In this document: positions 1-55,611 of the stretch, piece by piece | Numbering within the stretch: position 1 is the first letter of the stretch | Layout of the letters: every line of letters begins with the position of its first letter | Virus record (IMG/VR): IMGVR_UViG_2778261256_000006 | Coordinates: 1-55,611 of that record | Reading direction: 5' to 3' (one strand) | DNA length: 55,611 nucleotides | Source: a virus | Taxonomy: Duplodnaviria; Heunggongvirae; Uroviricota; Caudoviricetes | The notes under the pieces: generated by a model | The model's input: the letters and a program-made list of their open reading frames with translations, nothing else | What the model was told of the DNA's origin: nothing | Databases searched by the model: none | Made by a program: the position numbers and the translations under genes

Positions 1-1
1 G

Positions 2-910
2 TTACAAACATCGATTGTAGGGATTCGTGAAGGAAAAAACATCAGTTATGAGGAGTTGCAATATTCACTTCTTCCTATTCCGGCTGAAGAAGAACAAACC
101 CGTATCGCCAACTTCCTCGACAAGAAAACCGCTCTAATCGACGAAGCGATTTCGATCAAAGAGCAGCAAATTAGCCTGCTGAAAGAGCGTAAGCAGATCA
201 TCATCCAACAGGCGGTGACCCAAGGGCTTGATCCCAATGTGCCAATGAAAGACTCCGGTGTGGATTGGATTGGAGATATTCCAGAGCATTGGGAAGTTGT
301 GCCTCTAAAAAGGTTGGCGGTCTTGAGCCCTTCTGTGAAAGTTTCAAATAGAAAGTCCAAAGAATTAGTTACTTTCTTAGCGATGGAAAAGGTTTCAACA
401 GATGGATTTATTGATCAAGATACATTAATGCCTATATGTGATGTGAGCCAAGGTTTTACGGTTTTTAACCGGGGGGATGTGATTGTTGCAAAAATTACAC
501 CTTGCTTTGAAAATGGGAAATCTGCTTGGCTTAACAATCTTCAAACTGAGTTTGGATACGGCTCAACCGAGTTTCACGTTTTAAGATGTGGTCAGAGAAT
601 TATAGGAAGTTTTCTCTACTTAATCGTTAGTTCGCCCCTTTTTCTTAATGCCGGTGAGGCTATGATGACTGGTTCAGCTGGTCAGAAGCGCGTGCCTAGT
701 TCATTTATCCAAAACTTTCCTACCGCAATTCCCGGAGTTGCAGAGCAAGAAAAAATAGTATCAAAGGTAAAAGAGCTGTTTTCACAGATTGATGTTGTTG
801 TGGCTTCTACGGTAAATCAAATCGAAAAGCTCAAAGAATACAAAACCACCCTGATCAACAGCGCCGTGACAGGAAAAATAAAAATCACCCCGGAAATGGT
901 TGAGCAATAG
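2..910 (+). CDS. hsdS: Type I restriction-modification specificity subunit HsdS, 3' portion (5' end outside window)
   Basis: Frame is open from the window edge; HsdS-like central conserved region (LPIPAEEEQTRIANFLDKKTALID) followed by a target-recognition domain and C-terminal conserved helix; lies upstream of hsdR. Confidence 0.75.
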   Translation, partial: LQTSIVGIREGKNISYEELQYSLLPIPAEEEQTRIANFLDKKTALIDEAISIKEQQISLLKERKQIIIQQAVTQGLDPNVPMKDSGVDWIGDIPEHWEVVPLKRLAVLSPSVKVSNRKSKELVTFLAMEKVSTDGFIDQDTLMPICDVSQGFTVFNRGDVIVAKITPCFENGKSAWLNNLQTEFGYGSTEFHVLRCGQRIIGSFLYLIVSSPLFLNAGEAMMTGSAGQKRVPSSFIQNFPTAIPGVAEQEKIVSKVKELFSQIDVVVASTVNQIEKLKEYKTTLINSAVTGKIKITPEMVEQ

Positions 911-919
911 GACGCGAAT

Positions 920-2083
920 ATGTTCACGGTAAATCATCAGGCCAATAGGATTAGTCCGGTTAAGACTAAGAGATTCAGTGAGTTGGGCTTTACTGAGCGC
1001 AAAAATCTTCAGGAATGGTTGGCACACGAGCCTTCCGCACTGGGTGAAGAGCTGCTGATTATTCAAAAAGAGTTCGATGGCTTTGATGACACCCGTGAAC
1101 GCTTAGATTTACTGGCACTGGATAAAGATGGCAACTTGGTCATTATTGAAAACAAGCTGGACGACAGTGGCCGCGATGTGGTGTGGCAGGCGCTTAAATA
1201 TGCCTCTTACTGTGCCAGTTTAACCAAAGCGCAAATCGTTGAAATTTACCAGCAGTACTTAGACCGCTATGAGCATGTAACAGGAGAGGTTGACTTGTTT
1301 AATACCCCTGCAAGTGCCTCTGCTAGAATATGTGAGTTTTTGGATGCGCCCGATCTCGATGAGTTAAAGCTCAACCTGGGTAACAGCCAGCGCATTATGT
1401 TAGTTGCGGCAAACTTTCGCAAAGAAGTGACCTGCACCGCGCTGTGGTTATTGGGTCAAGGCATTAGCATTGCCTGCTTCAAAATCACGCCTTATTCACT
1501 GGGTGAACAGCTACTGATTAATATTGACCAGATCATTCCAACGCCAGAAGCGAAAGAGTTGATGATCGGCATTAATGCCAAGGAAGCGGAAGAAAAAACC
1601 ACCGAAGTGGTACTAAAAAACCGCCATACCGTGCGTCGCAAGTACTGGGAGCGTGCCTTAGAGGCGTTTCAGAAAAGCGCTTGCCAACTCTATAACAACA
1701 TTAGCCCAAGCAAAGATCATTGGTTATCAGCAGGCTCAGGGCTAAGTGGATGTCCGTATAACCTGATATTTCTGCAAAAAGAGCTTCGAGTAGAGCTTTG
1801 GATCAGCCGTGGGGTTACCGAAGAGAATAAATACCTTTTTGATTTGTTGAGTCAGTCCAAACAAGACATTGAGCATACTTTTGGTGCAGAACTTGAGTGG
1901 ATGAGGCTGGATGAGAAGAAATCTTGCCGTATCCAGTTTTCGACCAAAGCTGACGGGTTTAACAAAGAGACTTGGCCCCAAGCGGTTGCGTGGCACTTAG
2001 AGCAGATGACAAAGTTAGAAAAAGCCTTGAAAGGACCGCTGCAAAAAGCGGCTGAAGCAATGAAACAGAAGAATTTTGATTAA
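920..2083 (+). CDS. PD-(D/E)xK nuclease-fold protein (DUF4268-like), embedded between hsdS and hsdR
   Basis: 387-aa ORF with D-x(n)-ENK motif (DKDGNLVIIENK); 10-15 bp gaps to flanking hsd genes suggest one operon. Confidence 0.5.
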   Translation: MFTVNHQANRISPVKTKRFSELGFTERKNLQEWLAHEPSALGEELLIIQKEFDGFDDTRERLDLLALDKDGNLVIIENKLDDSGRDVVWQALKYASYCASLTKAQIVEIYQQYLDRYEHVTGEVDLFNTPASASARICEFLDAPDLDELKLNLGNSQRIMLVAANFRKEVTCTALWLLGQGISIACFKITPYSLGEQLLINIDQIIPTPEAKELMIGINAKEAEEKTTEVVLKNRHTVRRKYWERALEAFQKSACQLYNNISPSKDHWLSAGSGLSGCPYNLIFLQKELRVELWISRGVTEENKYLFDLLSQSKQDIEHTFGAELEWMRLDEKKSCRIQFSTKADGFNKETWPQAVAWHLEQMTKLEKALKGPLQKAAEAMKQKNFD

Positions 2084-2097
2084 GGGAATTTACAATT

Positions 2098-5816
<3,719 letters not shown>

Positions 5817-5997
5817 CCACTTCATCTACACTCGCGGCATTGGAAGCAAAGATATGGTCGTCTGGCACCTGATGCACATTGATAAGGCTATCAACCACAC
5901 GCTGGAGAAGTTCTTTCCACCAGCCTGAACACAATGATTGTGCGCCTTATAGCGCCCATTAAGATAGATAAGTACTTACCAACAAGGAGAAAACACA

Positions 5998-6272
5998 TGA
6001 AGACTTTGGTTCGCATTTCATCTAGTACCGACTATGACGTTTACCCGTTGTTCATGATCAAGTGCGACGGGCTGAACGATGAAGAAATTCAAGCGGCAAT
6101 TGAACGCAATCTAGTTGAATACACAGGAATGGATGCGGATTCTATTTATATCGATGATGACGGTGTTTGTTGGCACAACGGTAGCTGCTGGTACGTCGAC
6201 GACACAATGCTGGTAAGCGATGAAGACGCGGCCCATCTTGAGCGCATTTTGGGTATCAGCACTTTTGAGTGA
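5998..6272 (+). CDS. hypothetical protein
   Basis: ATG preceded by AAGGAG-like RBS; 91 aa; acidic C-terminus; no recognisable motif. Confidence 0.4.
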
Positions 6273-6311
6273 TATTTACAGCAAAAATATATAAGTTAGC
6301 ATTTACCTATC

Positions 6312-6491
6312 ATGAAAATTTTATTAGATATCACGTTACTTATTATCTCGATAGCCTTTGTGCTCGACTGCATCTTCACAGGGGCAATCCGTAAAGCGCT
6401 GGCGCCTGTTAATGATGTGATGATCAATGCGCTGGCCGTAGTACTGGTCTTCGACTCAGCATTAGGCGTTTTCAAAGGAGTCGTGGCATGA
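6312..6491 (+). CDS. small hydrophobic (two predicted TM segments) protein, 59 aa, not in ORF track
   Basis: ATG..TGA ORF translating to MKILLDITLLIISIAFVLDCIFTG...; stop overlaps the ATG of the next gene (ATGA coupling). Confidence 0.4.
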   Translation: MKILLDITLLIISIAFVLDCIFTGAIRKALAPVNDVMINALAVVLVFDSALGVFKGVVA

Positions 6492-6823
6492 AGAAAACAG
6501 CCCTGGTACTGGCGCTGCTCACTCTCCCCGTCTTTGCGGACACACATGTCTATGAGTGCGAAATGTTTGTGGTCGAAGCGAAAAACGGCCTGATCCGCAA
6601 CGTCGTTAAAGCTAATTACGGCGCGATGGTTGTGGACCGTGGCGAACAGTTTTATGTGGTACGCGATGATCGCGTCCTGTCTTCCCCGTTTCTCACTAAA
6701 CGTAACGGCGAACTATCTGGCGTAGGTAAAGATAGGTTCGTTTACAACAAATCGGGTGATGTATACGGCGTTCACGCGAAGAACGACAGCTACCTTTTCG
6801 ATGACTGCAAGGAGATTAGTTGA
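6488..6823 (+). CDS. secreted hypothetical protein (N-terminal signal peptide)
   Basis: MKKTALVLALLTLPVFA signal-peptide-like N-terminus; translationally coupled to flanking small genes. Confidence 0.5.
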   Translation: MKKTALVLALLTLPVFADTHVYECEMFVVEAKNGLIRNVVKANYGAMVVDRGEQFYVVRDDRVLSSPFLTKRNGELSGVGKDRFVYNKSGDVYGVHAKNDSYLFDDCKEIS

Positions 6824-7035
6824 TGGCGGTTACACTGACAGGTCTGGAAATCGAAAAAACAAGCGGCTACTGGCGTGCCAAAGGGTTCAAGCAGTCCGGC
6901 GTACTGGAACGACTGGAACGTGAAGATGGGTATATTGTCCACCAGCGACGTGAATGGCACATGTACGATCCGGAAACAGGTAAGCTCGCAACGAAGGCCG
7001 GGACACTCTGGGGTCTGCTGAAGAAAATCCACTGA
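6820..7035 (+). CDS. hypothetical protein
   Basis: 71-aa ORF with start overlapping the upstream stop (ATGA); ends just before the iteron array. Confidence 0.4.
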   Translation: MMAVTLTGLEIEKTSGYWRAKGFKQSGVLERLEREDGYIVHQRREWHMYDPETGKLATKAGTLWGLLKKIH

Positions 7036-7042
7036 TAACACT

Positions 7043-7643
7043 ATCCACTGCGGTGAGTAGCCAGTTCACCGCGTGTGAATCCGGCTCATAACCACTGTAG
7101 CGAGTAGAACACCCTTCAGGTATGCCCCCCAACCACTGTAGTGAGCAAACCCTCTGCCACGATATCAACTATCCACTGTAGTGAGTAAATTGGTGATTAT
7201 CGGGGTCGCTATACACTGTAGTGAGTAAACAGGCGTTCACTGACTACAAACAACCACTATAGAGAGTGATGGAATGCCCCCTCCAGCGGATATCCACTAT
7301 GGAGAGTAAATCTTCGCTGTTTTAAACGGATATCCACTCACTACAGTGGATAGAGGTCAAGTCAGCCAATTCTGCTCTTCACAGTGGATAGTCAACAATG
7401 AGGAGAGCGACGATAACCGCTGTAGAGAGTAGACTTAACAGAGATACCCAGTGACCGCTAACCTCTCAGCCCTTGTTTTATCTATGTTTGCAACCACTAA
7501 CATTTACTTCGCGATTTGTGCGCACTGCCTACAGTGGTTATTCTTCGGTTTCTTTTACTCACTACAGTGGATATTGCATTTCCGATAAACAAAAAGGCTC
7601 ACTACAGTGGATAGTGAGCCTTTTTACTCTCTACAGTGGTTGG
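7043..7643. repeat. iteron array downstream of repA (about 14 copies of CCACTGTAGTGAGTA-like repeats, both orientations)
   Basis: Repeated TATCCACTGTAGTGAGTAA-like units at irregular 30-45 bp spacing, some as inverted pairs (e.g. 7330-7352). Confidence 0.85.
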
Positions 7644-7644
7644 G

Positions 7645-8700
7645 CTATTTGCGAGCCTTTGCCTTGCGCAGCTCTTCGAGAATCGCCAGTTCTTCCTTGC
7701 TCAACATGACCATTTCCCCGTCTTTTTCTTCAGGGGCAACATCGATAATGTCCTCCGGATCATCACCTGGCAAGATATCTTCTGGCTCTTCAGGCGTGGC
7801 CATAGATGGCGGCAGTGCCGAACGTAACTTCGGCCGTCTATAGTGGATGACGAAGTAGACCGAGCTGCCGCGTTTCACTTCAGTGTAATCGAGATAGCCG
7901 ATCTCTCGCAGCTGCTCCATCGCCTTCCTGACTGTCGCATTCTGGGTAATGGTGCGGCTGGTTAAGTTAAGTCTGGCGCGTAAGCGAGCCAATGAGATTG
8001 GCGCCGGGTCTGGTGGCAAACTTTCAATGAAGGTGTAGAGCGCCTGCGCGGATTCTTTTCTGGAGAGTTCGTTGATGGCCCGAAGTTGCAAAAGCACCTT
8101 TTTGTCGAACTGGTAAAGTTCGAAAATCTTAGGATCGGCCTTCAGTTCGACCGTGTCATTCTTGGTACTGTACTTTGCCGTCTGCACAAGGTGCGTAACG
8201 TAATACTCTTCAGAGCCTTTGCTGCGGAATGAGATGGTGTTTGTGGCGATACGACTTAGAGAGCTGTCCAGGCGCTTACGTAACTTCGCGGACGATCTGG
8301 CTGTTGGTATGCCACAAAGTCTGACGAACTCGACGAACGGCAACGTGACGGTGTCACCAACAACCTTGTGCTTGGCGAACGCGTGGATGATGCCCACCCA
8401 TGTTTTGAAATCGTTATCCATATCAAGACGAAGACCAGCAATCCTTATATCCTCGTACCCTTCGGCTTTGGCCAGAGACAGCTGTTTGAGTTCAGCGGAG
8501 GCGTCCATAGAGACCATTTGCCCCTTTCTACCCCTGGATGTCGATTTCAGCGTCGGAACGAAGAGACCAAGACGCATCAGAGCAACAGGCTGAACTGTGT
8601 TGTTGGTGTTAGGAACTAACGTAACAACTTCGCCGGTCTTTTTGTCTGTTTCGGAAAATGCTTCGCTTATCGCAATGTTTTTATTGTCGTTTACGCTCAT
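7645..8700 (-). CDS. repA: Replication initiator RepA (RepFIB / P1 RepA family, iteron-binding)
   Basis: 351 aa; motifs I recall from RepFIB RepA ([61 protein letters not shown]); flanked by iterons. Confidence 0.88.
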
Positions 8701-8738
8701 TCCAAATGTCTCTTTTTATTCGACGGCTTGGGTGCCTT

Positions 8739-8844
8739 TACTGATTACAGTGGATAGTAGCACCCATCACAGTGGTTATCCTACCGCCTACAGCGGTTTT
8801 TCTACTCTCTATAGTGGTTGTTCTTCTCACTATAGTGGATATCG
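8739..8844. repeat. iteron block upstream of repA (about 5 copies)
   Basis: ACAGTGGATAG / ACAGTGGTTAT-like repeats in the orientation opposite to the downstream array. Confidence 0.8.
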
Positions 8845-8883
8845 ATAACCTCTAAAGCCATGTGGCACAACGGTTTGCAGGGG

Positions 8884-8965
8884 CCGGGGATCTCTTTGGG
8901 TCTTTGTGGTTCTCTTTGGTTCTAACAGGGATCTGAATTACTGGATCGGGCCTGTGTATAAAAAT
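8884..8965. promoter_or_regulatory. GATC-rich module with DnaA-box-like site (origin element), copy 1
   Basis: Several GATC within about 80 bp, plus TGTGTATAA (reverse complement of TTATACACA, matching the DnaA-box consensus TTATNCACA). Confidence 0.6.
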
Positions 8966-9120
8966 CAGATAATTACAAAATCAGGCATCACTCCCCTTCT
9001 GGGGATAATGTGTGATCGAAATAAACACGCCGCAACGCAAAATTTACAATATTTCCAAGAATATCAGCCATCTGCCGCAGAAAAACAGGCTCGGAGTTAT
9101 CCAGTTAAAACATTGTCTCC

Positions 9121-9230
9121 TACTCACTACAGTGGATACCGACTACTCTCCAGAGAGGTTGTTTTGCTCTTCATAGCGGTTATTATGCTCTCTACAGTGG
9201 TTATTTTGCTCCCTATAGTGGATAGTAACC
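9121..9230. repeat. second iteron block upstream of repA (about 4 copies)
   Basis: CACTACAGTGGATAC, CTACAGTGGTTAT and TATAGTGGATAG repeats. Confidence 0.8.
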
Positions 9231-9261
9231 CCTTCTCAAGCCAGTAACCGCAAGCGCTGGA

Positions 9262-9340
9262 GACGATCGGGGATCTCTTTTGATCTTCTGTAGGATCTCT
9301 CTGGGGATCTAAATATTGGATCGGGCCTGTGAATAAAGTG
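9262..9340. promoter_or_regulatory. GATC-rich module with DnaA-box-like site, copy 2
   Basis: About 7 GATC sites in 60 bp followed by TGTGAATAA (reverse complement of TTATTCACA); near-duplicate of the 8884-8965 module. Confidence 0.6.
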
Positions 9341-9421
9341 AATAAGTAAACAGGCATTTGCAAACTCCGGTGCGCCTTATCCGTTATCGTTGCCCCGGAC
9401 AAAATTATTTGAACAAGAATT

Positions 9422-10066
9422 ATGGATCTTAAACGCACGCGCTGGGTTCGCCGTCTTGAAGATGGCTCCTACACCATTGAATCAAACACTAGTCTGAACA
9501 AACAGAAGTTGCTCTGCGACCTTTGCGGCATTGCTTCGAAATGCCCGATTAACGAAACCCGGCTTAAACTCCACGACGCCGGTGCGCATTTCCACCTAAA
9601 CAGCTGCATACGTTACGTGCCACTACTAGCATTTCGTAAACCGATCATCGGATTGGATGCTCCCTACTTCAACACACTGCGCTCTGGTGTCACTTGGCGA
9701 GATCGTGTCGAACCTGGCAAACTCGTTTGTCTGGTTGAAGCTGATACCGGAAATGTCATCCGGTTCGGGAGAGTTGATAAGGTCTACTCAGGCCCAGTGG
9801 ATGAAATGCTGCGGAAACACAGCCGATTTAACCATCTCTGCATGGGCGGAGAGAAGATTGAGAAGGTTGGCGAAGTAATTCGCAAATCTTACGGACACTT
9901 TCTGAATGATAACAGCCTTCTGACAGCCATTTACATTCGCCATGTCGATCGGGAGTTCGACACGGAGTATCACAGTGCTGAAGAGTTGAATCTTGTAGAC
10001 CCTCGTCCAAAAGCTGGGGTAATAGACATCAGCAGAGCGCGTCAGAAGCCCTCAGAGACGTTTTAA
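9422..10066 (+). CDS. hypothetical protein (possible ASCH/PUA-like beta-barrel; weak)
   Basis: 214-aa ORF adjacent to the origin region; no strong motif. Confidence 0.45.
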   Translation: MDLKRTRWVRRLEDGSYTIESNTSLNKQKLLCDLCGIASKCPINETRLKLHDAGAHFHLNSCIRYVPLLAFRKPIIGLDAPYFNTLRSGVTWRDRVEPGKLVCLVEADTGNVIRFGRVDKVYSGPVDEMLRKHSRFNHLCMGGEKIEKVGEVIRKSYGHFLNDNSLLTAIYIRHVDREFDTEYHSAEELNLVDPRPKAGVIDISRARQKPSETF

Positions 10067-10462
10067 AGGCAAACTCATGCTTTTTACCGGGCATAAAATA
10101 TGGTGTCTTAGAAAGACACTGAGAGCTTTAGGGATTAATGCATGAGTGAATTTTATTCAAGAGCAGAAACTGTGGCCGACGGATGCGTTTGAAGACGACG
10201 CACGCAAACGCCGTAGATGTCATCTCACAACTTCACCGTCCGTTCTCCTTTTTCATTTCTTGTCATCAGTAAATGACTGCTCTCATAAAATTGCTTGTGA
10301 CGTTTAGAAATCGTTGCTGCCCTATCTGATAGGTATTTACTTACTTATTTTTTTGTCATTATCATGTGCCTTTATATTCTTTTGTGTGCCGTGTTGTCTG
10401 GGTTGTACGCCTCTTATGCACGCTTAGAATTTGTATCAAAATAACCACAAAGGAAAAGACAC

Positions 10463-11548
10463 ATGACATTGCCATACGGGGTAATATCAGATCCCCATTA
10501 TCATCGTTGGGATGCTTTTGCGACAACAAACGCTGACGGGCTTAACTCTCGGCTGGAGATCCAACTGGACGCTACGAAGGAGGCGGCCAAAGCGATGAAA
10601 GCTGCTGGCTGTAAGCACATGCTGGTAGCTGGTGATACCTTCCATGTTCGCGGTGCTATATCACCTTCCGTTCTGCATTTCGTGACCGAAACTTACGAGT
10701 GGATCATCAAAGAGTTGGGTCTCAAGGTGGTAATGCTGGCTGGCAACCACGACCTCGAAACCAACGATTCCGTATACAGCGCCAATGCAGCAGCCTCTCT
10801 GCGCTCAATCGGTGTGGAAATCGTCTGCGGCAAACGTCCTCATTCCATCAAAATGGGCGACGTAACCGTCCATCTGATTAGCTGGCGTAATAACCACGCA
10901 GAACTTATCAGCGATCTCAAAACGCTGCGTTCCGGGCTGGATGGTGACAACCATGATGTTGTTGTACATACCTCAATCAACAAAGCGATCCCCACCATGC
11001 CCGATGTCGGCATCGACGCACAGGAACTGAAAGATATCGGCTTCCGTTTATTGTTGTCCGGGCACTACCACAACCACAAAGAAGTGCTGCCTGGAGTGGT
11101 AAGTATCGGGGCGCTGACACACCAGAATTGGGGGGATGTTGGTTCACTGGCCGGCTTCATGATCGTCAAACCGGACGGCTCATTCACTCACCACGAAACC
11201 TCGGCACCTAAATTCGTGAACCTTGAGGACGATGTAGATGACGATCAGATTCGCGGCAACTACGTGCGCTTCCGTGCCGTTGTTGAGAGCGATGAAGAAG
11301 GCATCAAACTTCAGAACGTCCTGAAAACAATGGGCGCGAAGGGTGTCGTCTGCAACTTCATTCGCAAGGCATCGATGATGGAAGGCGCTGCCAGTACTGC
11401 GGAAACCAGCAAAATTGACAGCCTGGGAGAGTCCGTTGCGGCGTACTGCAAGATCGTTCACGACACTGACGGTGGCTTCGACCTGAGCAAACTGGACATA
11501 CTGTGTCAGGAGATCTTGACCGAAGCAGAGAGTGCGGAGGCTGTGTGA
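10463..11548 (+). CDS. SbcD/Mre11-family metallophosphoesterase nuclease (phage recombination nuclease)
   Basis: Calcineurin-like phosphoesterase motifs (DPHY, GDTFH, GNHD, GHYH); upstream of an SbcC/Rad50-like ATPase. Confidence 0.85.
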   Translation: MTLPYGVISDPHYHRWDAFATTNADGLNSRLEIQLDATKEAAKAMKAAGCKHMLVAGDTFHVRGAISPSVLHFVTETYEWIIKELGLKVVMLAGNHDLETNDSVYSANAAASLRSIGVEIVCGKRPHSIKMGDVTVHLISWRNNHAELISDLKTLRSGLDGDNHDVVVHTSINKAIPTMPDVGIDAQELKDIGFRLLLSGHYHNHKEVLPGVVSIGALTHQNWGDVGSLAGFMIVKPDGSFTHHETSAPKFVNLEDDVDDDQIRGNYVRFRAVVESDEEGIKLQNVLKTMGAKGVVCNFIRKASMMEGAASTAETSKIDSLGESVAAYCKIVHDTDGGFDLSKLDILCQEILTEAESAEAV

Positions 11549-11589
11549 GGCAACGTTATTATGGGAGCTTTCGAGATTTTGCCATCGTG

Positions 11590-11781
11590 ATGAAAAAACT
11601 TCAAAAAGGCCAGACGGTTATGTTTCACAAGCCATACCCTTCAGGAGGAAATCCCGTAGCGTTTTATCTTGGAAGGCTAACCAGAAAAGGCTTATTGAAT
11701 CGCAGATCCTTCCCCGCGCATACGGAGTTCAGATTGAAAGATGGTCAAAAGTTAACACACGATATCAGAGGTGTTATATGA
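11590..11781 (+). CDS. small protein between the sbcD-like and sbcC-like genes
   Basis: 63-aa ORF; its stop overlaps the ATG of the SbcC-like gene (ATATGA), suggesting translational coupling. Confidence 0.35.
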   Translation: MKKLQKGQTVMFHKPYPSGGNPVAFYLGRLTRKGLLNRRSFPAHTEFRLKDGQKLTHDIRGVI

Positions 11782-13694
11782 AGTTTTTAAAGCTCCAGGT
11801 TGAAAATTTTATGGCAATCGCCAGCGCAGAAGTCGAGTTAGACCAGCGTGGACTGGTGCTGATCCAGGGTGTGAACAGTGGCGATACGTCTGCTGCCAGC
11901 AATGGCGCCGGGAAATCCACTCTGATGAATAGCTTAATGTGGTGTCTGTATGGTGAGACTGCACATGGCGTCAAAGGCGATGACGTGCTGTCGACGGGCC
12001 ATGAGAAGAACTGCCGTGTGATGGTTACAGTTGAAGACGAAGGTAAGAAATACGCGATCATTCGCCATCGTAAACACAAAGAGTTCAAGAACCGACTAAT
12101 CGTCCGTGGTGAAGACGGTGATATGACCAAAGGCAAGGACACGCTGACACAGACGTTCGTAGAACGTCTGATTGGGGCATCGAAAGAGGTGTTCATGGCG
12201 TCCATCTACGCCAGTCAGGAAGCGATGCCAGATCTGCCCGGTATGTCCGACAAGAGCCTCAAAACCATCGTTGAAGAAGCTGCTGGCGTCGACCGATTGA
12301 CGCGAGCCTATGCCATTGCCCGCGAGCGTGCTAATGCAGCTGCCGCACGTATGGACGTTACCAAATCCAAAATGGACGCCTGTCTCACGCTTATCGAGAC
12401 TGCACAGTCAGAGATTGAGGCGGCCAAAGCGTCCTCTGAAAGCTGGGAGCGCGATCGCGGCGAGCGTCTGGACAAGGCCCGAGCCGATTTGGCTGGCGCG
12501 GAGGTAACACTGTCTGAAGTCGAGATGGAAATTCGCTCGCTGCCGGAACAGATCCGTGATACGGAAAACGCGATTGCTGGCGAACGCAGCAAGCTGGCCT
12601 CCAAAGAAGAGCATGACGCCAAACTGCTGAAGGTGCGCAGTGCTATTACTGAGATCCGCTCAAGCATCCGTACTTCAGAAGCGGCACAGAACGAGTCGAT
12701 AAACCGTGCTCGCTCGTTTAAAACCAAAGCTGAAGAGGTCAGCACAAAGATCGGGGCACCCTGCATTACGTGCGGAAAGCCCTACTGCGAAGAAGATTTA
12801 TCCACGGTGAAGGAGAGCTTCATTGAACAAGCGCGCAATGAGATCGGCCTTGCGCAGACATCAGCAGCGGCAGTGGCTCAACACAAGGCTCGTCTTGAGA
12901 AAGCGCTCGGTATCGAGTCTGCACTGGTCGCAGCCACACCCGACGTCTCAGAAATCATCTCCACAATAGAACGCCTGACCAATGAGCTAAGTGCGCTGCG
13001 TCATCGCGAACGTGAAGTTGTGGCCGTCGAAGCGATGGTTGCGCGGGCGCGTACTGAAGTGAATCGCATCATGGCGGAAGCAAACCCATTTCTGGCCGTT
13101 ATTAAGCGCCATGAAGACAACCTGGCTGCCAATAAATCTAATCATGCAGTACTTAAAAATGAGTTAAAGAGCATTCAGGAACAGGCTCTGTTGCTGGAGA
13201 AGGCCCGCCAGGTTTACTCCCCAGCAGGCGTGCGTTCACACATCCTGACCTCCGTTACGCCTTTCCTGAACATCAGGACTGCGGAGTATCTCAACACGCT
13301 GTCGGACGGCAATATCGTTGCCGAATGGTCGACAATGGAGACAACGAAGAAAGGTGAGTATCGCGACAAATTCAATATCAGCGTAATCAAAACAGGCTCC
13401 AGCAAATCCTTCCAGACTTTGTCTGGTGGTGAGAAGCGTAAGGTACGTATTGCGTGCTCTCTGGCTTTGCAGGATCTGGTTGCCAGTCGCGCCAGTAAGA
13501 ATATCGAGCTATTTATCGGTGATGAAATTGACGACGCGCTCGACACAGCCGGTCTGGAGCGTCTCATGGGGATTCTGGAAGCCAAAGCGCGTGAACGTGG
13601 CACAGTGATGATCATCTCCCACAAAGAGATGAAATCGTGGTTCCGGGAAATTATCACTGTCGAAGTTAAAGAGGGGCGCAGCTATGTCGTTTAA
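11778..13694 (+). CDS. SbcC/Rad50-family ATPase (recombination nuclease ATPase subunit)
   Basis: Walker A (NGAGKST), long coiled-coil, CxxC zinc hook (CITCGKPYC), signature (LSGGEKRKV), Walker B (GDEIDDALD). Confidence 0.85.
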   Translation: MKFLKLQVENFMAIASAEVELDQRGLVLIQGVNSGDTSAASNGAGKSTLMNSLMWCLYGETAHGVKGDDVLSTGHEKNCRVMVTVEDEGKKYAIIRHRKHKEFKNRLIVRGEDGDMTKGKDTLTQTFVERLIGASKEVFMASIYASQEAMPDLPGMSDKSLKTIVEEAAGVDRLTRAYAIARERANAAAARMDVTKSKMDACLTLIETAQSEIEAAKASSESWERDRGERLDKARADLAGAEVTLSEVEMEIRSLPEQIRDTENAIAGERSKLASKEEHDAKLLKVRSAITEIRSSIRTSEAAQNESINRARSFKTKAEEVSTKIGAPCITCGKPYCEEDLSTVKESFIEQARNEIGLAQTSAAAVAQHKARLEKALGIESALVAATPDVSEIISTIERLTNELSALRHREREVVAVEAMVARARTEVNRIMAEANPFLAVIKRHEDNLAANKSNHAVLKNELKSIQEQALLLEKARQVYSPAGVRSHILTSVTPFLNIRTAEYLNTLSDGNIVAEWSTMETTKKGEYRDKFNISVIKTGSSKSFQTLSGGEKRKVRIACSLALQDLVASRASKNIELFIGDEIDDALDTAGLERLMGILEAKARERGTVMIISHKEMKSWFREIITVEVKEGRSYVV

Positions 13695-14430
13695 CTTGAG
13701 CCGCACGCAGTTTTTGCAGATGTTTGCCGTGATGCAGTCTATAAAGCTGATAAACAACCATACAGCAAAAGTAACTCCGCCTGCACTTTTGTGGAAAAAC
13801 GTAAACATCAGCGACAACCAGTTCTCGGTATTAACCAATCTATTGTCATCGACTCCTTTGATGCCGAGCTTGGCTAATCTGCCGTCAGGAAGCACTGCGC
13901 CGATCCTTATTAATCCATTTACGGAAGGTGGATATCTCCCACATTCTGGGCCGGGGTTCGTTGTGATTCCTGAAACCGGAACGCTGAACATCCAAGAAAA
14001 TGCACTCTTCAATGCAATGGAGACGCACATCAGCACCGCATTCACTAATCTGATTCGACACGCTAACGCACGCGCGGATCACGTTGCAATGCCGGGTGCT
14101 GCCTTCGCCAGCTTCTCTGTTGACTATGACCGGCACGCGCCAATTTCAAAGCGGGCGAAACTCTGCTTTTACGAGAAGGGATGTGAAGTAGCGATTATTG
14201 AAGTTCTCCTCCCCCACGTATTCAACGCGAATGAAAAGGCTGCGTGCCAACTTATTGACATCATGCGGCATTTCATCGGCCAGAGCATGATTGATGCAGA
14301 TATTGCTGCAGGCGTTCTGATCAACGATGGCATTCACGTAGTTAACGACATTCCGAAGCCGCCAACTCGCGAGCCGGAGAAGACACTTGAACAGAAACTA
14401 ATGGAATGCCCAACCTGGGCTACGTGGTAA
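13684..14430 (+). CDS. hypothetical protein
   Basis: 248-aa ORF overlapping the sbcC-like stop; no recognised motif. Confidence 0.5.
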   Translation: MSFNLSRTQFLQMFAVMQSIKLINNHTAKVTPPALLWKNVNISDNQFSVLTNLLSSTPLMPSLANLPSGSTAPILINPFTEGGYLPHSGPGFVVIPETGTLNIQENALFNAMETHISTAFTNLIRHANARADHVAMPGAAFASFSVDYDRHAPISKRAKLCFYEKGCEVAIIEVLLPHVFNANEKAACQLIDIMRHFIGQSMIDADIAAGVLINDGIHVVNDIPKPPTREPEKTLEQKLMECPTWATW

Positions 14431-14441
14431 GGAGACCAAAA

Positions 14442-15181
14442 GTGAGAGGAAGAGCGACAAAATTAAGAAAAGATGCGAAACCTATCAATCCCGACGATTT
14501 CGACGGAAATTTCATTAGAGAGTTGGAGCCAATATTTGATTCAAGGGGGCGTAAGCGCCGAATTGTTGAGCTTGAATGCTTTATCTGCGGTCATCGATTC
14601 TCTGCAACCTTGAGAATGCGAAGCGAGTCAGACAGAAGACCTGCTCAAACAAATGTGCCGGAATATATCGCCAGAACGCAGAATATAAAGTCATGGAAAA
14701 CCCTCTGTACTGGACTTGGGCAAGTATGAAGGCGCGTTGTAACAATCCAAATCGGGCAAGATACGAAAAGTATGGAGGACGGGGAATATCTTACGCCACC
14801 GGGTTCGAGGATTTTGATAATTTTTACAGGTATGTTTCCGTACTTGAGGGCTATCCGTTTTCCGATACGGAGAGAGTTGTAGAGGGGGTTACGCTTGATC
14901 GCATCGACTCCAGCAAGGGATATGAACCAGGGAATCTGAGGTGGGCTGACAAGCACGTCCAGAGTGCAAATAAACAAGGGAAAGTGGATGGTAGTACGTC
15001 GAAGTTTACTGGCGTTCATTACTGCAAAACGAACAAGGTTTGGGTTGCTAGAGTTGTGTGGAAAGGAGAGTGTGTCTTCTTGTATCAATGTCACGATGAA
15101 TTGGAGGCTTACTTAGCGCGTAAGCGATTTATCGAAGAGCACAATCTACCGCATTTTGTTGAAATGGAGGTCACAGAGTGA
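14442..15181 (+). CDS. HNH homing-endonuclease-like protein with AP2 domain; apparent frameshift near 14600
   Basis: RBS AAGGAG then GTG at 14442; N-terminal CFICGHRF in frame 0; TCSNKCAG, YGGRGI, HNH-like (GYEPGNLRWAD) and AP2-like (KFTGVHYCKTNKVWVARV) segments in frame 2. Confidence 0.6.
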
Positions 15182-15747
15182 AAAAAGTAATCAAAGTTGC
15201 AGGTCTCGATCCATCTCTGTCAAATTTTGGCGTTGCCATCGGAGAAATAGAACTGGATTCAGGTGCATTGCAGGTCAATAAGTTGCATCTCATTGAGACG
15301 AAAGCTGGTGATACGAAAAAGCAAGTTCGCGTTAACAGTGACGATATGCGGCGGTTGAACGAGATTTGGCGTGGTATTAAGCCACTGATTGACCAAGTTC
15401 ATTTAGTGTTCTGCGAACTGCCAGTAGGCAGTCAATCTGCTAGAGCGATGGTTTCTTATGGTGGTTGTCTTGGCGTACTGGCGTGTGTGGATAAGCCACT
15501 GATACAGGTCACGCCAAACGAGATTAAGTACTATGTCGGGAATAAGCTGACTACGTCGAAAGAAGAGATCATTCAGTGGGCTACGCAGAAGCAGCCAAAC
15601 GCCCCGTGGTTGCGCCGGAAGCAATCGGGCAAGGAAGTGCTGGTGAATAAAAACGAGCACCTTGCGGACGCTGTCGCATCGATTTACACCGGTATGCAAA
15701 CTGATCAATTCCGTCAGGTTCGCGATGTTCTTGCTGGAATTTTATAA
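15178..15747 (+). CDS. RuvC-like Holliday junction resolvase
   Basis: RuvC motif I (VAGLDPSLSNFGVAIG), conserved acidic residues (CELP, HLADAVA); start overlaps the upstream stop. Confidence 0.7.
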   Translation: MKKVIKVAGLDPSLSNFGVAIGEIELDSGALQVNKLHLIETKAGDTKKQVRVNSDDMRRLNEIWRGIKPLIDQVHLVFCELPVGSQSARAMVSYGGCLGVLACVDKPLIQVTPNEIKYYVGNKLTTSKEEIIQWATQKQPNAPWLRRKQSGKEVLVNKNEHLADAVASIYTGMQTDQFRQVRDVLAGIL

Positions 15748-15784
15748 GTTGATAATTGATAGGTAAGTGCTTATCTATTACCAT

Positions 15785-15812
15785 GAGACCACTATATATA
15801 GTGGTCTTTTTA
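15785..15812 (+). terminator. rho-independent terminator
   Basis: Hairpin AGACCACT-ATATAT-AGTGGTCT followed by TTTTTA. Confidence 0.6.
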
Positions 15813-16273
15813 ATTGGGCTACACATAATAAGCATCGTAAAACGTAACGCCCACCGAGCCGCTGCCAGCTGCATGAAGCGCTGACAAAGTTCGCTGTCGA
15901 TTGCACTGGCCCGAGCCAGTTCGAATACCTCTAAGCCGAGTTTAACCACTTTGTGGCCTGGCGCTGCTGGGTCAAAATTGGCGTATCAAAAGAAGTCTAA
16001 AGGAAAGAAAACATGAAATTTACGAAACTGACCGATCATCTGAAACTTGCCGCAGACAAACTCGTGGGGTTTAAACCAGAGCCTTACGAGTTGAATCCCG
16101 GTTTTCCGCACGCCTTGCGGAACTGGAAGAACGAGTGTTTGAACTGGAGAAGCGCATTAATGCGCAAGCTACCGCCATAGCTAATCTGGGCACGACAGTA
16201 GGCATGGAGAAGGTGCGTAATAGCGTTGCTTCTCGTGTTTTGCGTGAAACCCGGATACACAAGGACAGTTCTC

Positions 16274-16531
16274 ATGGAAAATTTTCAACGAAATCGACTG
16301 AAGCCAATGGCCTACGGAGTGATTTTGGCAACTCTGGCAGCGGTTACCGTACCAGCCGGTCAGAGCCTTTTGATGCCGGGCACAACTACTTCCACTGCCA
16401 CCACAGCCTTGCAGATGACACCCCTGCCCGAACGACCTCCTGTCTCTCTGGATGGGATGCTGATGGACACGATTCCAGCTCGACCTGCGACTCCGGATCT
16501 TCCTTCTGCTGTGACTGAGGCTATTGTATGA
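16274..16531 (+). CDS. small hypothetical protein with hydrophobic N-terminal segment
   Basis: ATG with AAGGA RBS; hydrophobic MAYGVILATLAAVTVPAG segment; stop overlaps the next start. Confidence 0.35.
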   Translation: MENFQRNRLKPMAYGVILATLAAVTVPAGQSLLMPGTTTSTATTALQMTPLPERPPVSLDGMLMDTIPARPATPDLPSAVTEAIV

Positions 16532-16716
16532 AATGGAACTTCCAGAAATTCACCTTGATGATTGTTGGCTTTACCGTTTTTTTGTTTAGCGGCTGGATCA
16601 TGAATCTGGTGAAACTTGTGAACGATGGCGATCTTCAGTTTGATGCCGGAGTGACACTTGCGCGTGTCGTGGGAGTTTTCATTGTTCCAGTGGGCGGCAT
16701 CCTCGGGTTCTTTTGA
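16528..16716 (+). CDS. small membrane protein (62 aa)
   Basis: Two hydrophobic segments (LMIVGFTVFLFSGWIM; VVGVFIVPVGGILGFF). Confidence 0.4.
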   Translation: MKWNFQKFTLMIVGFTVFLFSGWIMNLVKLVNDGDLQFDAGVTLARVVGVFIVPVGGILGFF

Positions 16717-16785
16717 TGCTGAATGCTTTTCTGCATTGTTAAAACAAATTGTTTAGACAAATGATTAATGAGAGTTAACAACAAG

Positions 16786-16806
16786 GGCCGCTGACGGCCC
16801 TTTTGT
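16786..16806 (+). terminator. hairpin plus T-tract in the leader of the Rha-like gene (possible attenuator)
   Basis: GGGCCG-CTGA-CGGCCC followed by TTTTG, between the operator-like motif (16741) and the gene start. Confidence 0.45.
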
Positions 16807-16822
16807 ACTGAATGGAAAACGT

Positions 16823-17638
16823 ATGTTTGAGGTAACTGCACACGCTCCCAGCACCACAGGCTTACATGCCAGGCCATCGATGACCAGTCAGGAGATCGCC
16901 GAAATGGTCGGCAGTCGCCATGACAGCGTAAAACGCACCATTGAAAGACTCGCTAAATCCGGCGTTATTACTTTTCCACCAATGGTGGAAAAGCCCACTG
17001 CCGGGCGTCCGGCTACGTTTTACTTGTTCGAAGCCGAACAGGGTAAGCGCGACAGTATCGTTGTCGTGGCACAGCTTTCTCCTGAATTTACCGCACGCCT
17101 TGTTGATCGGTGGAGAGAGCTTGAGTCCATGTTTGCCGACCGCGGAACGCCTGCTATTCCACGTACCTATAAAGAGGCTCTGGTTCATTTGTTACACCAG
17201 GTCGAGGAAAACGAGCGTCTGGAGAAAGAGAACGAAGCGTTAGGCGTTGCACTATCTAACGCAAAACCAAAAGCCATTCTCATGGACACCATTTGCGGCA
17301 CTGCTGATGAGCTTTATGGGCTGAATGAAGCTGGTCGCATTCTCGGCACGTCCGGGGCTGTTCTGGGTTCGCTGATGGACTCGCTGGGTGATGTGTACGT
17401 TAAGCGCAAATACACCACTGTTAACCGCCAGTTCCTCAAGATCTTCATTGACCGCGGATATGGCAAAAACGTTGTCATCGGAAACGGTCGCAACCAGGCC
17501 AAGTTCACCTTTAAAGGGCTTTGCTTTGCAGCTGTGAAACTAATTGCAGCCGGGTTGATTGCCTCCAGCGCCATTGAATATGAGCCGTGTCGTGAGCATG
17601 TCGAACGTGCAATGAAGGAATCCAAACGTCTTCATTGA
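16823..17638 (+). CDS. Rha-family phage regulatory protein / antirepressor-like
   Basis: N-terminal Rha-like segment (SMTSQEIAEMVGSRHDSVKRTIERL), C-terminal antirepressor-like region; true start may be ATG 16880. Confidence 0.65.
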   Translation: MFEVTAHAPSTTGLHARPSMTSQEIAEMVGSRHDSVKRTIERLAKSGVITFPPMVEKPTAGRPATFYLFEAEQGKRDSIVVVAQLSPEFTARLVDRWRELESMFADRGTPAIPRTYKEALVHLLHQVEENERLEKENEALGVALSNAKPKAILMDTICGTADELYGLNEAGRILGTSGAVLGSLMDSLGDVYVKRKYTTVNRQFLKIFIDRGYGKNVVIGNGRNQAKFTFKGLCFAAVKLIAAGLIASSAIEYEPCREHVERAMKESKRLH

Positions 17639-17747
17639 CCGTCAGTATGGACGTCCACCTTTATGTAGCGTTTGGCCACCTTTTCAGTCACGTCACAATA
17701 ACACAATTGAGAAAACAACTTGTTTAAAAACATAAGAAAAAAAACAC

Positions 17748-18320
17748 ATGTGCGAAAAATGCAAAAAAACTAATGCCAAAGTTGAAAGCGTGATTAAAAA
17801 AGTTGGTGCGGCCGAACTGGTTGAGATCATGGGTCTTGTGGTTGGTCACGAAGACGACGCCTCCCCTATTGACCGCCTTTTCAGCGTTCTCAAGTTCTCA
17901 AGCATGATTGATGATCCGATTGAAATTGTGATGCTGGCGCGTCATTTCGGCGAAGCGTATCTGGAAGAGAAAGAACGCGCCGACAAACTTCAGGCAACTC
18001 TGGAAATGGTAAGCAAGCCGAAGTGCTCACCGGATTCAGTCAAGGCAGATGAAACCAACGCCAGCAAAGATCGTGAAATCGCCGGGTTGAAGTCTTCTCT
18101 GGCGATGTTGCTGGCCGCCTTCAAACTGATGTCTTCCCAGGCTGGATTCAAAATGCCTGAGCTGAACAGCGACGATCCGATGGCCGTTCGCCAGCTGCTG
18201 GGGGCAATGGCCGACCAGCTTGACGACACCAAGAGCCGTCTTGAAGACATGATGCGCGAGCTGACCCATCGCCACGACCTGAACAAACAGCCGCAAAAGA
18301 TGCAGCCTTTACATCATTAA
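17748..18320 (+). CDS. hypothetical protein
   Basis: 190-aa ORF preceded by the operator-like motif; no recognised domain. Confidence 0.5.
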   Translation: MCEKCKKTNAKVESVIKKVGAAELVEIMGLVVGHEDDASPIDRLFSVLKFSSMIDDPIEIVMLARHFGEAYLEEKERADKLQATLEMVSKPKCSPDSVKADETNASKDREIAGLKSSLAMLLAAFKLMSSQAGFKMPELNSDDPMAVRQLLGAMADQLDDTKSRLEDMMRELTHRHDLNKQPQKMQPLHH

Positions 18321-18324
18321 TATA

Positions 18325-18345
18325 TAGGGGGCAAAGCCCCCTACT
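18325..18345. terminator. bidirectional hairpin between convergent genes
   Basis: AGGGGGC-AAA-GCCCCCT between the 17748-18320 (+) and 18346-18765 (-) genes. Confidence 0.5.
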
Positions 18346-18765
18346 CTACTTTGCGGCGTCTAACAATAAGCCGCAATTTTCGCTCATGTATGCCGCAGTT
18401 GCCGGATTGCCTCTGTCATTATTCGAATTGTTCATTTCAGGGTGAGCGTCCCAGGCCACTGATTCCTGAGATGATAGATAGACGGCAAAGTCGACGATTT
18501 CATCATCTCCGGTTTTAACGTTGCCAAGCAATTCATTTGCCTTTCTCCAGTGCTTCAGCGCGAGAATTCTGAACTGTTTTGCATTTTCAGCAGGCACTGC
18601 ACTGGATTTGTCTGTGTAGATATTCGATATGTCGGCATAAAGAGCGCATTTAACATAGCTGGTTGCCCTGCCGGTCTCTTTAAAACCTTGCTCTGTGTTG
18701 TTGGCGTAGACATTCACAGCAAAAGCGCTGGCAATTCCCAGCAATATAATTTTCTTCATCATCAT
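18346..18765 (-). CDS. secreted hypothetical protein (signal peptide)
   Basis: MMMKKIILLGIASAFAVNVYA signal peptide; 139 aa. Confidence 0.55.
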   Translation of the reverse strand: MMMKKIILLGIASAFAVNVYANNTEQGFKETGRATSYVKCALYADISNIYTDKSSAVPAENAKQFRILALKHWRKANELLGNVKTGDDEIVDFAVYLSSQESVAWDAHPEMNNSNNDRGNPATAAYMSENCGLLLDAAK

Positions 18766-18936
18766 TACTCAATAAGGAGGCGACAAATATCTTACGTGTA
18801 GTTGTCAGTTGAGTATTAAGTAAACTCAATAAACTTATAAGTATCTCCCTGTGCAGCCTGTGAATCCTTATTTATTACCTACTCAATTTTGAAATAATAA
18901 CACCAACAAAAAAACAATTTGTTTAATGGTGCAATC

Positions 18937-20622
18937 ATGAATACAGCCCTTTCCATCATTGACGCTATCACTCCAAACACTGATATCGACTACCGGCAGG
19001 AAATGAACGTTATCCACGAAATTGTGGCCGAGTGCGAGAAAGAGATCGCATTCATGCATCAGGTTCACGACTTCGTTTATGGCGACGAACGCCACAGCAT
19101 GATTAACCGTCTGCTGCGACTCAACCACCGGCCGGATGACGAGCGCACACGCTTTAACAGAGCCTGGTTGGACAAAGTCGACCTGGAATGGGTGAAACAG
19201 AACATCTGGGCTGAATACTGGAAGAAGGTCACGGATATGACCAACGTTCTGCTGATCATGCCAGCATCCCGCCGCGACGAGTGGCGTGAACAGTTTATCG
19301 AGGGCAAGCAGGAAACGATCAAGACTGACAGAACTGGCTATCAAATGAAGGTTAAAGAGTTCGTTGGTGTACCTGAGTTCAAAGCAGAAACGGTCATACC
19401 AACGATGCTTAATTTGCTGAATGACAGGCACAAATATCTCTCTGAGCGCGTGTATGGCTTGTTTAAGGCGTTGAGTCCTGCTCACAAGACCAATAAGACG
19501 AACGGCTTCAGCGAGCGTCTGATCATCGCCGACTGCATTTCCGATTTCTGGCGGGACAGCGTCAGCGTTAACTACCGGAAAGAGGATTACATAGACGACC
19601 TGCGCGTCATGTTGCATTTCTTTGCACACAAAGAATTTATCACCATCAACCGCACGGCCGAGATGCTGTCAGCTGCGTATCGAGCAAATGACTGCCAGAC
19701 CGGCGACTGGATGAATGTCGACGGAAACCTGATGCGTGTGAAGATGTTTAAGAACGGCAACGTTCACTTTGAAATACATCCTGACGTAGCCTGGAAGCTG
19801 AATGAGGTGCTGGCTTACAGTATGCCTGCAGCAATCCCGGCGCCATGCCGTACTGCACCCAAAACACGGGCACCAAAAGAGTTCGGGTTAATCCAGAAGA
19901 CGATCTCCGAGCCGGTTCGTACCGCGCTGCGCGACGGGCGATTCAGCAAAGATAAAGGCGTCTGGTACTTCTCTGATTCCAACCTCCAGAAGTCGCAGGT
20001 GGAAGAGCTTGAGCGCACACTGAACTTCATTGGCGGCGTGCAGGAGAAAAAGCACTGGCAGTTCCCGTATGAGATCGGCCATACGCTCAATACGATTGTG
20101 GCCACCGGCTTAATACCGGATACAAAATCACACCAGTTCTACCCTACCCCGCGTTTGATAGCGGAGTACGTTGCCAGAGCCATCGAGCTGAAGCAAGGTG
20201 AGAAGCTGCTGGAGCCTGAAGCCGGGCGCGGAGATCTGCTGGCCTGCATCGACGCCAATCCGGAAGACGTTACCTGCATAGAAGTCGCACCTCTCTTCGC
20301 TGATATCCTGCTTGGCAAGGGGTACACAAATACGGTCTGCTGCGACTTCATGAAGTGGTCTGAGGACAACGCAGGTTATCAGTTCGACAAAATCGTTATG
20401 AACCCGCCCTACTCTCTTGGCCGTCACAGAGAGCATACGCTGGCCGCGCTGGAGCATCTTAAAGTCGGCGGGCGACTGGTGGCTGTATTGCCTGGTGATG
20501 CGCCAGTTCTGAACTGGATGTCGCTGGATAATTACGTTTATGCCAAAGGGAAGTCGTTTACTGACGAGTTTGAAGACACCGGGATTACTGTCAGCGTATA
20601 CGTTTTTAAACGCGTTAAATGA
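18937..20622 (+). CDS. DNA N6-adenine methyltransferase (orphan) with large N-terminal domain of unknown function
   Basis: C-terminal SAM-binding motif I (LEPEAGRGDLL) and catalytic NPPY (VMNPPYS); about 380-aa N-terminal extension; no cognate endonuclease adjacent. Confidence 0.75.
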   Translation: MNTALSIIDAITPNTDIDYRQEMNVIHEIVAECEKEIAFMHQVHDFVYGDERHSMINRLLRLNHRPDDERTRFNRAWLDKVDLEWVKQNIWAEYWKKVTDMTNVLLIMPASRRDEWREQFIEGKQETIKTDRTGYQMKVKEFVGVPEFKAETVIPTMLNLLNDRHKYLSERVYGLFKALSPAHKTNKTNGFSERLIIADCISDFWRDSVSVNYRKEDYIDDLRVMLHFFAHKEFITINRTAEMLSAAYRANDCQTGDWMNVDGNLMRVKMFKNGNVHFEIHPDVAWKLNEVLAYSMPAAIPAPCRTAPKTRAPKEFGLIQKTISEPVRTALRDGRFSKDKGVWYFSDSNLQKSQVEELERTLNFIGGVQEKKHWQFPYEIGHTLNTIVATGLIPDTKSHQFYPTPRLIAEYVARAIELKQGEKLLEPEAGRGDLLACIDANPEDVTCIEVAPLFADILLGKGYTNTVCCDFMKWSEDNAGYQFDKIVMNPPYSLGRHREHTLAALEHLKVGGRLVAVLPGDAPVLNWMSLDNYVYAKGKSFTDEFEDTGITVSVYVFKRVK

Positions 20623-20684
20623 TAGGTAAATACTTACCTAATCTAGGTAAGAATATAGTGACTATATGATAAGAGAAAAAACAC

Positions 20685-21374
20685 ATGAGCAATCTTCCGT
20701 TAGAGCGTTTTAACGTCAAAAGCCATGCCGACTTTCCTTTCAAATTTGTAATGAGAGGTTATGCAGAGGAAGCAGTAGGCCAGATCATCATTGACAAAGG
20801 CATTGTTAAGTTTGAAGGGGATTATGATGAATCCGCGAAAACATTCATAGACTTCGTTGCTAAACGTTGGAGCGAGCAATGGAGAGACCTGGAAAAACGT
20901 GCTCGTGAATTTGATACATTCATGTCTGCAATTGATACAGCAAAAACGGCTCTGGCTGCGGGTACTCCGTTAGATTTGGAGTCTCTGTTTAAAGGTGAAA
21001 TGGCCTCTGCGATGTTCGCAACCATGTTTGCCGGTGAGTTTGTTCGTAGCGGGGCCAGAAACTACCTGGAGCTGGGGTACGACGTTCCTGAAATGGGTGA
21101 GTTTACCGTCACCATTCAACGCAAAGAAGGTAAGGCTCCTGGCGAACGTATCGCTGAACTTGAGGCCGTTGTGGATCAGCGTAATGGAGAATGTGATCGT
21201 TTGGTCAACGAACTTGATGCTCTCCGGGAAGAGAAAATATGCACGGGTAGCAACACACGCAATGCAGCGGATATCTACTTCCAGTTAGTTGAGGAATGCC
21301 AGATCCCGCCAGGCGGCTCTTTGGTTGAGTATGTTCGCGAATTGCAGGAGAAAGGAGAGAGGTGCGCGGCATGA
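20685..21374 (+). CDS. hypothetical protein
   Basis: 229-aa ORF; coiled-coil-like C-terminal region. Confidence 0.5.
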   Translation: MSNLPLERFNVKSHADFPFKFVMRGYAEEAVGQIIIDKGIVKFEGDYDESAKTFIDFVAKRWSEQWRDLEKRAREFDTFMSAIDTAKTALAAGTPLDLESLFKGEMASAMFATMFAGEFVRSGARNYLELGYDVPEMGEFTVTIQRKEGKAPGERIAELEAVVDQRNGECDRLVNELDALREEKICTGSNTRNAADIYFQLVEECQIPPGGSLVEYVRELQEKGERCAA

Positions 21375-21652
21375 ATGACCTGCTTGTCGAGCGAGCCTCC
21401 GCTTTTGTTAAGTCCTCGCTGGACAATCCCCTCACCCGCGGTGAGCAGATGGAGCTGGCAAGGTGGTTTCTGCATATCCATGAGCAGATGGAAGTTTTTA
21501 AACAGTTGCCGGATCTGCCCATTACAGACGGCCATGTTCAGCAAGTGATTAACAGCCACGAAAAAGGCTGGGCGATGATTGTGCCGTGCAAAATTACCTA
21601 CGAGCTGGCTAAGGAAGTGCAGGCTAACAGAGCAAGGAGTAAGGAAGAGTAA
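21371..21652 (+). CDS. hypothetical protein
   Basis: 94-aa ORF overlapping the upstream stop. Confidence 0.45.
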   Translation: MNDLLVERASAFVKSSLDNPLTRGEQMELARWFLHIHEQMEVFKQLPDLPITDGHVQQVINSHEKGWAMIVPCKITYELAKEVQANRARSKEE

Positions 21653-21654
21653 CT

Positions 21655-22371
21655 ATGAAGTTGGGTAATGCCGTTTCGCTGTTTTTTACAGCATTACTGG
21701 AAGGTTTCAATTATCGCTTTTGTCCGGTCTGGGATAAGGCGCTGGATACGCTTATTGAGGTGCGAAATGGGATCGCGCTGTTTGAGCGCGACGCCCAGCT
21801 ATATGAAGTGTTCGTCGGGGCTGGCTTCAACCACTTCGGGCATCTTATTAGCTTGAATAGTGGAACCGTAGAGATGCAGATCGCGGCGCTTCTGCATGAT
21901 GTGGTTGAAGACACCCATGTCACCATAGAGATGGTTCGTGAGCACTTCGGTGAGCGCGTAGCCGAAATGGTTCTGGCTCTGACCAACATTGCCAGACCAG
22001 AAGACGGCAATCGAATACAGCGTTTCATCATCAACGTCCGGGAGCTGCAGCAAAGCCTCGACATGCAGACGCGCATGATCAAGCTGGCTGACCTGCTGGA
22101 CAATACCTCTTCTATTGTGAGTCGCGACCCTGAGTTTTCAGCCATCTATCTCGCAGAGAAAGAGCTGATGCTGGCCGTACTCTTTGACGGCAAGGAGATT
22201 GGTGCCGATGCCGGCGTTGTCGAGTACCTGGAGAAAAAAGGTATAGAGCATTCGTTGCTGATAAACGCCCGGGCGATGGTGACGAAAGGCATTGCCAGTC
22301 TGCAACCGGTACACACCAAACGTTATGAAAAACACAAAGCGCTGATCTGGAACGCGTGGGAGGCTGCATGA
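21655..22371 (+). CDS. HD-domain (p)ppGpp hydrolase-like protein (small alarmone hydrolase, SpoT/Mesh1-type HD domain)
   Basis: HD motifs HFGHLISL, AALLHDVVEDT, FGERVAEMVLALT, IKLADLLDN match the RelA/SpoT hydrolase-domain signature; no synthetase domain. Confidence 0.7.
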   Translation: MKLGNAVSLFFTALLEGFNYRFCPVWDKALDTLIEVRNGIALFERDAQLYEVFVGAGFNHFGHLISLNSGTVEMQIAALLHDVVEDTHVTIEMVREHFGERVAEMVLALTNIARPEDGNRIQRFIINVRELQQSLDMQTRMIKLADLLDNTSSIVSRDPEFSAIYLAEKELMLAVLFDGKEIGADAGVVEYLEKKGIEHSLLINARAMVTKGIASLQPVHTKRYEKHKALIWNAWEAA

Positions 22372-22919
22372 AGGTCGAGAAATTAGATGTTCTTTCCTTT
22401 GTGCTGACGGATCTGGAACGTCTCGACCCGGTACGCGTAATGATTGAAAACTACGAGCCGGGCAAGGGAAGAGTCACCATCACCTGCTATGGGAAAGCGT
22501 GGACTGCTGCCTGGTTCGCGATGGGCGGTGACGATGTGCAGACGTTTATTAAGCGAATGAGCAACGATTATTTGATTGGTTGCCTCGACCCTCAACTGCG
22601 AAGCACGGTCGACGATGACAACGACGCAAATCTGCTTTTCGTGAAATCCGAAATCATAAAGTTACGCAGGGAGAGAGAAATCGACGCGGAACAGGCCCGC
22701 AATATGTGGGACGAGGCAGAAAACGCTGATGACGTAAAAGAAAGTTGCTGCTGTTTCGGTGTCGGTAACGAACTGCTGAGTCTGTTTGGTGACGATCCGT
22801 GGTATGCCGGTTGGCCAACGGTGCCAAACCCCAAATACCAATACCTGGAGCGTATCTTGAACGCGGTACGTGATGGGCTGAAAGAGCTTCACGATCAGGC
22901 GAGAGAAGCAATCGGTTAA
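22368..22919 (+). CDS. hypothetical protein
   Basis: 184-aa ORF overlapping the upstream stop; acidic. Confidence 0.45.
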   Translation: MKVEKLDVLSFVLTDLERLDPVRVMIENYEPGKGRVTITCYGKAWTAAWFAMGGDDVQTFIKRMSNDYLIGCLDPQLRSTVDDDNDANLLFVKSEIIKLRREREIDAEQARNMWDEAENADDVKESCCCFGVGNELLSLFGDDPWYAGWPTVPNPKYQYLERILNAVRDGLKELHDQAREAIG

Positions 22920-22957
22920 GTGCTATAGTCAGGCGCTTTTATATTTATGGAGTGAAT

Positions 22958-23656
22958 ATGAAAAATATCCTACTGGCATCATTGTTGGTGGCATCGCCGG
23001 CTGCTTTTGCAGCTAGCTTTGACTGCCAAAAGGCTTCGACAGAAATCGAACACAAAATCTGCGATAACGAACGCTTGTCAAAATTAGACGAACAACTTAG
23101 CTCTACCTATTCCAACGCACTCAAAGCAAACCCGGGGGACGCAGACACCTTAAAGACGGTTCAGCGTCAGTGGGTAAGTATGCGTGGAAAACTCACTGGT
23201 GATAAGGCTCTGGAGCTGGCTTATCTAATCCAAATTAATGGCCTCAAGAGTTTGGATGGTTCGGCCAGCACAGCGGTGGTCAATGAGACACCGAAGCCGG
23301 TGCAGAAACAGCCTGAAGTTCAAGAAAAGACAAGTAAGGCAGACACAAAGCCGGCTAAGAGCGGTAATGAGCTAACTCTGGAGTCATTCCGAGCTAAGTA
23401 TATTGAGATTGATGGTGAGTACTACAGCACAACATCTCTTCCTAGAGGGAGTTCGTTCTTATTCACCTGCGCCAGTCGCATTGCCGATGACCAAGTTAAT
23501 GTCTGGAAGAAGCACGCGGCAAAAGAGGGCAAGATCGACCTTTTCTTTGAGCTTGAGAGCCGAATACACACCGCGATGCTGAATGCCAATTTTCAGAAGC
23601 TGAATAGTGATTTAACTAAAACAGGCATTTGCGATCTGATTACCGCTGTTCCGTAA
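22958..23656 (+). CDS. secreted DUF1311/LprI-like (lysozyme-inhibitor-like) domain protein
   Basis: Signal peptide (MKNILLASLLVASPAAFA) followed by FDCQKASTEIEHKICDNERLSKLDEQL..RQWVSMR, typical of DUF1311. Confidence 0.6.
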   Translation: MKNILLASLLVASPAAFAASFDCQKASTEIEHKICDNERLSKLDEQLSSTYSNALKANPGDADTLKTVQRQWVSMRGKLTGDKALELAYLIQINGLKSLDGSASTAVVNETPKPVQKQPEVQEKTSKADTKPAKSGNELTLESFRAKYIEIDGEYYSTTSLPRGSSFLFTCASRIADDQVNVWKKHAAKEGKIDLFFELESRIHTAMLNANFQKLNSDLTKTGICDLITAVP

Positions 23657-23663
23657 GCCAGAT

Positions 23664-23684
23664 AAGGCCACTATTTGTGGCCTT
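23664..23684 (+). other. hairpin AAGGCCAC..GTGGCCTT (repeated element, copy 1)
   Basis: Inverted repeat after the stop; related copies at 29538 and 30009. Confidence 0.5.
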
Positions 23685-24102
23685 AAACAATTTGTTTAAT
23701 TAGTGGTGTAATTATTGGAATCCCAGGCGAACTAAATCCATTGGGCAGAACAGATCTTCCACACCTTCGATAGACACGCAGTCAGAGCGGCGTAATTGTT
23801 CTTCTGATTTGCCTTCCCCACTGATTTCTCTGATTACTCCCGTTGCGCCATTCATTGCCACCATGACATGGCTGCCGATAGTGATAGCATTACGGTTTCG
23901 ATCATACGTCTTTATCGTTTCCTCCTTTCACATGGGGCAAATCAGGTTTCAAAAATTGCCGTTTTCCATGTATATGCGATTTGCAAAATATCAATTTCCT
24001 AAACAAATTGTTTTCACCCGCTAGTTATTACACACAGGCGAAGTTGACCGCGCTTCATATAAATATCACTGTCTATACATACAGTGTATAAGGGGAAAAA
24101 AA

Positions 24103-24369
24103 ATGGGCGGAAAAGACTCAAGCTATCAGATCGTTTACAGAGGTGAGACGCTCGAAAACTTTAAACCGGGGCAGTATGTCTTCTTTCAACGAGCGAAGGA
24201 GTATGGCGGCGGATATTGGTTGGGCAGGACTCATGAAGATGGGTTCGAGTTTTTGCTGGAGGAGCCAACCTCGCTGGGAAGAGGTTTTGAGTTTCTGATA
24301 ACTCACTCGAGCGTGGAGGCCAGATTTATGGAGTTCGTCGACGATGCGGACGACTTCAAACTCACCTAA
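24103..24369 (+). CDS. hypothetical protein
   Basis: 88-aa ORF with upstream operator-like motif. Confidence 0.45.
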   Translation: MGGKDSSYQIVYRGETLENFKPGQYVFFQRAKEYGGGYWLGRTHEDGFEFLLEEPTSLGRGFEFLITHSSVEARFMEFVDDADDFKLT

Positions 24370-24454
24370 TCATCCCTTAAATATCTTGTTTTCTGCCTTT
24401 TGTTATTTGAGATAATAACACCAATTAGAAAACAAGTTGTTTAAGGAATCATCC

Positions 24455-24691
24455 ATGTTTGGAACCGCAAAAGAGCTTATCGAAAAGCTGGAGAACTACC
24501 CAGAAGACGAGCCGCTGCTGATGGTTGTGTGGCATAAGGAAGACGTAGGCGAAGTACGCCCAGACCTTACTGACTATCAGTGCGCCCAGGTCTTGCGCAG
24601 AATCAAAGAGTGCCATGATGCCAATATCGGCGTGAATTGGGACGTTATCTCTGACACGGCCGACATCCTGTTTCCGAAGGAGAAGGCATGA
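24455..24691 (+). CDS. hypothetical protein
   Basis: ATG 8 nt after an AAGGA RBS that follows the operator-like motif; 78 aa. Confidence 0.5.
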   Translation: MFGTAKELIEKLENYPEDEPLLMVVWHKEDVGEVRPDLTDYQCAQVLRRIKECHDANIGVNWDVISDTADILFPKEKA

Positions 24692-25008
24692 TGCTGACAT
24701 TGAAAGAATCCTATAAGACCGCAGTGATCAGCACCGCCCATGTCACGGCCAAAGACTCCGAGCAGCTGCCTGTCGTGTGCTTTGACCCGTTGACCGATCG
24801 CGGGTTGAATTGGGTACATGGTACACAGTACGGCTGGATTGTTCGTGCTGGAATGCGAGGGAATGACTGGAAAGAAGAGCTGCGTGAGTATGGCATTTCC
24901 GAAGAGACGATCTCCAACATACAGACCATAGTGGATGCCGGGTATGATTCGGTACAATTTGACTGTGATGCGGAGCTGGTGGATGGGATGCCAGCATGGA
25001 ATTGGTAG
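24688..25008 (+). CDS. hypothetical protein
   Basis: 106-aa ORF overlapping the upstream stop. Confidence 0.5.
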   Translation: MMLTLKESYKTAVISTAHVTAKDSEQLPVVCFDPLTDRGLNWVHGTQYGWIVRAGMRGNDWKEELREYGISEETISNIQTIVDAGYDSVQFDCDAELVDGMPAWNW

Positions 25009-25023
25009 ATATAACTACTAGCA

Positions 25024-25650
25024 ATGGCGGGAATAATTACCTGGAAAGTTGATATCATATACCCGCTTGTATTTCAAAATGGAATGGATGTAATGGAAAT
25101 CGATACTTTAGAAAAAAAATCAGTTAAAAACCTCTACGCGTGGCTTATAGCAATACTGCCGTTTGTTGTCAGCGTCCCCCCTGCTGAGTACGACAATTAC
25201 GTTATGGTGATTTCGTTCGTCATTGGGCTTGGACTGCTGGTCGCCGATCGCATGAATTTGACTGAGGCAGGCTATGAGCCACCATCATTCTTATGTGGGT
25301 TCTTTATCCCCCCTGTGTATCTCTGGAAACGAGCGACGGTTCTTGGAAGTAACCGACTGCTGTTTATCGTATGGATTGTTGCCTTTGCTGCATCATTTTT
25401 CGTGTATAGCTTCAACGCAGATTCAGCGCTTGAAGAAGCTGCTTGCCCTATAGTTACCACTATTCTGAAAGAAAATAACGGTTCAGAAGCATCTAAATGC
25501 ATGAAGGTAACAATTCAGGACAAAGTGACGGACAAGTTCTACAAAGCCACGGCTACACTGGATAACGGTAATGACATTAACATCACTATCGAAATGATCG
25601 GTGACGAGAATTTCTACGTTCGCGTGCCTAATTACTACCTAAACGACTAA
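25024..25650 (+). CDS. membrane protein (multiple TM segments)
   Basis: Hydrophobic segments (LIAILPFVVSV, MVISFVIGLGLLVA, LLFIVWIVAFAASFFVY). Confidence 0.5.
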   Translation: MAGIITWKVDIIYPLVFQNGMDVMEIDTLEKKSVKNLYAWLIAILPFVVSVPPAEYDNYVMVISFVIGLGLLVADRMNLTEAGYEPPSFLCGFFIPPVYLWKRATVLGSNRLLFIVWIVAFAASFFVYSFNADSALEEAACPIVTTILKENNGSEASKCMKVTIQDKVTDKFYKATATLDNGNDINITIEMIGDENFYVRVPNYYLND

Positions 25651-27150
25651 CGGCTGCAACTCGTTGACATTGGCGGTCACAAATTGAGGATTTCTATAAG
25701 AGTCCGTTGATCGCCACTTCCCCCACCTCTCCAACCTACCCCAGCCCAGGGGTGACAAGGCATTTAAGCCAATTACACCCATAAGAAAACAAATAAATAA
25801 CACGTCAACGAAAAGTCAACGCTTTCCTCTGATTTGGTCTAAAAAGTTGACGTTTTCGCAAGCCATCTCTTATACCCAAAATCCTGCGCACCAGAATCCA
25901 TCTCCCTGCGACCAAAACGTCAAAAACGACTCGTGATATCACTCAAAAACAGAAGCGCTCAGAAGCGCTCCCGTTGCGTTATATTGGGCATCTAAACAAG
26001 TTGTTTTCAGGAATAAGAAAACAAGTTAACAACCCCCACAGGAAACCCAGAGACGCCATTACCCACAATCCCGGAAACACCCACCTCTTCCTGTCAGACT
26101 ACCGAAAAGACCCACCTCATTGCCCCAGGCTACAGACCACCCACCTAATATTCCCAGGCAACCGAGAACGCGGTTCGCACGCGCAAACCCCGATACGTCA
26201 TTACCCAATACACGGAGAAGAACAGCCAGAACGAAACCCCGGACAAACCCAGACAAGAACAGGAGCCGTCACAATCTCGTTTACCCACCATTACCCCGAA
26301 AGAGAGCGCAAATTCCTGAATAGCAGGGAACGCCATTACTTCATATGCGGAGAACAACTAAAGCGCCCTACTGCCATTACCCACACTTTCATCATTTCAC
26401 GTAAACGAAGAGAAAAGTGCACCTGCCATTACTCCATACACGGAGAAGAACACTCACCAAAACGACGAGAACAACCCAGACGAAAACACAGAGAAGAACC
26501 ACCTCAAGAAGAACGAAACCACATATGCCGGTAGAAAGAACAAACCACCCATTTCACCCAAAGGAATACTCGCCGTATAGAGCGTTATCAGAGGGAAGGT
26601 TTGTGCCCACATAAGAGAGAAAATTCGTGGGAGGTATAAGTGGGAAGGGAAGGAGGGGTATCGCTACTTTCTCCGTATAAATTCAAGCCATAGTTTTCGT
26701 CCCCCGTAACGTCCCTTTCCACCCCTTCGGTCAGCCTTCGGGCCATCCAGGGAAAAGGCTGGAGGTTTTCAGGGAAACGGTGGGAATCCCGCTATACGAA
26801 CCGGGAAAAGCTGGCTGCCGGTCGGGAAACGGGTACATCCCGGTACAGAGCGAGGGACGACTGCGGGAGCGGTGCGGGAAATCTTCGGGAGTGCGCCTTG
26901 CTCTTCGCTCGCCTGAAAATCGCGAGGGAGTGTCGTTCCCTCTCGTGCAGCTGCTGAACTCCATTCTGCCAGACCATCCTCGGGTCTCAAGCGATTTCAG
27001 TAGGTTTTCGGGGAGAAGAAAATTCTGCCCACCAGCCCTGCGGCGCGCGTAGAGCAGAATATCGTAAATACTGGTTCCCGTGTCGTTCCCGGATATTCAC
27101 TGCCCAGCCTGGCTTTCACGACATAAAATCCTTTTTCGCCTTTGTCTTAT
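25650..27150. repeat. 1.5-kb non-coding stretch rich in degenerate short direct repeats
   Basis: No convincing ORF (only low-complexity frames); repeated CGTCAACG/CGTTGAC, CCATTAC..ACGGAGAAGAACA (x3), CCACC-rich and GGGAAAHGG units. Confidence 0.55.
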
Positions 27151-27217
27151 TGCGACAATAACACCAACAAGTAAACAACATGTTTAGACGTTATATAAAC
27201 GAAGTGAGGATGAAGGG

Positions 27218-27436
27218 ATGATTAAGATGCCTGTGACGGTTGAGGTGTGGGGCGTGGATTCCCTGGCTGAGTGTCTGGATGCAGTGGGGCCGGAGTTGTA
27301 CCGCAAGTTGTGGTCGTTCGTCCCGGCAGAAGGGGAATCGCCCAAAGGGAAGGATATCTGGCACCTGCTTAGTGAAGATGAAAAGCGGGAGCTGGTGGAC
27401 GCGGTACACAGCGAGTTCCCGGACGACGAAGATTAA
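27218..27436 (+). CDS. small acidic hypothetical protein
   Basis: 72 aa; preceded by GATAAT plus operator-like palindrome. Confidence 0.5.
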   Translation: MIKMPVTVEVWGVDSLAECLDAVGPELYRKLWSFVPAEGESPKGKDIWHLLSEDEKRELVDAVHSEFPDDED

Positions 27437-27575
27437 GAGTGAGACCACCAGCACGGTGGCTTTTGTCGCTATTAACCTCCGGGGCAGCGCAGCACCGTAA
27501 CGATATACTTTGTGGCCGTTTTCTTACTGGTATTGTTTACGCAATTCAGAAAACAACATGTTTAAGGATTGCTTT

Positions 27576-27905
27576 ATGTTTGCAAATATCGACATCAACC
27601 AAATCAAGAAAATGACTCAAAAAGAGTTTGACCAGTTTTATGAGTTAGAAGGTTGGTCTTCCACGCTGATCAATTCGCGCTGGGTGCTTGAGCTGATGAC
27701 TCGTGATGATGCTCCTGCTTTGATTATTTGCGACATGGGTGAAGATGCTGACTTTATGGATATGAGCGAATTTTGTGTGGACACATACAACCGCAGCCAG
27801 AAGTACTACTTCACATGCGATAGCGAGAATGACGTGATTTCTAAGCTCTATCTTCACCTTGTCCAGCATTGGGACGTGCAGGAATTCCTTGAGTTATTCG
27901 CGTAA
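27576..27905 (+). CDS. small acidic hypothetical protein
   Basis: 109 aa; AAGGA RBS directly after the operator-like palindrome. Confidence 0.5.
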   Translation: MFANIDINQIKKMTQKEFDQFYELEGWSSTLINSRWVLELMTRDDAPALIICDMGEDADFMDMSEFCVDTYNRSQKYYFTCDSENDVISKLYLHLVQHWDVQEFLELFA

Positions 27906-28065
27906 GCCCAACCAAAGCCAGCACCGCCTGCTGGCTTAACTTCTCTGTAGCCGCAGGGCTGAACCACCTTTAGATAATTCATGTGCCTGAGCAATATGCT
28001 TTGTAGCCGTTTTTACACTGGTATTATTTACGCCATTGAGAAAACAATTTGTTTACGGAGTGGTG

Positions 28066-28377
28066 ATGAATACTTCATTGGTGCTGGGTCTTGCTGAAGG
28101 CCAGGAGAGAAAAGAAAAACCAACCTTAATGGGGCATCTCACATTGCTGGATATCGTAGCGAATGGGACTTCTATCCGTCTGTTTCGTGAAAAAGCCATT
28201 ACCTTCGACGCGGGCAATTTTACGCGCTATGTGATGGTAGTTCGTCGCCAGCGTGGAAGAGGGTGGATGTCGGTCCAGAAAATGTGGCCAGAGGACCAGC
28301 TTGAACTGGCGCTGATGGAAGCCAACCGTGTCGCCCAACAAGAGATCCAACGAGCGTCTGTTCAGGCGGTAGCTTAA
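28066..28377 (+). CDS. small hypothetical protein
   Basis: 103 aa; operator-like motif then RBS; followed by a terminator. Confidence 0.5.
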   Translation: MNTSLVLGLAEGQERKEKPTLMGHLTLLDIVANGTSIRLFREKAITFDAGNFTRYVMVVRRQRGRGWMSVQKMWPEDQLELALMEANRVAQQEIQRASVQAVA

Positions 28378-28411
28378 ACATGTGCAAGCAGTAGTTAGTC
28401 GACCCTACGAC

Positions 28412-28440
28412 AGCCCCGTCCATCCTTCGGGGCTTTTTTG
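28412..28440 (+). terminator. rho-independent terminator
   Basis: AGCCCCG..CGGGGCT hairpin followed by TTTTTT. Confidence 0.65.
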
Positions 28441-28498
28441 TATTGTAAGTACTTACTTATGATAATAAAATTAAAAATTAAACACTAAGGAGAGTGAA

Positions 28499-28894
28499 AT
28501 GACCGTTAAACGCGAAAATCTGACCCTGGATATGTATTATGCATCAGAGACGGAAAATGGAGACAAAGTTGCAAAAATTACAATTGTGCTACGCGATAAT
28601 GCCTCCGGCGAAGAAGTTCACACCAGTACCTTAACTCGCACCGGCGAGGCGACAAAGGGGAAATATTCGGTGCGTTACCAAAGCATCAGTAATGCTTCTG
28701 ACCCTTTACTGATAAAACTGGAAACTCATTTCCGTGGCGCGGATCAGACGTTGTTTGAAAATTTGATGAAAAAGGTCGATACGGTTTATACATCGAGTTT
28801 AAATACCAATAGTACCTGGATGGGACAACACGGTCTGCGAATAATCTCCGGCGAAAAGATCGACACCATTGTCCCTGAAAGCGTATTCGCTTAA
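28499..28894 (+). CDS. hypothetical protein
   Basis: 131 aa; preceded by the GTAAGTACTTAC palindrome and AAGGAG RBS. Confidence 0.5.
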   Translation: MTVKRENLTLDMYYASETENGDKVAKITIVLRDNASGEEVHTSTLTRTGEATKGKYSVRYQSISNASDPLLIKLETHFRGADQTLFENLMKKVDTVYTSSLNTNSTWMGQHGLRIISGEKIDTIVPESVFA

Positions 28895-28903
28895 TCCTCT
28901 TTG

Positions 28904-28930
28904 AATGGCGCGTATCCCGCGCCATTTTCT
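28904..28930 (+). terminator. rho-independent terminator
   Basis: AATGGCGCG-TATCC-CGCGCCATT followed by TTCTT. Confidence 0.6.
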
Positions 28931-29011
28931 TATCCCCGATAACAAAATGTTTTCTGCCTTATCTGATTTGTGAAAATGATTTCACTGAAGCAACTTAATA
29001 AGGAAACCATC

Positions 29012-29386
29012 ATGGGACTTGATATCTATATCGAGACGCAGCCTAAAAACGATCTGAATAACGAGGCATCCAGAAAGCAGGTTGCTTACTTCCGTAAGTT
29101 CAATGCGCTCGTTGGGTGGATGGAGCGCAACGTAGGTGAAGTCGAAAATTGTGAGCTTTTAGAATTAACGATGAATGACATTTGTTTTCTGAAGGCTCAT
29201 TTGATGCACATAAACGAAAGTAATTGCGAAGAGTACTTGCCTACCCAGGAAGGTTTTTTCTTCGGCAGTCAGGAGTACGATGAAGGTTACTGGCATGATG
29301 TGGGGGAGTTGAAAGAGATTGTGGAAGATCTGATTAAGAACCACGACTTTCACAATAATAGACTGACCTTCTGCGCCTGGTGGTAA
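29012..29386 (+). CDS. hypothetical protein
   Basis: ORF 28970-29386; ATG 29012 (MGLDIYIE) is the more likely start. Confidence 0.45.
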   Translation: MGLDIYIETQPKNDLNNEASRKQVAYFRKFNALVGWMERNVGEVENCELLELTMNDICFLKAHLMHINESNCEEYLPTQEGFFFGSQEYDEGYWHDVGELKEIVEDLIKNHDFHNNRLTFCAWW

Positions 29387-29722
29387 ATATGGGCGATTTC
29401 AAGAAACGCCTGAAGGAGAGAGCCGAGATGGTCAGAAAGCGAAACGCCTCTTCTGTCATAAGATACGCAAGGCAGTTTAGTCGCAACAACAAATCAGTTG
29501 AGGAAAAGATCCTTAGCGTAATCGGGCGATAATTATTAAGGCCACCAGCATTGGTGGTCTTAAATGACTTTTAATAACCGAAGGTTAGTTTAAAACCTGG
29601 CTATCAACTTCCAGAACCTTTCTTGTGTATTCAGCCTGTATTAACTTCTTTTATGCCTTATCTACACTGCGATAATTACACCAACAAGAAAACAATATGT
29701 TTACGCAGTGAGGATATGCTCA

Positions 29723-30003
29723 TGACTGATTTCACCATTACCCCTAAAGCACAAAATGTATTCCTTGAATCATGGCTGGACTTGCCGGAAACAGAACAGC
29801 AAGAAATGGATCATGTGGAATATGACGAGCAGGTAAGCACGCGATTCTTCCACTTTGAGGGCTGCGTTTACGACATTGCCGACTTCATGCGAGATGACCG
29901 CTTCCCTGAATGGCACGCAAGCTATCCACTAAACGCCTTCGCCATGCTGATGATCCGTGTGGATGATTCAGGGGATACCATCGACATCGGTCTGCTCCAC
30001 TAA
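29723..30003 (+). CDS. small acidic hypothetical protein
   Basis: 93 aa; GATAAT plus operator-like palindrome upstream; followed by a hairpin. Confidence 0.5.
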
Positions 30004-30207
30004 AGAGTAAGGCCACCAATGCTGGTGGCCTTAAATGACCATCCTGTTTCCCGCAGGCTAAAAACACCAACCTCTTACCTCTAGGCAACCGACAAACCCA
30101 CCTGTTCCCGTCCGGCTACCGCAACTTTCCACTTTGACGCCTTATTCGTACAACGATAATTAACACCAACAAGAAAACAATTTGTTATTTACGATAAGGA
30201 ATTAATC

Positions 30208-30690
30208 ATGAATTTTATCGCTACTGTAAACGCACCCGCACATGGCAATATCGCTGTAACGTTCTCTGACATTGAAAAACGAGTACTTGGTGCATGGCGC
30301 GACAATGAGACGGTAGAACTGTCAGCACAAGAAAAATGCATTATTGCACGCGACATCATTGGCAATCGTCGTTACTCGCGGGTATTTGAGAAAGCATATG
30401 TGGTAAATTCTGGATTCGGAACGTTCGTCTTTCCGGTGCGCTCCGGGCGATTCTGCCAGTCCAAGCTGATTGAGTTCGCTACGCAGATTTCTGTCTGGAT
30501 TAAAACTCAATCGTCGTTCAAATTTTCCGACGATGAAGCAGTATCGCAGGGGATGCGGATCGCCAACAATGCAATAAAATACAAAAACATTACGTATGCC
30601 GCTGGCGTTGACACATGGAAACTGTTTTGCGCTAACTTTATGCTGAATGTATACGCAAGCAACCGCATCCACATCCTTGATGGCGTGTAA
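30208..30690 (+). CDS. hypothetical protein
   Basis: 160 aa; GATAAT plus operator-like palindrome upstream; followed by a terminator. Confidence 0.5.
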   Translation: MNFIATVNAPAHGNIAVTFSDIEKRVLGAWRDNETVELSAQEKCIIARDIIGNRRYSRVFEKAYVVNSGFGTFVFPVRSGRFCQSKLIEFATQISVWIKTQSSFKFSDDEAVSQGMRIANNAIKYKNITYAAGVDTWKLFCANFMLNVYASNRIHILDGV

Positions 30691-30696
30691 CTGAGA

Positions 30697-30722
30697 AGAG
30701 GGCCAGAAACGGCCCTTTCTCT
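30697..30722 (+). terminator. rho-independent terminator
   Basis: AGAGGGCC-AGAAAC-GGCCCT followed by TTCT. Confidence 0.55.
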
Positions 30723-31313
30723 ATAGCCACCAGCTGCCGCAGGGAAATTTTCAGAAACGGCGAGGAACGCATTCATGAGCCGACGGGAAACGGCCAAGAT
30801 TTTTTCGGGAAACGGCGGGGGTCGCCTTTATGTAGAAAACTGAGCGGGAGAAACCCGGAATCGCGCCAGAAATTGCGTAGCGGCGCTGGGGTAGCGCTGG
30901 TGGGGTTTCAGCCCCTGGGCCATCCAGATAGCTTTCGCTATGTGATTATGTGAATCCGTGGGTAAATCACTGTAAGCGCGTACACGTTGCCCAACGTGGC
31001 GATCATATGCGAGCGGATACAAAACAACACAAAGAGCCGATCCGCGCCGACAAATAAACGCGGATCACATAGCAAGACTAAAAGCCAATGATTAACCATA
31101 CTCTATAGCGCAATATAACGCGTTTTAAGCGCGTTAATGTGTTAAGTAATGGGTATGTACTGACAAGGATATAAAAGCGCGTCTATGGCGTTATTTTGGT
31201 GCTTATTTTTATGTTGTTGGAGTGAGTTAAAGACAATAAAAAACGCGCCAATGATGGCGCGTTATGGTGGGAGTATTGGAAACGAAAAAAGCGCCCATAG
31301 TGGGCGCTCGATT

Positions 31314-31544
31314 TTATTTGTGTAAACTAATTTTGAATCCCATTTCTACAAACGCTTTTAACATTAAAAATATATCAGCGTCGTTCACGTCTGCTTTTTT
31401 TCGCTCCTGGTCGTTCAATAAGTCAATTTTGCGCGTTGTTTCATTTATAAACTCGACTGCGCGCCCAGCGATCCCAGCGATCCCAGCGATGCGATTAACA
31501 TAATATTCATTATGGACGTTAACGCCAGCGATAAGAACAAACAT
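31314..31544 (-). CDS. small hypothetical protein containing a 9-bp triple tandem repeat (IAGIAGIAG)
   Basis: 76-aa ORF in the AT-rich islet, bracketed by two copies of the hairpin GCGCCCATAGTGGGCGC (31288-31315, 31563-31585). Confidence 0.35.
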   Translation of the reverse strand: MFVLIAGVNVHNEYYVNRIAGIAGIAGRAVEFINETTRKIDLLNDQERKKADVNDADIFLMLKAFVEMGFKISLHK

Positions 31545-31594
31545 GATTAAGCTCCTTAAAACTAGCGCCCATAGTGGGCGCTATATCCATCTAA

Positions 31595-32245
31595 TTACGC
31601 TTTGAAAGCATCAGCCAGATAGTTATAAAAATCATTTTTAACGAAGCGATATTGCTGTGATCCGTTTTTCGCTGCACCCATTCCTTTGATTTTTTCGACC
31701 AGTCCCAGACGTTCGCAAAGATTGATAAGCTGGTTGGCTTGAGTGTATCCTGCGTCTAATTTTATTTCGTTGGCTTTTTTCGCTTCATTCATTAAATCGA
31801 AAACAGCGCCATTGGTGAACGTGTCGATCTCGTCGTTAATCATATCGATTAATGCGAATACACGAGATCCGGACATATCAGCGACGGAATAAACACACTT
31901 TCCAGCTTTAATAGATTTAACCAGATAAACCAGTTTTTCGAGTGAATAGCTATTGGTCATAGCTTCACGGAAAAACGCTTCAGGTGCTTGTTTGCTTGCT
32001 TTAATCGCGTAGTAAAAGACACCAGCTAATTTCTCATCATTAACAGCGTTTAAAACGTTGTTGGTGAAGTATGCTAGTTTGGTAGACGCTGCAAGCATGT
32101 TGGCTTTATCCGCTTTTGTGTGCGTACCATTCTGATAATGATTGTTATAAGTCTGAGTAGCGTTGTTGGCTGCAACTTGCAATTCATTAGCGATAACTAC
32201 AGCAGCGTCGATGATGGATTTTTTAGAAATGGTAACGTTAGACAT
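31595..32245 (-). CDS. hypothetical protein (AT-rich islet)
   Basis: 216-aa ORF with strongly AT-rich upstream region (32250-32560); no recognisable motif. Confidence 0.5.
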   Translation of the reverse strand: MSNVTISKKSIIDAAVVIANELQVAANNATQTYNNHYQNGTHTKADKANMLAASTKLAYFTNNVLNAVNDEKLAGVFYYAIKASKQAPEAFFREAMTNSYSLEKLVYLVKSIKAGKCVYSVADMSGSRVFALIDMINDEIDTFTNGAVFDLMNEAKKANEIKLDAGYTQANQLINLCERLGLVEKIKGMGAAKNGSQQYRFVKNDFYNYLADAFKA

Positions 32246-32566
32246 GATGTTAATCCTTATGTAATGTTGATAACTTAATTTGTTATTTATTTATCGTTAG
32301 CGCGTTCGCTTTCGATGTGATTAATTATCGACATACAGAAAATAAAATCAAGAGTTTTTTTGTTCGGGAATGAAAAATTTTATTAAATAAAAATCAAAGT
32401 CTTAGAAATAAAATGCATTTTCTCGAAGGTGTTGCCTAAATAAATTCTCTATTCAGCCAATCACCCTTATATATTTAAATTGGAATCGAGTTTGTGGGAA
32501 ATAAATATAACGGGAAGTGACGAATAAAATAATAACCGGACTTAGCCGGTTATTACCCTTATAGAT

Positions 32567-33094
32567 TTAAAACGGTAAAATTCGTTCGACCCAATCGAAC
32601 ATGGCGACTGTCTTCCTACCGTCCCCCATGTTGAGTGTGACCTGACAAGCGTCAACGCCTCTTGACACCCCTTCTATTTCACGACCGTCCGCCATGTAGA
32701 CCCTTATAGACTTCTGCATCTCATGAGCCTGGCGACAAATTTTGAAGAAATCACGGCGAGATGGCCGATTGTCCACATAGTCTGGGTGTACCGTTGTCCG
32801 ACCCGTGAAGTCGTGCGCAATGCCTTCTGTCACACCTGATTCAATCGTGCTGATTCGCTCAAGTGGGAGCCTTATACGATTTTCTTTGTCGAACGGGGCA
32901 GGGCAAAGGTCGACTTTGTTGCGAGACGACATGAGACCCTGAACGTACATGCAGAACACCTGACCATCTTCCATCGTGACCCTTACAGGAATGAGATACT
33001 TACGCCAGAACATCAGCGCCTTCTCCACGTTGGTGTAATCGCGCGGCCAGACTTCTGCAGGAATCCCGTAGGTGATGTCAGTAATATTCGTCAT
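32567..33094 (-). CDS. hypothetical protein with two similar internal segments
   Basis: Last gene of the helicase operon; start may be 33136 or 33094. Confidence 0.45.
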   Translation of the reverse strand: MTNITDITYGIPAEVWPRDYTNVEKALMFWRKYLIPVRVTMEDGQVFCMYVQGLMSSRNKVDLCPAPFDKENRIRLPLERISTIESGVTEGIAHDFTGRTTVHPDYVDNRPSRRDFFKICRQAHEMQKSIRVYMADGREIEGVSRGVDACQVTLNMGDGRKTVAMFDWVERILPF

Positions 33095-33098
33095 ATCG

Positions 33099-33521
33099 TC
33101 ACAGTGTCGTTGGTAAGATATCGATGTCACCAGCATTACTGGTGAACACCCGGAAGACTTTCGTCTCGCCAGCTTTGGTAATCGTCTCGCGTTCCTGACG
33201 AGCAGGATTCAGTGCGCACAGCCCAGCGTCTTCGAGTGAGGCGCCAACAATCCATTCTCCGGCATCCAGATGAAAAGTGACTTTTTCACCTGTTTCCAGT
33301 TTTGCAACGGTTTCGCCATTGATGAAGATCGATGCGTCGCAACCGGCGCCCACCATGCTTTTATCTCTCATAACCACCAGCGTCGATGCCGCCGGAGATT
33401 GGTATTTGAATATTCTGGTCTGCGGTGCTGGCTTTGCCTCAGAGACAGGAATAGGACGAGATTGACATGCAGTGATAAGTAACGCGGAGGCAGCAACCAG
33501 AGGAAGTAATACGTGTTTCAT
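33099..33521 (-). CDS. lipoprotein (signal peptide with lipobox)
   Basis: MKHVLLPLVAASALLITAC: lipobox LITAC. Confidence 0.55.
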   Translation of the reverse strand: MKHVLLPLVAASALLITACQSRPIPVSEAKPAPQTRIFKYQSPAASTLVVMRDKSMVGAGCDASIFINGETVAKLETGEKVTFHLDAGEWIVGASLEDAGLCALNPARQERETITKAGETKVFRVFTSNAGDIDILPTTL

Positions 33522-33580
33522 TGTACCGAACAAAATCCTTATCTTTACGAAAATCATGGCGCCTCAAGGCGCCATAATGC

Positions 33581-33859
33581 TCAATCGAGGCGTTTTAGAA
33601 TATCGGCCAGATCTTCTTTGGTCATACCCGAGTTTTCGTAAATCTTCATGACCTTTTCACGAGCCTTTGCAGTAGTCTCTAATGACGTAGCTATCTTATC
33701 AAAATCACCCATCGTCATATTGGACAGCACCAGATTGATGATGTCTGCCTTTGACAGTTTTATGCTGCGTTCACGCAGTCGATTCTGAAAGGTCTCTAGT
33801 TTATCGTTTGCTTTTTCGGTTAACTTAACCTGGCAGTTAATAGCGCGTTTCTCGCTCAT
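33581..33859 (-). CDS. small hypothetical protein
   Basis: 92-aa ORF immediately downstream of the helicase gene. Confidence 0.45.
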   Translation of the reverse strand: MSEKRAINCQVKLTEKANDKLETFQNRLRERSIKLSKADIINLVLSNMTMGDFDKIATSLETTAKAREKVMKIYENSGMTKEDLADILKRLD

Positions 33860-33861
33860 GC

Positions 33862-35421
33862 TTACTCTCTATCCAAAACAGTGAAATCGAATGTGCTGCC
33901 AACCGGCAAGACCCCCTCGGCAAACCCAGGCGTCGTGTCGATAATGTGTTTCCGCTCATATGAATGCGACATGAGGTATTTGTTGCTCACGTCGATGAAG
34001 TCGGTAATAAAGCACACGTTAGCCTGATTTTTCTTGGCTCGTAAGCCACGACCGACACGCTGTCTCATTTCAACTTCTGCTTTCCCGCCACCACCCAGAA
34101 TCACCGCGCCTACGCTTGGAACGTCGACACCAACATCCAGAATGGTTGAACCAATGAGAACATCTATCTTGCCTGCCGCCAGACTATTAAGTTTTGCTTG
34201 TCGGGTAGTCTGGTTTGATTCTCCGTAGATGAAATCGACCTTGAGGCCACTCTCTTTCATCATTTCCATCAAGATCTGACCATGACGCCTCAGACGAACC
34301 AATGTCATACAGTTCAGACCGTGACTCTTGTACATTAGCGCTTCACGCACAATAGCTTCGTTGCGGCCCAGATTATAGACGATGCCTAACTGATAGGCTT
34401 TCTGGTAAGCCGTGCTCATTCCAACCCTAAAATTCAGGTGTTTTGAAGCAAGTTCGGCTCTAATCCGCGTCTCATCTGGAGTGTACGCGATTTTATGATA
34501 TAAAAAGTATGGTTTCGCTAAAATACCTCTGTCGATCAAATATTTCTCCGTTACTTTTATCTCGATGCGACCCGCAACGGCCATGAGACGCATATTTGCT
34601 TCAGTCGAGTCCTTCATGAACGGCGTAGCTGTCAGCGCCAGACGGTAGTCGGCATTGGTACACAACCGGGCTATATCGTAGAAGTTTGAGCCGGATGATT
34701 CGTGCGCTTCTTCCAGAATCAGCAGAGAAACGCTGGACAGGAAGCGCTTAACCAATTCCCGGCGTTTCAGGTGATACTGTTTTTTCTCTGGAGATGCGTC
34801 GCGCGACGGCTCTTCGAGAAAACTAGCAAGGGTCTGAACCGTGGCAACGTTGATATGGCGCGATACCTGAAACTCACCAGATCCAATCACCCCAACTTTC
34901 TGACCTTTCAGCCACGGCTCGCCATTCTTCGCGCGGTAGTCGATGGATTTCTGGAAGTTCTCTGCCATCTGGAACATCAGAACCGAGCGCGTGGTTAAAA
35001 ACAGCGTCATACGACCAATGCGAGCTGCTGCCTTACACGCTACGTTCGATTTACCGCCACCCGTCGCAATCTGGGCAATCATCATCCCTTCGCGCACCAG
35101 TGTTTCCACTGTCTGATCCTGATACGCGTAGTCCGGGTTATACGGGAATGGATTAACCACCGGATTCGGCTTACCCAGCGCGGGAGCTTTTTCCTTGCGA
35201 ACATGCACGCATTTGATGCCAGCTTTCAGAAGATTGGTCGCAACTGGCTTCGCAAACCCAGCCGGGAACGCGTTTTTACTCCAGTTGAACATCGTGCTGG
35301 TCCCTTTCCAGTCACCAGCCTCCACTTCATAGCTCAACATCTCCTGAACAAGCCGTTTCACGTTGTCATCAGCGCCAGAAATCAGCGCATTGACTGCATT
35401 TGATACAATCCGAACAGTCAT
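33862..35421 (-). CDS. DEAD/DEAH-box superfamily 2 helicase
   Basis: Walker A (ATGGGKS), DExH (LILEEAHES), motif III (LTATP), motif VI (QRVGRGLR). Confidence 0.8.
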   Translation of the reverse strand: MTVRIVSNAVNALISGADDNVKRLVQEMLSYEVEAGDWKGTSTMFNWSKNAFPAGFAKPVATNLLKAGIKCVHVRKEKAPALGKPNPVVNPFPYNPDYAYQDQTVETLVREGMMIAQIATGGGKSNVACKAAARIGRMTLFLTTRSVLMFQMAENFQKSIDYRAKNGEPWLKGQKVGVIGSGEFQVSRHINVATVQTLASFLEEPSRDASPEKKQYHLKRRELVKRFLSSVSLLILEEAHESSGSNFYDIARLCTNADYRLALTATPFMKDSTEANMRLMAVAGRIEIKVTEKYLIDRGILAKPYFLYHKIAYTPDETRIRAELASKHLNFRVGMSTAYQKAYQLGIVYNLGRNEAIVREALMYKSHGLNCMTLVRLRRHGQILMEMMKESGLKVDFIYGESNQTTRQAKLNSLAAGKIDVLIGSTILDVGVDVPSVGAVILGGGGKAEVEMRQRVGRGLRAKKNQANVCFITDFIDVSNKYLMSHSYERKHIIDTTPGFAEGVLPVGSTFDFTVLDRE

Positions 35422-35485
35422 AAACCTCTTTCCTTCGTGCCTTTTGTATGGTAATTGGCTATTATGTTAAGTAAGTACTTACACA

Positions 35486-36184
35486 ATGGATTGTATCAAA
35501 AATATGGATGTGAAAATTACGATTCTACAGGTGGAAGTCGCGAACCTGCGTCCGAACCCCTGGAATACCAACTCCGTTGGGGCGCAAAACTTCGAAAAAC
35601 TGAAAGGTTCCATCGAAAAGTTGGGCTTTTTTAAGCCAATTCTGGCGCGAGAGCTGGACGGCGGCATTTTTGAGATTCTCGGTGGCGAACATCGCTGGCG
35701 TGCCGCGATGGAGCAGGGCATTTCAACGGTTCCCGTAATGTCGGTGGGAAAAATTAACGACCTGGTGGCCAAACAGATGTCTCTCGTCGATAACGAGCGC
35801 TACGGCGAAGACGATCAGATCGCTTTGCAACGCTTAATCGAAGAAATTCAGTCTGAAATTGACTACCGGTTGTCTGATATCGCCCCGTATGACGACGAAA
35901 TGGCGGCAACGCTCGCCAAAGCATCCGTTATCGATCTTGAAGCGCTGGAAGCGCTCTCCCGCGGCGATGACGAGCCGGTCGGTGAGGACAAACGCGAGAA
36001 AATCGAGCGAGTCGGTGCTGAACACCAGACGATGCGCTTCAAGGTGACGTTCGATGCGTCAGATCGCGTCGCCGATACCATCAAAACCATCATCAAAGAG
36101 CAGGGAATCAATACCGGTAACGAAATGGAGAACGCCGGGGAAGCCTTGGTGTGGCTGGTCGACTACTACAAGGAGCGTATGTAA
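35486..36184 (+). CDS. ParB/Srx-type N-terminal domain protein (ParB-like nuclease domain) 1
   Basis: ParB box-II-like motif (ILGGEHRWRAA); 232 aa. Confidence 0.65.
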   Translation: MDCIKNMDVKITILQVEVANLRPNPWNTNSVGAQNFEKLKGSIEKLGFFKPILARELDGGIFEILGGEHRWRAAMEQGISTVPVMSVGKINDLVAKQMSLVDNERYGEDDQIALQRLIEEIQSEIDYRLSDIAPYDDEMAATLAKASVIDLEALEALSRGDDEPVGEDKREKIERVGAEHQTMRFKVTFDASDRVADTIKTIIKEQGINTGNEMENAGEALVWLVDYYKERM

Positions 36185-36852
36185 TGACCAAGAACTTTGA
36201 AATCGTATATCGAAACCCGGCAGAACTTATCCCGTATGAGATGAACGCCAAAAAACATGACGAACAGCAGATCCACGACCTGGCGGCTGCCATCAAAAAG
36301 CGCGGTTTTGACCAGCCGATCACGGTCGACAAGCACGACGTCATCATTACTGGTCACGGTCGTCGCGAGGCGGCACTTCTGGCTGGTCTGGAGCGTGTGC
36401 CTGTCATCGTTCGCGACGATCTGAGCGAAGAAGAAGTGAAGGCGAAGCGTCTTGAAGACAACCGCCTGGCCAGTATTGACTACGACGCCATCAAATTGCA
36501 GCAGGAACTGGAGTCCCTGGTGCTGGGTGACGTTGAGGTCTTTGGTTTTGAAGAGCGAGAGCTGAACGTGCTTGTTGGCAGCATGACCGAAGAGATGGAA
36601 ACAGGCTCTCTGGTGCTCGATCTGGGTGAAGAGACGGAACGCCAGAAAGAAGAGCACACCGAGATCAGTCGCGAAGTGGCCTCTGAAGAAGTCCGAGTCA
36701 TCGACGTATTGGGCTTTAAAACGCTCCCTGCTGGCTCTGCCATTGTGGTTGGGGATTTGCTTGCCCACATGGAAGAAATTACGGGAGAAAGCGGGGTAGA
36801 CGCTTTCGTGGCGTATGCGGAGAAAGTTTCCTCTGGGGAGCTGGCTGCATGA
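36185..36852 (+). CDS. ParB/Srx-type N-terminal domain protein 2
   Basis: ParB box-II-like motif (IITGHGRREAA); acidic C-terminal half. Confidence 0.6.
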
Positions 36853-37487
36853 GCAAATACACCATCAACGTATCGTTTCAGACCCGCGTGAACAAAACCA
36901 CGCGCACGCTGGAGATTGCCGAATCGTTCGGTCTTGGCCTGGACGAAAAAGAGTGGACGCTTTACGACAATCTGGAGCTGGAAGTGAAGCAGGGCGATGT
37001 GGTGTACATCACCGGCCAATCCGGTTCCGGTAAATCCGTTGTGCTGCGCGAGCTGCAACGCCAGATGAAGGATGAAGGGCTTTCTGTAGCCTCCATCGAT
37101 GACTTTGCCTTCGACAATGAGGTTAACGTCATTGACCAGCTGGGCAAAACCACCAGCGAAGCGCTGGGGCTGCTGTCTATGGCCGGATTGAATGACGCCT
37201 ATCTCTTTGTGCGTAAGCCATCCGAGATGTCTGACGGCCAGAAATACCGTCTCAAGATCGCCAAGCTGATCGAGTCCGGCGCGAAAGTCTGGGCTGCCGA
37301 CGAATTTGGCGCTGTTCTCGACCGTGTAACCGCCCAGGTTGTGGCGTCGAACCTCCAGCGTGCCGCCCGTAAGGTTGGTGCGACGGTAATGGTGGCGACG
37401 ACCCACGAAGACCTGAAGAACGCGCTGCGCCCGGATATGCAGATCACCAAGCACTACAAAGAACGCGTGAAGGTGGAATATGCCTGA
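36849..37487 (+). CDS. minimal ABC-type ATPase
   Basis: Walker A (GQSGSGKS), signature-like (SDGQKYR), Walker B (VWAADEFG), H-loop-like (TTHE); 212 aa. Confidence 0.65.
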   Translation: MSKYTINVSFQTRVNKTTRTLEIAESFGLGLDEKEWTLYDNLELEVKQGDVVYITGQSGSGKSVVLRELQRQMKDEGLSVASIDDFAFDNEVNVIDQLGKTTSEALGLLSMAGLNDAYLFVRKPSEMSDGQKYRLKIAKLIESGAKVWAADEFGAVLDRVTAQVVASNLQRAARKVGATVMVATTHEDLKNALRPDMQITKHYKERVKVEYA

Positions 37488-37734
37488 TTTGAAGATCGTA
37501 GAGCTGAAGCCATCGAAAGAGGCTGACAACAACAACGTTGAAGTCATCCGCCTGCTGGAAGAAGCACTCCAGTACGCCAGAGAAGGCAAAAGCCAGAGCC
37601 TGGCACTGCTGATGATCAACAACGACGGCAGTGTGCTGGATTGCTGGCATAACGGTGGGCGTCCATACGTCATGGTTGGGGCGATGGAATCGCTTCGCCT
37701 GGACTTCATCAATGCCAATATCGAGCGTAGGTGA
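37480..37734 (+). CDS. small hypothetical protein
   Basis: 84-aa ORF overlapping both neighbours. Confidence 0.4.
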   Translation: MPDLKIVELKPSKEADNNNVEVIRLLEEALQYAREGKSQSLALLMINNDGSVLDCWHNGGRPYVMVGAMESLRLDFINANIERR

Positions 37735-38630
37735 TCGACATGACAGGCATCATCATCAAACGCTACCGCCCGGAAGAGTTCCCGCGTCATCTGGACTTTC
37801 TGGAGCGTATGACCGTTACCAAAGGCACGGTTGAAGACTGGCACGCGCTGAAGTCGCTGCACTACAAGACGGATGGTAAGCCGTTTGCGCCAACGTATTA
37901 TCGCTGCGAACTGGACGACCGGCTGGTGGGCGTCGTGGTTATGGCTTACCCGAAACTGCTGCTGGCGCCTCGCCATCGCATGTTTCCTAAGCTGAAGCCA
38001 ACCACCAATACCACCGTGGCCAACCAGTATTGGGGGCGGTACGTGAACAACAACTTTGCGGTGATCAGCCGTTCCGTTGTGGACACTCAGTACCGCGGTG
38101 TCGGCGTCTCCTATCGAATGATTAACCTGGTTAGCAGGATGCACGACCGGCCAATCATCGAGATCCAGTCGTCGATGAGCAAATACAACCCGTTCGCCAT
38201 GAAAGCAGGGTTCCAGTTCATCCGTCCGGAGCGTCCGAAGAGCTATGAGAGTGCGTTGCGCGTCTTCCAGCGTCATTTCCGTTCCGACCCTGGCGACAAC
38301 GAAGCGATCGTCAAAGAGCTGTTTGCCATGAGTGAGTCTCGCCGTCGTCGTGCGCTGCGTGATCTGGTCGCTGACTACCACAAGAACAGTTCCCTGGCCA
38401 AAGCCGGGCGTAATCGTGGCACGACGATTCAGGACATTGCCGACAGCCTGGTGGACGAGGCCAGCATCGTGAAGCTGCTCAAGGACATTCACAACCTGAG
38501 CTTCACGTCTCCGCTGTATGGCGTGTACCGAAACCCGGACTTTGGTCGTCAGCTGCCGGACACGCTGCCACTGCTGGCATTCGACAAACAGCCTTTGAAT
38601 AAACCTCTTGAAATTGCATTACCGGCATAA
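37731..38630 (+). CDS. GNAT-like acyltransferase-fold protein (tentative)
   Basis: Motif-A-like segment (VVDTQYRGVGVSYRMINLV) typical of GNAT acetyl-CoA binding; 299 aa. Confidence 0.45.
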   Translation: MIDMTGIIIKRYRPEEFPRHLDFLERMTVTKGTVEDWHALKSLHYKTDGKPFAPTYYRCELDDRLVGVVVMAYPKLLLAPRHRMFPKLKPTTNTTVANQYWGRYVNNNFAVISRSVVDTQYRGVGVSYRMINLVSRMHDRPIIEIQSSMSKYNPFAMKAGFQFIRPERPKSYESALRVFQRHFRSDPGDNEAIVKELFAMSESRRRRALRDLVADYHKNSSLAKAGRNRGTTIQDIADSLVDEASIVKLLKDIHNLSFTSPLYGVYRNPDFGRQLPDTLPLLAFDKQPLNKPLEIALPA

Positions 38631-38639
38631 GGATTTGCC

Positions 38640-38906
38640 ATGACGTTGACCGACAAACAAAAAGACATCATCAAAACCATCAATTTAGGCCATGAGCGTG
38701 GGCATCTGCTCGATCTGGACGAGCTGCTTGAAGTGCTGCCGTACAAAACGACCAAACAGAGTATGCAGTTCTCTATCCGCGCACTGGTGAAAAAGGGGCT
38801 GGTGGAGAAAGGAATGTGCCGCCAGCGCGGTGATTCCGGCTACCACCGTCGCACGCTGGGACTGACCACTTTAGGTCGTGCCAGAGCCAAATTACTGGTG
38901 ATGTAA
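38640..38906 (+). CDS. small probable winged-helix DNA-binding protein
   Basis: 88 aa; basic C-terminus (RRTLGLTTLGRARAKL). Confidence 0.4.
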   Translation: MTLTDKQKDIIKTINLGHERGHLLDLDELLEVLPYKTTKQSMQFSIRALVKKGLVEKGMCRQRGDSGYHRRTLGLTTLGRARAKLLVM

Positions 38907-38928
38907 GTCGGTCTGGGAGCCAGTTTGA

Positions 38929-38989
38929 GAGCCTGCTTCCGTATATATAAATACTAAGTGACTTATTAAATATATACGGAAGCAGGCTC
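38929..38989. repeat. 61-bp palindromic element (19-bp arms), copy A of a two-copy repeat
   Basis: GAGCCTGCTTCCGTATATA..TATATACGGAAGCAGGCTC; about 85% identical to the element at 51046-51100. Confidence 0.6.
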
Positions 38990-39020
38990 TGAATACTCCC
39001 CAGCCCGGTTTTAAACACCC

Positions 39021-39064
39021 AGAAAACAAATTGGTTAGGCACTGAATTAAACAAGTTGTTTAGG
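39021..39064. promoter_or_regulatory. tandem pair of operator-like palindromes upstream of terS
   Basis: AGAAAACAAATTGGTTAGG and TAAACAAGTTGTTTAGG. Confidence 0.5.
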
Positions 39065-39101
39065 AGCGCAAGGATGCGCTCTGAGTGTTTTAGAGGGATC
39101 T

Positions 39102-39743
39102 ATGACTATAGAAAAAGACGAGAGCAAAACTCGCCTGACACCAGCTGAGTGGGCAGAAGCCGAAGCGAAGTGGACTTCCGGCGAATACACACTCTCCAAG
39201 CTGGAGGAAGAGTACGGCATTCGTCGTGAAACGCTCTCCAGACATTTCAAAAAGCGTGGATTAGAGAAAGGCGCGGACTCCGTTGGGAAGATGGTGCGCG
39301 AGTCGCTCAAATCCGACGCAGAGCTGCGTGCGAAGGCGCGTGCAGAGAAAATCGAAGAGCGCCGGACTCGTTACGACGATTGGGCGTTCGCACTCGGTCG
39401 TATGGTGATGCATGAGGTGGCCATAGCCAAGAAGGACGGCAGGCCACTGGCAGCCATCGAAGATGACCTGAAGAGTCTCCAGCGTGCCAGCGGCACACTC
39501 GCTAAGTGCTTCGAAATATCGTCGAAAGCGCTCGGTATGGATCGCGTGGAGAACGAGGACGACGAAATCCCGAACCTGGTATTTGGCGAACTTACGCCTT
39601 CCCAGGTGGCGCAGCTGCGTAAGGAAGATGATGAGCCGGATCTGATTGATGACGATCTGCTTGAGTCACTCGAAGAGGAAGCACTGAGCGAAGCTGAGGG
39701 CGATTCTGAAGCGTCTGGTGATGAAAGTGATGGGAGCGTCTGA
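39102..39743 (+). CDS. Terminase small subunit (TerS)-like
   Basis: 213 aa, N-terminal helix-turn-helix-like region, highly acidic C-terminus; immediately precedes TerL. Confidence 0.6.
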   Translation: MTIEKDESKTRLTPAEWAEAEAKWTSGEYTLSKLEEEYGIRRETLSRHFKKRGLEKGADSVGKMVRESLKSDAELRAKARAEKIEERRTRYDDWAFALGRMVMHEVAIAKKDGRPLAAIEDDLKSLQRASGTLAKCFEISSKALGMDRVENEDDEIPNLVFGELTPSQVAQLRKEDDEPDLIDDDLLESLEEEALSEAEGDSEASGDESDGSV

Positions 39744-39745
39744 CT

Positions 39746-40999
39746 ATGACCATCCCGTCGTCTCTGAGTCTCGTACAGCTGCATTCTGGGCAGATGCAAG
39801 TCTTCCAGTCGCCACATCGTTTCAAAGTGGTGTGTGCGGGTCGACGCTGGGGTAAATCCCGGTTGTCGATCTCCACCATCATCCGCGCGGCAGCCAAAGA
39901 GAAGAAGCAACGTGTCTGGTATGTCGCACCGACTTACCAGATGGCTCGCCAGATCTTGTGGGATGACCTGCAGGAAGTTCTGCCGCGCAAATGGGTTCGT
40001 AAGAAAAACGACACCACGATGACCATCGTGCTGAAGAACGGCTCTGAAATCGCGCTGAAAGGTGCGGATAAGCCCGATACGCTTCGTGGTGTGGCACTGC
40101 ACTTTGTGGTGCTCGATGAATTTCAGGATATGAAGCCTGACACCTGGTACAAGGTACTGCGTCCGACACTGTCCTCCACCCGTGGCGGTGCGCTGATCAT
40201 CGGTACGCCAAAAGGCTTCTCCGAGTTCCACAAGCTGTGGACTATCGGTCAGAACAAAGATTTGCAACGCAAGGGGCAGTGGAAGAGCTGGCAGTTCGTT
40301 ACGGCCGATTCTCCGTTCGTACCGAGCGCGGAAATCGAAGCAGCGAAGAACGATATGGACCCTAAATCGTTCGCACAGGAATACCTGGCCAGCTTCGAAA
40401 ACATGTCCGGACGCGTTTACTACCCGTTCGACCGCAATGTGCATGTGAAGCCACTCCAGTTCAATCCGAAACTGCCGATCTGGGTTGGTCAGGACTTCAA
40501 CATCGACCCTATGTCATCGGTCATCCTGCAACCGCAGCCAAATGGTGAACTGTGGGCTGTGGACGAATTGGTGTTGTTCTCTTCTAACACGGCTGAAGTG
40601 TGTGACGAGCTGGAGCGTCGATACTGGCGCTGGAAATCTCAGGTCACTATCTTTCCTGACCCGGCAGGTGCGTATCGCCAGCACGCACGCGGCGAATCTG
40701 ACGTCGACATCTTCAAAGAGAAAGGTTTCCTTCGAGTCGATTATCCGAAGAAGCACCCGCCGATCGCAGACCGTGTTAACGCAGTGAACCGCATGTTGAT
40801 GAGTGCCTCGGGCGAAACCCGGTTGTACATCGATCCGAAGTGCAAACACCTCATCGACTCGCTGGAGAAGGTGATCTACAAGCCAGGCTCACGCGATATG
40901 GATAAGACTGGCGGCATCGAACACAGTGCGGATGCGTTGGGTTATCCAGCGTGCATCGTCGCTGGGGACTGCGTGGGCGCCTTGGGCATCTGGAAGTAG
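39746..40999 (+). CDS. Terminase large subunit (TerL)
   Basis: Walker A (VCAGRRWGKS), Walker B (HFVVLDEFQD), C-terminal RNaseH-like nuclease region. Confidence 0.85.
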   Translation: MTIPSSLSLVQLHSGQMQVFQSPHRFKVVCAGRRWGKSRLSISTIIRAAAKEKKQRVWYVAPTYQMARQILWDDLQEVLPRKWVRKKNDTTMTIVLKNGSEIALKGADKPDTLRGVALHFVVLDEFQDMKPDTWYKVLRPTLSSTRGGALIIGTPKGFSEFHKLWTIGQNKDLQRKGQWKSWQFVTADSPFVPSAEIEAAKNDMDPKSFAQEYLASFENMSGRVYYPFDRNVHVKPLQFNPKLPIWVGQDFNIDPMSSVILQPQPNGELWAVDELVLFSSNTAEVCDELERRYWRWKSQVTIFPDPAGAYRQHARGESDVDIFKEKGFLRVDYPKKHPPIADRVNAVNRMLMSASGETRLYIDPKCKHLIDSLEKVIYKPGSRDMDKTGGIEHSADALGYPACIVAGDCVGALGIWK

Positions 41000-41009
41000 G
41001 GGCAAACAT

Positions 41010-41483
41010 ATGGGTCTGAAGTACGACGCGCATCAGTTTAAGCGTGCTGGCGACAGGCTCAATAACAGCCAGAAAGCCTTTAAGCGTTATCTCATTCGTG
41101 ACATGGAGAAGCTGGCGCGTCTGGTTGAGCGTCTGGCGCGGGCAATGGCTCCGCTGGAGACTGGCTCACTCGAAAGCGCGATTTTCGCGAGAGTTGTCAA
41201 AGAGGGCTATACGGGGCTGCGTATTGAGTTATCGGTGTCTGGGGCTAAACCGCGCGAAGGGAACCCTGGTGTTGAGGTTGGTGATTATGCGGAGTACATG
41301 GAGTTGGGCAAGTATCGTCTCGGCTATCTCTCCCGCATGAAGAGCGTCACCAACCCGCCAGTTGCTGGTGTGAAGCCACGCGTTGGGCCTTTGTTCCTTG
41401 AAAGAGCGGCACAGGTCAGTGAGAAACAGTTCGCTCAGACGATAGCTGAAGCAGCAAGGAAAGCAGGTTTTACGAGAAGTTGA
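41010..41483 (+). CDS. virion morphogenesis protein (HK97 gp10-like; tentative)
   Basis: 158 aa; position and composition resemble head-tail joining proteins; motif-level support is weak. Confidence 0.4.
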   Translation: MGLKYDAHQFKRAGDRLNNSQKAFKRYLIRDMEKLARLVERLARAMAPLETGSLESAIFARVVKEGYTGLRIELSVSGAKPREGNPGVEVGDYAEYMELGKYRLGYLSRMKSVTNPPVAGVKPRVGPLFLERAAQVSEKQFAQTIAEAARKAGFTRS

Positions 41484-41484
41484 T

Positions 41485-41868
41485 GTGTTTATTGAAGCAT
41501 TTGCGAGCCTGATGCAGAAGGCGAAGATCGGCACACTCGGCACTGACATTTTCTGTCACTACATGCCAGCCAATGTGAAGTCCGGCGTCCTGTTGGTTAC
41601 TCCCAATACGGGGATCGCCATTGACCATGAGTTAAAAGGCTTTTATCACGACTCTTTTACCGTCATCGTGCGTAATGCGACGATCACAAAGGCGGTGGCG
41701 AAAGCCAATAAGATCATGGACATGTTTCCCGTCGAGGAAACCGTGTCAGATGGCGTTTACTTCCGGTTGGTACGACCAATGTCGATGCCGATAACTTATC
41801 CAAAAAACGAAGGCTCGTTGATTGAAGCGGGCATCCCGATTGAATTTGCGGGCTATTTGTTGAATTAA
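41485..41868 (+). CDS. tail terminator-like protein (tentative)
   Basis: 127-aa ORF immediately upstream of the major tail gene. Confidence 0.4.
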   Translation: MFIEAFASLMQKAKIGTLGTDIFCHYMPANVKSGVLLVTPNTGIAIDHELKGFYHDSFTVIVRNATITKAVAKANKIMDMFPVEETVSDGVYFRLVRPMSMPITYPKNEGSLIEAGIPIEFAGYLLN

Positions 41869-41942
41869 CAAAATAAGTAAGTATATACTTACTATTGGCG
41901 CCATGAAGGTGCTGATTTAACGGAAAAAGGAGTTTTCCAACA

Positions 41943-42689
41943 ATGTCCAATACCCATGTAAAAAACATCAAACTTGGCGCCTGCAAAGTGTCGTTTGGTG
42001 GTGTTGATCTGGGTTACACCAAAGGCGGTGTTCAGGTTGAGGTTGCGACCGAAACTCTGAAAGTTACCGTAGACCAGCTAGGGCAAACCACCATCTCCGA
42101 GCTGGTACAGGGCCGTAACATCACTATCACTGCGCCGCTGGCCGAGTCTGTGTTGCAGAATATGGTCGATCTGATGCCGGGTTCTACCCTGAGTGAAGAA
42201 GATAACTCTGTGACCATCACTTCCGCACAGGGCGTCAATCTGATCGACGTAGCTAAAGAGCTGGTTCTGACCCCGCAGGATACCACCGACTACGTTCTGA
42301 CCATCCCGAAAGCTGCGACCGCAGGTAACTTCACTATGACCTACCAGTCTGATGATGTTCGCGTGTTCTCGGTTCAGTTCACCGCTTACCCGGATGACGA
42401 CGGTATTCTGGGGAAAATGAGCGGCCCAAAGCCGGTTAAATCCGTCTCTATCTCTCCGGATTCTCCGGAAGTTAAAGCCGGTGAGAGCGTGCAGCTGGCA
42501 GCCCAGATCACACCTGCAGATGCCGGCGACAAAACCGGTGTGTGGGAGTCCGACAATCAGGAGAAGGCTACCGTTGATCAGACTGGTCTGGTTCGCGGAG
42601 TAGCTGAAGGTTCGGCAAATATCTCCTTCACCAGCAATAGCGGCGGCAAGAAAGCGACCAAAGCTGTAACGGTTAATTCTGCCGAATAA
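41943..42689 (+). CDS. Major tail protein with C-terminal Ig-like (Big_2-type) domain
   Basis: 248 aa; C-terminal about 80 aa Ig-like (VKSVSISPDSPEVKAGESVQLAAQITPADA..TVN); followed by a terminator and the G/GT chaperone genes. Confidence 0.7.
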   Translation: MSNTHVKNIKLGACKVSFGGVDLGYTKGGVQVEVATETLKVTVDQLGQTTISELVQGRNITITAPLAESVLQNMVDLMPGSTLSEEDNSVTITSAQGVNLIDVAKELVLTPQDTTDYVLTIPKAATAGNFTMTYQSDDVRVFSVQFTAYPDDDGILGKMSGPKPVKSVSISPDSPEVKAGESVQLAAQITPADAGDKTGVWESDNQEKATVDQTGLVRGVAEGSANISFTSNSGGKKATKAVTVNSAE

Positions 42690-42705
42690 TCGTGACGTGA
42701 CTAAG

Positions 42706-42734
42706 CAGAGGCTCAGGAAGAGCCTCTCTTTTAA
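42706..42734 (+). terminator. terminator/attenuator after the major tail gene
   Basis: GAGAGGCTC-AGGAAG-AGCCTCTC followed by TTTTAAAA. Confidence 0.6.
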
Positions 42735-42748
42735 AAGGATTTTAACCA

Positions 42749-43066
42749 ATGACCAAATTACTCGATCTCGACTCCATTCTACCTCCGAAGAAAAGTATCA
42801 AGTTCGGCGGTCAGGAATACCCCATCGTTGAAATGACAGTTGGTCTGTTCGTCTCCATCAAGCAGATGGAAGGCAAAGATCTTCAGAACATGTCTCCTGT
42901 AGAGCAGGTTACTGCTTACGCCGACCTGGTTCGCAAGGTCATCCCATCCGTGCCGGACGCTGTACTGGAAAAACTGACTGTTCCGCAGCTTCAGCAAATC
43001 TTCACCTTCGCTATGGAAGTGATTGATGAAGAGAACGAAAAAGCGGCTGGTGAAGGGGCAAAGTAA
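42749..43066 (+). CDS. Tail assembly chaperone (gpG-like)
   Basis: 105 aa, acidic C-terminus; directly upstream of an overlapping -1 frame ORF and the tape measure gene. Confidence 0.65.
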   Translation: MTKLLDLDSILPPKKSIKFGGQEYPIVEMTVGLFVSIKQMEGKDLQNMSPVEQVTAYADLVRKVIPSVPDAVLEKLTVPQLQQIFTFAMEVIDEENEKAAGEGAK

Positions 43067-43146
43067 TTTCCCGCGATGAATCCGGGGTAAAGACCGTATC
43101 GATAGATCTCGGATTCTATTTCAGTCGTGTAGTTGCTCACTACGCC

Positions 43147-43416
43147 GTGTCGCCATTAGAGCTGCTGGGCGTCCCTCTAACGATGTTCTGGATGCTCAGT
43201 CGCAACATCGACCGTCTACGTGCGGAAGAGGATGTCCGCAACCTGCAAGTCGCTCGCGCTGCCCAGGCAGATGGCGAGGGCGTGAAGGCGTTCATGGAGG
43301 GTTTGCAACTCAGGATTGGAAGACCAGTCGTAACCGATAAAGTCTACGATCCGCGCAAGGATAAGGCAGACCCTGACGCCAAAGAGCAACTGATGCAAAT
43401 TTTTGGCAGAGGATGA
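43147..43416 (+). CDS. Tail assembly chaperone extension (gpT-like), probably expressed as a G-T fusion by -1 frameshift
   Basis: -1 frame is open from 43054 and overlaps the last codons of the gpG-like gene; lacks its own RBS. Confidence 0.5.
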
Positions 43417-46400
43417 CAAGGGAATGTCACAAAACGTAGAGTTTGTCCTGTCGCTGGAAGACAAGCAGTTTACAGCGTCAATCGACCGGGCGGGTAAGCT
43501 ACTTACCAGATTCGGGGAGCAGGCCACAAAACCAGCTCAGAAAATTAACAATCTGGAACGCTCGTTGGGTTCGGTCTCCCGCATCATCGGCGTTCTGGAG
43601 TCCAAGCTCGATGCCACGGCAGACAAACTACAGGATGTAGCTGCCGGCTTCGAACTTGTGTCTGATGTTTCGCGCAAGACGCGAGGCAACATTACCAGCC
43701 TCAATTCAGGTCTCAAAACCCTGATTGAGCGCGTCGACACAACCACCTCTTCCGTTAATAAGCTCACCACATCGTTGCGCAAGGTTCAGTCTGAACTCAA
43801 TGAGTTTTCCGATTGGGCAACGTTCGCTGGTAAGAGCGCCAGCCGCTTCGGTACGGAGGTAAAAGAAGCCTCTACATCTGTGAGTGGTATGAATACGCGC
43901 CTTAACACCACGACGAAGCGTCTCAGTAATTGGGGCGTCACAACGAACCAGGCTGCCGAGGGGCTGAAGAAAGTCCGCGATCAGATGGATGCGGTGATTG
44001 GCCGCCAGCAGCTGATCAGCAAGCCGGTGCGTGTGCGCACCAGCGGCTACGGTGAGGGCGGTGGTAATGGCGGTGGCGGTCGACACAGCGGTTCCTATGG
44101 CCACGGCGGGCGCGGTGCTGAAAATGGCGTGTTCTCTGGTCTGCGCGGCAATATTTTCCTGCTGGGCGAGATTGGTGATGCGGCAAGAACGGTAACTGAC
44201 ATCCTGTTCGGCTGGCAGAAGCCAATCGTCGAAGCTGCCTCCAAAATGGAGCGTATGCGCGTCATGTTGCGCGGGCTGAACAAGGACAAGGCCAACCCTG
44301 GCAAAGCAGCCGCAGAGGATATGCAGTACATCGTGGATATGGCGCAAAACGCCCCGTTTGCGATGCAGGCGCTGACCGATTCCTTCGTTAAATTCCGCTC
44401 GGCAGGTCTCGATCCTACTGACGGTTCGCTGAAAGCATTGGTGGACTCTGTTGCACGCTTCGGCGGCGATAGTGAACTGCTAAAACGCGCAGCAGTGGCC
44501 GTCCAGCAGATGTCCGGTAAGGGCGTCGTTTCGATGGAAGAACTGCGTCAGCAATTAGGTGAAGCCGTTCCTAACGCGATGAAAGCGATGGCAGACGCTG
44601 CCGGCATTACTATGGGGGAACTGACCAAAGCAGTCTCCAGCGGTACTGTGGAAGCGAAACAGGCGTTATCGCTGATGTTCGTTGGTCTGCGTGCAGAGAA
44701 CGAAAACGCCGCCAAAGACATGATGCAAACCTACACCGGTGCGCTGGCGCAACTACAAACCTCCTTTACGTTGTTCGCCGATCGTGTCGGTCAGACGGGC
44801 TATCTGGATTCTCTCTCTAAGGGAATGAAAGAACTAGCCTCCATCATGAATAGCGCAGAAGGGATTTCGTTTGCTAATTCTTTAGGTTCGGGGTTAACGA
44901 CGGCAATCGATGGGTTGCGTCAGCTTGCTCAATGGTTAGCAAAGAACCAAGAGCTGGTAATTAATCTTGGTAAGGTCGTGGCCGCGATGGTTGCGTTCAA
45001 ACTGATGCGAGCAGGGATCATGGGGGTAGTTGGCGCTGGGAGCCAGATGGTTAGCACCTTTGCCACGATGGCGACCGCCATACAGACTCCATTTAACCTC
45101 GGCGCTACAGCAGTAACTCGATTCAATCGTGCGGCACGTATGGGGCTGGCTCCGATCCCCTCTCTTATTTTCGCCATCCGTGGGGCGATTACGGGGCTTA
45201 AAGGCGCTTTTGCTGGATTAACGGCGTTCATTGCAGCAAATCCAATTGGCGCTGCGTTTACCGTGGCAACCGTGGCCGGGTTGATCACGTATATGACCAT
45301 GCTTCGCAGCGAAACGTCAAAAGTCGTTGACGAGATTAGGAAAATACCAGAGGCGATGACGGCGGCCAAACGTGCACAAATGGCGGAGTATAAAGCGCGT
45401 CTTGAGCAACAAATCACGCAAAAGGAACAAGAGTTAAAATCTGGCGAAAAGGTGGTTTATGGGCCGGGTATGGCCGGAACTACAGTAAAGATTAATCAGG
45501 ATGAACGTAAACGTATAGAAAATGAGCTAAATGACCTTCGTGAGAAACGCGATAAAACTACTGGGGCAATTGAACGCGGAGACACTGCTGTAGCCAAACG
45601 TCTTGCAAAAGATGCGGCAGAATCACAGATAGAGAAAATACGGGAAGAGAATAGAGACTTTGCGGCAACATTCGCTAAAGCTCGTCAAGAGGCTCTGGAG
45701 AAGATCCAAAAAATCAATGATGACGATTCACTTTCTGATGACGAAAAGAACAAACTATTGGCACCGTTACGTGAAACGGTAAACAAAAGCTATCTGGAGC
45801 CTGCGCAAAAACTGGTTGATTCACTTTCTTCTCGTAAGAATGCGACCGAGAAGCAAATCGCGACTCTTAATGATCAGCTTGAAAAAGCCAAAAAAGATGG
45901 CAATACCGAGCAGATCCAGAAACTGCAAGGCAGTATTCGTGGTTATCAGGAGCATTTGGAAGCCGTTGCTCAGGAGCTGACTCAGGCAGAGTTCGAGAGA
46001 GATAATGCGGCCAAAACTGGTAAGGGCGTAATGTCAAACCAGGGGACTGTTCTTGGGTTAGGTACAACTGATAAAGCTGCTCAGAAGGCGCTGGCGCAAT
46101 ATATGCGAAACCAGATGGATTCTGCGACTTATCAGCGTACTTTGCCTGACGGCACTCCGATGATGGACTTCGAAGGTAAGCCGATTATTGGGCCTAAACA
46201 ACTCAAGACGCAGCTTAATTTGCAGAAAGCATCCAGTGCCAGCTCTCTGGAGAAAATGAGCGATGCGGAACGCGCCGCAGCCATTGCAGCGCTGACCAAA
46301 GCGCGCGAACAGGATGCCGCAGCAGCGGAAAAAGCCGGGCGACGTACAGCCAATGCTTCTCAGCGTGCGGCCAAGAAAGAACAGGCAGCGCAACAGAAAC

Positions 46401-46912
46401 TGGCGGCCGGATATCCAACAGCGTATGGAAATATCATTCACCTGAAAGGGATGACAGCCGTTGGCGAAGGTGAGTTACTCATCGGCTGGAGTGGTACAAG
46501 CGGTGCTCATGCTCCGGCATTTATTCGTTCACGACGGGATACGACCGACGCAAACTGGTCGCCGTGGGCGCAGCTTTACACCTCGGCTCATCCTCCTGCA
46601 GAGTTTTATCCAGTCGGTGCACCAATCCCGTGGCCATCAGATACCGTTCCGTCTGGCTATGCCCTGATGCAGGGGCAGACTTTTGACAAATCTGCATACC
46701 CGAAACTTGCAGTTGCTTATCCGTCAGGCGTGATCCCTGATATGCGTGGCTGGACGATTAAGGGCAAGCCCGCCAGTGGTCGGGCCGTATTATCTCAGGA
46801 ACAGGACGGCATTAAATCGCACACCCACAGCGCCAGCGCATCCAGTACGGATTTGGGGACGAAAACCACATCGTCGTTTGATTACGGCACTAAATCTGGA
46901 CAAACTTCTTAA
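43403..46912 (+). CDS. Tail tape measure protein, C-terminally fused in frame to a tail-fibre collar-like fragment
   Basis: 1169 aa; coiled-coil-rich, Gly-rich stretch ([18 protein letters not shown]); final about 150 aa carry a tail-collar-like motif ([49 protein letters not shown]). Confidence 0.75.
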
Positions 46913-47046
46913 CCGGCTCGACACCATCTCCAGTGGGTTCTTTGGCGGCATTGTTTCGAAAATAACGTCGTTCATTATTACCGTACTGCTTTTAGGATTG
47001 GCCGCGTATGGCGTAAAAAATGGATTGCAATAACAGGAGATCAAGG

Positions 47047-47739
47047 ATGAAAACTCCGAGAGGCATTCGTAATAACAACCCCGGTAATCTTGATAAAGGA
47101 GCGCCGTGGCAGGGCTTAGTCAACAACTCTTCAGAACCGCGCTTCTGCACGTTTAAAGACCCCGTGTGGGGGATTCGGGCATTGGCAGTGACACTCATTA
47201 CTTACCACGACAAGCGCCGCGCAAAAGATGGCTCCAGCATTGATACGATCCGCGAAGTCATCGAACGCTGGGCGCCTCCACATGAGAACAACACTTTGGC
47301 TTATGTGAACGAGGTATCCAAAGCCGTTGGAGTAGCACCAGATATGATTATCGATCTGCATGACTACGAGACCTTAAGGCCGCTGGTAGAGGCGATCATT
47401 AGACATGAAAATGGCCGAGGTCCGCTGAAAACTCCCAATAGCTGGTATACACCAGAACTTATCGAAGAAGGTCTGCGGCGTGCCGGCATTGTCAAACCGG
47501 TAAAGGCTGTAAAAGCCGTTCCTGTAACAAAAGAAACCGCAGGTGCTACAGTCACTGCAGGTATTGGCCTTGCACAAATTGCTGACGTTATGCCTCAAGT
47601 TTCTGCCGCAATGGATAAAGCGCAAGGCAATATCTCCAGTGGAGATACGGTACGCATCATCTTTGGCGTAGCTACCATTCTTGTGGCAGCATTCATTGCC
47701 TGGTCACAGGTGCGCAAACACCAGAACGGGATGGTCTGA
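47047..47739 (+). CDS. endolysin-like / cell-wall-hydrolase-like protein with C-terminal TM segment (tentative)
   Basis: AGGAGA RBS; directly upstream of Rz/Rz1; C-terminal hydrophobic helix (IIFGVATILVAAFIAW); enzymatic family not recognised. Confidence 0.4.
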   Translation: MKTPRGIRNNNPGNLDKGAPWQGLVNNSSEPRFCTFKDPVWGIRALAVTLITYHDKRRAKDGSSIDTIREVIERWAPPHENNTLAYVNEVSKAVGVAPDMIIDLHDYETLRPLVEAIIRHENGRGPLKTPNSWYTPELIEEGLRRAGIVKPVKAVKAVPVTKETAGATVTAGIGLAQIADVMPQVSAAMDKAQGNISSGDTVRIIFGVATILVAAFIAWSQVRKHQNGMV

Positions 47740-47740
47740 T

Positions 47741-47992
47741 ATGACCGGCAGCCTATTTTCAAAACTGAAGTTTGCTTTGATGACTCTGGCTGCCGTTCTT
47801 TTCGTGCTTGTCGGCGCTTATACGATGGGAGGTCGTGCGGCCCGGCAAGCAATAGAAGAGAAGGCAAGGCAGGAGGACAGGAAAAGGCTTCAAGGCACAG
47901 TGGACGTCAAAAATGAGATACTTAATGAAGTGCGGCGGAAAGATGCTTCTGCTGTTCATCGCGAGCTGCATGACAAGTGGCTGCGTGATTAA
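47741..47992 (+). CDS. i-spanin (Rz-like)
   Basis: N-terminal TM (LKFALMTLAAVLFVLVGAY) then charged coiled-coil; contains the start of an overlapping +1 frame lipoprotein gene. Confidence 0.7.
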   Translation: MTGSLFSKLKFALMTLAAVLFVLVGAYTMGGRAARQAIEEKARQEDRKRLQGTVDVKNEILNEVRRKDASAVHRELHDKWLRD

Positions 47993-48155
47993 GACACAGA
48001 CTTCTGGCGTGCTGTTTTGTGATGCAGCAAACCCTATTTATGTCAGTAACGACGACTTTATGACCGAAGAGACGGAACGCGAGATCCTCTTCCATAACAC
48101 GATGGGAGAGCGATTGTGCAATTGGCAACCGTCATTGTCGCCAAATAACATTTGA
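47913..48155 (+). CDS. o-spanin (Rz1-like lipoprotein), overlapping Rz in a different frame
   Basis: Lipobox (LLLFIASC / MTSGC); starts inside the Rz ORF and extends past it. Confidence 0.65.
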   Translation: MRYLMKCGGKMLLLFIASCMTSGCVIKTQTSGVLFCDAANPIYVSNDDFMTEETEREILFHNTMGERLCNWQPSLSPNNI

Positions 48156-48208
48156 ATGTGATTTAGGCGAAAGGCACTCTTTTTTACAGATCGAGTGCCT
48201 TCTTCAAT

Positions 48209-48760
48209 TTACAGATCTGAATCGTCGTACCAGTTACGGTCTACATCTGACTTTACAGAGAGGAAAGTGAGGCTATCGTCCACAAGGCTCCACTCATAAC
48301 TGCGGAAGAGCAGCTCCATTTCGGCTTCAACAGAAAAAGACGTGCCAGAGTAAGCTCTATCTGGATCTTGGTCTCCCTGATACTCGAAAGTAACAGTCAC
48401 AGACAAAATACCTTTATCTTGATTGTAACTAACTTTCGTAGCCTCAGGGTCTTCCATGGTAAATCCATTAGCGTTCGTTTCTGCAATATCGCCAGAAAGC
48501 TGTTCCTCAACTTCGCGCTCAAGGGCGCTAAAAACGCCCTCATGGAAGATTACTTCTTTGAGGGAGGTTTCGCCTAATGCTGCAAAGACGAGACGTGAAT
48601 CCATAGGGTCGCGTTTGGCAACTTCCGAAAGCTCATGATAGCTGGGGAACTGTGCTTCTTTAGCGACAATTTCCAACGCTTCGGTTCGCTTGATCCCTTT
48701 AACGCTGGACAATTCTTTTGCTTTGGATTTAAGAATGCTAAGGCAAGAGTAGTCAGACAT
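48209..48760 (-). CDS. hypothetical protein
   Basis: 183-aa acidic ORF convergent with the lysis genes. Confidence 0.5.
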   Translation of the reverse strand: MSDYSCLSILKSKAKELSSVKGIKRTEALEIVAKEAQFPSYHELSEVAKRDPMDSRLVFAALGETSLKEVIFHEGVFSALEREVEEQLSGDIAETNANGFTMEDPEATKVSYNQDKGILSVTVTFEYQGDQDPDRAYSGTSFSVEAEMELLFRSYEWSLVDDSLTFLSVKSDVDRNWYDDSDL

Positions 48761-49038
48761 GGCGTCATCTCCAAAAGTAAGTTTATGAATGCTACCGATA
48801 GCCTGCTAACCGGACGCGTCAAAACTACTTTGGCGAGCCAAGTTTAAATAAAACGTTGTTTAACGATGGGCTATTGCTTTGCGAGACAGGCGCCAGGTGA
48901 CCATCACCACCTGTCTTCATACTAACCAGGGAGCTTTTTCGAGTCAAATTTACATTCGGCTAATTTGTTAACTACCTATAAGTGCCTGACATTTCACCTT
49001 TACACCGCAGCTGTAGGCATTTAGGCTATATCGCATAT

Positions 49039-49057
49039 AAGAAAACAAGTTGTTTCA
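49039..49057. promoter_or_regulatory. operator-like palindrome upstream of parA
   Basis: AAGAAAACAAGTTGTTTCA. Confidence 0.5.
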
Positions 49058-49090
49058 TACGACAATAATTCACGCAAAGGAAACTCACCA

Positions 49091-49756
49091 ATGACCAAGA
49101 TCATTGTGGTTGGCGGCACAAAAGGCGGCCCAGGCAAATCTACCGTTGCCCAGCAAATTGCGGTATGTCTCAAAGTTAAAAAGAAAAAGAAGGTTCACGT
49201 CACCGATATCGATATCCAGCGCACCACGACCAGCTGGTGTGAAGACCGTCGCCAGAACGAAGATCTTGAACTGATCCCGTTCGCTTATGTGCAGGACGAC
49301 ATCGTCAAACATCTTAAATCGCTTCAGGGGCGAACTGATTATGTAGTGGTAGATGCTGGTGGCTTTGACTCCGAAATTCAGCGTCTGGCGATGCTTATGG
49401 CTGATGTAATCATCATCCCGCTGCGCCCTAAACGTCGTGATTTGAAATCTCTGCGTGATATCGACCCGATTATCGACAACGTTCGCAATGTGAACGAGAA
49501 AGTTAAGATCCGCGCGGTAATAAACCAGTGTCCGTCATTGCCTTCCCAGGTATCACGTATTCTGGCCGCGAAGGAAATTGTCGAAACTTTCGGCATCGAG
49601 GCTGCGCCGGTCAATCTGTACAACCGTAACGTTTATGACGATGCAGAAGAGGCTGGACGTTCTATCTTTGAAATGTCAGGCGCTGAACGCGATAAGAAAG
49701 CAGAAGCCGAATTTGGAGAGTTAGTAGATTACATCTTGAGTCTGGAGGAAGAATAA
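49091..49756 (+). CDS. parA: ParA-family partition ATPase
   Basis: Deviant Walker A (GGTKGGPGKST); 221 aa; followed by an overlapping small DNA-binding protein gene. Confidence 0.85.
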   Translation: MTKIIVVGGTKGGPGKSTVAQQIAVCLKVKKKKKVHVTDIDIQRTTTSWCEDRRQNEDLELIPFAYVQDDIVKHLKSLQGRTDYVVVDAGGFDSEIQRLAMLMADVIIIPLRPKRRDLKSLRDIDPIIDNVRNVNEKVKIRAVINQCPSLPSQVSRILAAKEIVETFGIEAAPVNLYNRNVYDDAEEAGRSIFEMSGAERDKKAEAEFGELVDYILSLEEE

Positions 49757-50115
49757 TGTCCATGAGAATGGGAGACCTTGCAAAGCGCAATGAGCCTAAA
49801 GAACCGGCCAAAAGCAGCACTCCACTGCGCCAGCCAGTCAGACCGCAGGGGCGTCCGACTCGTGGCAAAGAGAAGATTAAAAGCCGCACAATGTCGCTGG
49901 AAGACGAGTACTTCGAACTGTTGGAGATGATGAAGTTTATCCCTCGTTTTGAGAAGTTCACCCGTTCTGATGTGATTCGTGCAGCCATTTTCCATCTGGC
50001 AGAGAAGTCACCGCAGGAAATCGAAGACATCGTGAAACTGAACGAGGCGATCACTGCTGCCGACGTCACGATGCGTACCGACGAAATCAAACGAGAGTTG
50101 ATGAAGAAAGGTTAA
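49756..50115 (+). CDS. small partition protein (ParG/ParB-like centromere-binding protein)
   Basis: 119 aa, basic N-terminal tail; start overlaps the parA stop (TAATG). Confidence 0.6.
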   Translation: MSMRMGDLAKRNEPKEPAKSSTPLRQPVRPQGRPTRGKEKIKSRTMSLEDEYFELLEMMKFIPRFEKFTRSDVIRAAIFHLAEKSPQEIEDIVKLNEAITAADVTMRTDEIKRELMKKG

Positions 50116-50118
50116 AAA

Positions 50119-50150
50119 TTATGCATTGGCGCAATGTACGCGCCAATGCA
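50119..50150. other. perfect 12-bp-arm palindrome immediately after the partition operon
   Basis: ATGCATTGGCGC-AATGTA-CGCGCCAATGCAT; no following T-tract. Confidence 0.5.
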
Positions 50151-50167
50151 TAAGTACAGTGTCAGCT

Positions 50168-50935
50168 TTATGCCGCGCTAACACTATGTTCATTCCTAAC
50201 CACCCCAACCTTCACAAAAGGGCTGCCGTAGCTTGGTGGCTTCTTGATTAATTTGCCTACATACAGTTTTCTAATATGCTCATCGGCTATTCTGCCAACA
50301 AATTCATAACGTTTTGTGTCGGGGCCAAGAGCTATATCCCTTGTAAAGTACTGCTGAGAACCGGCTTTGACCCAGCATTCAATCTGATAAACTTCCATTA
50401 TCAGGCCCCCATATGTAGCGTAGGCATATTTGAGATTCTCGTCTCTTGGAACCTTTGCCCATACGCCACGCGTAGCTTCATATAATGCCAGAGCGGACAT
50501 TCCTGACTTGTAGGTGCTGTTTAGCAGGAAGGCAAGACCGGCGTGCTCAGGAGCAATTTCAGTTTCCTCTTGCAGCACTAAGTGATGGTAGGCGTCCAGT
50601 GATATTCTGCCCATCATGGAACCACTTCCTCGTACCTTATTCGTAAGCTCTCCGACCCCCATAAGGTCGATGCATGTCGCCTCAACAAGTTTGGCTGTGG
50701 TTTCATCCATACCATGACGAAGAATATCTATGCCTAATTTTTTATTAGCCAAAAGTTCTTTGATCCGCATGGATTTGGGAGAGTCATCGGGATACTTGAT
50801 GTGATCGAGACAACGAGTCGATTTGCCTTTTCCTATGTAAAACGGTCTTTTCATCTTGTCTTCTGTATCATAGAGACAGTAAACATAGTATTTAGCCTTA
50901 TCCAATGATCTCGCGTATACCGATAAATCGTCCAT
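50168..50935 (-). CDS. GIY-YIG nuclease-domain protein (homing-endonuclease-like)
   Basis: N-terminal GIY-YIG-like motif (YYVYCLYD..PFYIGKGKSTRCLDH); flanked by AT-rich sequence. Confidence 0.6.
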   Translation of the reverse strand: MDDLSVYARSLDKAKYYVYCLYDTEDKMKRPFYIGKGKSTRCLDHIKYPDDSPKSMRIKELLANKKLGIDILRHGMDETTAKLVEATCIDLMGVGELTNKVRGSGSMMGRISLDAYHHLVLQEETEIAPEHAGLAFLLNSTYKSGMSALALYEATRGVWAKVPRDENLKYAYATYGGLIMEVYQIECWVKAGSQQYFTRDIALGPDTKRYEFVGRIADEHIRKLYVGKLIKKPPSYGSPFVKVGVVRNEHSVSAA

Positions 50936-51045
50936 TATTGCATCTCTTAGCTACTGACTAATGCGTTCTATTTTACACATAAGTTTTTAATCAATTTTAC
51001 AGGCTCAAAGTGTAGAGCTTCTGGGTGTCTAAGACGACAAGTTAT

Positions 51046-51100
51046 GCCTGTTTCTGTATATAAATAATAAGTAACTTATTAAATATATACGGAAGCAGGT
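51046..51100. repeat. palindromic element copy B, followed by T-tract
   Basis: GCCTGTTTCTGTATATA..TATATACGGAAGCAGGTC followed by TTTTAAAAG; near-identical right arm to 38929-38989. Confidence 0.6.
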
Positions 51101-51217
51101 CTTTTAAAAGACACCCACCAGAACAACTCCCTTCCGTTTCCACTTCCCAAAAATATCTCCAGTCGCTATGATTCGTTCACTTAGATAAGTAAGTACATAC
51201 CTATTAAAGGGAATCAT

Positions 51218-51943
51218 GTGAGCCAGATCTTCTTCAACACTATCGACAATGACCAGTACGATTTCATGACAGAGTGGAACACCGCAGTCATGGATAAGTG
51301 GGTAGCGGAGAACATTGGCCTGTCACGTTGCAAGGACGAGGCGGAACTGTTCGAAACCAAATGGTTTGACTATCGCGATATGCACCCGCTCATGGCCACA
51401 TGCCTTTTCACTGAGGCATACAAGCGCCAGTACTCATACATCATGCTGTCGCATGGTCGTGAACACTATGAGACGGCTCCATTCACAACCGGTCTGAAGC
51501 GTGTGCCATATCAGGAGTTGTCGACTGCCAATAAAACGTCTCTATGGAAAGCACGCCAGTTTGCTGACCGCTATTGCTGCTCATACGACTACTTTATCTC
51601 CACCGTTCTTTCCGCAGCTGCACGACGGCTGTGGGACAAATTACCGCGCCCCCAGCATCTCTGGCAGCCCGAGTTGATCGAGATATTCGAAGAGAAGTTA
51701 GCCAAACGCGCTGTAACCCGTCTGGATGACTCTCTGGTGAGTTTTAAGCATCTTGGAGACATGCAGCGTGACCCGATTCAGGAACGCTATTTTGAGTGGA
51801 TTCTGGAGCGTCTGCGTGGCATTACCCGAGATAAACGCATCCGTATCATCTTCTCCGCTGTCTGGTTGATGGAAATCGTGCCTGAGCGTGTGATTTACGC
51901 GCACTTCCCGGAAGAACTGGAAGAAGCACGGCGATTCTGTTGA
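51218..51943 (+). CDS. hypothetical protein
   Basis: 241-aa ORF preceded by the GTAAGTAC palindrome. Confidence 0.5.
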   Translation: MSQIFFNTIDNDQYDFMTEWNTAVMDKWVAENIGLSRCKDEAELFETKWFDYRDMHPLMATCLFTEAYKRQYSYIMLSHGREHYETAPFTTGLKRVPYQELSTANKTSLWKARQFADRYCCSYDYFISTVLSAAARRLWDKLPRPQHLWQPELIEIFEEKLAKRAVTRLDDSLVSFKHLGDMQRDPIQERYFEWILERLRGITRDKRIRIIFSAVWLMEIVPERVIYAHFPEELEEARRFC

Positions 51944-51968
51944 TCCCCTATCTGGCTTTTTTAGTATT

Positions 51969-51988
51969 AGAAAACAAATTGTTTAAGC
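51969..51988. promoter_or_regulatory. operator-like palindrome upstream of the DnaB-like helicase gene
   Basis: AGAAAACAAATTGTTTAAGC. Confidence 0.5.
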
Positions 51989-52003
51989 ACCAAAGGAAAG
52001 CAC

Positions 52004-53344
52004 ATGACCGAACTTTGCCACACAGGACGAGGGTTGTCTGAAGAGTTCGACGACGACTTCCAGAATCGACTCGCAGCCTACTTCTGTCGCGACCATGAAT
52101 TTCTGACTCGCGCCGGTGATCTGGTTGCGCCAAACCAGTTCTCCAATGCGGCCAACGCCATTCTGGTGAACATGGTGTCGGGCTACTACAGAATGTATAA
52201 GAGCGCACCATCATCATCAGCCATCCTCGACATGCTCAAACGCGCCAAACGCGATAAGACGATCCGCGAAGAGCTGTTCCCTGACGTTGTTGAGGCGTTT
52301 AAGCGCATTCTCGCTGAGAAGCTGTCAGATACGGCGTACATGGTCGACCAGGTCGCGACATTTGCTAAAAGCGTAGCGTTCGACGATGCGCTAATTAAAG
52401 CGGCTGAGATGAAAGAGAAGGGCGATTTCCAGGGCGCGATGGCAATCATGGCTAAGGTCCAGCAAATTGGCTCTAACGAAGCGACCGGCATTTACGATTA
52501 CTTCGCAGAATCAGCGGAGCGTTACAAGGCCCGTGAGTACGAAGCGTCCGACGATTACGTGCCAAACAGCATCACTACCGGCCTCCCGCTGCTCGACAAA
52601 CTGCTTTACCAGAAAGGCTGGGCAAAGCGTGAAATGGTGCTGTTTATGGGCTTCGCTAAGTCTGGTAAATCGACGGCGATGGGGGAGTTTTCCATCAACG
52701 CCACGCTTGCCGGTTACAACGTCCTGTATCTGTCGCTGGAAGTTCACACCTCCATTCTGTCAGATCGCTTTGACGCCCGTCTGTCTGAGACCGAAATGTC
52801 CAGGCTGGTGGAACGTCGCGATGACGTCCATCGCAAACTGGCGGAGCTGGGTGCGACGAAAGGCGTGGGAAGTTTGTGGATTGTTGAACGACCGTCCGGA
52901 AGCATGTCGCCCGCAGATCTGGATCGTATGTTGGGCAGCATGAAAGCCAACGGCATGGTCCCCGATATGGTTGTGGTCGACTACGCTGACCTGATGCGTG
53001 CCAGCTACGACCTCCGCGACGACCGCGCTAACATTCGCAGCATCTACACTGACCTGCGTGCGCTGTACGACAAACACAACGTTGCCGGCATCACGGCATC
53101 GCAGACTAACAGAGAAGGTGGCGCTTCTGAGGTGGCTACAATGATGCACGCAGCGGACAACATCGAGAAGGTGCGTATCGCTGACCTCGTTATCACTATC
53201 AACAAAACGGAAGAAGAAGAAGCGAAAGGCGAAGCGCGTCTTTACTTCGCTGGTTCACGTAACCAGAAAGGCGGCGTAAGCATCCGCGTTAAGCAGAACC
53301 TCGAACAAATGCGATTCATCGAACGCATTATGGACGTCCTCTAA
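52004..53344 (+). CDS. DnaB-like replicative helicase (RecA-fold C-terminal domain)
   Basis: Walker A (GFAKSGKST), Walker B (VVVDYADLM), N-terminal helical domain; 446 aa. Confidence 0.75.
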   Translation: MTELCHTGRGLSEEFDDDFQNRLAAYFCRDHEFLTRAGDLVAPNQFSNAANAILVNMVSGYYRMYKSAPSSSAILDMLKRAKRDKTIREELFPDVVEAFKRILAEKLSDTAYMVDQVATFAKSVAFDDALIKAAEMKEKGDFQGAMAIMAKVQQIGSNEATGIYDYFAESAERYKAREYEASDDYVPNSITTGLPLLDKLLYQKGWAKREMVLFMGFAKSGKSTAMGEFSINATLAGYNVLYLSLEVHTSILSDRFDARLSETEMSRLVERRDDVHRKLAELGATKGVGSLWIVERPSGSMSPADLDRMLGSMKANGMVPDMVVVDYADLMRASYDLRDDRANIRSIYTDLRALYDKHNVAGITASQTNREGGASEVATMMHAADNIEKVRIADLVITINKTEEEEAKGEARLYFAGSRNQKGGVSIRVKQNLEQMRFIERIMDVL

Positions 53345-53431
53345 AAAAGAAGGCGTGGGGAAACACTCTCCACGCCTGTCTCCAGAAGAGAACAAATTTC
53401 TCTTTTGCCAAAACCACAAAAGAAAAAACAC

Positions 53432-54616
53432 ATGAGCCTTTATGGTATTCAAATACCGAGGATTATCAAGATATTACCTGCAAAAAATAGGGGTAAGAAC
53501 GTGAGCGACTTGAAAGAATTACTGACCGAGCTGGATTTTGAGCAATGGCTCGATATGGAAGGGATCATCTACCGTCGTGGTGGAGTCAGTACTCGCGGAC
53601 GAGAGGTCAACATTAAAGAGTGTCCGGTATGCGGCAGCTCAAACTGGAAGGTTTATTTCAACCTGACCAGTGGTGTCGGCAAATGCTTTGCAGGTGATCA
53701 TCCCGAAGAGATTCAGTTCAACAAGCTGGTCTTCCTAAAGCATTACAGCGGCAAATCTCGTCGCGATTTTGAAGAGTACGTCCAGAACGCGCTGATCTCA
53801 CAAGGATGGGCACCGAAGAAGGAAGAGATCGTACTGGCCAGCAAGGTTGAACTAGAAGGACCGGTAGCTCTCCCGCGCCATTACGAACTCCCCATTGACG
53901 GTCGTCTTCCTGATTATCTGGTGGAGCGCCAGATTTCCCCGGAGCTGGCCAAATACTTTGATCTGCGTTACTGCGTCGAAGGCAAGCACGCATACGTCGA
54001 TCCGTACACAGACCAGGTCAAAGGACAGGTATTCGATATGCGAATACTGATACCGGTTTACGATCTGGATGGCGTGATGAAGACCTTCCAGGGCCGTGAC
54101 ATTACCGGTGCAGCAGAACGCCGGTATCTGTTCCCCATGCAGCTGCCAGCATCGGGTAAATTTCTATACAACGGCCACAATGCAGTCGGCAAACAGACTG
54201 TAGTTGTCTGTGAGGGGGCGTTCGATGTTATGGGGGTTAAACGAGCTATTTTTGATGAAGAAACATTACGCGATTACGTGGAACCGATAGGAACGTTCGG
54301 GATGCATCTATCTGGTAACACCACTCAGGATGCAGAAGATCAGTTGGGCGCGTTCCTGACGCTCAAGGCGCGTGGATTACGTAATGTGATTATGATGTGG
54401 GATAGTGAAAAGCAAGCTATACGCAACACGATGGCCGCAGCCAGGCGACTGACCAGTATCGGTCTTAATGTCAAAGTAGCGTGTTTGGGCGAGGAAGGAC
54501 TCGACCCCGGCGATGCGACACCGGGGCAGATTATCAAAGCCTACTATTGCGCAAAACCTTACTCACGACAGCTTGAACTTTTAAGCAAGGTAAAAGGCAT
54601 AGCAGCATTAGTTTGA
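53432..54616 (+). CDS. DNA primase (Zn-ribbon plus TOPRIM)
   Basis: Zinc ribbon (CPVCGSSNW..GKCFAGDH), TOPRIM-like acidic motifs (VVVCEGAFDVMG, MMWDSE). Confidence 0.7.
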   Translation: MSLYGIQIPRIIKILPAKNRGKNVSDLKELLTELDFEQWLDMEGIIYRRGGVSTRGREVNIKECPVCGSSNWKVYFNLTSGVGKCFAGDHPEEIQFNKLVFLKHYSGKSRRDFEEYVQNALISQGWAPKKEEIVLASKVELEGPVALPRHYELPIDGRLPDYLVERQISPELAKYFDLRYCVEGKHAYVDPYTDQVKGQVFDMRILIPVYDLDGVMKTFQGRDITGAAERRYLFPMQLPASGKFLYNGHNAVGKQTVVVCEGAFDVMGVKRAIFDEETLRDYVEPIGTFGMHLSGNTTQDAEDQLGAFLTLKARGLRNVIMMWDSEKQAIRNTMAAARRLTSIGLNVKVACLGEEGLDPGDATPGQIIKAYYCAKPYSRQLELLSKVKGIAALV

Positions 54617-55534
54617 ACCAGTATTAGTCACATACACATTGACCGAAAATGATTTAACTTCAGTGTTGAAGTTGTCAGTCATTACCGCGAGGTAGGCATT
54701 CTTGGTATCTCTGAATTGCTTCAGGATGATTTGAACGTTATCGGTGCAAACAAACGAGGTAGCCAGATTGCCTCCTTTCTCTGAAAAATCCTTCAGGAAG
54801 GTGCAGTCAACTTTGCCATCATTAGCGGTGAAGGTAGCATCATCACCCTGCCAGGTAAATGTAGCGTTAACGCCCTTATCAATGGATTTAGCAATAAGTC
54901 GCTGGGTGGCGGATTTTGTTTTGGCTTTGGAAGCCGGCGCTCGATATTTGCCGCTTTCTTTCAGTTCAGCAATGTATTTACAGCCGCTTTTATCTCCTTT
55001 ATCGCAAGCGGCCTGATAAAAATCGGCTGCTTTTTTATAATCCTTTTTAACACCCTCGCCATTCTCATACATAATGCCAAGATTTGTCATGGCATCGACG
55101 TTTCCGAGTTCAGCAGCTTTTTTATACCACTTAATTGCTTCGGCATCGTTTCGTTTAACACCTAAACCATCATCGTATAAGGTGCCTAATGCGAACATAC
55201 CATCTGAACTACCTTGATCCGCCGCTTTTTTGTAATAAGCAAAAGCCTTTTTATAATTCTTTTTAACGCCTTCACCATATTGGTAATACGCCCCAAGAAC
55301 TGAAGTTGCTTTAACATACCCGGCATCAGAGGCTAGTTTGAAGTATTTAATGGCGAGTGCATGATCTACTTTACCAAGCATCCCCTTTTGATAAATAGCA
55401 CCAAGATTGTTGTAGGCTCTACCTTCACGAGCATCCCCCGCAAGTTTGTAGTACTCAACAGCTTTATTTAGGTCTTTATCTACACCCTCGCCAAATGTGT
55501 ACATAACTCCAAGTGCATAATATGCTACTTTATC
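54608..55534 (-). CDS. Sel1-repeat protein, 5' end interrupted by IS10
   Basis: Tandem Sel1-like repeats (A..YYK.AA..G...A...LG.MY..G.GV); the frame runs into the IS10 end and stops 12 nt inside it. Confidence 0.7.
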   Translation of the reverse strand, partial: DKVAYYALGVMYTFGEGVDKDLNKAVEYYKLAGDAREGRAYNNLGAIYQKGMLGKVDHALAIKYFKLASDAGYVKATSVLGAYYQYGEGVKKNYKKAFAYYKKAADQGSSDGMFALGTLYDDGLGVKRNDAEAIKWYKKAAELGNVDAMTNLGIMYENGEGVKKDYKKAADFYQAACDKGDKSGCKYIAELKESGKYRAPASKAKTKSATQRLIAKSIDKGVNATFTWQGDDATFTANDGKVDCTFLKDFSEKGGNLATSFVCTDNVQIILKQFRDTKNAYLAVMTDNFNTEVKSFSVNVYVTNTGSN

Positions 55535-55611
55535 CTGATGAATCCCCTAATGATTTTGGTAAAAATCATTAAGTTAAGGTGGATACACATCTTGTCATAT
55601 GATCAAATGGT
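55535..55611 (+). mobile_element. IS10 (Tn10-type) outside end, extends beyond window
   Basis: Terminal 77 bp CTGATGAATCCCCTAATGATTTTGGTAAAAATCATTAAGTTAAGGTGGATACACATCTTGTCATATGATCAAATGGT matches the IS10 terminus as I recall it. Confidence 0.8.

Follow-up and report, generated by a model that had tools for sequence, protein, structure and literature searches.

What kind of site is the short palindrome that recurs at gene-proximal positions along this viral DNA, and which protein would read it? The stretch analyzed here (55,611 nucleotides, IMG/VR record IMGVR_UViG_2778261256_000006; referred to as the window) represents about half of an SSU5/pHCM2-like phage-plasmid that has undergone deletion. 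A sequence-only reading had listed eight copies of a 10-12 bp palindrome and proposed that they mark a second regulator or a promoter class. All eight palindromes are present, and the set of genes which they mark is distinct from that of another motif of the same DNA, AAACAAnTTGTTT. The count of eight was too low, as a ninth good site at 6288-6313 had been missed, and the unit was too short, since GTAAGTACTTAC is the core of a palindrome of 24-26 bp with the arms tGATAGGTAAGT/ACTTACCTATca.

The palindromic site family

The recurrent sequence is a dyad-symmetric duplex-DNA site family which is predominantly intergenic and found family-wide in SSU5-like phage-plasmids. Its degenerate consensus reads a(T/A)(G/A)ATA(G/A)GTAAGT on one arm and ACTTAC(C/T)TAT on the other, and the conserved span of the site is 20-26 bp. 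The sequence TAAGTACTTA occurs exactly three times in the window versus 0.02 expected, and GTAAGTACTTAC with at most two mismatches gives ten matches versus 1.2 expected, a number reached in none of 100 shuffles. With a symmetric position weight matrix we found nine sites in the window, all nine of them intergenic, versus 0.0-0.15 in dinucleotide shuffles; in phage SSU5, which was left out of matrix building, the same matrix found 22-27 sites versus 0.0-0.1. The expectation by chance is about 0.1 sites per genome. A two-mismatch match at 31153 has a poor full-matrix score and is probably a chance occurrence. The sites in the window and their surroundings are as follows.

5961-5986, unstranded: palindromic site AAGATAGATAAGT/ACTTACCAACAAG, with orthologous sites in ET300 and SSU5; its centre is 23 nt 5' of ATG 5997 of a small gene homologous to SSU5 gp065.
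6288-6313, unstranded: site unseen in the sequence-only reading, ATGATAGGTAAATGCTAACTTATATA on the reverse strand, score 23; placed between stop codon 6272 and ATG 6312 and overlapped by a promoter-like match at 6275-6302 (+ strand), with orthologues in SSU5, pJN2-26, and ET300.
10326-10351, unstranded: palindromic site CTGATAGGTATTT/ACTTACTTATTTT (matrix and relatives), about 124 nt upstream of an SbcD-like metallophosphoesterase gene (10463-11548), with promoter-like TTTACT-18-TATCAT at 10336-10365 (+ strand).
15756-15781, unstranded: palindromic site TTGATAGGTAAGT/GCTTATCTATTAC (matrix and relatives), immediately 3' of the stop codon of ORF 15178-15747 and followed by a terminator-like hairpin at 15785-15808; promoter-like TTGATA-17-TACCAT at 15756-15784.
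20619-20644, unstranded: palindromic site ATGATAGGTAAAT/ACTTACCTAATCT (matrix and relatives), overlapping the stop codon of a DUF4942 methylase-like gene (18919-20622), its centre 53 nt 5' of ATG 20685.
28438-28463, unstranded: palindromic site TTGTATTGTAAGT/ACTTACTTATGAT, whose 12-mer core is perfect (matrix and relatives), preceded by a hairpin and T-run, its centre 48 nt 5' of ATG 28499; promoter-like TTGTAA-17-TAAAAT at 28443-28471 (+ strand), promoter score 12.9.
35464-35489, unstranded: palindromic site ATGTTAAGTAAGT/ACTTACACAATGG, its core perfect and its outer arms degenerate, within the 64 nt separating two divergent genes, that of a DEAD-box helicase (start 35421, - strand) and the first of the ParB-like pair (ATG 35486); a site is also found at this junction in SSU5, pJN2-26, ET300, and pAYP-A2, a plasmid of Acinetobacter.
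41870-41895, unstranded: variant site AAAATAAGTAAGTATATACTTACTAT, about 58 nt 5' of the gene for the major tail protein (41943-42689), with promoter-like TTGAAT-18-TATACT at 41860-41889; SSU5, pJN2-26, and ET300 have the identical variant at the identical junction.
51057-51082, unstranded: candidate auxiliary site TATATAAATAATAAGTAACTTATTAA of uncertain membership, weak score of 10-13, about 125 bp upstream of the 51182 site; a weak pJN2-26 counterpart lies at 74856.
51182-51207, unstranded: palindromic site TAGATAAGTAAGT/ACATACCTATTAA (matrix and relatives), its centre 23 nt 5' of GTG 51218 of the gene preceding dnaB.

The variant at 41877-41892 differs by a central TATA (GTAAGTATATACTTAC), and its position is conserved in relatives.

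Conservation and distribution among relatives

Both the occurrence of the family above chance, measured against shuffles and expected counts, and its conservation in related elements held up. Complete relatives from E. coli, Salmonella, and Klebsiella (ET300, SSU5, and pJN2-26) carry 22-28 copies per genome, and about 90% of these copies are intergenic in genomes which are 86-88% coding. For 21 of the 22 alignable SSU5 sites an orthologous site was found in pJN2-26 (about 80% DNA identity); core positions were 87.5% identical versus 72.1% for the flanks, the core figure being inflated by motif-based selection. All 31 exact matches among viral contigs were SSU5-like. Across 5,426 E. coli genomes there were 640 matches on plasmids and none on chromosomes, which speaks against a host regulon. 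The family extends to Acinetobacter phage-plasmids, whose TerL is 61% identical and which carry the motif variant TAGTAAGYGCTTACTA, partly at shared junctions. In the Acinetobacter relative there were 29 copies of the variant GTAAGYRCTTAC versus 2.4 expected, and 24 of the 29 were intergenic, including those at the TerL/portal and helicase/ParB junctions. No such palindrome family was found in the syntenic Pseudomonas phage nickie, a single, distant, and GC-rich lineage, which has the ParB-like operon and in which no XRE/repressor, integrase, or partition (ParA) gene is annotated. When the genomes of the relatives were scanned, no copy was seen upstream of repA or parA. We found no published description of this site family.

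Symmetry and promoter context of the sites

The left and right half-sites share one logo and one count matrix and are equally conserved. Non-Watson-Crick pairs between the arms, read on the transcribed strand, comprise 61 G·T versus 59 A·C, with no G·U bias on either strand. Equivalent half-sites and the lack of such a bias show no sign of selection for RNA pairing; they indicate recognition of duplex DNA by a symmetric, dimeric binder and not an RNA hairpin. The central bases are among the best conserved positions of the palindrome.

The promoter context was scored with sigma-70 matrices that are our own approximations. On this scale promoter-likeness over the sites averaged about 8-8.7 in the gene direction versus 5 in the reverse direction (Wilcoxon p = 1e-5, 2e-3, and 1e-4), and intergenic regions with the motif scored 8.8 versus 5.3 for motif-free regions of equal length (p = 5e-4). 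In the window, six of the 33 promoter-like matches overlap sites, where a hand calculation gives about 0.4 expected. About 40% of sites overlap a sigma-70-like promoter core in the gene direction and about half are without a convincing promoter. The -10 element falls anywhere from -13 to +32 from the site centre, a spread of about 45 bp, and where the strong promoter TTGAAA-17-TATGAT is present, the palindrome extends over its whole spacer and -10 element. Several copies are only 22-27 nt away from the next start codon, and there a Shine-Dalgarno sequence stands where the -10 element would belong. The sites thus resemble operators that sit at or close to ordinary promoters and not a new promoter type. 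Of the two proposals made earlier, that of a second regulator is borne out by a conserved, dyad-symmetric duplex site, while that of a promoter class finds no support in the form proposed, the site being symmetric, variable in register, and absent from nickie.

Two other functions of the sequence itself were weighed. The palindrome might be an activator site or a phage-specific promoter element which switches genes on in lytic growth, on the model of the late promoters of P1, where an inverted repeat near -22 and a -10 hexamer are recognised with Lpa. Many lytic genes do lie downstream of sites (portal, major tail, tail fibre, and holin among them), promoter-likeness is biased to the gene direction, and 40 of 65 sites (62%) have TAnnnT at +8 to +13 relative to their centre. 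That element, however, recurs in mirror image across the centre (A at -13 in 68%, T at +13 in 63%) and is thus part of the palindrome itself, and it is missing where a Shine-Dalgarno sequence takes up its position. An activator or sigma-type element needs a fixed geometry, but the best -35/-10 register varies over those 45 bp; at several copies the distance from the centre to the Shine-Dalgarno sequence and start codon is 10-27 nt, too short to accommodate a transcription start; at the strong promoter the palindrome is positioned to occlude RNA polymerase; and nickie, which lacks the family, must run its lytic programme with promoters of its own. We consider activation rather unlikely. It is highly improbable that the element acts as RNA, in the form of an intergenic hairpin which would terminate or attenuate transcription, be cut in RNase III-type processing, or act as a translational operator for an RNA-binding protein, for instance an FljA homologue. 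A perfect palindrome is able to fold, sites lie between co-directional genes and at times beside a ribosome-binding site, A-runs or T-runs flank some of them, and the element encodes a full-length homologue (PF03614, E = 1e-94) of FljA, a protein which acts on fliC mRNA. Against this, mismatches on the transcribed strand divide evenly into G·U-compatible and A·C ones (61 versus 59), the would-be loop consists of the well conserved central bases, the stems are rich in AT, and no site in the window was picked up by the terminator scan. Sites also occur in divergent promoter regions (35464), and in the Acinetobacter relative the motif is present while no counterpart of the FljA homologue was detected. 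The sites show neither a GC-rich stem with a U-tract nor a strand-specific tolerance of G·U.

Candidate binding proteins

On sequence evidence, the sites are somewhat more probably than otherwise bound as operators by a Cro/CI-type (XRE) repressor, whose gene neighbours that of the integrase, is known from relatives, and is located outside this window. It encodes a product of 126-139 aa, adjoins the site-specific integrase, and is transcribed against the bulk of the genome. The protein is 64% identical between ET300 and pJN2-26 and 37% identical to the Acinetobacter copy, which matches Pfam HTH_3 (7e-9). Its helix-turn-helix segment, GYKNxNNLSLIKSGKIPLP, is almost invariant while identity over the remainder ranges from 48% to 84%, and this near-invariance matches that of the motif. 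The AlphaFold model shows a confident five-helix core which matches C.AhdI, 434 Cro, the N-terminal domain of lambda cI, and SinR. In three enterobacterial lineages (ET300, pJN2-26, and pMB2617_2) the predicted promoter of the gene itself has its -35 element and start site covered by two motif-like copies; these copies are imperfect, the Acinetobacter gene also has copies upstream, and the arrangement is that expected of autoregulation. Against this link, copies also precede about 25 other genes. In Enterobacterales the per-genus counts of plasmids with the XRE gene match those with TerL. The XRE region is absent from phage SSU5 alone, an insert being found at this place in all 822 plasmid relatives, and SSU5 has kept 22-27 good sites without the gene. 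This pattern fits a recent deletion of the XRE gene and fits equally well a binder which is still encoded, such as the ParB-like proteins. Co-occurrence and the two imperfect own-promoter copies point to the XRE protein as the putative binder.

Other readers of the site would be the two ParB-family proteins encoded at 35486-36852, for which the palindromes could be parS/OB-like loading sites used in the manner of KorB, which binds about 12 dispersed palindromes, or Noc, which binds about 70, in silencing or organising the DNA. The alignment of the first ParB-like protein with Spo0J spans residues 13-161, past the N-terminal domain, a perfect-core site lies directly upstream of the operon, the junction site recurs in every lineage including Acinetobacter, and SSU5 retains both operon and sites. 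A ParB-family helix-turn-helix protein with a site at its own operon is present, but co-occurrence across relatives breaks down in nickie, a single lineage, which has the same order of helicase and ParB-like genes through to TerS-TerL and a homologue 33.5% identical over 91% of its length, and yet lacks the palindrome family; upstream of the nickie ParB-like gene no related site was found. The copy at the ParB-like operon is also among the weakest full-length scores (11-15 in SSU5 and pJN2-26), the conserved 20-26 bp exceed the 13-16 bp of known ParB-family sites, and an association with promoter cores is unexpected for plain parS sites, all of which makes loading by these proteins unlikely. 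Some other element-encoded binder, be it the 64-70 aa product divergent from the XRE gene, a TerS-like DNA-binding protein, or an unannotated core protein, is distinctly unlikely as well. Many core proteins are uncharacterised and SSU5 holds sites without an XRE gene; however, no candidate combines a recognised dimeric, sequence-specific DNA-binding fold with sites at its own promoter as the XRE protein does, and the small divergent gene has likewise been lost from SSU5.

Proposed mode of action

With the XRE protein as the reader, the plasmid-prophage state would be one in which the repressor occupies about 25-30 operators across a genome of 105-112 kb and keeps the viral genes silent. These sites stand at the heads of the gene blocks for replication/recombination, nucleotide metabolism, ParB-like/packaging functions, head, tail, and lysis. 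At the roughly 40% of copies on sigma-70 promoter cores facing downstream genes, binding would block initiation, and copies in very short gaps where no promoter is recognisable may stop read-through as roadblocks or serve as auxiliary sites. Genes of the plasmid state (repA, parA, and the accessory region), having no copy upstream, would escape. Repression upon XRE binding and the roadblock action are both what we infer from this arrangement. Counting against this reading are the roughly half of the sites without a convincing promoter, the terminator-like hairpin directly after the 15756 site, and the location of some sites in gaps of about 33 nt.

Comparison with known systems

Dispersed palindromes bound by one protein in silencing or DNA organisation are known from RK2 KorB (OB) and Noc (NBS). 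ParB-family genes with a site in front are present here too, but the site is longer than OB or parS and co-occurrence fails in nickie. With the Cro/CI operators of lambda, 434, and P22 and those of C-proteins the family would share dyad operators placed over -35, spacer, -10, or +1 and five-helix HTH dimers as readers; the XRE model matches the Cro/CI fold and the gene's own promoter has two copies. Lambdoid repressors use two or three clustered operator regions with operators usually of 14-17 bp, whereas here 25-30 single sites with a conserved span of 20-26 bp are spread over 100 kb.

The structural genes of P1 are controlled indirectly, through Lpa, unlike here, where copies lie within the head, tail, and lysis blocks themselves. 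The P1 C1 repressor acts at about 22 operators dispersed over a phage-plasmid of about 90 kb and keeps lytic functions off, its operators being asymmetric 17-mers, ATTGCTCTAATAAATTT (PMC8546580). Operator number (more than 20 here as well), dispersion, and the plasmid-prophage lifestyle are alike; the 24-26 bp palindrome is unrelated in sequence and the candidate is a small Cro/CI-type HTH protein. In L5 and other Cluster A phages gp71 has more than 20 sites genome-wide, located both at promoters and in the short gaps between genes of an operon; these sites are asymmetric 13-mers bound by a monomer and oriented with transcription (PMC9283540). Short intra-operon gaps are occupied here too, between TerL and portal (about 33 nt), tail M and L, and DUF4942 and the next gene, but the sites are symmetric and without orientation, the best-scoring strand being mixed among co-directional genes, and hosts and proteins are unrelated. 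Lytic D29 is an apparent deletion derivative of a temperate parent (PMC5712189), which parallels SSU5, where the XRE gene is lost and the sites are kept. The family resembles the P1 C1 operators and the L5 stoperators, but with a symmetric site.

The palindrome sites of the window

The window holds about half of an SSU5/pHCM2-type phage-plasmid; among complete relatives the 111.7-kb plasmid of E. coli ET300 stands closest to it (~99% identity where aligned). Comparison with ET300 shows that three blocks are missing from the window element:

Deletion junctions in the window
16104: deletion of ~8.3 kb, thyA-dfr-Dam-rnhA
40943-40959: deletion of ~5.7 kb, from the last ~15 codons (3' end) of TerL through portal, major capsid and head genes
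46408-46896: deletion of ~11 kb, from the distal tape measure to the tail fibre

The window element is a deletion derivative of an ET300-like phage-plasmid and is probably unable to make virions. It carries fewer palindrome sites than an intact relative because these blocks are deleted. The stretch 46408-46896 shows 98-99.8% identity with side-tail-fibre genes of lambda-like phages.

The sequence-only reading had listed eight copies of the palindrome, built on a short core, and had taken them to suggest a second regulator or promoter class. All eight are present where it placed them, and their occurrence is above chance: there are three exact copies of TAAGTACTTA in the window against 0.02 expected, and ten copies of GTAAGTACTTAC with up to two mismatches against 1.2 expected, a number reached in none of 100 shuffles. 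The count of eight was nevertheless too low, as a matrix scan of the window added a ninth site at 6288-6313. The two-mismatch match at 31153 was not accepted as a member; it scores only 9 with the full matrix and is probably due to chance. All nine sites are intergenic. Alignment of the sites on their centres also showed that the conserved unit is not the short core but a far longer palindrome of 24-26 bp, tGATAGGTAAGT/ACTTACCTATca.

Site anatomy was analyzed on 65 sites pooled from ET300, phage SSU5 and the Klebsiella phage-plasmid pJN2-26. The count matrices of the left and right half-sites are identical, both arms invariably have T at position 5 counted from the centre, T-9, A-8, G-6 and A-4 are nearly invariant, and position 7 is A or G, chosen in each arm independently of the other. 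Among non-Watson-Crick arm pairs on the transcribed strand, G·T and A·C occur in equal measure (61 and 59), and the central bases, which would form the loop of a hairpin, rank among the best conserved. From the equal half-sites, the conserved centre and the lack of a G·T excess over A·C we infer that the palindrome acts as duplex DNA and is recognized by a binder of two-fold symmetry.

Distribution in related elements

With a symmetric matrix, 23-30 sites were found in ET300, 22-27 in SSU5 (which was left out of matrix training) and 20-28 in pJN2-26, while dinucleotide shuffles of these relatives gave 0.5 sites or fewer. About 90% of the sites are intergenic, though the genomes are 86-88% coding. 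Conservation in related elements was borne out by comparison of SSU5 with pJN2-26 (~80% DNA identity), in which 22 of 26 SSU5 sites could be aligned and 21 of these 22 have an orthologous site; identity is 87.5% at core positions and 72.1% in the flanks, a difference that is inflated because both members of each pair were chosen on the motif. All 31 exact 18-mer matches in IMG/VR lie on SSU5-like contigs, and in 5,426 complete E. coli genomes there were 640 near-consensus matches on plasmids (~106-230 kb) and none on chromosomes. Acinetobacter baumannii phage-plasmids, whose TerL protein is 61% identical, carry a variant palindrome, tataGTAAG(C/T)GCTTACtaata, in 29 copies against 2.4 expected. 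Of these, 24 are intergenic, and the sites include the TerL/portal, helicase/ParB-like, nrdB/nrdA and upstream-of-sbcD junctions.

Pseudomonas phage nickie shares the whole gene order (helicase/ParB-like, ABC, TerS-like, TerL, portal, DnaB, primase, ligase, cobT/S, DnaE, SSB, sbcCD, nrdAB, thyA), and Nickievirus phages keep the SSU5 gene order nearly end to end. No integrase, partition or repressor gene is annotated in nickie, and neither de novo palindrome nor k-mer searches of it found the dispersed palindrome family; restriction of the sites to temperate elements is based on this one distant phage. The nickie searches gave only terminators, sigma-70-like early promoters (aaacGCTTGCA) and one palindrome at TerL/portal:

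9430-9461 of the nickie sequence L044: 32-bp palindrome, GCACTATGGTTTGGA-CT-TCCTTACCATAGTGC

Its arm CTTACCATAG resembles the SSU5 half-site, and the palindrome may be a relic or a precursor of the site family.

Genes and promoters around the sites

The sites are found between genes of the same direction, with no fixed spacing: their centres stand 11 to >200 nt before the next start codon. A TAnnnT sequence is found at +8 to +13 from the centre in 62% of sites, and its mirror image is equally frequent on the opposite arm, so that it is part of the palindrome. The symmetry of the palindrome makes the reverse orientation an internal control for promoter scores. With our own approximate sigma-70 matrices the best site-overlapping promoter scored on average ~8-8.7 in the gene direction versus ~5 in reverse (p = 1e-5, 2e-3 and 1e-4 in the three genomes), with the -10 falling between -13 and +32 relative to the centre. 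SSU5 intergenic regions of equal length scored 8.8 with a site and 5.3 without one (p = 5e-4, same approximate matrices). An independent pattern scan of the window placed five gene-direction and one reverse promoter-like matches on sites, where a hand calculation gives an expectation of ~0.4. The clearest examples have the palindrome filling both spacer and -10 of a near-consensus promoter, as with TTGAAA-17-TATGAT, which lies within the portal gene at its 3' end. No convincing promoter was seen at roughly half of the sites; some stand in gaps of ~33 nt with the Shine-Dalgarno sequence directly after (e.g., the TerL/portal gap), and the site at 15756 is followed by a terminator-like hairpin.

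The idea of a promoter class was not supported in the form proposed. The palindrome as a self-contained sigma-70 promoter was rejected, as only 14 bp separate its -35-like and -10-like ends and the window as a whole holds no more promoter-like matches than chance predicts. A T7-type or alternative-sigma promoter was likewise dismissed, the site being symmetric and an RNA polymerase gene being annotated in no enterobacterial element. The Acinetobacter plasmid pAYP-A2 does encode a sigma factor, for which tblastn found no homologue in SSU5, ET300, pJN2-26 or the window:

68800-69465 of pAYP-A2 (18800-19465 of its excerpt L042): sigma-70-family factor, between the cobS-like ATPase gene and dnaE

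The candidate regulator

ET300, pJN2-26, Enterobacter pMB2617_2 and the Acinetobacter plasmid encode a protein of 126-139 aa, named XRE by NCBI family, whose gene adjoins a site-specific integrase; the gene lies outside the window and is known from these relatives. The gene runs opposite to most of the genome and diverges from one of 64-70 aa. Its family name, domain match, predicted fold and a conserved segment of the protein point to a DNA-binding protein of the Cro/CI type. The ET300 and pJN2-26 proteins are 64% identical; the Acinetobacter copy (37%) matches Pfam HTH_3 (E = 7e-9). An AlphaFold model shows a confident five-helix core (pLDDT ~90), with C.AhdI, C.BclI, 434 Cro, the lambda cI N-terminal domain and SinR as best structural matches (weak E-values; TM-score on target 0.7-0.8 and rmsd ~2 Å over the HTH domain). 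The segment GYKNxNNLSLIKSGKIPLP is nearly invariant while the remaining protein ranges from 48% to 84% identity, which matches the invariant enterobacterial motif; in Acinetobacter both this segment and the motif are altered. Two motif-like copies, conserved in three enterobacterial lineages, lie over the predicted -35 (TTTACA) and start region of the XRE gene's own promoter. In a collection of 5.8 billion proteins all homologues with long contigs are on contigs of ~100-116 kb. The numbers of PLSDB plasmids with XRE match those with TerL in each genus (Klebsiella 348/345, Escherichia 230/208, Enterobacter 92/93, Yersinia 63/62, Salmonella 49/50). Yersinia pestis plasmids (~95-101 kb, PLSDB) carry an SSU5-type TerL (99.3% identical) and an XRE regulator (83.7% identical) that adjoins an integrase (e.g., NZ_CP009841.1 29680-30063), and the control circuit is probably present in them too.

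Phage SSU5 lacks the XRE region. The corresponding place is 42596-42761 of SSU5 (sequence L004), at the tRNA-Asn/cobT junction, across which SSU5 is not collinear with any of 822 plasmid relatives. The one relative examined has ~6.7 kb at that junction:

43816-50558 of pMB2617_2 (sequence L047): phoH, gp49, grxA, YafO toxin gene, integrase, XRE regulator, small divergent gene

With that region missing and the palindrome sites kept, SSU5 looks like a repressor-deletion derivative, comparable to D29 among L5-like mycobacteriophages (PMC5712189); the loss would explain its behavior as a plaque-forming phage.

The AAACAAnTTGTTT motif and neighboring genes

The palindrome marks a gene set distinct from that of the other recurrent motif, AAACAAnTTGTTT, as the sequence-only reading had proposed: the palindrome is missing upstream of repA, of parA and of the accessory-gene block, where AAACAAnTTGTTT is found instead. 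The window features concerned here are:

16742, 17713, 18912, 23685, 24001, 24430, 25994, 28042, 39049, 49043, 51972: exact 13-mers of AAACAAnTTGTTT (n = 11)
32567-33136, minus strand: full-length FljA homologue (PF03614, E = 1e-94)
35486-38906: conserved operon ahead of the terminase genes

With up to one mismatch AAACAAnTTGTTT has 20 sites in SSU5, all intergenic, with centres mostly 19-28 nt before the start codon and directly 5' of the Shine-Dalgarno sequence (agaAAACAAnTTGTTTaaggag). It precedes TerS, parA, dnaB, cobT, nrdB, Rha and accessory genes. No exact copy was found in the Acinetobacter relative (three with one mismatch) and none in phage nickie. The fixed spacing to the ribosome-binding site suggests a mode of action different from that of the GTAAGTACTTAC sites.

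FljA is the Salmonella repressor of phase-1 flagellin. Its homologue is found in the enterobacterial relatives with no detectable counterpart in the Acinetobacter one, and may be a lysogenic-conversion gene acting on host flagellin. In the operon two genes for ParB-family proteins are followed by one for an ABC-type ATPase, a small ORF, a gene for another ATPase and a further small ORF; in a relative, the second of these ATPases is annotated as a fusion with a predicted acyltransferase domain. The gene order is kept in Acinetobacter plasmids and largely in nickie.

Discussion

The palindrome is, with little doubt, the binding site of a symmetric DNA-binding regulator encoded by the element. 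That this regulator represses is fairly likely, and we lean, by a narrower measure, towards the full model in which the XRE protein is the dimeric operator binder and repressor. In the plasmid-prophage state an XRE dimer would occupy 25-30 palindromes, block initiation where the palindrome lies over a promoter core and autoregulate its own promoter, while promoter-less copies may block read-through or aid cooperative binding. We offer only as a tentative proposal, and one we think rather doubtful as a whole, that a single XRE dimer at ~25-30 sites silences the ~100-kb plasmid-prophage, with promoter-less copies in the packaging, head and tail operons (e.g., the 33-nt TerL/portal gap) acting as elongation roadblocks. 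Such a system would be an independently arisen equivalent, Gram-negative and dyad-symmetric, of the actinophage stoperators; it would be conserved between Enterobacterales and Acinetobacter and still be present in Yersinia pestis pMT1.

Among other explanations, activator sites or a promoter element are unlikely, given that the palindrome is symmetric, its register varies, some sites are cramped and nickie lacks the family. Loading sites for a ParB-like or KorB-like protein are marginally less probable still: the alignment of the first ParB-like protein with Spo0J extends past the N-terminal domain, its operon is preceded by a site in every lineage and the genes are still present in SSU5, but the homologous operon of nickie comes without the sites, and the copy in front of the operon is one of the weakest. 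It is improbable that another protein of the element is the binder; the FljA homologue is an unlikely one, since no counterpart of it was detected in the Acinetobacter relative and none of the sites lies close to its gene, and no Rha-like or AlpA-like regulator is annotated in pJN2-26. A host transcription-factor regulon was rejected on the lack of chromosomal matches in E. coli and the persistence of a motif variant in Acinetobacter. A role of the palindrome in RNA is the most remote of these: a hairpin would be expected to tolerate G·U and avoid A·C, whereas the two mismatches are equally common and the centre is conserved, so that an RNA hairpin, terminator or RNase III site was rejected. 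A terminator scan of the window flagged no palindrome site.

SSU5/pHCM2/pKpn/pSLy3-type phage-plasmids are common in clinical Enterobacterales and carry resistance genes (PMC9600943, PMC12217456). Judged by homology of TerL and XRE, Yersinia pestis and Acinetobacter plasmids belong to the family as well. The searchable literature describes neither their lysis-lysogeny control nor the motif or any SSU5-family immunity control. With an operator defined, its regulon mapped and a candidate repressor named, this gap becomes experimentally approachable. The operator set would predict which genes are silent in the plasmid state, and provides a sequence signature by which family members can be recognized, even degraded ones like the window element.

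In its way of working, through dispersed sites, the proposed system resembles P1 C1, with 22 dispersed operators in a phage-plasmid (PMC8546580), and L5 gp71, with more than 20 sites in promoters and short intergenic spaces (PMC9283540). The palindrome lacks the defining sequence features of both, because it is symmetric, whereas the P1 C1 and L5 sites are asymmetric, with monomeric binding in the case of the L5 repressor. Classical Cro/CI operators have the same site chemistry as the palindrome, but they are clustered in two or three regions, while here the sites are spread over 100 kb.

Follow-up and report, generated by a model that had tools for sequence, protein, structure and literature searches.

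A tandem-duplicated origin module in the P1/RepFIB-type replicon of an SSU5-family phage-plasmid

Closest described replicons and layout of the locus

The maintenance replicon of P1 (IncY) is built in the order oriR/incC, repA, incA. Tandem DnaA boxes and about five phased Dam sites are followed by five iterons at 21-bp spacing, by repA and by a downstream iteron array of mixed orientation, and the repA promoter lies within the last incC iterons. R6K represents another arrangement, in which one Rep3-family initiator, pi, serves the three origins alpha, gamma and beta; the full iteron set occurs in gamma only, and alpha and beta need looping to gamma. Classical RepFIB replicons (P307, F, pO157) follow the scheme BCDD'D'', repA, E to K, with a DnaA box and five GATC sites at about 11-bp spacing upstream of the origin iterons. 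Their rep gene starts with a CTG codon, their upstream iterons are associated with the origin, and their downstream iterons were identified experimentally as an inhibitory set (PMC11983097).

In the window, i.e., the whole stretch of 55,611 nucleotides analyzed here, we find a replicon with the following elements:

7042-7642, both orientations: array of 14 iterons, the equivalent of P1 incA and RepFIB E-K
7590-7627, minus strand: hairpin GGCTCAC-(11-nt loop)-GTGAGCC with A5/T5 flanks, 18 nt beyond the repA stop, read from the sequence
7645-8700, minus strand: repA, ORF of 351 aa with ATG start, Rep3-family (WH1-WH2) replication initiator
8741-8841, plus strand: iteron block of the proximal module P, five iterons (8741, 8763, 8784, 8805, 8826) at 21-22 bp spacing
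8885-8948, plus strand: phased GGATCT-type repeats of module P at 10-14 bp spacing, GATC at 8889, 8930 and 8944, three degraded units (GGTC/GTTC)
8953-8961, minus strand: DnaA-box-like 9-mer of module P, TGTGTATAA, reading TTATACACA on the repA strand, one mismatch
8962-9117, no strand: spacer between the modules, evolving near-neutrally except for two conserved DnaA-box-like islands
9000-9008: spacer island TGGGGATAA, DnaA-box-like, one mismatch
9097-9105: spacer island TTATCCAGT, DnaA-box-like, conserved
9123-9224, plus strand: iteron block of the distal module D, five iterons (9123, 9146, 9167, 9188, 9209) at 21-23 bp spacing, oriented as in module P
9262-9323, plus strand: Dam-site cluster of module D, six GATC (9265, 9272, 9282, 9294, 9306, 9319) at 7/10/12/12/13 spacing
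9328-9345, minus strand: DnaA-box-like 9-mers of module D, TGTGAATAA at 9328-9336 (one mismatch) and the adjoining AGTGAATAA at 9337-9345 (two mismatches)

RepA matches the Pfam domains Rep3_N (E = 2.4e-11) and Rep3_C, in agreement with the original prediction of a minus-strand repA at this place. It is identical (100%) to RepA of an E. coli phage-plasmid, 93% identical to the SSU5 and pMT proteins, about 60% identical to classical RepFIB RepA and 46% identical to RepA of P1 and P7 (tblastn, E = 2e-71). Plasmids that carry the replicon at 99%, 89% (pMT) and about 76% identity were all typed as IncFIB by MOB-suite/PLSDB; the assignment is a sequence typing of the replicon, made through the plasmids that share it. 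Over 100% of 2421 bp, the locus is 88.8% identical to SSU5. The replicons of pMT1/pFra, SSU5 and Cyrano are the same as that of the window (88–89% identity over 2.4 kb, 81% for Cyrano), with the same flanking genes and both modules. The gene order around rep, shared with SSU5 and pMT1, runs from a Cra-like gene over repA and a 214-aa gene to an SbcD-like phosphoesterase; the product of 10463-11548 carries a Metallophos domain. The region hence is the known IncFIB-typed maintenance replicon of SSU5-family phage-plasmids such as pMT1 of Yersinia pestis, SSU5 and Cyrano, so both the RepFIB/P1 type and the SSU5-family attribution proposed earlier proved right. The phage-plasmid replicon of pHCM2 of S. 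Typhi is usually grouped here as well.

The full texts covered by our literature search contain no description of the iterons or the origin of pMT1, pHCM2 or SSU5, nor of the twin arrangement, of which an earlier account may exist elsewhere. The replicon is no new kind of system, as P1 and RepFIB have the same parts and probably work by the same mechanism. It remains a member of this family of iteron replicons, and we count it as a variant because it has two tandem modules where the characterized reference members have one.

Anatomy of the upstream modules and the downstream array

Upstream of repA, two homologous modules of about 225 bp follow each other, P (8741-8961) and D (9123-9345). Their local alignment reached a score of 107 over about 190 bp, compared with 17.7 ± 2.3 for shuffled sequences, and thus confirms that an origin-like module occurs twice in tandem. 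Each module combines five iterons at about 21-bp spacing with helically phased GGATCT-type repeats and DnaA-box-like 9-mers. With up to three mismatches, the iteron core CTCTACAGTGGWTA matched 28 times in the 55.6-kb window, whereas shuffles gave 5.2 ± 2.2 and a maximum of 11; 23 of the 28 matches fall within 7042-9224. A stretch of 721 bp holds three DnaA-box-like matches with at most one mismatch, compared with an expectation of 0.32 (P about 0.004). One such 9-mer per unit had been predicted, and D even has two adjoining ones. In Cyrano, as in many further genera, the box of module P has the perfect form TTATCCACA. Both units had also been described as dense in GATC. This holds for D, where six sites within 58 bp (9265-9322) form the densest cluster of the window (Poisson P about 3e-7 for a 62-bp stretch, with the window average of 4.1 GATC per kb), but not for P, which has three GATC and three degraded units. 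The iteron block of P ends 40 nt from the repA start codon. It counts five iterons in the window and six in almost all relatives, including the pMT1/SSU5/Cyrano group, from which the window differs by a precise 21-bp deletion.

The annotated P1 oriR aligns with both P and D in order, spacing and sequence. The original comparison with P1 oriR/incC/incA is thus upheld by the layout and by homology that reaches into the segment of DnaA boxes and Dam sites. In D, the tandem DnaA-like boxes are placed as in P1 oriR, the last Dam site lies 40 nt from the first iteron as it does in P1, and we judge the Dam spacing of 7/10/12/12/13 to match the 7/10/11/23 of P1. Differences concern the number of origin modules (one in P1, two in tandem in the window), the iterons (19-bp GATGTGTGCTGGAGGGAAA-type in P1, CTCACTACAGTGGATA-type in the window) and their number downstream of repA (nine compared with 14). 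Classical RepFIB shares with the window the IncFIB typing, the roughly 60% identical RepA and the arrangement of DnaA box and GATC sites upstream of the origin iterons. In contrast to the window, it has one DnaA/Dam segment, one upstream iteron group and another iteron sequence, and its CTG start differs from the ATG of the window's repA ORF.

Module P adjoins repA at the place where P1 has its repA promoter. The sole repA-oriented match of our promoter scan, the sigma-70-like TTTAGA-16-TATAGT on the minus strand (8856 to 8829), overlaps the outermost iteron of block P. As a T of its -10 element is lost in SSU5, this match is not conserved there and does not settle where the repA promoter lies; inspection of the iteron junctions by eye yielded no P1-like promoter hexamers. 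An ORF of 113 aa (8906-9247), listed as a hypothetical protein in some records, was rejected as a coding sequence, since the spacer evolves near-neutrally and single-base indels in Cyrano break the frame.

Downstream of repA, the predicted array of about 14 iterons in 600 bp was recovered in full, well above chance. Read 5' to 3' on the plus strand, six inverted iterons are followed by three direct, one inverted and four direct ones. Their number varies within the pMT1/SSU5/Cyrano group, ranges from 11 to 18 in relatives and is still 13 to 18 in five E. coli plasmids that are 98–99% identical across the replicon. By analogy to P1 incA and the inhibitory set of FIB, the 14 iterons probably form a copy-number control element. 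The loop of the hairpin next to the repA stop contains an iteron core, and from its sequence the hairpin is likely a bidirectional terminator. An Rfam scan of 6500-10100 gave one match at this hairpin, RefA9, whose 28.7 bits fall short of the gathering score of 49; an RNA-family explanation was hence dropped.

Age, spread and conservation of the duplication

Both modules are kept in all 272 matched PLSDB records and in all 38 matched E. coli genomes, and no module-deletion variant occurred among these plasmids and genomes. Outside the iterons, P and D are only about 58–71% identical, whereas identities amount to 80–94% between P copies and 74–99% between D copies. Accordingly, P clusters with P and D with D across SSU5, pMT, Cyrano and one E. 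coli outlier. Of 78 species-representative relatives, 47 showed the two-block design, and these belong to many genera. In a neighbor-joining tree of RepA, calculated without bootstrap, all two-block replicons form one clade over many Enterobacterales genera, and the basal members of the tree have a single module. Furthermore, the P copies in loci of Erwiniaceae, Rahnella, Erwinia, Buttiauxella and Cedecea (the Erwiniaceae locus being L018) have lost Dam sites in a common pattern. Pairwise identity gives a moderate signal for P orthology across such distant genera (21 of 26 and 20 of 26 comparisons), and our orthology argument therefore leans on the lost-site pattern and the RepA tree. In some lineages P and D are 82–87% identical, which would allow for gene conversion or re-duplication. 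Pantoea, Erwinia, Rahnella and Cronobacter also have related replicons, which are located on large contigs.

The duplication is thus an ancient, conserved design common to hundreds of related plasmids. A recent rearrangement, as the original prediction had considered, or an assembly artefact peculiar to this sequence would be suggested by the tandem arrangement itself and by nothing more. We give such an origin practically no credence in view of the divergence of the two copies, their retention in all matched plasmid records and E. coli genomes, and their presence in the independently sequenced phages SSU5 and Cyrano. The original reading was to fall if a single copy were not the norm in relatives; this applies to close relatives, which keep both modules, but not to P1, classical FIB, FIB(K) and the SSU5-like phage-plasmids of Klebsiella, distant relatives with a single module.

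As a neutral reference we used the synonymous third positions of repA, which are 67% identical between SSU5 and Cyrano. Between these clades, module P is 95% identical in its repeat segment and 90% in its iterons, module D 85% in its iterons and 77% in its Dam segment, whereas the spacer between the modules reaches 60–64%. Both modules are hence conserved above the level of synonymous sites, and the host-factor segment of P, with its 95%, is the most conserved non-coding stretch in the SSU5 family. We consider it somewhat probable, as part of the explanation favored below, that both copies are kept by selection.

Roles of the two modules and their meaning

With slightly more confidence than doubt, we interpret the locus as a P1/RepFIB-type replicon with an anciently tandem-duplicated origin module, in which D would be the principal origin and P an operator with reduced or redundant origin capacity. 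RepA monomers would bind the iterons of both modules and host DnaA the boxes that flank them. The Dam-site repeat segment between boxes and iterons would then open, and after replication SeqA would sequester this same segment. The distal module, which has the full ancestral signature, may act as the principal origin. The proximal module, directly before repA, would carry or abut the repA promoter, so that RepA bound at P could autoregulate repA. As P still has a single DnaA-like box and three Dam sites out of about six, it may keep some origin capacity of its own, in line with the locus L058, in which P is intact beside a decayed D. The 14 downstream iterons could serve as an incA-like brake on copy number by pairing with the upstream iterons (handcuffing).

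That D most likely is the main origin is suggested by comparison with relatives. In the window, the origin signature is complete in D, with its tandem DnaA-like boxes and its six Dam sites; P has three Dam sites. Across the two-block relatives, D keeps five to seven GATC in 46 of 47, and 45 of those also have a DnaA box in D that deviates by one mismatch or none; in the locus L066, D has five GATC and its best box match has two mismatches. In 12 of these relatives the GATC cluster of P is lost while the P iterons are kept. Of the two copies, D also resembles the single origins of FIB(K) and of Klebsiella phage-plasmids more closely, its Dam segment matching IncFIB(K) plasmids (79% over 99 bp) and SSU5-like plasmids of Klebsiella (75%). 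Cumulative GC skew does not switch near 7-9.4 kb; across the window it follows the orientation of the genes and hence cannot tell which module fires.

It counts against D as the main origin that P, rather than D, occupies the place of the P1 origin, and that in a Pantoea group (L075-L092) the single module lies at the same distance from repA as P. In addition, conservation of the host-factor segment within the SSU5 family is higher in P (95%) than in D (77%), which would fit P as the working origin. In the locus L058, D has decayed, whereas P is intact: its DnaA box is perfect, and it has four GATC and five iterons. P could thus be the only origin, like the single oriR of P1 that abuts repA, with D an accessory cis element whose RepA, DnaA and SeqA sites titrate or handcuff P, or enhance it. 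We regard this as unlikely, given the complete signature of D in nearly all two-block relatives, its nearness to the single origins mentioned above and the loss of the P Dam cluster in 12 of these relatives. Titration alone would moreover call for iterons, not for phased Dam sites and tandem DnaA boxes in P1-like geometry. The loss of three Dam sites and one of two DnaA boxes from P, and the 12 lineages that kept P iterons without the Dam cluster, would also agree with a strict division of labor, in which D is the sole origin and P just the repA promoter-operator, its box and three Dam sites being decaying relics without function. Such relics would hardly be 95% identical between clades when synonymous sites are at 67%, nor would the surviving Dam sites and the often perfect DnaA box be expected at the same positions across genera. 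L058, with its intact P next to a decayed D, speaks against a strict division too, and we find it unlikely.

As the element is an SSU5-family phage-plasmid and P1 has separate origins for plasmid maintenance and lytic amplification, one module might serve low-copy maintenance and the other lytic growth. This is very improbable: the twin design occurs on Pantoea contigs of up to 797 kb, which by size alone are far above phage-plasmids of about 100 kb, as well as in Erwinia, Rahnella and Cedecea, and Klebsiella SSU5-like phage-plasmids have a single module only. Finally, P and D might both be active origins under different control, to which we assign a minor probability. The six Dam sites and two DnaA boxes of D would then impose strong SeqA sequestration and control by DnaA availability, while P, with three Dam sites and one box inside the repA promoter, could fire under other conditions, e.g., to escape sequestration, at low DnaA or in other hosts. 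The locus would resemble R6K in having multiple cis origins for one iteron-binding initiator, those of the window being recognized by their sequence signatures; it differs from R6K in that its modules are complete, near-equal tandem copies. If dual origins were indeed used, a large clade of Enterobacterales plasmids and phage-plasmids would represent a natural dual-origin iteron replicon, and changes in iteron number, as in the five instead of six iterons of the window, would tune origin balance and copy number.

An effect of the duplication on copy-number control, as originally proposed, is possible. The replicon maintains pMT1 of Y. pestis and many SSU5-type phage-plasmids of Enterobacter, Salmonella, Citrobacter and E. 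coli. In replicons of this type, RepA and the iteron sets together determine the copy number. A conserved second module hence alters how copy-number control, incompatibility, curing cassettes (PMC11983097) and copy-number-driven heteroresistance are to be modelled. Resistance genes are a frequent cargo of phage-plasmids in general (PMC9600943). The module pair moreover provides a clean natural case of duplicated-origin evolution, in which both copies have been kept, P has partly decayed and D has decayed only rarely across lineages.

Anatomy of the replicon and its likeness to P1

The original prediction had placed repA, about 14 downstream iterons and two upstream units of iterons, GATC sites and a DnaA-box-like 9-mer in this part of the window, and all of these were found at 7042-9345. 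We refer to the repA-proximal origin-like module as P (8741-8961) and to the distal one as D (9123-9345).

Features of the replicon
7042-7642, both orientations: downstream iteron array, 14 copies
7645-8700, minus strand: repA ORF, 351 aa, with Rep3_N and Rep3_C domains as in iteron-plasmid initiators
8741-8841, upstream of repA: P iteron block, five copies, 21-23 bp spacing
8953-8961, beyond the P repeats: DnaA-box-like 9-mer TGTGTATAA
9123-9224, upstream of repA: D iteron block, five copies, 21-23 bp spacing
9328-9345, beyond the D repeats: DnaA-box-like 9-mers TGTGAATAA and, directly following, AGTGAATAA

The iteron motif CTCACTACAGTGGATA (14-16 nt) is strongly clustered around the repA ORF. 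Its core, allowing up to three mismatches, has 28 matches in the 55.6-kb window versus 5.2 ± 2.2 in shuffles, and 23 of them lie inside 7042-9224. GGATCT-type units, phased at 10-13 bp, are found on the repA-distal side of each iteron block. Both units had been expected to be GATC-dense; this holds for D, where six intact sites in 58 bp form the densest cluster of the window (Poisson P ~3e-7 per 62-bp stretch at window density), but P is only weakly dense, with three intact sites, the three other units having decayed to GGTC or GTTC. The tandem repetition of the module was confirmed by self-comparison, in which P and D align over ~190 bp with a score of 107 versus 17.7 ± 2.3 in shuffles.

The iteron end (A/T)AGTGGATA(G/T/C), e.g. 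at 9123-9138 and 7337-7352, resembles a DnaA box (TGTGGATAA, two mismatches), and every GGATA-type iteron is thus a potential weak DnaA site. Just beyond the repA stop, a perfect 7-bp stem (GGCTCAC/GTGAGCC; 7590-7627) with A5 and T5 flanks looks like a putative bidirectional terminator. As its 11-nt loop is an iteron core (TACAGTGGATA), RepA binding and the hairpin could interfere mutually. A 113-aa hypothetical protein annotated in some records (8906-9247, plus strand), which runs from the P tail across the spacer into the D iterons, is probably spurious, because the spacer evolves neutrally and Cyrano, a phage-plasmid relative, carries frame-breaking single-base indels.

In the annotated P1 record, the experimentally defined oriR comprises a tandem pair of DnaA boxes, then five Dam sites, then five incC iterons with 21-bp spacing. 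The repA promoter lies inside the last incC iterons; repA comes next and the nine incA iterons after it. The element order and geometry of oriR recur in each window module. Between the last Dam site and the first iteron lie 40 nt in P1 and in D, compared with 47 nt in P, and Dam sites are spaced 7/10/12/12/13 in D versus 7/10/11/23 in P1. Moreover, the DnaA/Dam segment can be aligned across P1, classical FIB (RepFIB), FIB(K), the Klebsiella phage-plasmid replicon, P and D. From this it follows that each module is a full-length homologue of P1 oriR, as the proposed oriR/incC/incA resemblance had implied. Downstream of repA, the array corresponds to incA and to the FIB E-K repeats, the latter having been identified by experiment as the inhibitory set (PMC11983097).

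The suspected kinship with RepFIB-type and SSU5-family replicons was likewise borne out. RepA shares ~60% identity with classical FIB RepA and 46% with its P1 and P7 counterparts (E 2e-71). Over the 2.4-kb region, identity is 98-99% with many E. coli plasmids of ~95-190 kb, 88-89% with Salmonella phage SSU5, Y. pestis pMT and many Enterobacter, Salmonella and Citrobacter plasmids, and 81% with phage Cyrano. Flanking genes are common to the window, SSU5-family phages and related plasmids, and plasmids with 99%, 89% (pMT) or ~76% identical replicon copies all type as IncFIB. The replicon itself has long been known and has been sequenced many times.

Of its neighbors, an ORF at 5130-5816 (plus strand) codes for a transposase, whole or fragmentary, in which the rve integrase core domain is complete (Pfam E 4e-32); as SSU5 has other genes there, an insertion sequence has inserted within a few kb of the replicon. 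Directly beyond D lies a conserved 214-aa gene (9422-10066, plus strand), an ASCH-domain protein according to the phage Cyrano annotation, although its product had no Pfam match at E<=0.01. Its promoter must fall within or beside the DnaA-box tail of D, and D-bound RepA or DnaA might therefore affect this gene.

Age and distribution of the duplication

A recent rearrangement, as had been suggested, is contradicted by the comparisons. Both modules are present in all five aligned repA-upstream regions (window, SSU5, pMT, Cyrano and a divergent E. coli plasmid). Outside the iterons, identity is 80-94% for P-P and 74-99% for D-D but only 58-71% for P-D, so that the split of P and D predates these lineages and the copies have not been homogenised by gene conversion. 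The 721-bp upstream region was covered to at least 80% in 272/272 PLSDB records found by megablast and in 38/38 complete E. coli genomes carrying it, and none of these records and genomes showed a natural single-module deletion.

We further surveyed 80 species representatives with RepA identities of 61-95%, of which 78 had enough upstream sequence to be scored. Two iteron blocks precede repA in 47 of the 78; at least three GATC lie before both blocks in 35 of these and before the distal block only in 12. The D-versus-P alignment extends over the whole module in several genera. Orthology of P and of D across distant genera is moderately supported by pairwise identity (21/26 and 20/26 comparisons, respectively). 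P-D identity reaches 82-87% in a few lineages, where occasional gene conversion or re-duplication may have taken place. The degraded P units of the window (AGAACC; GACCC or GAACC) recur in the P modules of Erwiniaceae (L018), Rahnella, Erwinia, Buttiauxella and Cedecea loci, and the retained P Dam sites are common to the window, these and Pantoea loci.

In a neighbor-joining RepA tree, built without bootstrap support, all two-block replicons form one clade, which includes Xenorhabdus, Tolumonas, Cedecea, Buttiauxella, Cronobacter, Rahnella, the SSU5 family, Pantoea and Erwinia. The single-copy arrangement is not the norm among close relatives; it does prevail among the basal members, i.e., P1, FIB(K), the Klebsiella phage-plasmid Rep, classical FIB and a Pantoea group (L075-L092), except for a few classical-FIB relatives with iterons that were not recognised. 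The duplication is old and conserved.

Selection on both modules and the choice of origin

Identity between the SSU5 clade and the Cyrano clade, by segment
repA synonymous third positions (neutral reference): 67%
Spacer between modules: 64%
D tail to next gene: 58%
P spacer: 67%
P repeat segment: 95%
P iterons: 90%
D iterons: 85%
D spacer: 86%
D Dam segment, every GATC kept: 77%
D DnaA tail: 82%

The inter-module spacer, D tail and P spacer are approximately neutral, like the repA third positions, and the other six segments lie well above. Judged from these identities, selection acts on both P and D.

D retains 5-7 GATC in 46 of the 47 two-block relatives detected; its DnaA box, often perfect, has no more than one mismatch in 45, whereas the P Dam cluster was lost in 12/47, in several separate parts of the RepA tree. 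It is also in D that the window still resembles FIB(K) plasmids, at 79% over 99 bp, and Klebsiella SSU5-like plasmids, at 75%. The latter differ in Rep and iterons, but their single origin, located in the same place, likewise has six GATC and two DnaA boxes. Together, these features favor D as the probable main origin. We infer, with somewhat more confidence than doubt, that the two modules would have started as redundant origins. P could not be lost because it adjoins repA and, by analogy to P1, would hold the repA promoter-operator; it may have retained a reduced origin or regulatory capacity in most lineages, including that of the window, while D would have stayed the full-strength origin.

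That P is the sole origin and D a control element appears doubtful, although P occupies the position of the P1 origin and of the single Pantoea module, and its host-factor segment is the most conserved noncoding stretch within the SSU5 family. Furthermore, a Buttiauxella replicon (L058) keeps P intact (perfect DnaA box, four GATC, five iterons) while D decayed. We regard P as an operator-only relic as slightly less probable still. A phage-specific lytic origin in one module is unlikely, given that contigs far larger than phage-plasmids have the same twin design and that Klebsiella phage-plasmids have one module.

L058 (MAG contig DASXXQ010000321.1) is the only relative found with a decayed distal but intact proximal module; between -460 and -40 from repA, its D has one clear iteron match, three GATC and a DnaA-like TTATCAACA. 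A related replicon in that MAG (L056) has both modules in full. In Klebsiella SSU5-like phage-plasmids, represented by K. pneumoniae NZ_CP107375.1 (1742-3160), flanking genes are as in the window, with a longer, different Rep (405 aa as annotated) and iterons (TACCGCTGACAGCATA) unrelated to those of the window. From the Dam/DnaA segment up to the next gene, however, they retain 75% identity to D (window 9264-9419). This suggests an exchange of replicons with its breakpoint inside the origin, between iterons and Dam repeats.

Iteron-number variation and significance

The upstream modules are essentially constant, and the downstream array is far more variable. In this array (window 7042-7642; loci L093-L096, L001, L002, L010), iteron numbers range from 13 to 18 in five E. 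coli plasmids with 98-99% replicon identity and fall to 11 in Cyrano, whole units of ~41 bp being added or removed at the inverted end that lies far from repA. Upstream, the window has five P iterons and an intergenic region of 721 bp versus six iterons and 742-745 bp in almost all 272 related plasmids. The difference is the exact loss of one 21-bp unit between neighboring iterons (window 8799-8826; CTCTCCATAGTGGTTGATTTA in close relatives), which could shift repA autoregulation or copy number. Among the records listed, the 721-bp form recurred only in E. fergusonii pRHB41-C15_2.

We found no description of the twin-origin architecture, or of its wide distribution in the FIB-like clade, in the searchable literature; priority is uncertain. 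The twin-module replicon belongs to a well-understood kind of system, of which it is a variant; it does not represent a new kind. It is relevant to iteron-based replication control, to plasmid typing and curing, and to the copy number of phage-plasmids.

Follow-up and report, generated by a model that had tools for sequence, protein, structure and literature searches.

A dispersed 13-bp palindrome as candidate operator of one element-encoded repressor in an SSU5/pHCM2-type phage-plasmid

The stretch of DNA analysed here, 55,611 nucleotides long and hereafter called the window, is part of an SSU5/pHCM2-type phage-plasmid from Escherichia coli, and its intergenic regions repeatedly carry the motif AAACAA-N-TTGTTT, usually flanked as AAGA-[palindrome]-A(A/C)G(G). 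The initial annotation had located these copies correctly while describing them as 14 to 16 bp long; the motif is a perfect palindrome of 13 bp (6+1+6), with half-site centres 7 bp apart. Eleven copies are perfect, five have one mismatch and three have two. In the following list, class I denotes candidate operators that follow a -10-like element and class II those that precede one.

16742 to 16754, no strand assigned: perfect palindrome upstream of a Rha/Ant-like gene (16823/16880-17638), followed by a terminator-like hairpin; no canonical -10 at class I or class II distance
17713 to 17725, plus strand: class I, perfect; -10 CACAAT (17694-17699) 13 nt upstream, ATG (17748) 23 nt downstream
18912 to 18924, plus strand: class I, perfect; extended -10 TG-AATAAT (18893-18898), before a DUF4942 gene (18937-20622)
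23685 to 23697, no strand assigned: perfect palindrome adjoining a GGCCAC...GTGGCC terminator hairpin between lprI-like (plus) and ydfZ (minus) genes; this hairpin-plus-palindrome module is also found in SSU5
24001 to 24013, no strand assigned: perfect palindrome with flanks in reversed orientation, between ydfZ (minus) and the gene at 24103 (plus); kept in SSU5 (L001 3996)
24379 to 24391, plus strand: class II (-38), two mismatches; 19 nt before -10 GATAAT (24411-24416)
24430 to 24442, plus strand: class I (+14), perfect; shares its promoter with site 24379 (centres 51 bp apart), before a DUF1380 gene (24455-24691)
25994 to 26006, no strand assigned: perfect palindrome with a degenerate second copy from 26020 (AAACAAGTTAACA), within a 1.5-kb stretch without convincing genes; relatives carry two good copies here, 25 bp apart
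27173 to 27185, plus strand: class I, one mismatch; extended -10 TG-GACAAT (27154-27159), gene 27218-27436
27551 to 27563, plus strand: class I, one mismatch; extended -10 TG-TATTGT (27531-27536), gene 27576-27905
28042 to 28054, plus strand: class I, perfect; extended -10 TG-TATTAT (28022-28027), gene 28066-28377; promoter and palindrome conserved as far as Nissabacter
28940 to 28952, plus strand: class II (-38), two mismatches; terminator directly 5', 19 nt before extended -10 TG-GAAAAT (28972-28977), gene 29012-29386
29690 to 29702, plus strand: class I, one mismatch; extended -10 TG-GATAAT (29671-29676), gene 29722-30003
30175 to 30187, plus strand: class I, one mismatch; -10 GATAAT (30155-30160), gene 30208-30690
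39024 to 39061, plus strand: tandem pair between the 88-aa gene described below and terS (39102-39743); 39024-39036 (one mismatch) and 39049-39061 (perfect), starts 25 bp apart
49043 to 49055, plus strand: perfect palindrome on the parA promoter (TAGGCTATATC...AAGA-palindrome), parA ATG 36 nt on
51972 to 51984, plus strand: perfect palindrome, ATG (52004) of a DnaB-like helicase 20 nt on; conserved in Cyrano and K. oxytoca

When up to one mismatch to the pattern AAACAANNTGTTT is allowed, the window yields 34 strand-hits against 1.68 expected, a number reached in none of 100 shuffles, and in an unbiased census of all 5-N(0-5)-5 palindromes AAACAA-N-TTGTTT ranks first, with 14 copies against three for the runner-up. 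Although the window is 83% coding, 17 of the 19 sites are intergenic (binomial P = 1.4e-11); site 23685 was scored as coding only through guessed ydfZ coordinates and lies just beyond the 3' end of ydfZ as annotated in a near-identical plasmid, while the two-mismatch copy at 51355, inside coding sequence, looks like chance. The spacing of 10 to 45 bp from start codons that was originally proposed holds for about 12 sites, the others being 60-126 bp upstream, beside terminators or in a gene-poor stretch. Among three weak half-matches listed at the same time, 28938-28956 is a -38-type site whose orthologue is kept in relatives, 48850-48864 is a partial copy and 53390-53410 has no match.

AAACAA-N-TTGTTT is unchanged throughout the family and is the top-ranking palindrome of every relative examined, among them SSU5, Cyrano and elements of Nissabacter and E. 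wuhouensis. In 33.6 kb of a K. pneumoniae plasmid that is divergent there are 13 perfect copies, and multi-copy matches among viral contigs are confined to SSU5-like contigs. Orthologous sites are conserved from E. coli to Nissabacter and Klebsiella, with footprints in which the -10 and the palindrome are invariant and the adjoining sequence is variable.

Geometry was surveyed in 88 related loci (1.64 Mb) containing 557 unique sites, which were oriented by the -10 alone; the -10 calls are consensus matches, and counts of 'independent' sites are inflated by the many class I and II promoters that are paralogous cassettes. In 234 class I sites TGnGATAAT ends 13 nt before the palindrome, AAGA occupies -4 to -1 in 74-93% and an A lies at the expected start in 79%, while in 98 class II sites the order is palindrome, 19 nt, TGnGATAAT, with the flank mirrored, and the AAGA flank faces the promoter in both classes. 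Eight sites of the window belong to class I and two to class II. The GATAAT context that the initial annotation had noticed is confirmed as an extended -10 (TGnGATAAT); at eight sites, 13-14 nt separate its end from the palindrome. A second shared context of about 55 bp (27520, 28008) is likewise present and kept in distant relatives. Its view that the palindrome sits over the transcription start has to be revised: by the inferred start, class I sites lie just downstream (+8 to +20, centre near +14) and class II sites are centred near -38. Class II copies, being upstream of their promoter, are not transcribed from it. In the arm pairs of distinct class I core variants (six summed), 29 variant cells break the symmetry, one is compensated and three give G-U, and leader hairpins fold no better than shuffled sequences. 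Fixed -10 distances, occurrence in both orientations, the lack of compensatory arm changes and the weak hairpin together point to a motif recognised as double-stranded DNA by a predicted protein. The idea of one regulon consequently holds, with a promoter-linked candidate operator repeated before replication, partition, packaging and many small genes.

Which protein would read these sites? That no regulator could be identified in the window, as first stated, was probably too pessimistic a view, since ParG/omega-like, MarR-like and FljA-family proteins are encoded there:

32567 to 33094, minus strand: FljA-family protein of 175 aa (PF03614; predicted two tandem Sm/Hfq-like domains), rival candidate at the RNA level
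38640 to 38906, plus strand: MarR/PadR-like winged-helix protein of 88 aa with an invariant recognition helix, rival candidate
49091 to 49756, plus strand: ParA-type partition ATPase of 221 aa (MipZ/CbiA/AAA_31 domains), without N-terminal DNA-binding domain, first gene of a motif-bearing operon
49756 to 50115, plus strand: basic protein of 119 aa with a ribbon-helix-helix-like core (IKSRTMSLEDEY...FTRSDVIRAAI), best candidate regulator

On balance we lean towards the palindrome being the DNA operator of one element-encoded repressor at some 15-20 promoters, with the 119-aa protein encoded after parA as its candidate repressor. Most target genes form small insulated units made of a terminator, an extended -10 without a good -35, a Shine-Dalgarno sequence and the gene. 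A protein bound at one or both fixed places (centre about 14 bp downstream and about 38 bp upstream of the inferred start), where the better-conserved half AAGA-AAACAA points towards the -10, would stop RNA polymerase binding or escape, and at promoters with both sites, 51 bp apart, two bound complexes could clamp the promoter. The half-site spacing of 7 bp is easier to reconcile with a pair of ribbon-helix-helix dimers occupying adjacent inverted heptads than with a single helix-turn-helix dimer, which modifies the single dimeric regulator originally envisaged. The 119-aa protein would then be a ParG/omega-type ribbon-helix-helix centromere-binding protein, and the motif copy on the par promoter would serve it for autoregulation of its operon.

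This fold is our reading of a sequence pattern, the core blocks IKSRTxSxEDE and RSDVxRAA showing no variation among homologues of 30-97% identity. NCBIfam gave a weak match to the ribbon-helix-helix family aCcr1 (E = 2.4e-4); Pfam and PDB sequence searches with the protein gave no matches, and BLASTP gave no alignment with a ParG sequence that may be inexact. Of 797 plasmids, 736 have the protein at 90-100% identity, and in Klebsiella plasmids it retains 90.8% identity, against 72-83% for the FljA-like protein, 60% for the XRE repressor and, in a divergent K. pneumoniae plasmid, 75% for the 88-aa protein. The motif is found on the par operon promoter in the window, in Cyrano and in K. oxytoca, the protein of which is 50% identical with the same core; the Moellerella par promoter has a half-degenerate copy. 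In RNA-seq of the LF82(Cyrano) lysogen, operator-preceded genes have values of 5.7-25 against a median of 9.8 (supplement of PMC9928086), most motif-preceded genes being near background, whereas the orthologue of the 119-aa protein (114/119 residues identical) reaches 89. Expression of parA in this lysogen is about five times the median despite the motif on its promoter; control therefore cannot be all-or-none, and this level is what autoregulation predicts. Yersinia pMT1, in which a search for the 119-aa protein gave no match, keeps five motif sites (four with up to one mismatch) at two retained small genes and terS, which may reflect recent history.

ParG, omega and KorB autoregulate and act as wider repressors. 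Type Ib centromeres and operators described so far consist of short repeats in arrays, in contrast to the single 13-bp palindromes found here. KorB of RK2 and omega of pSM19035 are closer precedents for AAACAA-N-TTGTTT than the dispersed C1 operators of phage P1, to which it was initially likened; by analogy, the better C1 counterpart is another palindrome, GTAAGYACTTAC, which is likewise dispersed and lies on the promoter of the XRE repressor itself.

It seems rather unlikely that the same operator is instead bound by the 88-aa protein, made from the ParB-like operon in lytic growth, shutting early promoters and gating terS through the tandem sites. Its gene is a core gene of the family and lies directly upstream of sites 39024 and 39049; the AlphaFold model (pLDDT 84) has winged-helix topology, with Foldseek matches to AF1382, MarR, MepR and PadR (TM about 0.75), and among homologues of 70-99% identity residues K39, Q40, S41, Q43, F44, S45, R47, R61 and R63 of the recognition helix and wing do not vary; the divergent K. 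pneumoniae plasmid encodes the protein at 75% identity. However, its Cyrano orthologue is unexpressed in the lysogen (7.8 against the median of 9.8) while the target genes are silent there, its operon promoter has another palindrome (GTAAGTACTTAC) and no copy of AAACAA-N-TTGTTT, and the half-site spacing of 7 bp departs from the roughly 10 bp that is normal for MarR-type dimers.

We give similarly low credence to a DNA-binding regulator from outside the window or from the host, be it the XRE-type repressor beside the integrase, a CYRAN_43 homologue or a conserved enterobacterial factor. The window covers only about half of an element of about 110 kb, the XRE repressor, which is expressed in lysogens, belongs to the core genes and its HTH is invariant, and invariance of the motif across hosts would also suit a conserved host protein; but the promoter of the XRE gene itself has another palindrome (GGTAAGYACTTACC) and lacks AAACAA-N-TTGTTT, and no enterobacterial regulator is known to have this consensus, nor was it found in the literature searched. 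The CYRAN_43 homologue is highly expressed.

Still less probable is an RNA-level function, in which the FljA-family protein would bind the class I copy in the leader, block translation and trigger mRNA decay, resembling Salmonella FljA on fliC mRNA in a T4 RegA-like translational regulon. FljA binds an operator in fliC mRNA, inhibits translation and leads to mRNA decay (PMC4122451, PMC2652032). The protein of the window aligns with PF03614 from end to end (E = 8e-95) and shares about 35% identity with true FljA, invariant aromatics and arginines being common to both. Its Cyrano orthologue shows weak expression in the lysogen (18 against 9.8), and class I sites lie 12-40 nt ahead of start codons, often abutting the Shine-Dalgarno sequence. 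Class II sites, upstream of promoters and mirrored, cannot act from RNA, however; the distance to the -10 is fixed whereas those to the Shine-Dalgarno and ATG vary, the arms lack compensatory changes in a marginal hairpin, and in one K. pneumoniae relative, where the motif is unchanged, identity of the protein drops to 32%. The fliC leader does contain CAAGTTG, but the resemblance extends to 8/12 positions, which 21% of shuffled leaders reach.

Finally, that the palindrome is a passenger of duplicated promoter cassettes or an intrinsic promoter or terminator element without dedicated protein is very improbable, for although several class I and II promoters are clearly paralogous cassettes and some copies abut terminator hairpins (23685; L001 1657 and 3680), the palindrome also occurs in unrelated contexts (parA, dnaB, terS, a cobT-like gene), is invariant while the surrounding cassette diverges and stays perfect across elements with proteins only 50-70% identical.

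Our search found no description of a control circuit of this kind for SSU5-type phage-plasmids, in which it is apparently undescribed even though they are widespread. Under the favoured reading, the 119-aa partition protein would, from the plasmid state, also keep their early, replication and packaging promoters low.

The dispersed palindrome that the initial annotation had read as the operator of a single regulon does define a genuine operator regulon, and one that is family-wide. It is a 13-bp sequence of 6+1+6 form, AAACAA-N-TTGTTT, present in the window in 16-19 copies overall, 11 of them perfect, five with one mismatch and three with two; the alternative 14-mer geometry, AAACAA-NN-TTGTTT, gave poor matches. 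The palindrome coordinates listed in the initial annotation were right, and of its weaker sites the one at 28938 is real, the one at 48850 is a partial copy and the one at 53390 does not match. The palindrome is enriched between genes, where 17 of the 19 sites fall although coding sequence takes up 83% of the window (P = 1.4e-11). For a pattern nearly equivalent to it, 34 strand-hits compare with an expectation of 1.68, and no shuffle scored as high. In a census of all short palindromes of the window the motif has 14 copies, versus three for the runner-up. In the complete 113-kb relative, 17 sites have one mismatch or none, and all but one of them fall in the region homologous to the window; the exception precedes a cobT-like gene.

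The 55.6 kb of the window form part of a phage-plasmid of the SSU5/pHCM2 type from E. coli, with 98-99% identity to plasmid B of E. coli S56 (NZ_CP010244.1) over most of its length and about 84% identity to Salmonella phage SSU5. Compared with S56 plasmid B, 5.65 kb are missing at a deletion junction at 40943-40959, from the 3' end of terL through the portal, scaffold and major capsid genes, and about 11 kb at a second junction at 46408-46415, where the loss starts within the tape-measure gene and extends to the tail-fibre region. Because of these losses the window represents a defective derivative which, judged from its sequence, is unable to make virions and persists as a plasmid only, with the operator network retained. 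About 800 records of the plasmid collection carry genes of the SSU5/pHCM2/pMT1 type, from Klebsiella, E. coli, Enterobacter, Salmonella and Yersinia, and such phage-plasmids often bear resistance genes. No other palindrome is as frequent as this one in SSU5, in the relative Cyrano of E. coli LF82 and in elements of Nissabacter and Enterobacter wuhouensis, as well as in an SSU5-like stretch on a chromosome-sized contig of E. coli. It is again the top palindrome, with 13 perfect copies in 33.6 kb, in a divergent K. pneumoniae plasmid the core proteins of which are only 50-90% identical. Orthologous intergenic regions, when aligned, have drifted around the -10 element and the palindrome, both of which are invariant. 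A scan of IMG/VR with the extended motif retrieved multi-copy contigs only among SSU5-like elements, and we found no description of the motif sequence in the searchable literature. The pMT1 plasmid of Yersinia pestis (NC_004835.1, 20531-49055) has only five sites left in the 28.5 kb examined, and has lost most of the operator-carrying cluster of small genes. Within the window, the copy at 25994 lies with a degenerate second copy in a stretch of about 1.5 kb (25650-27218) where coding statistics indicate no convincing gene; the corresponding region in the Nissabacter and E. wuhouensis relatives has tandem palindromes 25 bp apart, and an Rfam search of the window, this stretch included, returned no match.

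A set of 88 related loci (1.64 Mb) yielded 557 unique sites. With these oriented solely by a nearby -10-like hexamer, two classes emerged, both tied to an extended -10 element.

Architecture of the two classes of probable operator sites, upstream to downstream
Class I (n = 234): TG-n-GATAAT, 13 nt, palindrome; palindrome at about +8 to +20 from the inferred start.
Class II (n = 98): terminator, CCC(G/T)(A/T), palindrome, TCTGCCTT, TG-n-GATAAT from 19 nt past the palindrome; palindrome centre at about -38.

In class I the expected start position is an A in 79% of the sites, and AAGA directly precedes the palindrome on its 5' side in 74-93%; the half turned towards the -10 element is AAGA-AAACAA in either class, and it is the better conserved. 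The distance to the start codon is variable (12-50 nt), that to the -10 element constant. The window has eight sites of class I and two of class II, and at 24379/24430, as at the orthologous positions of SSU5 and Cyrano, a single promoter is flanked by both classes, with centres 51 bp apart. Other spacings are found for the copies before parA, dnaB and terS and at 25994, tandem copies about 25 bp apart occurring at terS and at 25994. A generic sigma-70 scan gave no surplus of -35/-10 promoters, because the promoters linked to the motif have no -35 element.

Whether the palindrome is recognised as DNA or as RNA can be judged from its variation. Core variants break the symmetry: for the distinct cores of class I, the six arm pairs together have 29 broken variant cells, one that is compensated and three with G-U pairs. 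Ten folded leaders have stems of 5 bp with -1 to -6 kcal/mol, none better than shuffles. Moreover, class II copies lie upstream of the -10 element in mirrored orientation and are not transcribed from their own promoters. An RNA hairpin is thus rejected, for its arms lack covariation and its stability does not exceed that of shuffled leaders; the palindrome therefore owes its symmetry to a sequence-specific recognition of the DNA duplex and not to base pairing. The motif is very likely the DNA operator of some dedicated repressor. In RNA-seq of E. coli LF82 carrying Cyrano, the small genes behind class I and class II operators have values of 5.7-25 versus a prophage median of 9.8 (PMC9928086, supplementary table), near background despite their near-consensus extended -10 elements. 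The most likely mechanism would be transcriptional repression at extended -10 promoters, exerted from the +14 sites, the -38 sites or both.

The proteins of the window that were considered as binders of the motif are the following:
49756-50115: 119-aa protein encoded directly after parA (49091-49756).
38640-38906: 88-aa protein.
32567-33094, minus strand: FljA-family protein.
33581-33859, minus strand: 92-aa protein, between a DEAD-box helicase gene and the FljA-like gene.
35504-36852, plus strand: two adjacent proteins with ParB/Srx N-terminal domains.

Phylogenetic profiling cannot discriminate among the candidates, since the motif and all of them are confined to the same family. The leading candidate is the 119-aa partition protein, for which we estimate a chance of one in two or slightly less. 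Its gene starts at the stop codon of parA, which encodes a protein of 221 aa with MipZ/CbiA/AAA_31 domains, and the cassette is arranged as in type Ib systems, with a small Walker-type ParA devoid of an N-terminal HTH and a small gene directly after it. The sequence of the 119-aa protein reads as a basic, proline-rich tail, a strand (KSRTMSL), a helix, FTRSD and a second helix (VIRAAIFHL), IKSRTMSLEDEY...FTRSDVIRAAIFHL, which fits the ribbon-helix-helix (RHH) pattern of ParG and omega as a predicted fold. These core blocks are invariant in homologues that are only 30-97% identical, and 736 of 797 plasmids have the protein at 90-100% identity. Searches of Pfam and of PDB sequences, and BLASTP against ParG, gave no match, and the similarity to the RHH protein aCcr1 is weak (E = 2.4e-4, below the cut-off). 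The motif lies on the promoter of the parA operon, 36 nt before the parA ATG, where it is kept in Cyrano and K. oxytoca and half-degenerate in Moellerella. Omega-type proteins bind adjacent inverted heptads, and the 7-bp spacing of the half-sites of the motif matches such binding. In the Cyrano lysogen ParA and the 119-aa protein reach 50 and 89, respectively, versus the median of 9.8 (PMC9928086). No match to the 119-aa protein was found in pMT1, nor any Yersinia record among the 797 plasmid hits, but this absence is not informative, given how closely pMT1 is related and how few of its sites remain.

Beyond what we assign below to two other proteins of the window, the remaining probability falls to a factor encoded outside it. 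The 88-aa protein is an unlikely binder: it is modelled with confidence as a MarR/PadR-like winged helix, and its recognition helix is invariant, yet its gene is silent in lysogens (7.8 versus the median of 9.8 with Cyrano; PMC9928086) and its operon carries another palindrome in place of AAACAA-N-TTGTTT. Somewhat less probable still is an action at the RNA level of the FljA-family protein, which matches PF03614 over its full length (E = 8e-95), is about 35% identical to true FljA and is encoded by a core gene of SSU5-like elements found in 831 plasmid records. FljA is reported to bind an operator in fliC mRNA and to block translation (PMC4122451, PMC2652032), and the model of the protein encoded here, with two tandem Sm/Hfq-like domains (pLDDT 85) and no HTH, fits this reported mRNA binding; the Pfam match, the literature and the Hfq-like model made the link attractive at first. 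Binding to mRNA would suit the class I copies, which lie in short leaders near the Shine-Dalgarno sequence as does the FljA target on fliC, but not the class II copies, for which an action on RNA is unable to account. In addition, FljA has a single known target, and the best match of the motif in the Salmonella fliC leader is 8/12, a resemblance that 21% of shuffled leaders equal (P = 0.21) and that is thus not significant. The protein is only 32% identical in a relative in which the motif is unchanged, and its gene has a value of 18 in the Cyrano lysogen versus the median of 9.8 (PMC9928086). In its fullest form, to which we attach equally little probability, the FljA-family protein would be a tandem Hfq/Sm-like RNA binder of AGAAAACAA-N-UUGUUUA in at least 12 leaders, governing a plasmid-wide regulon of translational repression and mRNA decay akin to that of T4 RegA, with flagellar FljA as a domesticated single-target offshoot and class II sites served by a second protein.

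Other proteins were rejected. The 92-aa protein has an RHH-like N-terminus (AINCQVKLT...LSKADIINLVL) and is expressed in lysogens, its Cyrano orthologue at about 12 times the prophage median (PMC9928086), but the putative DNA-facing residues of its strand differ between subfamilies, as would not be expected if it recognised an invariant site, and its identity is 33% in a relative with an unchanged motif. The FljA-like protein diverges along with it, both being about 32-33% identical in the K. pneumoniae relative versus 72% for the helicase, and the 92-aa protein possibly belongs to an immunity-type module. The ParB_N pair (motifs GEHRWRA and GHGRREA, acidic C-terminal parts) resembles Spo0J, ParB and Noc well in the N-terminal domain only, the region aligned to the HTH of Spo0J being acidic and poorly matched; without a recognisable HTH in either protein, the pair was not retained as an analogue of KorB. 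It heads an operon ending in the 88-aa winged-helix gene and terS. The XRE repressor, which has a value of 96 versus the median of 9.8 in the Cyrano lysogen (PMC9928086), was discarded because its own promoter carries a different palindrome.

That second dispersed palindrome, TAAGTA-N(0-4)-TACTTA with core GTAAGTACTTAC, occurs in the window at 5969, 28446, 35468-35481 and 41878, with variants at 38955 and 51068, and in at least 12 copies in the complete S56 plasmid B, some of them inside the structural operon. The copy at 35468 lies on the promoter of the ParB-like operon, in a divergent region common to the helicase/FljA-like operon. In four relatives (L003 and L212-L214) the XRE repressor gene next to the integrase has GGTAAGYACTTACC directly after the -10 element of its promoter, and the second palindrome is therefore probably the operator of this repressor, in what would be a true regulon of the P1 C1 type. 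Two long inverted repeats of about 60 bp, one between the 88-aa gene and terS (38925-38990) and the other upstream of the gene at 51218 near dnaB (51045-51110), share arms CTGCTTCCGTATATAT...ATATATACGGAAGCAG around a centre TAAGT(G/A)ACTTA; they could serve as terminators, as pac or origin elements or as sites bound by a protein.

By analogy, the closest precedents for AAACAA-N-TTGTTT would be KorB with its operator OB in the IncP plasmids RK2/RP4 and omega of pSM19035. OB is also a 13-bp palindrome of 6+1+6 form, TTTAGCSGCTAAA, present in about a dozen copies around the replicon, some of them about 39-40 bp upstream of start sites in a position similar to class II, and KorB is a partition protein that doubles as a global repressor and regulates its own synthesis. 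However, OB is unrelated in sequence, most sites of the present elements lie at +14, and KorB is a large protein of the ParB family with HTH and CTPase domains, whereas the candidate binder has 119 aa and an RHH-like core. In the par systems of omega (pSM19035/inc18) and ParG (TP228), a small ParA precedes a small basic protein whose N-terminal tail is flexible, an order of genes that the window shares, and the promoter is autoregulated, as it may be in the window; omega also represses copy-number, partition and toxin-antitoxin promoters globally, and its 7-bp heptads include inverted pairs. These proteins have no detectable sequence similarity to the 119-aa protein, the RHH fold of which is a prediction, and they act at three promoters, on arrays made up of 7-10 heptads or of tetramer boxes, in contrast to single palindromes at 15-20 promoters. 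We know of no description of omega/ParG-type control of early and packaging genes of phages.

Other systems are more distant. Phage-plasmid P1 has more than 15 C1 operators scattered over its genome, with targets that include a DnaB-type helicase, a methyltransferase-like gene and an antirepressor-type gene; but these are asymmetric 17-mers bound by a monomer, as opposed to a symmetric 13-mer, and the promoter of the XRE repressor in this family carries GTAAGYACTTAC and not AAACAA-N-TTGTTT. No C1-like family was found among the window proteins submitted to Pfam and PHROG scans. Consequently the P1 C1 analogy drawn by the initial annotation is looser than proposed for AAACAA-N-TTGTTT and better for the second palindrome, which sits on the repressor's own promoter. 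The stoperators of cluster A mycobacteriophages (L5 gp71) are also 13-bp sites in short intergenic gaps, about 30 per genome, for which orientation matters; yet they are asymmetric, lie in one orientation inside long operons without promoters of their own and stop elongation, whereas the present motif has a perfect palindrome as its core, is found in either orientation and stands at a fixed distance from a -10 element of its own.

For the control of lysis-lysogeny and of maintenance in phage-plasmids of the SSU5 type, our results provide a wiring diagram to test: a 13-bp operator that does not vary and occupies two set positions relative to promoters, three candidate binders in the window and a second family of operators linked to the XRE repressor. 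The predicted tandem Hfq-like fold of the FljA family is also of interest to the study of flagellar phase variation. Should the partition adaptor prove to be the repressor, a single protein would couple the segregation of the plasmid to the silencing of phage early genes, and a temperate phage would thereby put the KorB/omega logic to a new use.

Follow-up and report, generated by a model that had tools for sequence, protein, structure and literature searches.

The methyltransferase domains of polyvalent proteins, for which DarB of phage P1 is the archetype, have been assigned to the EcoKI/TaqI group of DNA adenine methyltransferases, and an anti-restriction role has been proposed for those of the DarB type (Iyer et al., PMC5512222). 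M.EcoGIX and M.BceJIII are orphan methylases of mobile genetic elements, specific for single-stranded DNA and of relaxed specificity (SAY), which shield incoming DNA from restriction (PMC7736820). In Pseudomonas aeruginosa, mad2 is needed in vivo for m6A at TCAGNNNNTCC, and the MADS system to which it belongs is an 8-gene operon in which a predicted specificity subunit has a gene of its own (bioRxiv 10.1101/2023.03.30.534895). Finally, orphan methyltransferases form a prominent class in the plasmid anti-defence islands that are bounded by umuDC (Samuel et al., PMC11541004). An orphan methylase of a mobile element is an already known kind of protein, and the gene analyzed here is catalogued. 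A search of the literature on DUF4942, on the SSU5/pHCM2 methylase and on methylomes found no functional study of, and no methylation data on, the family to which its product belongs, in which a DUF4942 domain is fused to a methyltransferase. The central question raised by this gene is what DUF4942 does and how it folds, and how a methylase devoid of a target-recognition domain (TRD) chooses its target.

The gene and the phage-plasmid that carries it

The window, by which we mean the whole stretch of 55,611 nucleotides that was analyzed (IMG/VR record IMGVR_UViG_2778261256_000006), is a phage-plasmid of the SSU5/pHCM2 type, and its collinearity with SSU5 begins at position 16103 and continues onwards. 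Phage-plasmids of the SSU5 type are common in clinical Enterobacteriaceae and bear resistance genes. The gene sits at the same place in SSU5, within the syntenic early/accessory region, and the window departs from SSU5 in its content before position 16103 and in an additional 139-aa minus-strand ORF that lies directly upstream of the gene (18346-18765).

The coding sequence is intact and complete, with an ATG start, 561 codons and a stop, and its product begins with MNTAL (Table 1). A longer form of the ORF (18919..20622, plus strand) starts from an upstream TTG and adds six residues, and this 567-aa form is used in some database entries; the ATG at position 18937 is the start favoured in the alignment by the great majority of homologues, which share the beginning MxTAL. 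The product is 98.4% identical in amino acid sequence to gp095 of Salmonella phage SSU5, a protein of equal length annotated as 'DNA methyltransferase', and homologues on SSU5-like phage-plasmids of E. coli, Klebsiella, Enterobacter, Citrobacter and Salmonella show identities of 90-99%. It matches PHROG 6263 ('DNA methyltransferase') over its full length (E 5.8e-299), well outside the range of chance, and the labels that NCBI applies to such proteins are 'DUF4942 domain-containing protein' or 'class I SAM-dependent methyltransferase'. The gene nearly duplicates the annotated SSU5 gp095, and the sequence itself is not new. A shortened copy in S. Typhi, on pHCM2, carries the name YdiA. On the opposite strand, a 248-aa ORF (18883-19629) is a shadow ORF; its equivalents recur within the gene at 69 of the 77 divergent loci.

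The flanking genes (16823-22919) code for a Rha/Ant-like regulator, an HD_4 hydrolase, hypothetical proteins and, on the opposite strand, a 139-aa signal-peptide ORF. The preliminary description of the locus had reported that no endonuclease partner is adjacent, and our results agree: Pfam and PADLOC scans of these flanking genes detected no nuclease domain and no adjacent S-subunit gene, none of the seven neighbouring proteins matched a PADLOC model, and no recurrent partner was found across the 77 divergent loci.

Table 1. Features of the gene in the window, with amino acid (aa) positions counted from the ATG start
Feature	Coordinates	Strand	Evidence and remarks
DUF4942-methyltransferase fusion, SSU5 gp095 homologue	18937..20622	+	ORF list, PHROG, homologue alignment
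Poorly conserved acidic helical head, aa 1-87	18937..19197	+	Alignment, model, pI; first ~17 aa disordered in model
DUF4942 core, aa 88-305	19198..19851	+	Pfam, alignment, hhalign to 282-aa stand-alone protein
Small alpha/beta module, aa 306-395, with invariant GG (aa 366-367), directly before the catalytic domain	19852..20121	+	Alignment, model
Predicted minimal class I SAM-dependent gamma-type N6-adenine methyltransferase domain, aa 396-561	20122..20619	+	
HQFYPTP, aa 399-405, conserved helix-cap motif before motif I	20131..20151	+	Alignment; weak Pfam N6_Mtase match at aa 400-439
Motif I LEPEAGRGDLL, aa 425-435, putative SAM-binding loop	20209..20241	+	Alignment, motif search
Motif IV NPPY, aa 489-492, putative catalytic loop	20401..20412	+	N489, P490 and P491 invariant in alignment

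Catalytic domain and N-terminal region

The preliminary description had proposed an N6-adenine methyltransferase in which LEPEAGRGDLL, read as motif I, is followed by NPPY. The two motifs do lie in that order, I then IV, in a class I SAM domain of the NPPY type (Table 1), and we retain the assignment as a prediction. Across 70 full-length divergent relatives, motif I and NPP[YF] are each kept in 69, and the stretch from NPP[YF] to the C-terminus always amounts to ~70 aa, which leaves no room for a C-terminal TRD. Cap motifs of the HQFYPTP type upstream of motif I are typical of EcoKI/TaqI-like adenine methyltransferases. Taken by its motifs, the catalytic domain is a minimal gamma-type (EcoKI/TaqI-like) module without a C-terminal target-recognition domain. 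Residues 396-561 have a Rossmann-like class I methyltransferase fold, and the AlphaFold model of the full-length protein reaches a pLDDT of 83.5 overall and of about 90 across this part.

The curated Pfam cut-offs are missed by this domain (16 bits against 20.4 for N6_Mtase and 13.3 against 23 for MTS), and its relationships emerge from profile comparisons. When the family profile was compared with PDB sequences, the top matches were M.TaqI (E 6e-4) and the M subunit of EcoR124. The top PADLOC match is mad2 (E 1.3e-14), confined to the catalytic domain, and models of Type II methyltransferases come next. Giant phage proteins of 1.4-3.9 kaa in PHROG match aa ~397-520 with E-values from 1e-6 to 1e-19, and a DarB-like protein of Serratia phage Parlo presents 33.6% identity (tblastn). 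A stand-alone plasmid methyltransferase of 187 aa aligns at aa 403-557 (hhalign E 9.4e-24, probability 99.6).

The region that precedes the catalytic domain had been described as a 380-aa N-terminal domain of unknown function with no recognised motif. The domain search that had been proposed for it was run and identified Pfam DUF4942 (PF13708) at aa 140-295 (E 1e-20; 74.7 bits against a cutoff of 25), so that the region can no longer be said to lack a recognised motif. The function of DUF4942 is uncharacterised, and to that extent the earlier wording stands; the single 380-aa domain does not, the region being a composite of three parts (Table 1). An hhalign comparison with a stand-alone DUF4942 protein widens the match to aa 90-303 (probability 99.0). 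Within the fusion family, the invariant residues of the core are W95, H183-x-T185-N186, D221-L222-R223, D262-G263, G274, H277, H281-P282 and N289, with the HxTN residues forming part of a flexible S-x-x-H-x-T-N loop (aa 180-186). Three of them (H183, R223 and H281) are substituted in the stand-alone protein according to the hhalign alignment, and this tells against DUF4942 having a metal or catalytic centre. In phrog_9133 (profile length 1259), the sequence from aa 328 onwards co-aligns with the methyltransferase domain.

Other assignments for the N-terminal region were also considered. Its family profile gave only insignificant matches to PDB sequences (ZorA, E 0.18; UvrB, E 1.5), and Pfam detected neither a helicase nor an LPD domain in the protein. 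The label 'RE endonuclease' on phage homologues led us to consider an N-terminal nuclease, a candidate that was discarded with nuclease domain, motif and fold all missing, and the labels in question appear to be misannotations. Ten relatives whose length departs from the norm, nine on the short side, revealed no other domain fused to DUF4942. The DUF4942 core is mildly basic (family median pI 8.8), as is the linker formed by aa 306-395 (8.6), whereas the catalytic domain is acidic (5.2). From this difference in charge and from the fixed two-domain architecture, we infer that DUF4942 takes part in substrate binding; the C-terminal domain is predicted to be active as a methyltransferase, with DNA as its putative substrate.

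Distribution, neighbourhoods and function

A HMMER scan with aa 1-395 retrieved 615 clusters (50% identity) at E<=1e-3 and 152 at E<=1e-30, and most clusters among the matches listed are of 500-590 aa, with a match that stops where the methylase should start. The layout of DUF4942 followed by a methylase, as far as these matches can tell, is a fixed architecture across the family, on phages, IncHI2 plasmids and ICEs. Relatives with 30-37% identity are carried by IncHI2 plasmids such as R478 and by Pseudomonas, Aeromonas and other phages, and they are also present in 257 GTDB species-representative genomes, which belong mostly to the Gamma- and Betaproteobacteria and in some cases to the Alphaproteobacteria.

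For a census of neighbouring genes, ORFs were called up to 6 kb on each side and clustered in 77 divergent loci with 31-47% identity. The three commonest 'neighbour' clusters were set aside as antisense shadow ORFs within the gene itself; once these and the gene are left out, no family of neighbours occurs in more than 7 of the 77 loci. Those that do repeat appear by sequence to be a CI/LexA-type repressor, an integrase, a YqaJ exonuclease, DUF932 and an SNase-like protein, and these recurrent families are ordinary prophage and ICE genes. Phage relatives lie in 'nin'-type or early regions, with an Alt-like ADP-ribosyltransferase as a neighbour. An ICE-like locus of a relative has an Antirestrict (ArdB/KlcA) gene, an ArdC-N/MPTase polyvalent protein and a C5-MTase nearby; Dam adjoins the relative on the IncHI2 plasmid R478, and Dam and umuDC accompany another on an IncHI2-like contig.

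Because relatives lie in such anti-restriction neighbourhoods (ArdB, ArdC, C5-MTase, Dam, umuDC), a protective role is the best-supported reading, and it is the genomic context that argues for an orphan, anti-restriction enzyme. With a probability of about 0.6, the gene would encode a solitary DNA N6-adenine methyltransferase whose action on the DNA of its element protects that DNA against restriction. The C-terminal 166 aa would work as a pared-down EcoKI/TaqI-like domain, binding SAM via motif I and methylating a flipped adenine via NPPY, and the basic DUF4942 core, together with the adjoining 90-aa module, would serve in nucleic-acid binding or targeting. The DNA of the element would be methylated, and that of the host incidentally, and after infection or transfer the restriction systems of the host would meet modified DNA. 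A single short or relaxed specificity is probably common to the members of the family, since the N-terminal region is highly conserved across the family and not variable.

Several observations could also be accommodated by other functions. DUF4942 exists without a methylase, as a 282-aa protein encoded a few genes from ArdA on an IncI-like plasmid, in the Shigella SRL island, in a block that also has KlcA/YfjX, RadC and CbtA homologues (PMC6980539), and in Salmonella SPI-3 (PMC10893270), so that it may have an activity of its own rather than being a recognition domain; likewise, the catalytic domain occurs by itself in IncF leading regions, and from such 187-aa stand-alone homologues it follows that the methylase may not need DUF4942. 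A bifunctional 'mini-polyvalent' anti-defence protein, in which DUF4942 acts independently (for instance, by binding or inhibiting a defence or repair protein of the host, or by binding incoming DNA) and the methylase is separable, would account for these occurrences, for an alignment with the 282-aa protein that stops exactly at the end of the core and for the numerous invariant polar residues of the fusion family, and proteins that unite independent anti-defence domains are already familiar (PMC5512222). We nonetheless regard it as doubtful: essentially all close family members have both domains fused, the substitutions of H183, R223 and H281 in the stand-alone protein speak against a catalytic site, and neither fold nor sequence matches a known inhibitor or enzyme. 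It is unlikely, too, that the gene codes for a regulatory (epigenetic) methyltransferase which, like Dam or CcrM, would act through specific methylated sites, here on phage-plasmid replication, on the choice between lysis and lysogeny or on host genes. The gene is solitary, and a solitary state is a hallmark of regulatory methyltransferases too; moreover, a Rha/Ant-type regulator precedes it both in the window and in Aeromonas phage 56, and it is conserved in the SSU5 group. Its neighbourhoods, however, differ completely among phages, plasmids and ICEs, with no evident conserved regulatory target or partner, and protection fits better with the co-located anti-restriction genes.

An RNA substrate was considered as well, and METTL5, PH1948, KsgA/Dim1 and Erm appear among the top structural matches of the model. 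Weak NCBIfam and PDB sequence matches to KsgA-type enzymes and a catalytic domain similar in size to METTL5, which itself requires a partner protein, would point in the same direction, towards an N6-adenine methyltransferase of rRNA or tRNA acting on the translation machinery of the host. Yet the best matches at the sequence level are DNA enzymes (M.TaqI, HsdM, mad2 and the profiles of Type II methyltransferases), the KsgA match reaches 13 bits against an NCBIfam cut-off of 171, the DarB-like DNA methylase domains fall in the same clade, and the neighbours are related to anti-restriction and not to translation, all of which makes a role in RNA methylation very improbable. Least probable of all, and hardly to be expected, is that the methylase constitutes the modification half of a restriction-modification or defence system whose nuclease lies elsewhere on the element. 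Positions 56-5115 of the window do contain hsdS-like, DUF4268 and hsdR genes, with an IS3 fragment after them, and some homologue entries bear the 'RE endonuclease' label mentioned above. Against this, the Type I hsdR (2098-5115) is part of a separate IS-flanked cargo block, and it was rejected as a partner for its distance (14 kb upstream of the methylase gene), for the flanking IS and for the absence of the block from SSU5 and most relatives; furthermore, neighbour families stay at or below 7 of 77 loci, and searches of the N-terminal region yielded neither the fold nor a motif of a nuclease. A truncated hsdR does adjoin a duplicated fragment of the methylase gene in one relative, an arrangement that could be taken in favour of a dispersed system but that is an IS-mediated rearrangement with pseudogenes.

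Significance and comparison with known systems

If the methylase is protective, it could help explain the host range of SSU5-type elements, which extends over E. coli, Salmonella, Klebsiella, Enterobacter and Citrobacter. The presence of the same two-domain protein on IncHI2 resistance plasmids and ICEs means that the function of one member would annotate hundreds of clusters, and would provide the first function for DUF4942, a domain of the SRL and SPI-3 islands; should the specificity prove relaxed, the enzyme might find use as a methylation tool. More tentatively, and as a possibility that we would not bet on, DUF4942 might represent a structurally new nucleic-acid-targeting module that renders a TRD-less methylase broad- or structure-specific, acting for example on entering or replicating DNA. 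The fusion would then constitute an unrecognised anti-restriction strategy of the phages, phage-plasmids, IncHI2 plasmids and ICEs of Proteobacteria, and would have a related anti-defence factor in stand-alone DUF4942, as encoded in the leading regions of plasmids and in pathogenicity islands.

Among characterized enzymes, M.TaqI, HsdM, M.BseCI and CamA rely on a C-terminal TRD or an S subunit, whereas the phage-plasmid protein has neither, with ~70 aa after NPPY, and differs from gamma-class enzymes also in the 395-aa region of unknown fold that precedes its catalytic domain. Mad2 is the best match to that domain in the defence library, yet it works inside the mad1-8 operon, and PADLOC detected no other mad gene among the seven proteins that neighbour the phage-plasmid methylase. 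The methylase domains of DarB-type proteins, in turn, belong to the same methyltransferase clade, but those proteins run to thousands of residues and include an SF2 helicase and LPD36, while the phage-plasmid protein has no helicase and shows no sign of being packaged into virions. Another counterpart is the 187-aa methylase of IncF leading regions (pSE11-2, WP_012564978.1), which is homologous across the whole catalytic domain and is also an orphan borne by a mobile genetic element; it lies among ssb, parB, psiB, psiA and anti-restriction genes, and it lacks DUF4942. An unrelated DUF3560 gene precedes it, and the idea that this gene might be a split-off equivalent of DUF4942 was dropped at an hhalign probability of 0.1. 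M.EcoGIX and M.BceJIII, finally, carry no DUF4942, unlike the phage-plasmid protein, and kinship with M.EcoGIX was rejected on the basis of its beta-family affiliation and DPPY motif (PMC7736820), as opposed to NPPY and the order I then IV observed here. By analogy of role rather than of descent, these two methylases are the best functional parallel for the putative phage-plasmid methylase.

Cargo and replication region

The features discussed here are listed in the table below. Salmonella phage SSU5 lacks the Type I restriction-modification block that opens the window, and the hsdM gene of this block would be expected to precede the window start. Upstream of position 16103, where the window carries the Rep3 and SbcCD-like genes, there is no collinearity with the compared segment of SSU5, which encodes a thymidylate synthase, a DHFR, an RNase H and, as gp088, another small methylase.

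Features in the window and at two related plasmid loci
Feature	Location	Strand	Remarks
Type I restriction-modification cargo block	window 56-5816
HsdS-like ORF	window 56-910		possibly cut by window start
DUF4268 protein	window 920-2083
HsdR, 1005 aa	window 2098-5115
IS3-family integrase-core fragment	window 5130-5816		after HsdR
Rep3-type replication initiator	window 7645-8700	-
SbcCD-like pair (metallophosphoesterase, AAA_23/SMC ATPase)	window 10463-13694	+
139-aa ORF	window 18346-18765	-	clear signal peptide, MMMKKIILLGIASAFAVNVYA...
Long antisense ORF inside methylase gene	window 18883-19629	-
HD_4 protein (RelA/SpoT-type HD hydrolase)	window 21655-22371	+	three ORFs downstream of methylase
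Duplicated 5' part of methylase gene	L011 7052-9468		frameshifted pseudogene; E. coli ET220 plasmid
453-aa DUF3560 gene, then stand-alone 187-aa catalytic-domain homologue	L003 5505-7477		E. coli pSE11-2, IncF leading region

Genes within and beside the methylase gene

The signal-peptide ORF, which has no match in Pfam or PADLOC, lies between the homologues of SSU5_094 and SSU5_095 on the strand opposite to theirs. It is absent from SSU5, and the E. coli relatives present a minus-strand hypothetical ORF at a similar place (6404-6847 in the ET220 plasmid locus, L011). On the other side of the methylase, the HD_4 protein could be a small alarmone hydrolase, a role that, if true, would suit an anti-defence or host-takeover gene cluster. 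The antisense ORFs inside the methylase gene, which recur in up to 69 of the 77 divergent loci of relatives (L015-L091), are frame-shadow artefacts and could mislead neighbourhood analyses based on ORFs.

Homologues of the methylase in other elements

Two full-length homologues, gp121 of Pseudomonas phage Dolphis (L004) and that of Aeromonas phage ST4 (hit H85), are labelled 'RE endonuclease' in GenBank. Since the DUF4942-methylase family shows no detectable nuclease domain, motif or fold, these labels look like annotation errors. In the ET220 plasmid, an IS3 element and a truncated hsdR flank or adjoin the frameshifted duplicate; this arrangement points to an IS-mediated rearrangement at this locus. 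In pSE11-2, the DUF3560 gene lies directly 5' of the stand-alone methylase, with ssb, parB and psiB nearby. DUF3560 is unrelated to DUF4942, yet it might be the partner of a methylase devoid of a target-recognition domain, in a role analogous to that proposed for DUF4942.

Follow-up and report, generated by a model that had tools for sequence, protein, structure and literature searches.

We find that the open reading frame at positions 21655-22371 of the window, the 55,611-nucleotide stretch of viral DNA analysed here, encodes a chimera in which the N-terminal part of an unrelated protein precedes the truncated remainder of a small alarmone hydrolase. The chimera lacks motifs of the hydrolase family and the allele is unique to this DNA. 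The frame is very probably a strain-specific deletion remnant of the gene encoding PaSpo, one in which the deletion is real and the activity has been lost. The gene itself is a known one, residing in a known type of element; the intact ancestral form would specify an enzyme with the RelA/SpoT hydrolase fold, a 3'-pyrophosphohydrolase that depends on Mn2+ and acts against toxSAS toxins. The case calls for caution, as the database name of the protein and a reading of its motifs both suggest a working anti-toxSAS or alarmone hydrolase, and it is the relatives that reveal a chimeric remnant.

The frame lies on the plus strand, extends from ATG to stop over 238 codons and carries all the peptides quoted in the original prediction, which had read the same 238-residue protein from the sequence. 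Residues 70-160 match the Pfam family HD_4 (PF13328) with 43.8 bits (E 2.9e-11), above the gathering threshold of 27.2 bits; the match begins at profile position 36 and spans positions 36-133 of 156. For the intact orthologue the same profile gives 68.9 bits over positions 2-133. The name 'HD domain-containing protein' given in databases stems from this partial HD_4 match. The NCBIfam spoT_relA subfamily model also matches the chimera (E 3.2e-15), and the nearest solved proteins by sequence in the PDB are the hydrolase domains of Rel and SpoT, MESH1 and bacterial small alarmone hydrolases (SAHs). A domain search with the chimera returned HD_4 and HD only, and no RelA_SpoT synthetase domain. 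Assignment to the SpoT/Mesh1-type family, as a stand-alone small alarmone hydrolase without a synthetase domain, is thus borne out. Three of the peptides proposed as its HD signature, AALLHDVVEDT, FGERVAEMVLALT and IKLADLLDN, are genuine motifs of RelA/SpoT-homologue hydrolases. The fourth, HFGHLISL, occupies residues 59-66, inside the part that is identical to the upstream hypothetical protein, and comes from that unrelated gene. PHROGs likewise splits the chimera: residues 1-74 match phrog_16975, of unknown function (E 8.2e-23), and residues 70-234 match the C-terminal half of a 'metal-dependent phosphohydrolase' family.

In plasmid CP057716.1 and phage SSU5 the single reading frame of the window corresponds to two genes. 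In CP057716.1 these encode a 117-aa hypothetical protein (4056-4409 of the locus, here L001) and then a 213-aa HD-domain protein (L001 4501-5142); in SSU5 they are SSU5_098 (123 aa) and SSU5_099 (213 aa, annotated as 'metal-dependent phosphohydrolase'). All the relatives matched align with the query in two pieces and span approximately 370 bp more than the window does. Pairwise blastn and inspection of the junction place the segment absent from the window, 370 bp relative to CP057716.1, at L001 4261-4630. The junction, 21859|21860, is blunt and without microhomology, and no flanking repeats, sought there as a cause of assembly collapse, are present. Because 370 equals 1 modulo 3 and the two genes lie one frame apart, the deletion joins them in frame. 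In its first 68 residues the chimera has exactly the sequence of residues 1-68 of the upstream 117-aa hypothetical, and its residues 70-238 have exactly that of residues 45-213 of the intact HD protein of CP057716.1; the grafted N-terminal segment matches no Pfam family. Neither a second hydrolase gene nor the missing 370 bp in another place was found within the window.

The 370-bp blunt deletion took the last 49 codons of the upstream hypothetical together with its terminator-like hairpin, which has a 10-bp stem, then the intergenic region with the hydrolase's own ribosome binding site and a conserved palindromic operator-like site, and finally the first 44 codons of the hydrolase, encoding MSRISKAHMFAAGAHGGVGQKRKYTGEDYINHPIAVREIVAWHG. 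The product consists of 68 foreign N-terminal residues, the junction serine and hydrolase residues 45-213. The Shine-Dalgarno-like sequence AAGGAAGAG in front of the chimera is native to the SSU5_098-type gene, and with this strong signal inherited the chimera is probably translated. The retained part of the hydrolase shows no mismatch to its closest relative, CP057716.1, and the deletion is therefore recent. The features of the locus, of the other disrupted alleles and of a recurrent palindrome are listed in the table.

Table. Features of the hydrolase remnant, its neighbours, other disrupted alleles and palindromic sites; positions are those of the window except where a locus of a relative (L004 to L009) is named.
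Feature	Position	Strand	Basis or product
229-aa protein (phrog_8364), function unknown, intact	20685-21374	+	gene call, PHROGs, relatives
93-aa 'Eaa-like' protein, function unknown, intact	21371-21652	+	gene call, relatives
Shine-Dalgarno-like AAGGAAGAG	21641..21649	+	5 nt 5' of ATG, sequence reading; same in relatives
Codons 1-68, N-terminal part of unrelated hypothetical (SSU5_098 / HVX25_24435 family, phrog_16975)	21655..21858	+	identity to L001 gene
Junction codon 69 (AGT, Ser)	21859..21861	+	blastn and junction inspection
Codons 70-238 and stop, PaSpo-type residues 45-213	21862..22371	+	identity to L001 protein
phiTE_072-family gene, 183 aa	22368..22919	+	gene call, PF26211, phrog_3451, relatives
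AAA_28 fusion	L004 5001-5561 (E. coli GCA_023705225.1, JAJLNB010000023.1); also L005, L006		186 aa
229-aa-homologue fusion	L007 5001-5621 (Enterobacter hormaechei GCA_035794835.1, 110-kb contig)		206 aa, no Pfam match
Stop allele	L009 764-1183 and 1202-1405 (Citrobacter freundii NZ_CP114568.1)		
Palindrome sites (13 bp each)	16742, 17713, 18912, 23685, 24001, 24430, 25994, 28042, 29690, 30175, 39024, 39049, 49043, 51972		

The family is characterized by six catalytic motifs, in which the arginine of HD1 serves base stacking, the histidine of HD2, the His-Asp pair of HD3 and the aspartate of HD5 are Mn2+ ligands, the Glu-Asp pair of HD4 acts in nucleophilic attack and the asparagine of HD6 contacts the base (PMC9293644). 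The HD1 arginine corresponds to R44 of RelSeq and R24 of RelHCg, and the HD2 histidine to H34 of RelHCg; the R44Q exchange abolishes hydrolysis by RelSeq and R32Q of RelHLl is among the inactive mutants, yet the SAH of P. aeruginosa has leucine at the HD1 position and is active (PMC9293644). In solved SAHs the N-terminal helices form a hydrophobic dimer interface (PMC9293644). Alignment of the intact protein to human MESH1, Lmo0812, SpoT and Rel begins at about residue 5 and sets its GQKRK...YINHP opposite QQRRK...YINHP of MESH1; this whole segment falls within the 44 deleted residues. So do R22 (HD1), Y24, Y29 and H32 (HD2), each found in 34 of 34 homologues in the alignment, as well as K23 (33 of 34) and H15 (32 of 34). 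In the column of R22 the chimera has a glutamate, and with H32 it has lost one of the four residues that ligate Mn2+.

The remaining motifs are in place. HD3 is represented by H81 and D82 (21895-21900) in AALLHDVVEDT, aligned with Rel, SpoT and MESH1, HD4 by E85 and D86 (21907-21912), and HD5 and HD6 by D146 (22090-22092) and N150 (22102-22104) in KLADLLDN. The residue following the HD5 aspartate is leucine, as in 32 of 34 family members, where elsewhere it is usually arginine or lysine; this leucine and a longer C-terminal helical extension distinguish PaSpo-type proteins from MESH1 and the SAHs. AlphaFold models the intact orthologue with a pLDDT of 97.1 and a pTM of 0.92, placing helix α1 at residues 3-17 and helix α2 at 31-42; the best structural matches of this model are MESH1, RelH, PaSAH and the hydrolase domains of SpoT or Rel. 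Both helices lie inside deleted residues 1-44, leaving the helical HD fold of the chimera incomplete. In the model of the chimera residues 1-60 have pLDDT values of 46-68, as against 89-98 for the remainder, and this model is a conservative test only, its N-terminal part being biased towards an HD-like fold by a misaligned homologue of the upstream gene (P0100) in the underlying alignment.

The chimera is thus devoid of α1, of the HD1 loop with the base-stacking Arg22 and Lys23, of α2 and of the HD2 residue His32, and with the N-terminal helices it has lost what serves as the dimer interface in solved SAHs. Given that α1-α2, HD1, HD2 and the dimer helices are missing, we infer that the chimera is most likely inactive, that is, catalytically dead and possibly misfolded, and that the gene is a recent pseudogene. 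The alignment of catalytic and Mn-binding residues, proposed as a check with the original prediction, finds HD3-HD6 present and HD1 and HD2 lost, and the view of this copy as a working hydrolase gives way before the loss of the HD1 arginine, the metal-binding HD2 histidine and α1-α2.

The hydrolase encoded by SSU5 has been described as PaSpo, a small alarmone hydrolase that constitutes a subfamily of RelA/SpoT homologues (Jimmy et al. 2020, PMC7229694). A single gene of SSU5 matches, SSU5_099 (YP_006906731.1), whose product is 98.6% identical to the intact form of CP057716.1, and homologous hydrolases occur in 268 phage records. Co-expression of PaSpo neutralised five of five toxSAS toxins, namely CapRel, PhRel2, FaRel2, PhRel and FaRel (PMC7229694, Table 1). 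PaSpo is said to counter FaRel2 by removing the 3'-pyrophosphate from tRNA (bioRxiv 10.1101/2024.07.05.602228); the direct demonstration, restoration of tRNA aminoacylation in vitro, is for MESH1 and ATfaRel. PaSpo is also in routine use to permit expression of CapRelSJ46 and PhRel2. The biology put forward for the frame in the window, neutralisation of toxSAS-type toxins, is therefore real for the gene family, but it is already published for PaSpo (PMC7229694), a routine tool against these toxins, and it does not carry over to this copy: neutralisation is a feature of the intact SSU5 protein and is not to be assumed for the fused one.

The locus of PaSpo has the same synteny as the window, with genes for a DUF4942 methyltransferase, the 229-aa protein, the Eaa-like protein, a 098-type protein, the hydrolase, the phiTE_072-family protein and LprI. 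Over window residues 70-238 the translation of SSU5_099 differs at 2 of 169 positions. Unlike PaSpo, the window copy is without residues 1-44 (α1, HD1, α2, HD2), without its own ribosome binding site and without the region upstream, and has 68 foreign residues instead. MESH1, the SAHs (RelH of C. glutamicum and L. levettii, and the SAH of P. aeruginosa) and Rel/SpoT share the HD_4 fold and HD3-HD6; the intact orthologue matches their structures with a Foldseek probability of 1.0 and TM-scores of 0.6-0.76, and their sequences with E values of 1e-11 to 1e-14. All the solved active enzymes among them have the N-terminal helices and the HD2 histidine, whereas the window protein has neither.

A question arises, is the deletion a property of the plasmid or of its assembly? 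The exact 238-aa protein, WP_097296299.1 ('HD domain-containing protein [Escherichia coli]'), is found on one contig only, that of the window itself, NNVY01000030.1 of the E. coli draft assembly GCA_002485945.1, and all its listings derive from NCBI, none from an independent assembly. By comparison, 110 contigs carry the intact 213-aa protein in the exact form of CP057716.1, and hundreds more carry close intact variants. Megablast searches covered 159 PLSDB plasmids with the two-gene unit and the 52 complete E. coli genomes that have the locus (5,426 genomes searched), and the deletion is in none of them. The exact junction sequence is absent outside the window from GTDB representative genomes, IMG/VR and JGI metagenomes, in a search whose positive control, the undeleted boundary, was found. 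A sole source in one draft-assembly contig, with two separate genes in every other relative examined, would fit an assembly or sequencing artefact, in which case the real plasmid carries both genes intact and a functional PaSpo. We regard this as unlikely. Assemblers usually drop sequence that lies between repeats and here the junction is blunt and repeat-free; the missing 370 bp are nowhere else in the contig; and independent deletions that end inside the same gene are real and are present on many contigs.

If the deletion is real, could the chimera nevertheless remain active? The chimera still has four of six motifs (HD3-HD6) and some 80% of the domain, a core that might go on binding metal. 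The retained part is modelled confidently by AlphaFold, although that confidence is a product of the alignment and not a measure of stability. The HD1 arginine is dispensable in the P. aeruginosa enzyme, which has leucine there (PMC9293644), and the chimera combines a good ribosome binding site with an in-frame fusion that keeps the downstream overlap and is compatible with some retained role. We nonetheless consider it very unlikely that the chimera is an alarmone or tRNA-pyrophosphate hydrolase with His60, His63 or a water molecule in the place of the missing ligand. Gone are two core helices, a metal ligand that all 34 homologues share and the helices of the dimer interface. His63, which MAFFT can align to the HD2 column, was rejected as a substitute, as its segment is identical to an unrelated gene. 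His60 and His63 lie 21 and 18 residues before H81 of HD3, outside the range of 23-31 residues that separates HD2 from HD3 in 128 proteins of the family (24 in 98 of them). Compensation by the graft was likewise dismissed: its sequence is unrelated, belongs to no Pfam family and is modelled at low confidence over residues 1-60. A new role for the product is a conjecture that is hardly credible: the fusion might act as a dominant-negative or decoy subunit, or serve mainly as a translated leader by which the phiTE_072 gene stays coupled after selection has removed a costly hydrolase. Such a role would accord with three independent in-frame fusions in different lineages, all of which keep the hydrolase C-terminus and the ATGA overlap, and with a premature-stop allele that is common; against it, a protein search finds in-frame fusions only, and the window allele is a singleton that shows no sign of spread while intact alleles dominate. 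The reading that best accommodates these observations is a deletion remnant on a draft-assembly contig, most likely without activity.

Other broken alleles of the PaSpo gene (P0002, P0040-42, P0045 with P0003) carry independent lesions with unchanged synteny downstream; they have other breakpoints and fusion partners than the window allele, and they are known from several to many contigs, the window allele from one. In one of them a larger deletion joins the first 31 residues of an AAA_28 ATPase in frame at 'EDTH', with loss of HD1-HD3. The product bears the database name 'AAA family ATPase' and occurs on 15 contigs, downstream synteny is unchanged, and the ATPase gene adjoins genes for DHFR, thymidylate synthase and Rep3. 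In a third in-frame fusion, about 68 residues of a homologue of the 229-aa protein encoded at 20685-21374 are joined at 'HVAEMV' (residue ~76), with loss of HD1-HD4; at this locus the DUF4942 gene is called as two reading frames of 324 and 207 aa. Another allele is interrupted by a premature stop, at codon 140, and yields a 139-aa 'HD domain-containing protein', which keeps all six HD motifs and is missing the C-terminal helices, and a 67-aa hypothetical. With the 139-aa product on 139 contigs and the 67-aa product on 273, this is a common allele.

In each of the three deletion fusions the frame is maintained and the ATGA overlap with the phiTE_072 gene is preserved, although they were found by a protein search that detects in-frame fusions only, a possible ascertainment bias. 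The 370-bp fusion, the AAA-ATPase fusion, the fusion to the 229-aa homologue and the widespread codon-140 stop make at least four independent lesions, and in the deletion fusions and the retained C-terminal frame of the stop allele the translated frame runs into the overlapping phiTE_072 gene. That PaSpo is repeatedly and selectively inactivated in SSU5-type phage-plasmids is a speculative reading, and one we consider improbable. Were it true, constitutive hydrolysis of alarmones or tRNA pyrophosphate would be costly in the plasmid (lysogenic) state, and the phiTE_072 gene would depend on translational coupling. Nothing in the locus opens a new question; these several independent disruptions in phage-plasmids are a mild lead, which, if they reflect selection, would inform on the cost of an alarmone hydrolase during lysogeny.

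Across the locus the DNA shares 92% identity with Salmonella phage SSU5 and 99.8% with the E. coli plasmid pRHB17-C02_4 (CP057716.1); outside it, the window is matched by phage-plasmids of the SSU5 type from Escherichia and Klebsiella. SSU5 represents an established type of phage-plasmid (PMC7969092), and the description of the element as a phage-plasmid is accordingly correct. A recent survey of clinical phage-plasmids does not mention the hydrolase gene. The block described as four genes, 20685-22919, does hold four in the window; in relatives it is a block of five. Its last gene, of the phiTE_072 family, starts not at GTG 22356 but at ATG 22368, overlapping the TGA of the chimera as ATGA, and is untouched by the deletion; from this overlap it is probably translationally coupled to the chimera.

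The N-terminal third of phrog_3451 (287 aa) matches residues 11-103 of the gene at 20685-21374, and its positions 101-285 match the whole of the phiTE_072-family gene at 22368-22919. As the phrog covers both, the two are one gene in some phages. The Eaa-like, 098-type and hydrolase genes sit between these halves in the window, an arrangement that suggests a cassette insertion or recombination between related N-termini.

Further upstream, the gene at 18937-20622 encodes a DUF4942 protein with a C-terminal N6-adenine methyltransferase-like region, matching phrog_6263, 'DNA methyltransferase' (E 6e-299); near the methyltransferase gene CP057716.1 has, on the opposite strand, a gene for a restriction endonuclease. 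Between a 190-aa gene and the methyltransferase gene the window has a 139-aa reading frame on the minus strand (18346-18765), whose product has a signal-peptide-like N-terminus, MMMKKIILLGIASAFAVNVYA, and belongs to no Pfam family. CP057716.1 has only about 140 bp at this place, and the frame looks like a small insertion of the moron type. Between 18889 and 21300, in the genes for the methyltransferase and the 229-aa protein, the window is about 96% identical to CP057716.1; of 91 mismatches in 2,971 bp, only 2 fall in the final 559 bp. To the right of the deletion junction (the 21301-26000 side) the identity is 99.95%, with 2 mismatches in 4,144 bp. This shift points to a boundary of mosaic recombination near 21300, separate from the deletion.

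The window also contains 14 distinct sites of a 13-bp palindrome, AAACAA-N-TTGTTT. With up to one mismatch allowed, 25 strand matches were counted against 0.16 expected, a number reached in none of 100 shuffles. The sites are mostly intergenic and often lie 11-22 nt 5' of start codons, examples being the ATG of the DUF4942 methyltransferase gene (18937) and the ATGs at 28066, 24455 and 17748. The palindrome looks like a candidate operator for a regulator of the phage-plasmid. In relatives one copy (L001 ~4433-4445) follows the terminator-like hairpin and precedes the intact hydrolase gene, the copy that was lost in the window with the deletion, and the unit of hairpin and palindrome recurs after the LprI-like gene (23664-23697).
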